Shown here in pieces: positions 1 to 21,038 of a stretch of 21,038 bases of DNA. The DNA lies in NCBI GenBank assembly GCA_039545335.1, contig BCIN01000003.1, positions 2,675,060-2,696,097 on the forward strand, given 5' to 3'. The position numbers and the translations under genes are program-made. How positions within the stretch are numbered: the stretch's first letter is position 1; each line of letters begins with the position of its first letter. The notes below the pieces were generated by a model. The model worked only from the letters and a program-made list of their open reading frames with translations. It was not told the origin of the DNA and did not search any database. The DNA comes from Kondoa subrosea (Eukaryota).

Positions 1-1326
1 CGCTCAGCAGCTTCAGCTCTGTTGTACTGCACATCAATCTGTTCTGAAGTCGCAGTGGCCGAAGGCATCGAGATTGGTTGCTCATCGGTCGAAGGCATGT
101 GAAGTACCACTGAGGATACGTTGAGTGATACTGAATGGTAGCCAGTGCTCACGCGGCCCTGATCGCTTGTCAATCAGCCTCCATTCGATAGTAAAGAAAG
201 GAAGACCCACAATCGGAACACGATCTGGTACTTCGTCGATATCATGAGTGCCAAATTTGTATTTGTTTGACTCATAATCAACATCAGAGAAGTGAGGAGC
301 TGTGTCACTAGGGTTAGCCATCACTTTAACATGTCTTGTGATAGACATACGCTGATAAACATCGGGCGTTTCCTCCGTGTAATACAGCTTCATAGCAATG
401 TAGCGACGGCGAGGAAGCTCGCTCATGAGTTGAGTCATGGTGATCAAGCGCTTTACGAGCAGTTGTACATCGGTCTTGACTTGATCGCGAGTTTGGTGCT
501 TCTTGCGCTTCGCTTCGTAACCGATTTCCGTAGCATCGACTTCGATGTCTTTCAGCTCATCTCGTACATTCATCGAAGGTTTGCTGAATGTGCTAGTTGT
601 CCCATCGGATGCAGTTACGGTTTGATCAGTATAAGAGAAGTTTAGTCTGCCTCGCACGTGAGCAAGGCGTACATGATTCAAAGATATGCTCACGTATAAC
701 ACTCGATCAAGTCATTAGGACGGTCAGGGTCGACCTGTTATGTTTCAGTAGTGAATGCGTCAAGGCAAAAGAGAGCAAACATAGATAGCAAGCATCATAG
801 TCTTCAAGAAGCTACGATCGAGTGCATCTTTGACACCATCCATGTAGTCGAGCAAGCGATCGCCTTCCTTCGAGCCGCCTCGATGAAGTTTCTTGATACG
901 AACCGAGTTACCTGAAGCCTTGGGATGCGCTTTCTTGCCAATACTTTCGCAGAAGATCAACAGCAGTTTTTTACAGTAAATATAAGGTAGCTTACGTCTC
1001 ATCGGTAAAAGCGCTGCAAGCAGAATTCAGCTTGTGCAGCGCTAGAACGCAATCAAGTGACACACTCATCAGGAAAGATACCTCTGTTTTCGCGTGATAT
1101 TCAGCTCTGAAGCAATCACATTGAGTCAGCACTCACCTTAGAAAAGAGATACAGCCAATTGCAGCATCCCTGGACTCTAAATATCAGAAGTAAACAATGG
1201 CCATTTCGAGCTCAAAATCTACATGAGGAGCTTCACTTCAGTCAACGACTGCTGCTTGGTGATCAAAGCTTGATCAGTAGCTTGAGATTGGACCTGCTTG
1301 GGTGGTCGAAGTAGCTGCGAAGTCAT
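1..1326 (-). CDS. HOP1: Meiotic HORMA-domain axis protein, Hop1/HORMAD family (multi-exon; 3' end beyond the left edge)
   Basis: ATG at 1326. Manual splicing gives MTSQLLRPPKQ...QQSLTEVKLLM|DAAIGCISFLR|GIFPD|DAFTDET|...IKKLHRGGSKEGDRLLDYMDGVKDALDRSFLKTMMLAIY... and later LVKRLITMTQLMSELPRRRYIAMKLYYTEETPDVY. These match Hop1 HORMA motifs (YLRGxFP, GVFDAL, LPxxRYxxMKLxYxxxTP). Confidence 0.9.
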
Positions 1327-1340
1327 CGTTTGTGGTCAAG
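1208..1340. repeat. Left arm of a 133-bp (or longer) inverted repeat: 14 nt of leader, HOP1 exon 1 and the start of intron 1
   Basis: Reverse complement of 20906-21038, with mismatches only at 1303, 1311, 1312 and 1331 (129/133 identical, no gaps; aligned by eye). Confidence 0.97.
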
Positions 1341-1463
1341 GCCTGGGGGAGATCGACGCAAAGAGAACGACGCGAGCAGACTCTATGAGCCATATGGAAT
1401 AATGTCCTACAGAGCGATGCAACTGGTTTCTATAGAGAGGCATACACAGATTACGCATAATGA

Positions 1464-3799
1464 TCACATCAAGAAAGACCTATCTTCGCCCGGAAGATAA
1501 TCAAATACCTGGATCAGACCCTCAGTATTGGCGCTACAGGTGCCTTGAAGTAAGCGAGCAAGCTTACCCTAACCTGGCCATCTTCCGAGCAGGCAATGAT
1601 GCGAGAAGTATCAAATTGCAAAGAGAAGATCCGCGTTGGCCTGCAAATCGACTGAGAATTGCGAAGAACACACGACAAGAAGCGTTACTGACTGTGCACC
1701 AATAATGTGAAACCTCAAATGACCAGTTTTTCGATCGAAAATTTTGATGGATTTGTCTGACCAGATAATCAACCAGATGATACCACAAAGAACAAGGACT
1801 TACCATAGCTTCCAGTGACAATGAATCGCTGATCGGCTTGCACCGTCCTGATGAGATCCGTCCGTACTTGGAGGCTATTCAGCGCAGTCCGACCCAACAA
1901 CTCAAACACCCACCATCATATCCATTCATTGGAGGACCGCGATGGAGAGGAGGTGCTACGGTCTTAGTCCTCACAGGTGGACCAGAAAGACTTGGGAAAG
2001 CTTGCGAAGATGCCATCATCAAATTACCGCTCGAAACATCCGTTACTCGAACATAGCTATCCGAAGCACCAGTGATGAGTGTAGGGCCGTTGAACCAGAG
2101 TGAAGCTATTCCTCCCGTATGACCTTCAATCACTCTTAGGCATTCGTAGGTTGAGGTAGACCAAATTCGTGCTGTACGGTCACCGGAAACAGATGCACAC
2201 AAGCCGTTCTTGACCTTGATTGAGTTCACAGCGCCTGCAATGCAACCTCTACATCCACTCAAGCGAATCAAGGGCATGCAACTCACCTCGATGGCCTCTC
2301 ATTACAGCCAATGGTTCAACTGTGGGAAACAAGCTCCACATTCTGACAGTGCGATCTGTTACACCATCGGCGGGCTTTCAACAGCATAAAGGCATGGTCT
2401 GACCTTTAGAGCAGGTAGCGAGTACATTTTCCTTGACTTGAAAATTGATATCCAAAACAGATTCCGTGTGATCGGTCAATACTTGCATGCATTCTCCCGT
2501 GTCCAAGTTCCAGATCCTGCATGTACAATCGCTTGATCCAGTAACAAGCAAAGGATAAGGAGATGTATCCGATCTAAAAACATCTTCATATTGTAATGCA
2601 AGTACACTCTTCTCATGCCCGCTGAATTTGCGTATCAGCTTGTTGGTAGATGTGTCATATTGTCGAACGTAGGAATCTCGATTGCCAACTAGCAAACGGT
2701 TGCCATCCTGTAAAGGCATCTCAACAGGAGAACAGTGCAGTTCGGCATCGACCTACGAATTGTAGACAATACGAATGATTCTCCCGAACAGTAGTACCGG
2801 GCGTTTGCGGTAAGATTGGAGCACCGGATGCGTCAAGTTTCCTTTCCGGTGTCTGAATATCGCTAATAGTGAAGTTGCCTTCGAGAAAGTTTCGCTTGGC
2901 TTGCTTTTGCAGACGATAGAGATGACGAAAGTTGACGCAAGGACGTTTGTCATGTGTGTAATGATGAGAAGAGATGTGCAAAAGATCCAGAGTTGCTGGC
3001 GCCTTCTGACCTTCCCAGATATTGTCAAAGACATTGTGCTTTCTTTTGCTTGCAATATCGCGGAAAACTGAGGAGCTTTGGATCGGATCAGTCTTGTTCT
3101 TGGTTCTTGCGTTGACAAGCTGATTGCCGGAAACTTCATTGAGCTGAAACACTCCTCTGCGCTGCGAAGGAGTGAAAGAACGTTGGAGACCCAGCTTTAC
3201 CACAATCTCATCGTCTTGTCCCAATCCGTCATCATCTTCGCTTTCAGCTTCTGCAGGTATGACATCTTGTGGAATAGTGAAGTCTTCTTCGGGAACACTC
3301 TCGCTCAGGTTCCAGTACTCCACTGCTTGCTTATCATAAGTGAATCCTTCTGCTACATAGATCTGCTTCCAAAGCTTCTGATCGTCAAGGCACCTATTCC
3401 GCCAGGTGCTGGAGACTCTTCCACATTTGAGTAAGTCAGGAGCCGCCAGATGAGAGAGAATCAAGCAGGAAAGCTCTTGCGGCAGGAAGGATATGAAGTC
3501 AACCTTTGTATCTTGTGAAACGGAGTGTAAGAGCGTCTCTAGTTGAGGTGTTGGCAAAGAATACAATAACAGCCGAGCAAGTTCTGTGCATTGCTGATCA
3601 GAAGCAGTCAGGCCGCTACAGCGGAGGATGACTGACCAGTACGTTCAGCCAGGGGAGCACTCAGTACAGCCTGCGTCTCCTTTGGCAGAGCAATGTCGAG
3701 ATCTTCTAATGACCCTTCGCCAAACGAGCGGTGCATGGCTAGACTGGGATGGTGCGCACAAAATACCTGCTGCAGCAGCTTCGATGACTCTTGTGTCAT
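1464..3799 (-). CDS. F-box/WD40-repeat SCF substrate receptor, FWD-1/Pof11/beta-TrCP-like (multi-exon)
   Basis: F-box DFISFLPQELSCLILSHL...RVSSTWR...DQKLWKQIY. WD40 repeats GHEKSVLALQY...LVTGSSDCTCRIWNL, GHTGGIASLWF...ITGASD, DLIRTVQAD..FIVTGSYDKSIKIFDR and RIFSLQFDTSRII. Last exon VFDYLPGEDRSFLM* ends at 1464. The ATG at 3799 is probable, not certain. Confidence 0.85.
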
Positions 3800-3850
3800 G
3801 CTGCTCTTCTCTAGAGGGACAACTGACTGTCGCAGGTCAAGGTGCTCAAT

Positions 3851-3860
3851 ATTATATAAT
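3851..3860. promoter_or_regulatory. TATA-like element (ATTATATAAT) upstream of the F-box/WD40 gene
   Basis: Palindromic TATATAA-containing 10-mer about 50 nt upstream of the ATG at 3799, in the short CSC1/F-box spacer. It could instead be a 3'-end signal of the CSC1 gene. Confidence 0.4.
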
Positions 3861-3910
3861 GACAAACAAAAGCGAAGGACGTGATATCATTACTGTCTCG
3901 TGCTAATGTA

Positions 3911-6900
3911 CTAACGATGCGGTGTATACTGTCCATCTCCTTCGTCATCTGACTCTTGCCCATTCGGTCGCCAGTGACCATTATTGCTGACTGATCCTCC
4001 TCTTCTTCTCGAATAGAAAGTACGGTATCTCGTCCCATCCTCTTGAGCATCGTCTTCATCTTCTTCTGATCCTCCTCCATCATCTTCTGCAGTATCAGAC
4101 GCAGCACCGTCCCTCCATGCTCTTGTTGCGTCATCAGTGCTTGGGAGACTGCTTTCCCTTCTTTGCCTTGGTCCTGAGCTTTGCGCATTGCTGGAACCGT
4201 TGACATCTTTCTTCAGCGTAGACCACCGACGCTTCAGATCAATCACAATTCCATCCGTCGAACTGAAACCGGACGACATTTGCTTATGCTCTTCTTTCTC
4301 CAGCGGTAACCATGGACTAGGCAAGAAAGCACCTAATGCAGGATGTCCATACCTCCGTCTTCCGGTACTGTCAGCACACATAAGTCTATCAGGCTTCAAT
4401 TCGCGAAATAGCGACATACTGCAAAACGCCATCAAAGACATCAGACATCGGAGGTTGCGAATAATCCGTTCGATCATCGTGCGCAACAATGTAGAGATTA
4501 TCGTCTTTCGGTTTGTATCGCTGCCGATTAAGGTTGGTTTGATTGAGCGTGACTGGATGGCCTTTCTTGAGTCGCTGCAGATCTGAGGCTTGACCTTCAC
4601 GTTCCGTTTCTGCCGCTTGGGAAATATTGACATAGTGTCCGAGTCCTTTGTATCTTGCGTGCATCCTGTATGAGCTGTAGAGTGTGCCCAGGAGTAATGG
4701 TACCATGCATGCACCTAAGGCGGCTGCCTTCTCGAGCAGGAAAAGACCAGTCATGAAAACTTGGAAGCTGTACATCTGATGTTAGACAGTAGACAGCTTT
4801 TCAAGGAGTTCATCTTACACAGAAAGACCGAATGCAATCCTGGAGAAGGTAATCGGCCAGGCTTGCCCACGCGACTCATAAGCTCGATAATACACATTGA
4901 GGAGTTTATATTTGTATACGAGGCTGTCATTAGGGGCTGCTTCAGACGAAATGACATCAAAAGCAGAGATCCGACTGACTATGACATGCCGAAATAGATC
5001 GTGGTAAATAGGAGGATTATGGGCATAATGATGCTGTAAGTGAGACCGATAGTGAATATTAAGATTGCTTGAGGGTAAACATAGCCTAGATTGATTACTG
5101 GAGGATTGTTGAGTTCGGCGTGATCTGCACTTATTTAGTATGTCTGCGAGTTATGCTTCGACGACCCCACCTCTAGGAGTTCTTGTAATGAAGACACGAT
5201 AGAACAGATTGGGTATAATGACTGCAAGTTGCACGAGCTGAATAGGTAAAAGACCAAGACCTTGGAGCATGATATACCTTGATCTCGCGTTAGCAAGAGC
5301 GATGGGATGGAGTTTCGCTGCTCACGACACATAGAAATTGCGAGCGGCCGGCAAGGATGTGGCTAAACGCTCAGGAAGCTTCATCGGCTGATCCGCCAGA
5401 TCTTGGGCCAGTGCCACCGTCCTGTCCGAATCGTCAGCTATACTCTGTTGTACCAAAGAATCATAACGCACGAAACAGAGACAAAAATGAAGAGCACACT
5501 ATTGTGCTAGATCAGTGCTATCCTCGGCAAAAATAGGTCACTCACGTGATCATCAAGAAAATGTAGTATTTTTTCATGAGCGAATACTCAATCCAGCTCT
5601 TCGCCTTCAGACCTTGGAAGATACACAGAGCTGTGGAGCAAAAAGAGGCCTCAGTATACAAAGTACACAGAGCTAGCATTCGATCCACCTTCAAGTAGAT
5701 AAGGCAACAAAGCATTGAAGGTGATCAAAGCCAAAGATGGCAAAGAGTTTTGTACCAGCGCTCGAATATAAGGGAATCGATCTATTGTTCTAGCGAGCCA
5801 AGGTGAATAATGCTTGATCTCCTCATACGAAAGCAAGCGAGCCAAAAACCACACGGGCGAACCCCATCCGATCAACAGCAAGATCATGATTCCTAGAACA
5901 AGGAAAGAGCGAGCCGCTGCTGAGAGATAAGGCATTCCGACATTGCCCCAATGTACATCTCGAGGTTCTGGTGCCAAAGCTGTTTGCATTTGAGACGTTT
6001 GAGGGTAGTGAACGGTCTGAAAGCATCTTAGCTGAGCATAGAGACTAAATCAATACGACTGACCTGTGCTGCTATTTGGCAACCAGCCATAGTCTCAAAG
6101 GTGACAAAAGCAACATCGGTTGGGCGGAAGCGACCCTTTCTTCTTTCGATGACTTTCTCATCCGCATCACGAAACTCTTTTGCGTAATACTCTAGCGCAT
6201 CAACCTTCTTCTTGAACCAACCTGGTCGAACCATAGGGCGATTCTTGCCTGGAACGGTGTACATTGCTGGAGCTTCGGGTAAGGCGAGCGTAGCTTCCTC
6301 GTCATCTTGATCCGGCGCCGCAGTAGGTGTAGTATCATCTTCGCCTTCATAATCCACCAGACGATCGTCTAATGTTGGATCTTCTTTGTAATCTTCGTCT
6401 AGTATTTTCGCAACTTCTCGATCTCTTTTATATCCCATACCAGGTTTGACTGGATTGCCAACATATGCAGCCCAAGTCTCTTCTAATTGCCTCAACTTAG
6501 ACGCCCTGATTGATAACAGGTCTCCCAATACACCAACTTGTCGCACTACATTGACGCTCTCGACTGCTAGACTTGATCCGATGCGCTCGAAATATTCTGC
6601 TAAGAGCTTCTCTGATTGAAGATGAGGTGGAATTCGAGTGATAATGACTGTTCGAGCGGGTATGGATTGAGCATGATCTAAGCTGAACAATTGTCTTGCG
6701 TGAACGAAGTTCCGATAGGTTCTGTTGAGTAGAAAGAGAGCCAAAAGACTGAAGGTATAGGTGAAGATGAGATGTGAAGTGAGGTACAGATCTGAGCCAT
6801 GCATGATGTGATGCTTCTTGGACTGGAACAATAGTAAGAAAGACTGATCTCCATCTGAGTCAGTTGGAGGCACTCCTTCTATCGATCCGTTCTCTGTCCA

Positions 6901-7383
6901 GTTGATCGGTACGAGGATAGCTGCTGCCAGCAAACTACAAATGCCAAAGAACTGGAAGCCCAGCTTGAAGAAGGAAAGCAAGACCACAGCGTCCAGTCCG
7001 ACTAATTGCAAAACCACATGTTCAGATGTTCTCAGAGTAGGTAAGATCCAGCCAAAGAAGGAGTGCTTCTCATGAACTTCATGCGATGCAAAGCCCTTGA
7101 GCAGAGTTCGGGGAGCATAAAGAACCTTGAAACGAGTACGACCATAGCAGAAGGCCAGGAAGCTGGTTATTCCTAAGAACAAGGAGATGCCCAACTGCGT
7201 CTCGAACCTTTTGCAAAGAGCATAAGCAATTGCGCGCTTGTATTTGTCTTGATTTGCTCACCAAGGCCCGTTCTGATACTTCCTCAGCTATTTCGGGGTA
7301 AGTGTGGCCCGTGTAAACAGATCGCTGCTTCTCACCTGCTCCGGCGGGCTGCCCAGAGGCGGATCTTGAGCCAAAAACTGCAT
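3911..7383 (-). CDS. CSC1/OSCA/TMEM63 (DUF221, RSN1-like) calcium-permeable mechanosensitive channel (multi-exon)
   Basis: Spliced N-terminus MQFLAQDPPLGSPPEQ|LRKYQNGPW|FETQLGISL. Family motifs LYAPR, FFGWI, VGLDAVVLLSF, ILVPIN, ARTVIITRIP, AFVTFET, APEPRDVHWGN, GYVYPQA and KYKLLNVYYR-type loop. Stop TAG at 3911. Confidence 0.92.
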
Positions 7384-7768
7384 CCAAAGACTTGCGAGTT
7401 CGTCGTTGTTATGCAACCAAGTCGGTGACGAATATGAAGGTGTCAACGGTAGCGCAAGGAAAACTGACAGGGACTATCAGTACGAGGCGGGTCAGCACTC
7501 TAGAAGATAGTGTAGGCGATGATGTGTTCAACGAAATCAATGTAATTACACTGCGAGAAGATGGTATAAGTTACGTAGCCCGCGATTCTCATGCGCGTGT
7601 GCAACATCCTCCAGAGCATTACGACGTTATCCACGAAGCCGTTGGTCGCAACAGTGCGAGGTGGAAGATGATGACGTAAGCAAAATCAAATGAATGTAAT
7701 AAACGGATTTCAAGCCATACCATACAATGGAGGCATACTTATGAGGAGGGTATACCGGATAAATAAGC

Positions 7769-10572
7769 CTATACGTGTTTGGCTTGCTGCTATGACAAAA
7801 GTCAGCGCAACGATTGAAAGCTCAAGAACAGACTAACCTCTTCTAGAGTAGACTCAGATGCTGAGTAGCCTTTCTCTGACGTCTTCTCTGCTGACGCTGG
7901 GGTCTCTTCGCTTAGATGGGCGTGTGGTGGAACATGATCGGCATGAGGTTCGCCGACTGCCGTCGACAGGAATTCTCGCGGCAGGACAATAGATCGATCG
8001 ATTGCCAGAGGCAAGCCTGTACAGTATCAGTGAATTATCATCAGCGAGAGAAAAGCTATTCACCTCGATGCCGCCCACGGATCATCACCAAAATGACGAC
8101 GAGCTTCGATAGAGTGCTAAAGGCGCCCGAGAGACTGAAGTTGTCGTAGCTGACGCCTAGAGACAAGCCTACACCTGCGTAGCTTTTGTGTATGTCAGTA
8201 CATTCAGATCTGTTGGGCGAAGAGACGTTATTCACGCGGATATCATCTCAAAGAGAACCGTAAATTGGTTGATGTAGCTGTAATCTGCGCTCATGACCTA
8301 TCCTGGATTTGTCAATTCCTCCGAGACAAATTAAGCGATTGCGCACTTTTGTTCTTTCGATGATGAGCACGAGCCAGACAGCGGCTATCAGGTACCATAT
8401 ATCCCAACTGAGCTGTCTCCGGAGGTGGAACATGAACTTGTCAAGCTGTGAGCTATCGTGTGCGCAGATAATGCGACAATCTCACATATTTGCTAAACAC
8501 CTACAGTAGAGTCAGATAAACGCGACAATCATGCTAACGCTACGCTCACCTCTCGCTTATTCCTACCATGTGGTACAAGATCATCGGTATCCGCTTTAGG
8601 TGGTTTGTAAACTCCCAAACTTCGATCTTCGTAACTGTTTGTCGATCGAACAGCCATCGCGATAGCTAGTGGTGCATAGTATGAGCAAGATTCAGGTAGA
8701 ATATGGAGCAGAGACAGACGATAAATTGCGATATACATGAATACGATATAAAGCCATCTGTGATAGCAATATCTTAGTCAATTACTCATACGATGAAACA
8801 TTGCTTACTGAAGACCCGGGGCAATGCTTCCCATCGGCACAATAGCAAACCCTGATGCCCTTACTGCTATACCTTGAAACAAACCGCCAAGCACCACCTC
8901 ACCACCGGTCAATGTATGTAGAATGGGCAAACCATGATTGAGCACAATGAACGAAACCCATTCGACAGCAGACAAGCAGACCAGCGAGGCGACCAAGAAC
9001 CATGTTTGATATGAAGGAAAGACGTAGAGGTAAACTCTTCTGGGATGTTCAAGCAGGAAAGACAAGGTTGCGTATAGATCCGAATCCGTAGGTGATAATT
9101 TGTATAGCGTCCATATCAACCCTCTCAAGAGTATGGGAAGACCCACTGCAAAAGGTCAGAGCTGTAAGAGCGTGAAACAACGACTTACTGTTGCCAGCAA
9201 GAATGGTGATAAGTAGAATGATAATCCTTTGCAGCGAAACTTGTATTAGTTTATCTCCTGCACCATTACGTTACATTACATTACATTAACTGATCATTGA
9301 CGAAAGGTATCATTCCAGTGTCACACAAGCTCAGTCCACCGCCAGTATAAGCGGAGAGGATTTGAAAAGCGACTACAGAGATGGTTCTTCAGCAGCTAAA
9401 CTGAATAGATGACATTAGCTTACGGAACCAAGCTCTTGGTACGACTCTAGGCTGAGCATCAAAGAGATCTCGATATTTGTTTCTTCCATATACAGCTCCG
9501 ATCAAGATGACGAATCCAAGGAGCTGAAGCGCGAAGAAGTACTATCCACTATAATCAGTTACAAGCCTTTAAGAGGTATCAAAAGGTATCGGGCGAGCTC
9601 ACAAGTGGAACAATCCACAGCAAAGCATTAAGAGCAGCATATTCCACACCTCCCAGTTCCTCAATCTGATCATCCTCCAAATCCTCCAACTGGAAACGAG
9701 AATTGCGACCAATTTTCAGGTCAAAGCCTAACCAAGGTCGATCTTCAGCATCCAATACTCGTTGATTGTGATCGATAGTCAAAGTTTTCTTCAACTTCTT
9801 GTGCCTTTCAGGGGACAATCGAGCAACCACAGAAGTAACCAAACTTGCAAATGTTCTGAAAGTATCGAACCCGCCTAAGCCCTGCTGATTTGAAGGTATA
9901 GGTGTATGCGAAATATGAATAAGAGGAGCGACTTCTTTCTCATGCTTGGAATTCGCGCCGCTGTATGCATAAGTTCGTCTAAGGGCTAAACCAGTATCGG
10001 GCGGATCTTGAGTATGCGAACGAGTGAAAGTCCGAGTGAAAAGGTTGCTCTTTTGATGACTGAGCTCATTTTGCTTGCGTGCCAATATACGTAAGCGCTG
10101 TCCTTGAAGAATCCCAGCACAATGAGCTCGGACTTATTTGCTTTTTATGTTAGCTGAGTCGAAATTCGTAGACAGGATGAGAGACATACAGAAATGGCGT
10201 CTGACCAAAACAACCAACCATGATACGAAAGTCACATTCCCTATTCCCAATAGAATGAACAAGATCGCTTGTTGCCAGCCAGTTAGAGTCGACAAATTCA
10301 CTGTTGCCAATCCACAAACAGCCATAGCCGATACGCATCTACATTTGCACTACTCAGAATTGCTCCGTAAGCCTAGGAGTAGAGTACAAGACGCACAGAA
10401 ATAGCGAATCGATGAAACTTATGTGAAACTCTCCATTGCAAGCCCAAAAGATGACAGCGAAGAAAAGAGGAATCAAAGTGAAAGCTATAACGTGTAATCT
10501 GAAGAAGTTGAGGTTCTTGATAACGTATTTCTGCAGCCAAGGGAGCTGTGGTCCATGCTTGATTTCACCCAT
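7769..10572 (-). CDS. Trk-family potassium transporter (multi-exon)
   Basis: NFFRLHVIAF...FIDSLFLC, MAVCGLATVNLSTL, GRNSRF..L...QIEELGGVEYAALNALLWIV, FLLEHPRRVYLYVFPSYQTWFL, FQGIAVRASGF, VRSTNSYEDRSLGV, HLRRQLSWDIW and GLPLAIDRSIVLP. Predicted last exon QQAKHV* ends at 7769. Confidence 0.92.
9265..9288 (-). repeat. Pentanucleotide microsatellite (GTAAT/GTAAC)x4 at a TRK intron 5' splice site
   Basis: + strand attac gttac attac attac atta. On the - strand it forms four tandem GTAAY units starting at the donor at 9284. Confidence 0.7.
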
Positions 10573-10973
10573 CTGGCGTTGTTGTGTTCACCAATCCAGT
10601 GACGTTTGAGACGGCCTCTTCAGGCTGATAATGAATGGACAGAGAGACGTGCGCGAGAATTCGAGTGATATCAAGCTAGAAGAGAGATGATAGGCGTGCT
10701 CCGGAGGCAAGTAAAAAGGTGGTATGTATAGATTGGTTTGTCCAAAGGGGTATAGGGGTATATTCTTTGTTTGCTTGAGGAGAAGCTCTTCAAATTGAGC
10801 CAGAGTGGTGCTTCGATGTACAAAGGACTATCATTGTGACGGTCAGAAGAAGATGCATTCGCAAGATCAAAAATAGCCATGTATGTCCAAACAAAGTAGG
10901 GACAAAGGCGAGTGCTCTGTTCGGTTCGGTTCGCTATACGGACAATGCAATGCATGATGGAAAAAGAAATCGA

Positions 10974-12204
10974 TTATCGCTTGCTTTTACCCAATCTAGG
11001 TTTGCTACCTCTTGACGAAGAAGATCCCCTTGAAGACATGCCTCCTCTTCCACCTCTTCCACCTCTTGAAGATCCCCTGCCTCTCGATCCAAACGAAGAA
11101 CCACGTCTACCTCCTCCGAAATCTTCAGCTGACTCTTTAGTATTCTCTTTCGCTCTTCTTCCGCCTGCAGCTTTAGGATGACCGTATTTACTCTCACCTT
11201 GAGTACAGAGAAACATGTTCAGCGTCTCATAGACAAGTTCAAGAAGACATGACTTACGAGCTGTCCTGGCCATTTTCGGTCCACCTCTCCCTCGCCCTCC
11301 TCTACCTCCACGATCTGATTCCGTACGTTGCCTCTTTTCTGGCCGAGAATCAATAGAAATGTCGAATTCGTTATCGGAACCAGCTCTGTCGTCGGTAGAC
11401 TTGCGTTCTGTCATGCCCAGAATTACGTCAGCACACAATACAATGCTACTGTAATATTTGGACTGACTCTTTTTGAATTCCTTGACTTTATCACCCATTG
11501 CTTTCTTCTCTTTGCTTCTCTCCATAAGTTTAGCCTGCTGCACAGATTTACCAAACTTCTTTGCATGTCTCAATTTCTTTGCTTCTTCTGAAGCTTTAAT
11601 ACCAGCTGCTTCATCCAACAAACGAGAACGAATCCTTTCCATGTGAGTATCCGATTTCAGCATTTCAGCAAAGAAATCAGGTGCACGAGCAAAAGGTTTA
11701 TCTGCTGCTGTGAAGAGTTGACGAGCTTTGTTTGCTGCCCATAGAGATTGTTTGTAGCTGTGCAATCATGCCTATCTCAGCTTTATGATAAAGCAGAATG
11801 TGCAATGAAACGCACAATTGCAATTCTCGTTCCAAATCATTGTTCGCATCAGGAATCTCCAAATCGACAGGATGCGTGAGTGTTTGAGTATCAAAGAAGT
11901 CCAAATCAGGCAGTCTGAATTTGGCTAAGACCCTCTCCAAGTTTGAGGCTTCTTTTGCTTTTTCTTTGCCTTTGTTTGACATTGGCTGAACTTCCTCCTC
12001 CTCTTCGCTGTCATCCTCATCCTCATCACCCTCGTCTTGAGAATCGAAACCCAAGTCCGCGTCCGACCCAAGCAATTCCATCATTTTCTCTAGTCCCTCT
12101 TGATCAACTCCTCCAGTCTCGCTATCGTCCTCATCCTCCAGACCACTCTCATAATCATCGCTAAGTGTAGCACTCTCACTCAATTGCTGGTCAATATCAG
12201 ACAT
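10974..12204 (-). CDS. EBP2: rRNA-processing protein Ebp2 (multi-exon)
   Basis: Acidic N-terminus, NNDLERELQ..YKQSL, PFARAPDFFAEMLKSDTHMERIRSRL, KKFGKSVQ, an RGG-rich tail, and C-terminal KPRLGKSKR*. Confidence 0.95.
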
Positions 12205-12226
12205 CCCGTGGTATCTCGTCAAGCAA

Positions 12227-12244
12227 GAAAATTGAAAATCTTTT
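12227..12244. promoter_or_regulatory. RRPE-like A/T element in the EBP2/DUF2423 divergent promoter
   Basis: GAAAATTGAAAATCTTTT resembles the yeast RRPE (TGAAAAATTTT) and lies between two genes linked to ribosome biogenesis or the nucleolus. The match is imperfect. Confidence 0.3.
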
Positions 12245-12318
12245 CCCTTTGCTTCAGAACAGCCGTAATCCCTGTCTTCTCCTTGCGTTTTATACAGTAG
12301 ATCTATCACAGAGCACAA

Positions 12319-12922
12319 ATGGCTAAATCACTCAGGTCTAAATCCAAAAGAAGCTTCAGAGCCAAAAAACGAACTTCAGACATGTCAGCTTTCAAACAAG
12401 TTGATCAAGCCAGAGCAGAACGGTTATCTACTAAATTACAAGCGGAAACTAAATCCAACAAAAAATTGAGCGAGATTGGGAAAGATGAGGAAATGATCAA
12501 TCCTGCTGAAGCTGAAGATCAAGTACCTGGTGTGTTCTTCAGCCTGATCTCAAGCTCGATGAGATCTCATTTGTGACGGGATAGAAGAGATGCAAGTCGA
12601 TGAAGAGAAGACTGAGGAGAAAGTGTCGACATCTGGACCAAGGCGCAGCGGGAGGTTTGTCAATGTTCTTTCAATAGCCTATCGCCTAGCTCATATGACC
12701 AATGTAGACGAGAGTGGAAAGAGAAGAAAGGCATCAGCAAGTTTCGTCTGCCTACGATTCGAAACAAACTCATACTTTCTGTCATGCAGAGATCACGAAA
12801 CGATTAGGTCAGACTACCACTTTCAAGGGAAGAAGTCAGAGGAAGGGCAAGGACGGTATGCATTCAGTCTCCGAGCAACAGACATGCACTGACTCGTCTA
12901 TACAGGTCGCATCAAGCCGTAG
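12319..12922 (+). CDS. Small basic DUF2423/YBL028C-like (UPF0642) protein (multi-exon)
   Basis: N-terminus MAKSLRSKSKRSFRAKKR...FKQVDQARAERLSTKL and KVSTSGPR are typical of this family. Last exon G|RIKP* ends at 12922. Confidence 0.8.
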
Positions 12923-12976
12923 AAGGAACATTTCATATTCTGTATCTGTATCATTGCAATGTGTTTCGATACCCAA

Positions 12977-14778
12977 TCATGCACTCTCTTCAGGCTTAGC
13001 TCTTCCAGTCTCGTCCTTAATCTCCGTACTGTCAAGACATTAGATCAGAGTTTCCACTGCTAAAACAGCTCACGAAGTAAAGCTCAAGATCCTAGCCTGA
13101 TCCAACAACTGCACCACTTCCTCTGCTTCTTCCACTGCCATCTTGCCCAAAACTTTGTTAACCGCTTCCAGTTCACCTTTCTTCAAAGCACTCTTCAAGT
13201 TTTTCGGAAAAGATTCGAAAATCTTCCATCTCCCATCCAAAAACTCTCTCAACTGATCAATATCCACATCTTCCGATCCTTCACCTTCAACAGTAATATT
13301 TTCAGGCGCAGGTCCTTCAGGTACATCAAATCCTATTGTAGTATTTGGATCAGTAGCGACAAGTTGAATAGTTTCTTTTTCATCCGTTTCGTTTGAAGCT
13401 GCTCTTTCAGCCGCTAGTTCTTTAGATCGACTGATGATTCGATCCGTTGTTCTTTGTACATCTTCTTCAAACACTTGTCTACCTTTATGTTGACCAGCCA
13501 TACTGTTTTTCCGCAAATCACTTCATTTTTTTATCATTGAAAGTGAAACGAAAACTCACCGCTTGAAGAATAAAGCAACACCATCTTTACCCAATTTAGC
13601 AGAATATTGAATAATCAAAGCTTGATGAACGCATTGTTTAGCAAATTTGGATTTACCCTGTCCAGCAGCGGTAAAAGCTTCCATAAGTAAAGCATCCGTC
13701 GTTTCTTCCGTTAACAATTCAGGATGATCAGAAATTGCAGAGAAAAGTTTCTCCCATTTATCAATTGGGATTTGAGCAAATTGTTGAGCTGCTGGAGTTA
13801 GGTTTGGAATGTCTTCTTCGGAATCGGAAGAGGAATCATCCTTTTTCGCAGCGGTACTTGCGGAAGAAGAAGGATTGAGGACTTCGATAGCAGTAGATTT
13901 ACTTGAAGCAGGAGCAGCTTTTGGTCGAGGTTTCTCAATTGGTTGTTTGGAAGAAGCGTCTTTCGCTACGTACTATTGAAACCAATTTAAGTCAGTCTTT
14001 CTGCCAAAGGAATCCAAACGTACACTCGTATCAAAGCCATCATGAATATCTTCAGCTGTGATATGTTTCTTCTGCTCTGCTTCTTCCGCAGCTAATTCCT
14101 TTTCGCATTCAGCAGATCGATTGATCATGTTCTGCTTGTGGAATTGCAACTTCTCCAAATACCTCTTAGTTTTCTCTTCCGTATCTTGCTCATCTTTGAC
14201 TTCATTAGACAGCTGAACAAAAAGGGCAACCATCATTTCATCATAAGAAGGTCCATTGGAATTGGTTGGTTTCTCTTGAGATTTCTTAGCCTTCATCTCC
14301 GCCGTTGTACGTTCGATGTAAGATAAACCTTCTGAGCGAGTAGAAGAGATATAAGTGTCCATTCGAGGTAACAAGGTCGTGTTCATTTCAATCTCAGATT
14401 TGAGTTGCATAATCTTGTGCTTTCTTGCATCTCGCTTTTCGTGAATATCTCTTTGCTTCCATCTGATGGAGCAGTATATCAGTCAGTATACAGCCATACA
14501 GGGTTCTGTAGTAGCGAACCGAATGAACCTATTCTCAAAGATCAGAACATCGCGAGAAAAGGCAGTATGCAGAGGAAAGACAGACGATTTCTTATCTACG
14601 TTCGGGTGTACTTCGACATCCGAATCATCACTGAGCTCGAGAGCTGAATCCACAGTTGATCAGTTTGACCAAACTCGACCAATGCGCATCACATACCGTC
14701 CCATTTGGCTGCATTCGCGCGTCAGCATCGTACTCTGCAGTGCTTGCCTGGCTTACAGTAGTTCAAACGAGCTCCCAT
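12977..14778 (-). CDS. CDC37: Hsp90 kinase co-chaperone Cdc37 (multi-exon)
   Basis: Spliced MGARLNYS|KWDA|LELSDDSDVEVHPNVDKKS..RWKQRDIHEKR, KKHITAEDIHDGF, QCVHQALIIQY, LVATDPNTTIGFDVPEGP and FESFPKNLKSAL...VNKVLGKMAVEEAE. Ends TEIKDETGRAKPEESA* at 12977. Confidence 0.96.
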
Positions 14779-15162
14779 GATCGTTTGCGGACAAGAATTG
14801 TTCATGTGTCTTACGTATTTCATTTGCACGAGCTACAGCGCCGGTACCCTTGCGCATGAGTAGAATCTGACATTTGGGGCTCGCAAGTGTGGTCTCCCTT
14901 GTTCCGGTCTTGTAGAGATTCGCTCGAAATTCATTGTTGCAACTCCTCTGCACGAACATTGTGCAACATCCTAGTCGATAAGCGGAGGTTTATCGCTCTA
15001 TGATGCTTCTTGCTTTGCATTACCTCTTCAGCCAACTTTGCATATTGACAACGCCGGGAGGAGGACTTCGCCCTTTGTACATTCGCGAAGGCTAGATCGC
15101 GCTCATTTTCTCTCTGCTTCGTCTCTCGGTTCCATACGACAACTCGCTCTTCGATTGCCGGA

Positions 15163-17129
15163 ATGCCCAACGCTCTTACTAACAATTCCCAATACTTGAG
15201 GGATCAGCTTCAGTTCAACCACGACCTGATGGTGACTCAGTACCGCCTCGAACAGCAGCGCAGGCAACATGCCGCTCTGCTGGACAACCAAGAAGCTTAC
15301 CGTCTTCAGCATGGATCGCCTCACCCGCAGCAGATTCACCTATCTCCCACCGCCCCTCTGACCATATCGCATCAGCCTGCCTTGCATTCAATCCCTACTC
15401 GAACTTCACCTACTGTGGGAGTCCCTTTGGTTGATCAGAATGCTCGTCGCTCCTCTCTCGTTCAAGAAGCTCTTTCTCCTAATCCCGAAAGGTAATTTGA
15501 CTTCGGATGAAGCCTTCTTATAAGCGCTGATCAGGAGAGCTAGACTTTCTCAGAGTGACATAGTAGGCTCCGCGCATCAGCACGACGATGCGTTCCGTAG
15601 CTTTCGGGCTTACGAATTCAATCCACAAGCCTGGGCAGCACGACTTGCGCCTATGATAGTAAGGCCCTTGTATCTCTTACTGGTTGTATGGGCTTGCTGA
15701 TTATACACAGGCAACATTCCGAGAACGAATCGCGGCAGAGCGTCCGCATGACTATTCCCTGCCCTATCTTTCATTCACAACTCAGCTGTACAACGTTCAT
15801 ACTCAGCGTCTACAAGAGCATGAAATCAATCTCCCTCTGGAAGAGCTTCTCGTTCTATCGGGTTTGATCCAAGACGCTCGCACCGCCGAAAGAATTTTGC
15901 CTTCGTATCGGAAACTGCTCCAGCACGAAAGGAACGAATTATCTTACAGAGCGCCTATCTGGCGATTGATCGAAGCATATGCATCAATGATCGATCTAGC
16001 AGGGCATCCTGGGTGGCATGAGATCTATGAGAGACCAGTTCTTTCTCGCGTTCGAGTCGTCAATGGGCAACACAATTGGGGAAACATTGCTTATATACTT
16101 CAACATCACATGCATTTGGAAAACGAAGTTTCGGAGAAGTCTCTTGCGGCCGCGATAGATGTCGCAATCAAACCTTTGGTACAACAAAACACTTTGTCCA
16201 ATGGACGGGTAGGCAGCAAGAGCCCGACTCCACCAATTTCCATGCTGATATACCTTTGCAGAGACAATTCGAAACTTTGGACATCATATTGGTTCCTTTG
16301 GCTGTTCCAGACCATATTTCCGTACTAGCAATTTACCCAAAGCAAAAGCGTTGGGTCCACCACGATTCTAACAGACAAGGTCCGCAGATCACTACTTTTT
16401 ACGATCAGGTAAGTACACTCTACCCATTGCTGCAGCTCAAGTCCTGAGGCACACATCCTCTAGTGGGCTTATGATGATCAGCGTACTATCGTTGCTTGTT
16501 TCAGTTCCTTCTGCTCTGCGCTAGACAGGCGCTGGCGTGAGCTTGAAGGTACGCCAGTTCCTGTCCAAATTCACCAGTACAATCCAGGACAAGTATCAGT
16601 ATGTATTCTTGCGCATGGTTATACCTGGTAGCCGTTGACGATTGTAATTTCTAGACGATGCCGAACCAAGGTGCAAACATGGAATGTTCTGCCTGGACGA
16701 TGAGCGCTAGTGAGAGAACTTAAGTTTGCAGGTCACTGTCACGCTGAATGTAATGCAGTGAAATGGCTCTTGTTCTCCAAGCCGGAATTGGATGCGTTAT
16801 GTCCGTGGACAATCGAACAGAAATCTGCTCTGCGGATGACCATCGCTTCTGAGTTGATTAATGGGTCTATCATGGGTAGCTTGGATCACAACATGGAGGG
16901 TGCCCATTGGAAAGCATATGCTTTAGGCAGCGCTCAACCAATTTTCAAACATAAGCGCTTTGTCGATGAACTCGGACCGGGATTGGAAGTGAACCATGAA
17001 ATGGGAGTTACTCAATTACATCAAGTGGGACCAGCGAAGCTTTGGTATGGACAATTTGCAGCGAGAGGACATGCGGGCGGCATACGTCGTATTCAAACCT
17101 TCGTTTCGGGAGTTAATTTACCTGTCTGA
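15163..17129 (+). CDS. Orphan multi-exon gene encoding a divergent Ulp1-like (peptidase C48/CE clan) cysteine-protease domain
   Basis: Exons join in frame across GT-AG introns (e.g. 16209-16261). The spliced product has DIILVPLAVPDHISVLAIYPKQKRWVHHDS (His 16313, Asp 16364), PNQGANMECSAW (Gln 16667, Cys 16685) and EQKSALRMTIASELING. The start codon is uncertain. Confidence 0.65.
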
Positions 17130-17378
17130 GTATTGCTGCAATTTTACTTTCGTTGGTGTGACCCTCCCGGCGTGTCAATCAGGCACCAACTTCTCTCGAA
17201 GATCCAGTAAAAGCATTCGAGCCGTCAAAGGGAAAGGGCATAACAGGCTTTTCGGGCCAAGACAATGAGATGCAGATATTGATACAATGCAATCTATTGG
17301 GAACAAGAATCAGATATGCACTAGCGAAAAAGACCTAACTTACGAAATACAAAACAGCCGCCAAGCGGTAAAGCAGAA

Positions 17379-17920
17379 TCAGTCGTCGCGCCCTCGCATC
17401 AGGAAGCCCTTCTCCTCTAGTAGTTCTTGATCTTCAGCTGGCAATGTACCAGTCATTCTAGCTGCATATAGTCCGGGTGTAAAACGGTCTATATTGGGAT
17501 GAGTTGTTGAGGCGACTTCTTCGTCTTCTCACTGACCTATCCTCTGAAATTTGGCCTGACGATCGAGAAGACCTTCAGCTCCAAAGTCAGCGACGACAGA
17601 CAGACGACTCACAACCCAACTTTCTTTAGGCTGCACCATGGCTATCGCTCCATCGAAAGTACCAGTTGTACATTCGAGCACTCGTTCTCCACTACCTTTC
17701 ATCTGCAATCCTGCCTACTTAAGCTTCTGTTCCCACATCCTCGCAGCAAGAATCAACCTACATCCAGAAAATCACAATTCGCGCATCCATGTTTCTTGAA
17801 GCTTGCCGCACTTTGTACGAGCGAACAGGCTGTCCAAGTCATTTATGAGCTACAGGGCCTTCACTGCCAACTGCTGGGCGTACAAAGGCACGCTCTGAGT
17901 TTCGATTTGACAGATGACAT
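17379..17920 (-). CDS. SPT4: Transcription elongation factor Spt4 (five exons; largely missed by the ORF track)
   Basis: Spliced MSSVKSKLRACL|SCSLVQSAASFKKHGCANCDFLD|MKGSGERVLECTTGTFDGAIAMVQPKESWV|AKFQRI|DRFTPGLYAARMTGTLP...RGRDD*, with the Spt4 zinc-finger CxxC...CxxC and SWVAK motifs. Confidence 0.95.
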
Positions 17921-18026
17921 GCTTGTTCGACTTGAACCACTGCTCGAATTCAGACAGAGCCTGTCACCGCACAAATCTGCTCGAGACTTTTCTTCTTCTT
18001 CCTCTCTGTGCTTTTGTTCAGCCAAT

Positions 18027-19087
18027 ATGGGCTTGCTGACCATAATGCGCAAGAACCGAATGAAAGAAAAGGAGATGCGGTTTCTCATGCTGTTCGCTCA
18101 CTATTCGCTTCCTCTTAATCTTCCTTCTCATATTCGTATGTCGCGTGAAAAAGTGGATTAGACAACGCAGGGAAAACGACTGTACTTCGAAGAATCAATG
18201 GTGAAGACATTTCTGAAATAGCTGTGCGCACCAACTCTTCTATGTTGCAGAGATATATTGTCTGAGATGTCTCGAATGATTAGCCGACATTGGGTTTCAA
18301 TATCAAATCTCTGATACATCGCGGGTCTGCTTCTTGTAACCATGCTAATGCCCTAGCTCATTGAAGAACAGAACAGATATACATTGAATATATGTATCTG
18401 ATCTTTCCTCATTGACGCATTTCTGTATCTTACACTAAAGCGTAAGGGGACATTGGCGGACAGAAAACACTTCGACCTTATTGGCAAAACTACTTTGAGC
18501 GTACTGATGCTTTAATTTGGGTGGTCGATGCGGTGGATGAACGCCGGATGGCTGACTGTGCGAAAGAGTTACATGATCTCTTGCGAGAAGAGGTAATGCT
18601 TTCCATTCTTTCTCTCGTCCGATCGTAGAGTGCTGATGGTTTATGAAGCGACTGACTGGCGCTAGTCTACTAGTACTAGCAAATAAAACAGATGTTGAAG
18701 GCTCGATGAGCTGCGAAGCTATACAACAGGTCAAATTCTATATTTGAAGCTGATGCTCTGCTGAACCAGCACAAAAGGCTCTGGATCTGGACTTTATCAA
18801 GTCCCATGCATGGAAGATACAGGCTTGTTCTGCGAAGACAGGAGAGAATTTGTTAGAGGGCTTCGATTGGATAACGAAAGAGGTTGGATCCGTTCTATTT
18901 CGCGCAATGCCTCGTACTAATTCTATGCGATTAGGTCTCAAATCGAGTATACTATGGCGCTTCTGTCGGTTGGTCAGCAGTGATAGATACAGGACCGATG
19001 GAGGGGTTGAAAGAATTTGTAAAGACGAAGGACAAAGAAACTGCTCAAGAGACGCAGCAGAGTTCTTCAGTATCGACGAGCACTTGA
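18027..19087 (+). CDS. ARL2: ARF-like small GTPase Arl2 (Cin4/Alp41 family; multi-exon)
   Basis: [31 protein letters not shown]..., [51 protein letters not shown]. The last exon VSNRVYY... ends TGA at 19087. Confidence 0.95.
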
Positions 19088-19101
19088 TGCGCTACTGTAA
19101 G

Positions 19102-20865
19102 CTACGAGAATAATTTCAATGCTTTCGAGGGTAAAAAATTCGCTATTGTACATATTGCACCCAAGTATACCGTGAGAATCAGTAAGGCGAGAGAATTTGA
19201 CGCTGTCATTGTTGGTAATGTCAAATTCACCAACCCAGTGAGAACATTGGCCTGCTTGAAAAGTCAGCGTGAAAGCATTCAAATGAACAAGACTCGCCAG
19301 CAGGAATATAAGTAGACTATGGCGATTGATAGCGTCGAAAGTCTTTGGTACGCTTTCTCCTTTTGAAGCTAGTTGATCCACCAAGCTATATCCGAGCAAG
19401 AATGTGATATTGAAGCTTGCAACCCAAACAATATAAGGTAGATTGGCCTGATGATTATCAGTATACTAAATAGGGGTCGATACAACTGGACTGACCATTT
19501 GCCTTGACACTTGCAGTCCAAAGACCCATTTATGCCTGCACAAAGCATAGCCAATCCACCATGCGCAGCTCATGCTAGCTAAAAGAGTGAGCTTCTTGCC
19601 CGTTTTTGGTGGTCCTATATCTGATTTTCGTCGTTTCTCTGCACTTCTATAGGCGTAGTAAGGATCAGGCGGCAAGATGACCAGACCAGTGTCTAGTCCA
19701 ATGAGATAGATTGAAAAGTAGCCTATGAAACACTGAGAATGTGCTCTGCAGGACATTGATAGACCCTTACCAAGTATGGAGGCAAGACCTTCTTTGTTTG
19801 CTGAAACCAAGCCGATTCGAGGAGCGTGTATGACCCAATCTTGCATTGATGTGGACAATGCTAGCTGCTGTACTACGAAATGGTGAGGTGGATAGCAGCA
19901 ATGTGGAAGAGAGAACTCACTTGAGGCGATGATCAAACCCATGGTAGTAAAAGTGATGTACTTCTTTCCTTCTTGTACAGCAGTACCAAAGAGCGGCAAG
20001 GTAGCCAAAGTGAAGAAGAAGTTCCAGTGCACGCCGTATTCGGTTACATGTTCCTGGCAGCTTTTACTTAGAATAGAGTCATTGTAGGCATAATTTACAT
20101 ACAGGATAATCAATGCCTTTCACCATCACTAGTCTAACGAGACCCAAAGCTAATACAGCAAGACTACTCTTGATCGCTCTGATCATTCGAAATCTGAGAG
20201 GTGGTTGCCATTCGCTTCGCAGGATAGGCAGAGCTTGAACCAGGCCGAGCGTGAAGACGAATGAACCGACTCCCAAGTCCATCTAGATTTGGTGGTCAGT
20301 GAAGTATCGATCAGAGTAGATAGAAGCGCGCAATGCTTGTTCCCCAAGTTTCGCATTTCCCAAATGATCTAGGGAAAACAGGAAAGTCTACTGCTAGTAT
20401 GCAAATAACCGTCATAAGCATCATGTGACTTCGGTAGACGGTAACAGCGGGTTGATAGAATAGTTTCTTTCCTGTCGCACGTTGAGCATCTTGAAGATCC
20501 GCGTCAATAGCTTTAGCCGAAGGTGTTGAACTTGTTGCAGATGATGGATGTGCGTCGAACGAGCGTAAGAATAGAGCGGCAAGGGAGATGCAGCAATTGA
20601 ATATAACCGCAAAATTGGAGAAGATTGTAAGAGCGAGAAGCAAAGGAAGAAACAAGACGAAGAAGTCAAGAAGAGGAGAGTGAAAGCGTCGCAAGTACGT
20701 CCAGAGTGTATATGTCGTCTATCAGATGTTATGAGCCTTTGACCAGCAGAAGGACCTTTGCAACCTTACCAGAGCTGTCAAGCATACAACATTGATTCTT
20801 GCTACAGAATTGCCGGTATTATTGCTGACAAAGGCTATCTTCGCTGCCTTGTAGCCATCTTGCAT
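19102..20865 (-). CDS. GWT1: GPI inositol acyltransferase Gwt1/PIG-W (multi-exon)
   Basis: [93 protein letters not shown] and [21 protein letters not shown]. Stop TAG at 19102. Confidence 0.96.
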
Positions 20866-20905
20866 TTGCCGCTCCCTTGACTCGCGTAATTTGAAGTCGG
20901 ACACG

Positions 20906-21038
20906 CTTGACCACGAACGATGACTTCGCAGCTGTTTCGACCCCCCAAGCAGGTCCAATCTCAAGCTACTGATCAAGCTTTGATCACCAAGCAGCAGTCG
21001 TTGACTGAAGTGAAGCTCCTCATGTAGATTTTGAGCTC
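20906..21038. repeat. Right arm of the HOP1 inverted repeat (truncated by the window end)
   Basis: Reverse complement of 1208-1340. Identity continues to the last base of the window. Confidence 0.97.
20920..21038 (+). CDS. HOP1: Second copy of the HOP1 5' end (exon 1 at 20920-21023 plus the start of intron 1); whether it is a full gene or a fragment cannot be determined
   Basis: ATG ACT TCG CAG CTG TTT... gives MTSQLFRPPKQVQSQATDQALITKQQSLTEVKLL, followed by the same GTAGAT donor. It differs from the left copy by one amino acid (L6F). Confidence 0.7.

What the first reader, a model, noticed from the sequence alone, without database searches (positions are those of the whole stretch)
1208..21038. 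Inverted copies of the HOP1 start exon bracket a 19.6-kb, 10-gene block: candidate invertible (flip/flop) segment
Seen: 1208-1340 and 20906-21038 are a gapless inverted repeat (129/133). It contains the HOP1 ATG, exon 1 and the intron 1 donor, and both copies point outward. Identity stops 14 nt upstream of the ATG and continues to the window edge, so the repeat may be much longer. Known: gene-derived inverted repeats drive reversible inversion of multi-gene blocks in the flip/flop mating-type systems of Ogataea and Komagataella. Inference: crossover between the arms would flip 1341-20905 and swap the sequence upstream of each HOP1 body (the F-box gene 3' end versus the GWT1 divergent promoter). 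If only one arm continues into a full HOP1, this could be a promoter switch on a meiotic axis gene. Alternatives are a static inverted duplication of HOP1, or a heterozygous inversion in a diploid/dikaryon whose two haplotypes were stitched into one contig. No MAT gene or recombinase is visible in the block.
Basis: partly seen in the sequence, partly recalled or inferred. Interest (0 to 1): 0.85.

Follow-up and report, generated by a model that had tools for sequence, protein, structure and literature searches.

The report
Two inverted HOP1 genes bracket block
A basidiomycete yeast carries two mirror-image copies of the meiotic chromosome-axis gene HOP1 on either side of a 19.6-kb block of housekeeping genes; the copies are old, both look functional and now and then copy sequence from each other, and nothing points to a programmed genetic switch.

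Summary
The inverted repeat is real: 1208-1340 against 20906-21038, 129 of 133. The longest exact arm is 95 nt, against 13-20 nt in 20 shuffles.

It is much longer than the window shows. Independent contigs of two runs of one sample confirm both junctions. They put the shared parts of HOP1 at twice the depth of the interior and the copy-specific parts at single depth. They also show a second version of the HOP1 body down to window position 1 and beyond. This is a true two-copy duplication. It is not a haplotype mosaic or a misassembly.

Identity between the copies is patchy:
- 97.5% at the 5' end
- under 90% in the middle
- 90% over 409-564
- about 98% further on

In 409-564, 14 of 16 differences are synonymous (dS 0.62, dN/dS 0.03). 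The duplicates are therefore old, both under selection, and partly homogenised by gene conversion.

The closest analogue is the Saccharomyces chromosome XIV flip/flop region. No MAT gene or recombinase lies in the block. Whether the block ever flips could not be tested.

The scan has noted similar repeat-bracketed blocks elsewhere in this genome, made of other genes.

The parts
1..1326 (-). HOP1 copy 1, 5' part. Exons: E1 1326-1223, E2 1169-1137, E3 1083-1066, E4 1013-996, E5 943-781, E6 734-694, E7 646-211, E8 158 to beyond the window start. The gene runs off the window.
   Evidence: Pfam HORMA on 85-711 (E 5e-14) and 763-1026 (E 7e-8). My splice model of E1-E7 gives 271 aa without a stop. 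It scores up to E 5e-48 against the 62 library relatives, whereas the single exon reached at best 1e-13. E8 is open to the window start.
1179..1340 (.). Arm 1, high-identity 5' tract (zone A): 14 nt of leader, exon 1 and most of intron 1. 1208-1340 can be compared inside the window. 1179-1207 is inferred from a double-depth contig.
   Evidence: 129 of 133; 124-nt contig 1179-1302 at depth 307.7 against 142.8 for the interior. Contig 1273-3950 (X1), or 1273-9256 (X2), crosses 1340/1341 with 0 differences.
565..1178 (-). Copy-specific middle of HOP1 (zone B): 355 exonic and 259 intronic nt. No second-copy contig was laid here at 90% likeness or more.
   Evidence: contigs 571-803 and 790-1208 at single depth (155.8, 145.5) with 0 differences, and no 'other letters' listed between 565 and 1302. 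Exon content.
409..564 (-). Diverged coding patch (zone C): the two versions differ at 16 of 156 sites, 14 synonymous and 2 conservative.
   Evidence: two 216-nt contigs on 379-594 at depths 147.6 and 152, one with 16 differences; dS 0.62, dN 0.016, dN/dS 0.027, binomial p 3e-8.
1..408 (-). Second high-identity tract (zone D): rest of E7, intron 7 and E8, continuing at least 105 nt and probably 815 nt beyond the window start.
   Evidence: a single contig on 1-408 at 109.4 (X1, interior 54.6) and 239.5 (X2, interior 142.8). The records are 513 and 1223 nt long. 7-8 differences from the window: 6 in intron 7 at 171-189, plus 116 and 71 in E8. At position 71 the two runs carry different letters, so both letters exist in the sample.
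1341..20905 (.). 19,565-nt spacer block. Genes in order: F-box/WD40 (minus, about 1882-3644), unassigned frames (minus, 3814-4781), RSN1/PHM7 (minus, 4818-7257), TrkH-type transporter (minus, about 8059-9155 and beyond), Ebp2 (minus, 10977-12327), YBL028C (plus, from 12301), Cdc37 (minus, 13073-14482), unassigned frames (plus, 15049-18158), Spt4 (minus, about 17532-17714), Arf (plus, 18446-19110), GWT1 (minus, 19070-20865).
   Evidence: Pfam scan of 136 open frames. Over 1341-20000 the listed contig pieces show 0 differences and table 3 lists no other letters, so the sample shows no heterozygosity here.
20863..20865 (-). GWT1 start codon. It lies 40 nt from the arm and 55 nt, ATG to ATG, from the HOP1 copy-2 start.
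   Evidence: Read. The frame 20725-21036 (minus) carries the Pfam GWT1 N-terminus at residues 62-92. No in-frame ATG lies upstream within the window.
20906..21038 (+). Arm 2: start of HOP1 copy 2. Leader 20906-20919, ATG 20920, exon 1 to 21023, donor at 21024. The window ends inside intron 1.
   Evidence: a joint '1340 to 20000, opposite strands', side 68, in one contig of each run. Those contigs carry 973 letters beyond 20000, which equals 905 + 68. They therefore run from the GWT1 side into arm 2 exactly as in the window.

Best explanation
The window shows the inner ends of a large inverted duplication whose arms are two paralogous HOP1 (meiotic HORMA-domain axis protein) genes. The genes face outward around a 19.6-kb block of about 11 housekeeping genes.

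The duplication is old. Both copies have stayed under purifying selection, so both are probably functional genes. The arms interact by occasional gene conversion, which has re-homogenised at least two tracts: the 5' leader with exon 1 and intron 1, and the distal part of exon 7 onward. A diverged middle has been left between them.

Conversion between inverted arms is sometimes resolved as a crossover. The block can therefore be expected to invert rarely, on evolutionary time. Each such event would exchange the 5' parts and upstream DNA of the two HOP1 genes.

This is a passive structural feature of the same kind as the Saccharomyces chromosome XIV flip/flop region. It is not a programmed switch.

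Shown: two copies, both junctions, patchy identity, and the excess of synonymous differences.

Inferred: arm 2 is contiguous with the second HOP1 body; gene conversion is the cause of the patches; inversion happens occasionally.
For: Structure
- The inverted repeat matches at 129 of 133.
- Its longest exact arm is far beyond chance.

Two real copies (Logan contigs of two runs of one sample)
- A contig crosses 1340/1341.
- A contig runs from the GWT1 side into arm 2 (973 = 905 + 68 letters beyond position 20000).
- The shared 1179-1302 contig has depth 307.7 against 142.8 for the interior.
- Contigs on 1-408 are at 2.0x (X1) and 1.7x (X2) of interior depth and run 105 and 815 nt past the window start.
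- Copy-specific contigs are at 1.0-1.1x.

No heterozygosity
- Over 1341-20000 the listed contig pieces show 0 differences and table 3 lists no other letters.

Age and selection
- 14 synonymous against 2 non-synonymous differences over codons 50-101 of the large exon.
- dS 0.62, dN/dS 0.027, p 3e-8.

Patchiness that protein constraint cannot explain
- Synonymous differences are 14 of about 34 sites in 409-564, 0 of about 42 sites in 211-408 (Fisher p 2e-6) and 2 of about 24 sites in exon 1 (p 0.007).
- 43 nt of intron 1 are identical between the copies.

Copy 1 is intact in the window
- 7 exons give 271 aa with no stop.
- The model is HORMA-like along its length against relatives.

No switch apparatus
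- 0 of 136 open frames match a homeodomain, pheromone-receptor, HMG, recombinase or transposase family at E 0.01 or better.

Published analogue
- PMC9731477, abstract and section 10 read.
Against: - The sequence beyond 21038 was not seen. The link between arm 2 and the second HOP1 body rests on parsimony and on depth near 2x (2.15x for 1179-1302), not on a spanning molecule.
- Copy 2 is invisible over 565-1178. It could carry a deletion or a disabling change there.
- Contig depth is a proxy for copy number, and the tool warns against using it as such.
- Bubble-popping in contigs can hide isolated differences. '0 differences in 211-408' is therefore an upper bound on identity.
- Both runs are one sample and may be the source of the assembly. 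They test the assembly method, not the biology of other strains.
- Orientation heterogeneity was not testable, so a higher flipping rate is not excluded.
- No expression data were available.
Confidence: 0.72

Rival explanations
1. Programmed or high-frequency flip/flop. Recombination between the HOP1 arms reversibly inverts the block within a clonal population. This swaps the upstream context (F-box 3' flank against the GWT1 divergent region) of the two HOP1 genes to regulate meiotic competence.
For: - The geometry resembles the 19-kb invertible MAT region of Ogataea (PMC5720833, abstract seen in the listing).
- Identity ends 14 nt before the ATG, so the two copies have wholly different upstream DNA.
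- The arms have demonstrably exchanged sequence.
Against: - No MAT-type, silencing-related or recombinase family was found in 136 open frames.
- The pheromone gene noted by the scan lies on another piece of the genome (unchecked note).
- The exact-identity tracts seen are short (124 nt, and at most about 220 nt) and separated by a middle under 90% identical.
- Both copies look like full genes, so no on/off logic is apparent.
- The scan's notes record several other repeat-bracketed blocks with unrelated genes in the same genome. That fits a general rearrangement habit better than a dedicated switch (unchecked notes).
Confidence: 0.04
2. Inert scar of one old inversion made by staggered breaks. 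The duplication arose together with the inversion. Arm 2 or arm 1 is a decaying relic, and the similarity patches reflect constraint or chance rather than continuing exchange.
For: - Inverted duplications of non-repetitive DNA at both ends of an inverted segment are the signature of staggered breaks: 17 of 29 Drosophila inversions (PMC1885836, abstract).
- The arms sit exactly at the ends of the block.
- Follow-up notes on other loci of this genome reached this reading (unchecked).
Against: - dN/dS of 0.027 in the diverged patch shows that neither copy has been decaying for most of the time since duplication.
- The contrast in synonymous and intronic identity between tracts (p 2e-6 and 0.007) requires later sequence exchange.

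The staggered-break origin itself is compatible with the best explanation. Only 'inert' is contradicted.
Confidence: 0.15
3. Artefact: a heterozygous inversion or two haplotypes stitched into one contig, or a collapsed or misjoined repeat, with only one HOP1 per genome.
For: - The window ends inside the arm, so the second copy is not seen in full.
- The two runs may be the assembly's own data.
Against: - Both junctions are rebuilt independently by de Bruijn contigs carrying the arm-specific letters.
- Shared HOP1 contigs sit at about 2x and copy-specific ones at about 1x of interior depth. A heterozygous inversion predicts the opposite, 1x and 0.5x.
- Over about 18.7 kb of interior the listed contig pieces show 0 differences and table 3 lists no other letters, so the sample is not a diverged heterozygote.
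Confidence: 0.04
4. Arm 2 is only a short 5' fragment of HOP1 (about 160 nt or a little more) next to GWT1. The second HOP1 body seen in the contigs lies at an unlinked locus.
For: - No contig links arm 2 to the second body.
- Truncated inverted gene pieces are recorded elsewhere in this genome (unchecked notes).
Against: - The depth of 1179-1302 is 2.15x, not 3x, so there are two, not three, copies of exon 1.
- An unlinked full copy would then have to lack or have diverged in exon 1, while the fragment keeps an intact ATG, exon and donor. That needs more events.
Confidence: 0.1

Closest known systems
Saccharomyces chromosome XIV flip/flop (FF) region (Salzberg et al. 2022, PMC9731477; abstract and section 10 read)
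   Same: - A multi-gene block of similar size (24 kb and 15 genes there; 19.6 kb and about 11 genes here).
- The flanking inverted repeat consists of paralogous protein-coding genes tied to meiosis or sporulation.
- The arms evolve in concert by homogenisation.
- Neither is a regulated switch; the orientation there is stable on laboratory timescales.
   Different: - There the arms are 4 kb and almost identical. Here identity is patchy (97.5%, under 90%, 90%, about 98%) and one patch has dS 0.62.
- There both orientations are documented within and between species. Here orientation variation is untested.
- The genes differ (Centroid family and neighbour against HOP1), as does the phylum (ascomycete against basidiomycete).
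- Centromere proximity is unknown here.
Flip/flop mating-type switching of Ogataea polymorpha and Komagataella (PMC5720833; title and abstract start seen in the listing)
   Same: Inverted repeats flank a block of about 19 kb. Recombination between them inverts the block and changes what lies next to the genes at its ends.
   Different: - That system places MATa or MATalpha genes under centromeric repression and is induced by nitrogen starvation.
- Here no MAT-type gene is in the block.
- No silencing region is visible and no induction is known.
- The repeated unit is itself the gene of interest.
Inverted duplications at inversion breakpoints from staggered breaks (Ranz et al. 2007, PMC1885836; abstract read)
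   Same: A non-repetitive, genic sequence is duplicated in inverted orientation exactly at the two ends of a segment. This gives a plausible origin for the structure.
   Different: - Inversion relative to an outgroup could not be tested.
- Both duplicates here are maintained by selection and exchange sequence, rather than being simple relics.
Arm-to-arm gene conversion in large palindromes carrying germline-expressed genes
   Same: Paired inverted gene copies with a unique spacer are kept similar by intrachromosomal gene conversion, and the genes act in the germline or meiosis.
   Different: - Those arms are far longer and nearly identical.
- The setting is a non-recombining sex chromosome, which is not known to apply here.

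Membership tests
Ogataea/Komagataella-type flip/flop mating-type switch | Two inverted repeats flanking an invertible chromosomal segment | tested here: met
Ogataea/Komagataella-type flip/flop mating-type switch | MAT genes positioned at the repeats, so that orientation decides which set is expressed | tested here: not met
   0 of 136 open frames of 60 aa or more match a homeodomain, HMG/alpha-box or pheromone-receptor family at E 0.01 or better. The outer flanks lie outside the window.
Ogataea/Komagataella-type flip/flop mating-type switch | One end lies in a silencing region (centromere or telomere) | not testable with these tools
   The window is gene-dense throughout. No genome is held.
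Ogataea/Komagataella-type flip/flop mating-type switch | Both orientations occur in a clonal population, inducible by starvation | not testable with these tools
   Only contigs were available. They break at the shared 1179-1302 stretch.
FF-type evolutionary inversion region (Saccharomyces chr XIV) | Inverted repeat made of paralogous protein-coding genes around a multi-gene block | tested here: met
   The second copy's body is seen as alternative and double-depth contigs.
FF-type evolutionary inversion region (Saccharomyces chr XIV) | Homogenisation (concerted evolution) of the two arms | tested here: met
   Homogenisation is partial. Tracts with near-zero synonymous and intronic divergence lie next to a patch with dS 0.62. 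The test rests on one genome only, with no tree across strains.
FF-type evolutionary inversion region (Saccharomyces chr XIV) | Both orientations found among strains or species, re-created repeatedly | not testable with these tools
   No relatives' genomes are held. The 2 runs come from 1 sample.
Inversion-breakpoint inverted duplication (staggered breaks) | Segment inverted relative to an outgroup, with the duplicated piece single-copy in the outgroup | not testable with these tools
   No outgroup sequence. Library relatives of the protein are at most 50% identical and come without genomic context.
HOP1 / meiotic HORMAD family (identity of the repeated gene) | N-terminal HORMA domain | tested here: met
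   PF02301 at E 5e-14 and 7e-8. The 271-aa spliced model scores up to E 5e-48 against relatives. 10 of 10 relatives scanned have an N-terminal HORMA domain.
HOP1 / meiotic HORMAD family (identity of the repeated gene) | Long protein with a C-terminal chromatin-binding part (PHD-type) and closure motif, unlike the short Mad2/Rev7 proteins | tested here: inconclusive
   The gene runs off the window. Contigs continue at least 815 nt beyond it, so the gene is over 2.1 kb. Relatives are 541-1103 aa, and 3 of 10 scanned carry a PHD finger. The C-terminus itself was not seen. That the PHD and closure motif define HOP1 is recalled, not checked.
HOP1 / meiotic HORMAD family (identity of the repeated gene) | Meiosis-specific expression and function | not testable with these tools
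   No RNA run was listed.

The most novel reading that the evidence does not exclude
The two HOP1 paralogues form a working reversible inversion system. Crossovers in the homogenised 5' tract flip the 19.6-kb block at appreciable frequency. Each flip exchanges the promoters and first exons of two functionally distinct meiotic axis genes, one driven from the tiny region shared with GWT1 and one from the F-box gene's downstream flank. Orientation would then set the cell's meiotic axis protein supply. It would be a flip/flop acting on a core meiosis gene instead of on MAT.
Probability: 0.04. Interest if true: 0.85.

Novelty: new member of a known kind. Interest (0 to 1): 0.4.

Why it matters
A duplicated meiotic HORMAD with both copies under selection did not turn up in three searches of the fungal literature; I read only the result listings.

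The structure is a second, independent example of a multi-gene block bracketed by converting copies of a meiosis-related gene. It comes from a different phylum than the Saccharomyces FF region.

If orientation varies between strains, it would suppress recombination locally and link about 11 housekeeping genes.

The patchwork of conversion tracts gives a natural record of ectopic exchange lengths in a basidiomycete yeast.

The scan's notes record other repeat-bracketed blocks in this genome. Taken together they suggest a lineage prone to inverted segmental duplication, which may be more interesting than any single locus.

Tried and rejected
- **Whole genome.** None is held for this window, so the sequence beyond 21038 could not be read.
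- **The search for homologous proteins on the HORMA exon.** The 'longer' and 'near' length classes gave no hit at E 0.001 or better.
- **Solved structures by sequence.** 0 matches at E 1 or better.
- **ESM Atlas.** The best named cluster scored 0.75, below the level the tool calls a lead. Discarded.
- **Earlier findings.** Look-ups by place (near), by sequence and in relatives returned nothing.
- **RNA.** No RNA holder was listed, so expression of either copy is unknown.
- **Copy 2 over 565-1178.** No contig was laid at 90% likeness or more. 35 further pieces were not shown by the tool. This leaves the state of copy 2 there open.
- **Depth arithmetic on the unshown pieces.**
  - The bin depths exceed the sum of the listed contigs by about 11,700 and 13,300 depth-letters.
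  - Contigs 571-803 and 790-1208 overlap by only 14 nt.
  - This would fit two short unshown double-depth contigs near 565-600 and 774-819, meaning small exact islands shared by the copies inside the diverged middle.
  - This is my inference and is not used as evidence.
- **Which junction is ancestral.**
  - I considered whether the F-box side or the GWT1 side came first.
  - The GWT1 ATG lies only 40 nt from the arm. A new break there would have removed the promoter of a probably essential gene, which favours GWT1-HOP1 as the old pair.
  - Without an outgroup this stays a guess.
- **First 30-nt 'intron' reading of 1136-1107.** Rejected in favour of a 53-nt intron followed by two 18-nt micro-exons, which restore the conserved RG-FP-D-F motif of relatives.
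Full report
**Observation**

The repeat finder reports a single inverted pair in the window: 1208-1340 against 20906-21038, 133 nt, 97% complementary, 19,565 nt apart. A direct comparison gives 129 of 133, with mismatches at 1303, 1311, 1312 and 1331. Similarity is lost abruptly inward of 1340/20906. The longest exact inverted match is 95 nt, against 13-20 nt in 20 shuffles of the window.

Each arm contains an ATG (1326 on the minus strand, 20920 on the plus strand), a 104-nt first exon and a GTAGAT donor. The two reading frames differ by one residue (L6F) and two synonymous changes.

**What the gene is**

Two exons of the left-hand gene match Pfam HORMA (E 5e-14 and 7e-8).

A search of 1.84 billion representative proteins with the largest exon found 62 proteins at E 0.001 or better. 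The best full-length one is 44% identical, so the lineage is poorly sampled. Of 10 full-length hits scanned, 10 have an N-terminal HORMA domain and 3 also a PHD finger. The 5 whose names I looked up are basidiomycete proteins.

Guided by their consensus I derived a splice model:
- E1 1326-1223
- E2 1169-1137
- E3 1083-1066
- E4 1013-996
- E5 943-781
- E6 734-694
- E7 646-211
- E8 from 158 to beyond the window start

E1-E7 give 271 residues without a stop. They score up to E 5e-48 against the relatives, far better than any single exon. E8 is open to the window edge.

Calling the gene HOP1 rests on the N-terminal HORMA domain in a long gene and on relatives with the HORMA-PHD layout. The C-terminus lies outside the window.

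**The block**

Pfam on all 136 open frames of 60 aa or more gives nine firmly supported genes between the arms: F-box/WD40, RSN1/PHM7, a TrkH-type transporter, Ebp2, YBL028C, Cdc37, Spt4, Arf and GWT1. Two further stretches of long open frames have no firm family. No frame matches a homeodomain, HMG, pheromone-receptor, recombinase or transposase family.

The GWT1 ATG (20865, minus strand) lies 40 nt from the arm and 55 nt from the copy-2 ATG. Upstream of copy 1, the last Pfam-supported F-box/WD40 exon ends at 1882 with an in-frame stop at 1879-1881. A further unassigned open frame reaches 1567.

**Beyond the window**

No genome is held. One sample with two DNA runs, kept as Logan contigs, holds the stretch. 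It may be the source of the assembly. I laid the contigs on 1-20000 at 90% likeness.

1. *Left junction.* A contig covers 1273-3950 (X1), or 1273-9256 (X2), with 0 differences. The junction 1340/1341 is thus rebuilt with the arm-1 letters.
2. *Right junction.*
   - One contig in each run forms a joint '1340 to 20000, opposite strands', with 68 letters on the arm.
   - These contigs carry 973 letters beyond 20000, exactly 905 (20001-20905) plus 68.
   - The right junction is therefore rebuilt as well.
3. *Exact shared stretch.* A 124-nt contig on 1179-1302 has depth 307.7, against 142.8 for the interior. It is shared exactly by two copies, so the exact repeat reaches 29 nt past the part visible in the window. 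It branches at 1178.
4. *Copy-specific middle.* Contigs 571-803 and 790-1208 are at single depth (155.8 and 145.5) with 0 differences. No alternative version was laid there.
5. *Two versions of 379-594.* Two 216-nt contigs lie here at depths 147.6 and 152, one identical to the window and one with 16 differences, all within 409-564.
6. *Region 1-408.*
   - A single contig lies at 109.4 (X1, interior 54.6) and at 239.5 (X2, interior 142.8).
   - It carries 7-8 differences from the window and runs 105 nt (X1) and 815 nt (X2) beyond the window start.
   - At position 71 the two runs carry different letters, so both letters exist in the sample and the contig builder chose between them.
7. *Interior.* Over 1341-20000 the listed contig pieces show 0 differences and table 3 lists no other letters.

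**What this excludes**

A heterozygous inversion or haplotype mosaic predicts shared HOP1 sequence at interior depth and version-specific sequence at half of it. The data show twice and once. The interior is not heterozygous.

There are therefore two HOP1 bodies per genome, and the repeat spans at least 1.45 kb and probably more than 2.1 kb.

Caveats:
- Contig depth is only a proxy for copy number.
- The runs are not independent of the assembly.
- No contig physically links arm 2 to the second body. The 2.15x depth of exon 1 argues against a third copy.

**Age, selection and exchange**

I mapped the listed differences on the gene model. In 409-564 (52 codons) 14 of 16 differences are synonymous and 2 are conservative (L to M, I to T). 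This gives dS 0.62, dN 0.016, dN/dS 0.027 and a binomial p of 3e-8. The copies therefore separated long ago, and both have been kept by purifying selection.

By contrast:
- Exon 1 shows 2 synonymous differences in about 24 synonymous sites.
- 43 nt of intron 1 are identical.
- 211-408 of exon 7 shows none in about 42 synonymous sites.
- Fisher tests against the diverged patch give p 0.007 and 2e-6.
- Intron 7 carries six clustered differences (171-189), and E8 two (S to A, S to P).

Identity at silent and intronic sites cannot come from protein constraint. The simplest cause is gene conversion between the arms in at least two tracts.

Isolated differences may be hidden by bubble-popping, so the tracts may be slightly less clean than they look.

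**Mechanism**

I read the locus as an old inverted duplication of HOP1 whose arms still find each other.

Its origin may well have been an inversion with staggered breaks. That process leaves inverted duplicates at both ends of the inverted segment (PMC1885836, abstract). This could not be tested without an outgroup.

Conversion between inverted repeats is sometimes resolved as a crossover, and a crossover would flip 1341-20905. Depending on the tract used, part of the genes would flip too. Each flip would recombine the 5' parts and upstream DNA of the two genes.

The closest published case is the Saccharomyces chromosome XIV FF region. It is a 24-kb, 15-gene block between 4-kb inverted repeats made of sporulation-specific genes. 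The arms are continually homogenised, both orientations recur within species, and the orientation is stable on laboratory timescales (PMC9731477, abstract and section 10).

Here the arms are much less uniform. The longest uninterrupted identity seen is about 220 nt, so exchange should be rarer.

The Ogataea switch has similar geometry: a 19-kb invertible region (PMC5720833, abstract in the listing). It depends, however, on MAT genes and centromeric repression, and neither is seen here.

**Context from the scan**

Earlier notes on this genome describe several other blocks bracketed by inverted copies of unrelated genes or gene pieces. Follow-ups read them as old rearrangement scars with occasional conversion. 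Other notes place a pheromone gene on another piece and call the organism a basidiomycete yeast.

These are unchecked AI notes. They gave me the two paper leads and make a dedicated HOP1 switch less likely, but they are not evidence.

Three literature searches turned up no paper on inverted or duplicated HOP1 in fungi among the listings I read.

**Verdict**

- The switch interpretation is not supported but not excluded.
- The best reading is a pair of selected, partly converting HOP1 paralogues forming a passive, FF-like inverted repeat.
- It is a new member of a known kind, of moderate interest.

Noticed in passing
window 8662-9297: Extra contigs pile up on a TrkH-transporter exon. Summed depth is 486 against 143, with loose ends at 8662, 8703 and 9226-9230 leading into unrelated sequence. 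The genome seems to hold further copies of this exon region at 90% identity or more. This is another partial-gene duplication.
   Followed up: no
window 1083-1066 and 1013-996: HOP1 has two consecutive 18-nt micro-exons that together encode the conserved RG-FP-D-F motif of the HORMA domain. They are separated by introns of 52-53 nt. Gene finders would easily miss them.
   Followed up: partly
window 20865-20920: The GWT1 and HOP1 copy-2 start codons are only 55 nt apart and face away from each other. The GWT1 leader or core promoter probably lies inside the HOP1 arm. If so, arm 1 carries the same sequence pointing into the F-box gene's downstream flank.
   Followed up: no
window 9260-9297: A short ACATT/GTTAC-type microsatellite lies here. 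The read-laying tool skipped it as a repeat, and contigs break at it.
   Followed up: no
window 3921 and 12903: Contig ends carry 16-18 loose letters that look like library adapter remnants (my recollection of transposase-adapter sequence). They are artefacts of the run's contigs, not of the genome.
   Followed up: no
window 85-711 (HORMA exon): The best relatives among 1.84 billion representative proteins are only 44-50% identical. The word-indexed search found none. The lineage has no close sequenced and annotated relative in these collections.
   Followed up: partly
window 3814-4781 (minus) and 15049-18158 (plus): Long open frames without a firm Pfam family. The only matches are weak: RraA-like at E 0.0016 and Ulp1 protease at E 0.0058. 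The plus-strand frame 17511-18158 overlaps the Spt4 exon on the opposite strand.
   Followed up: no
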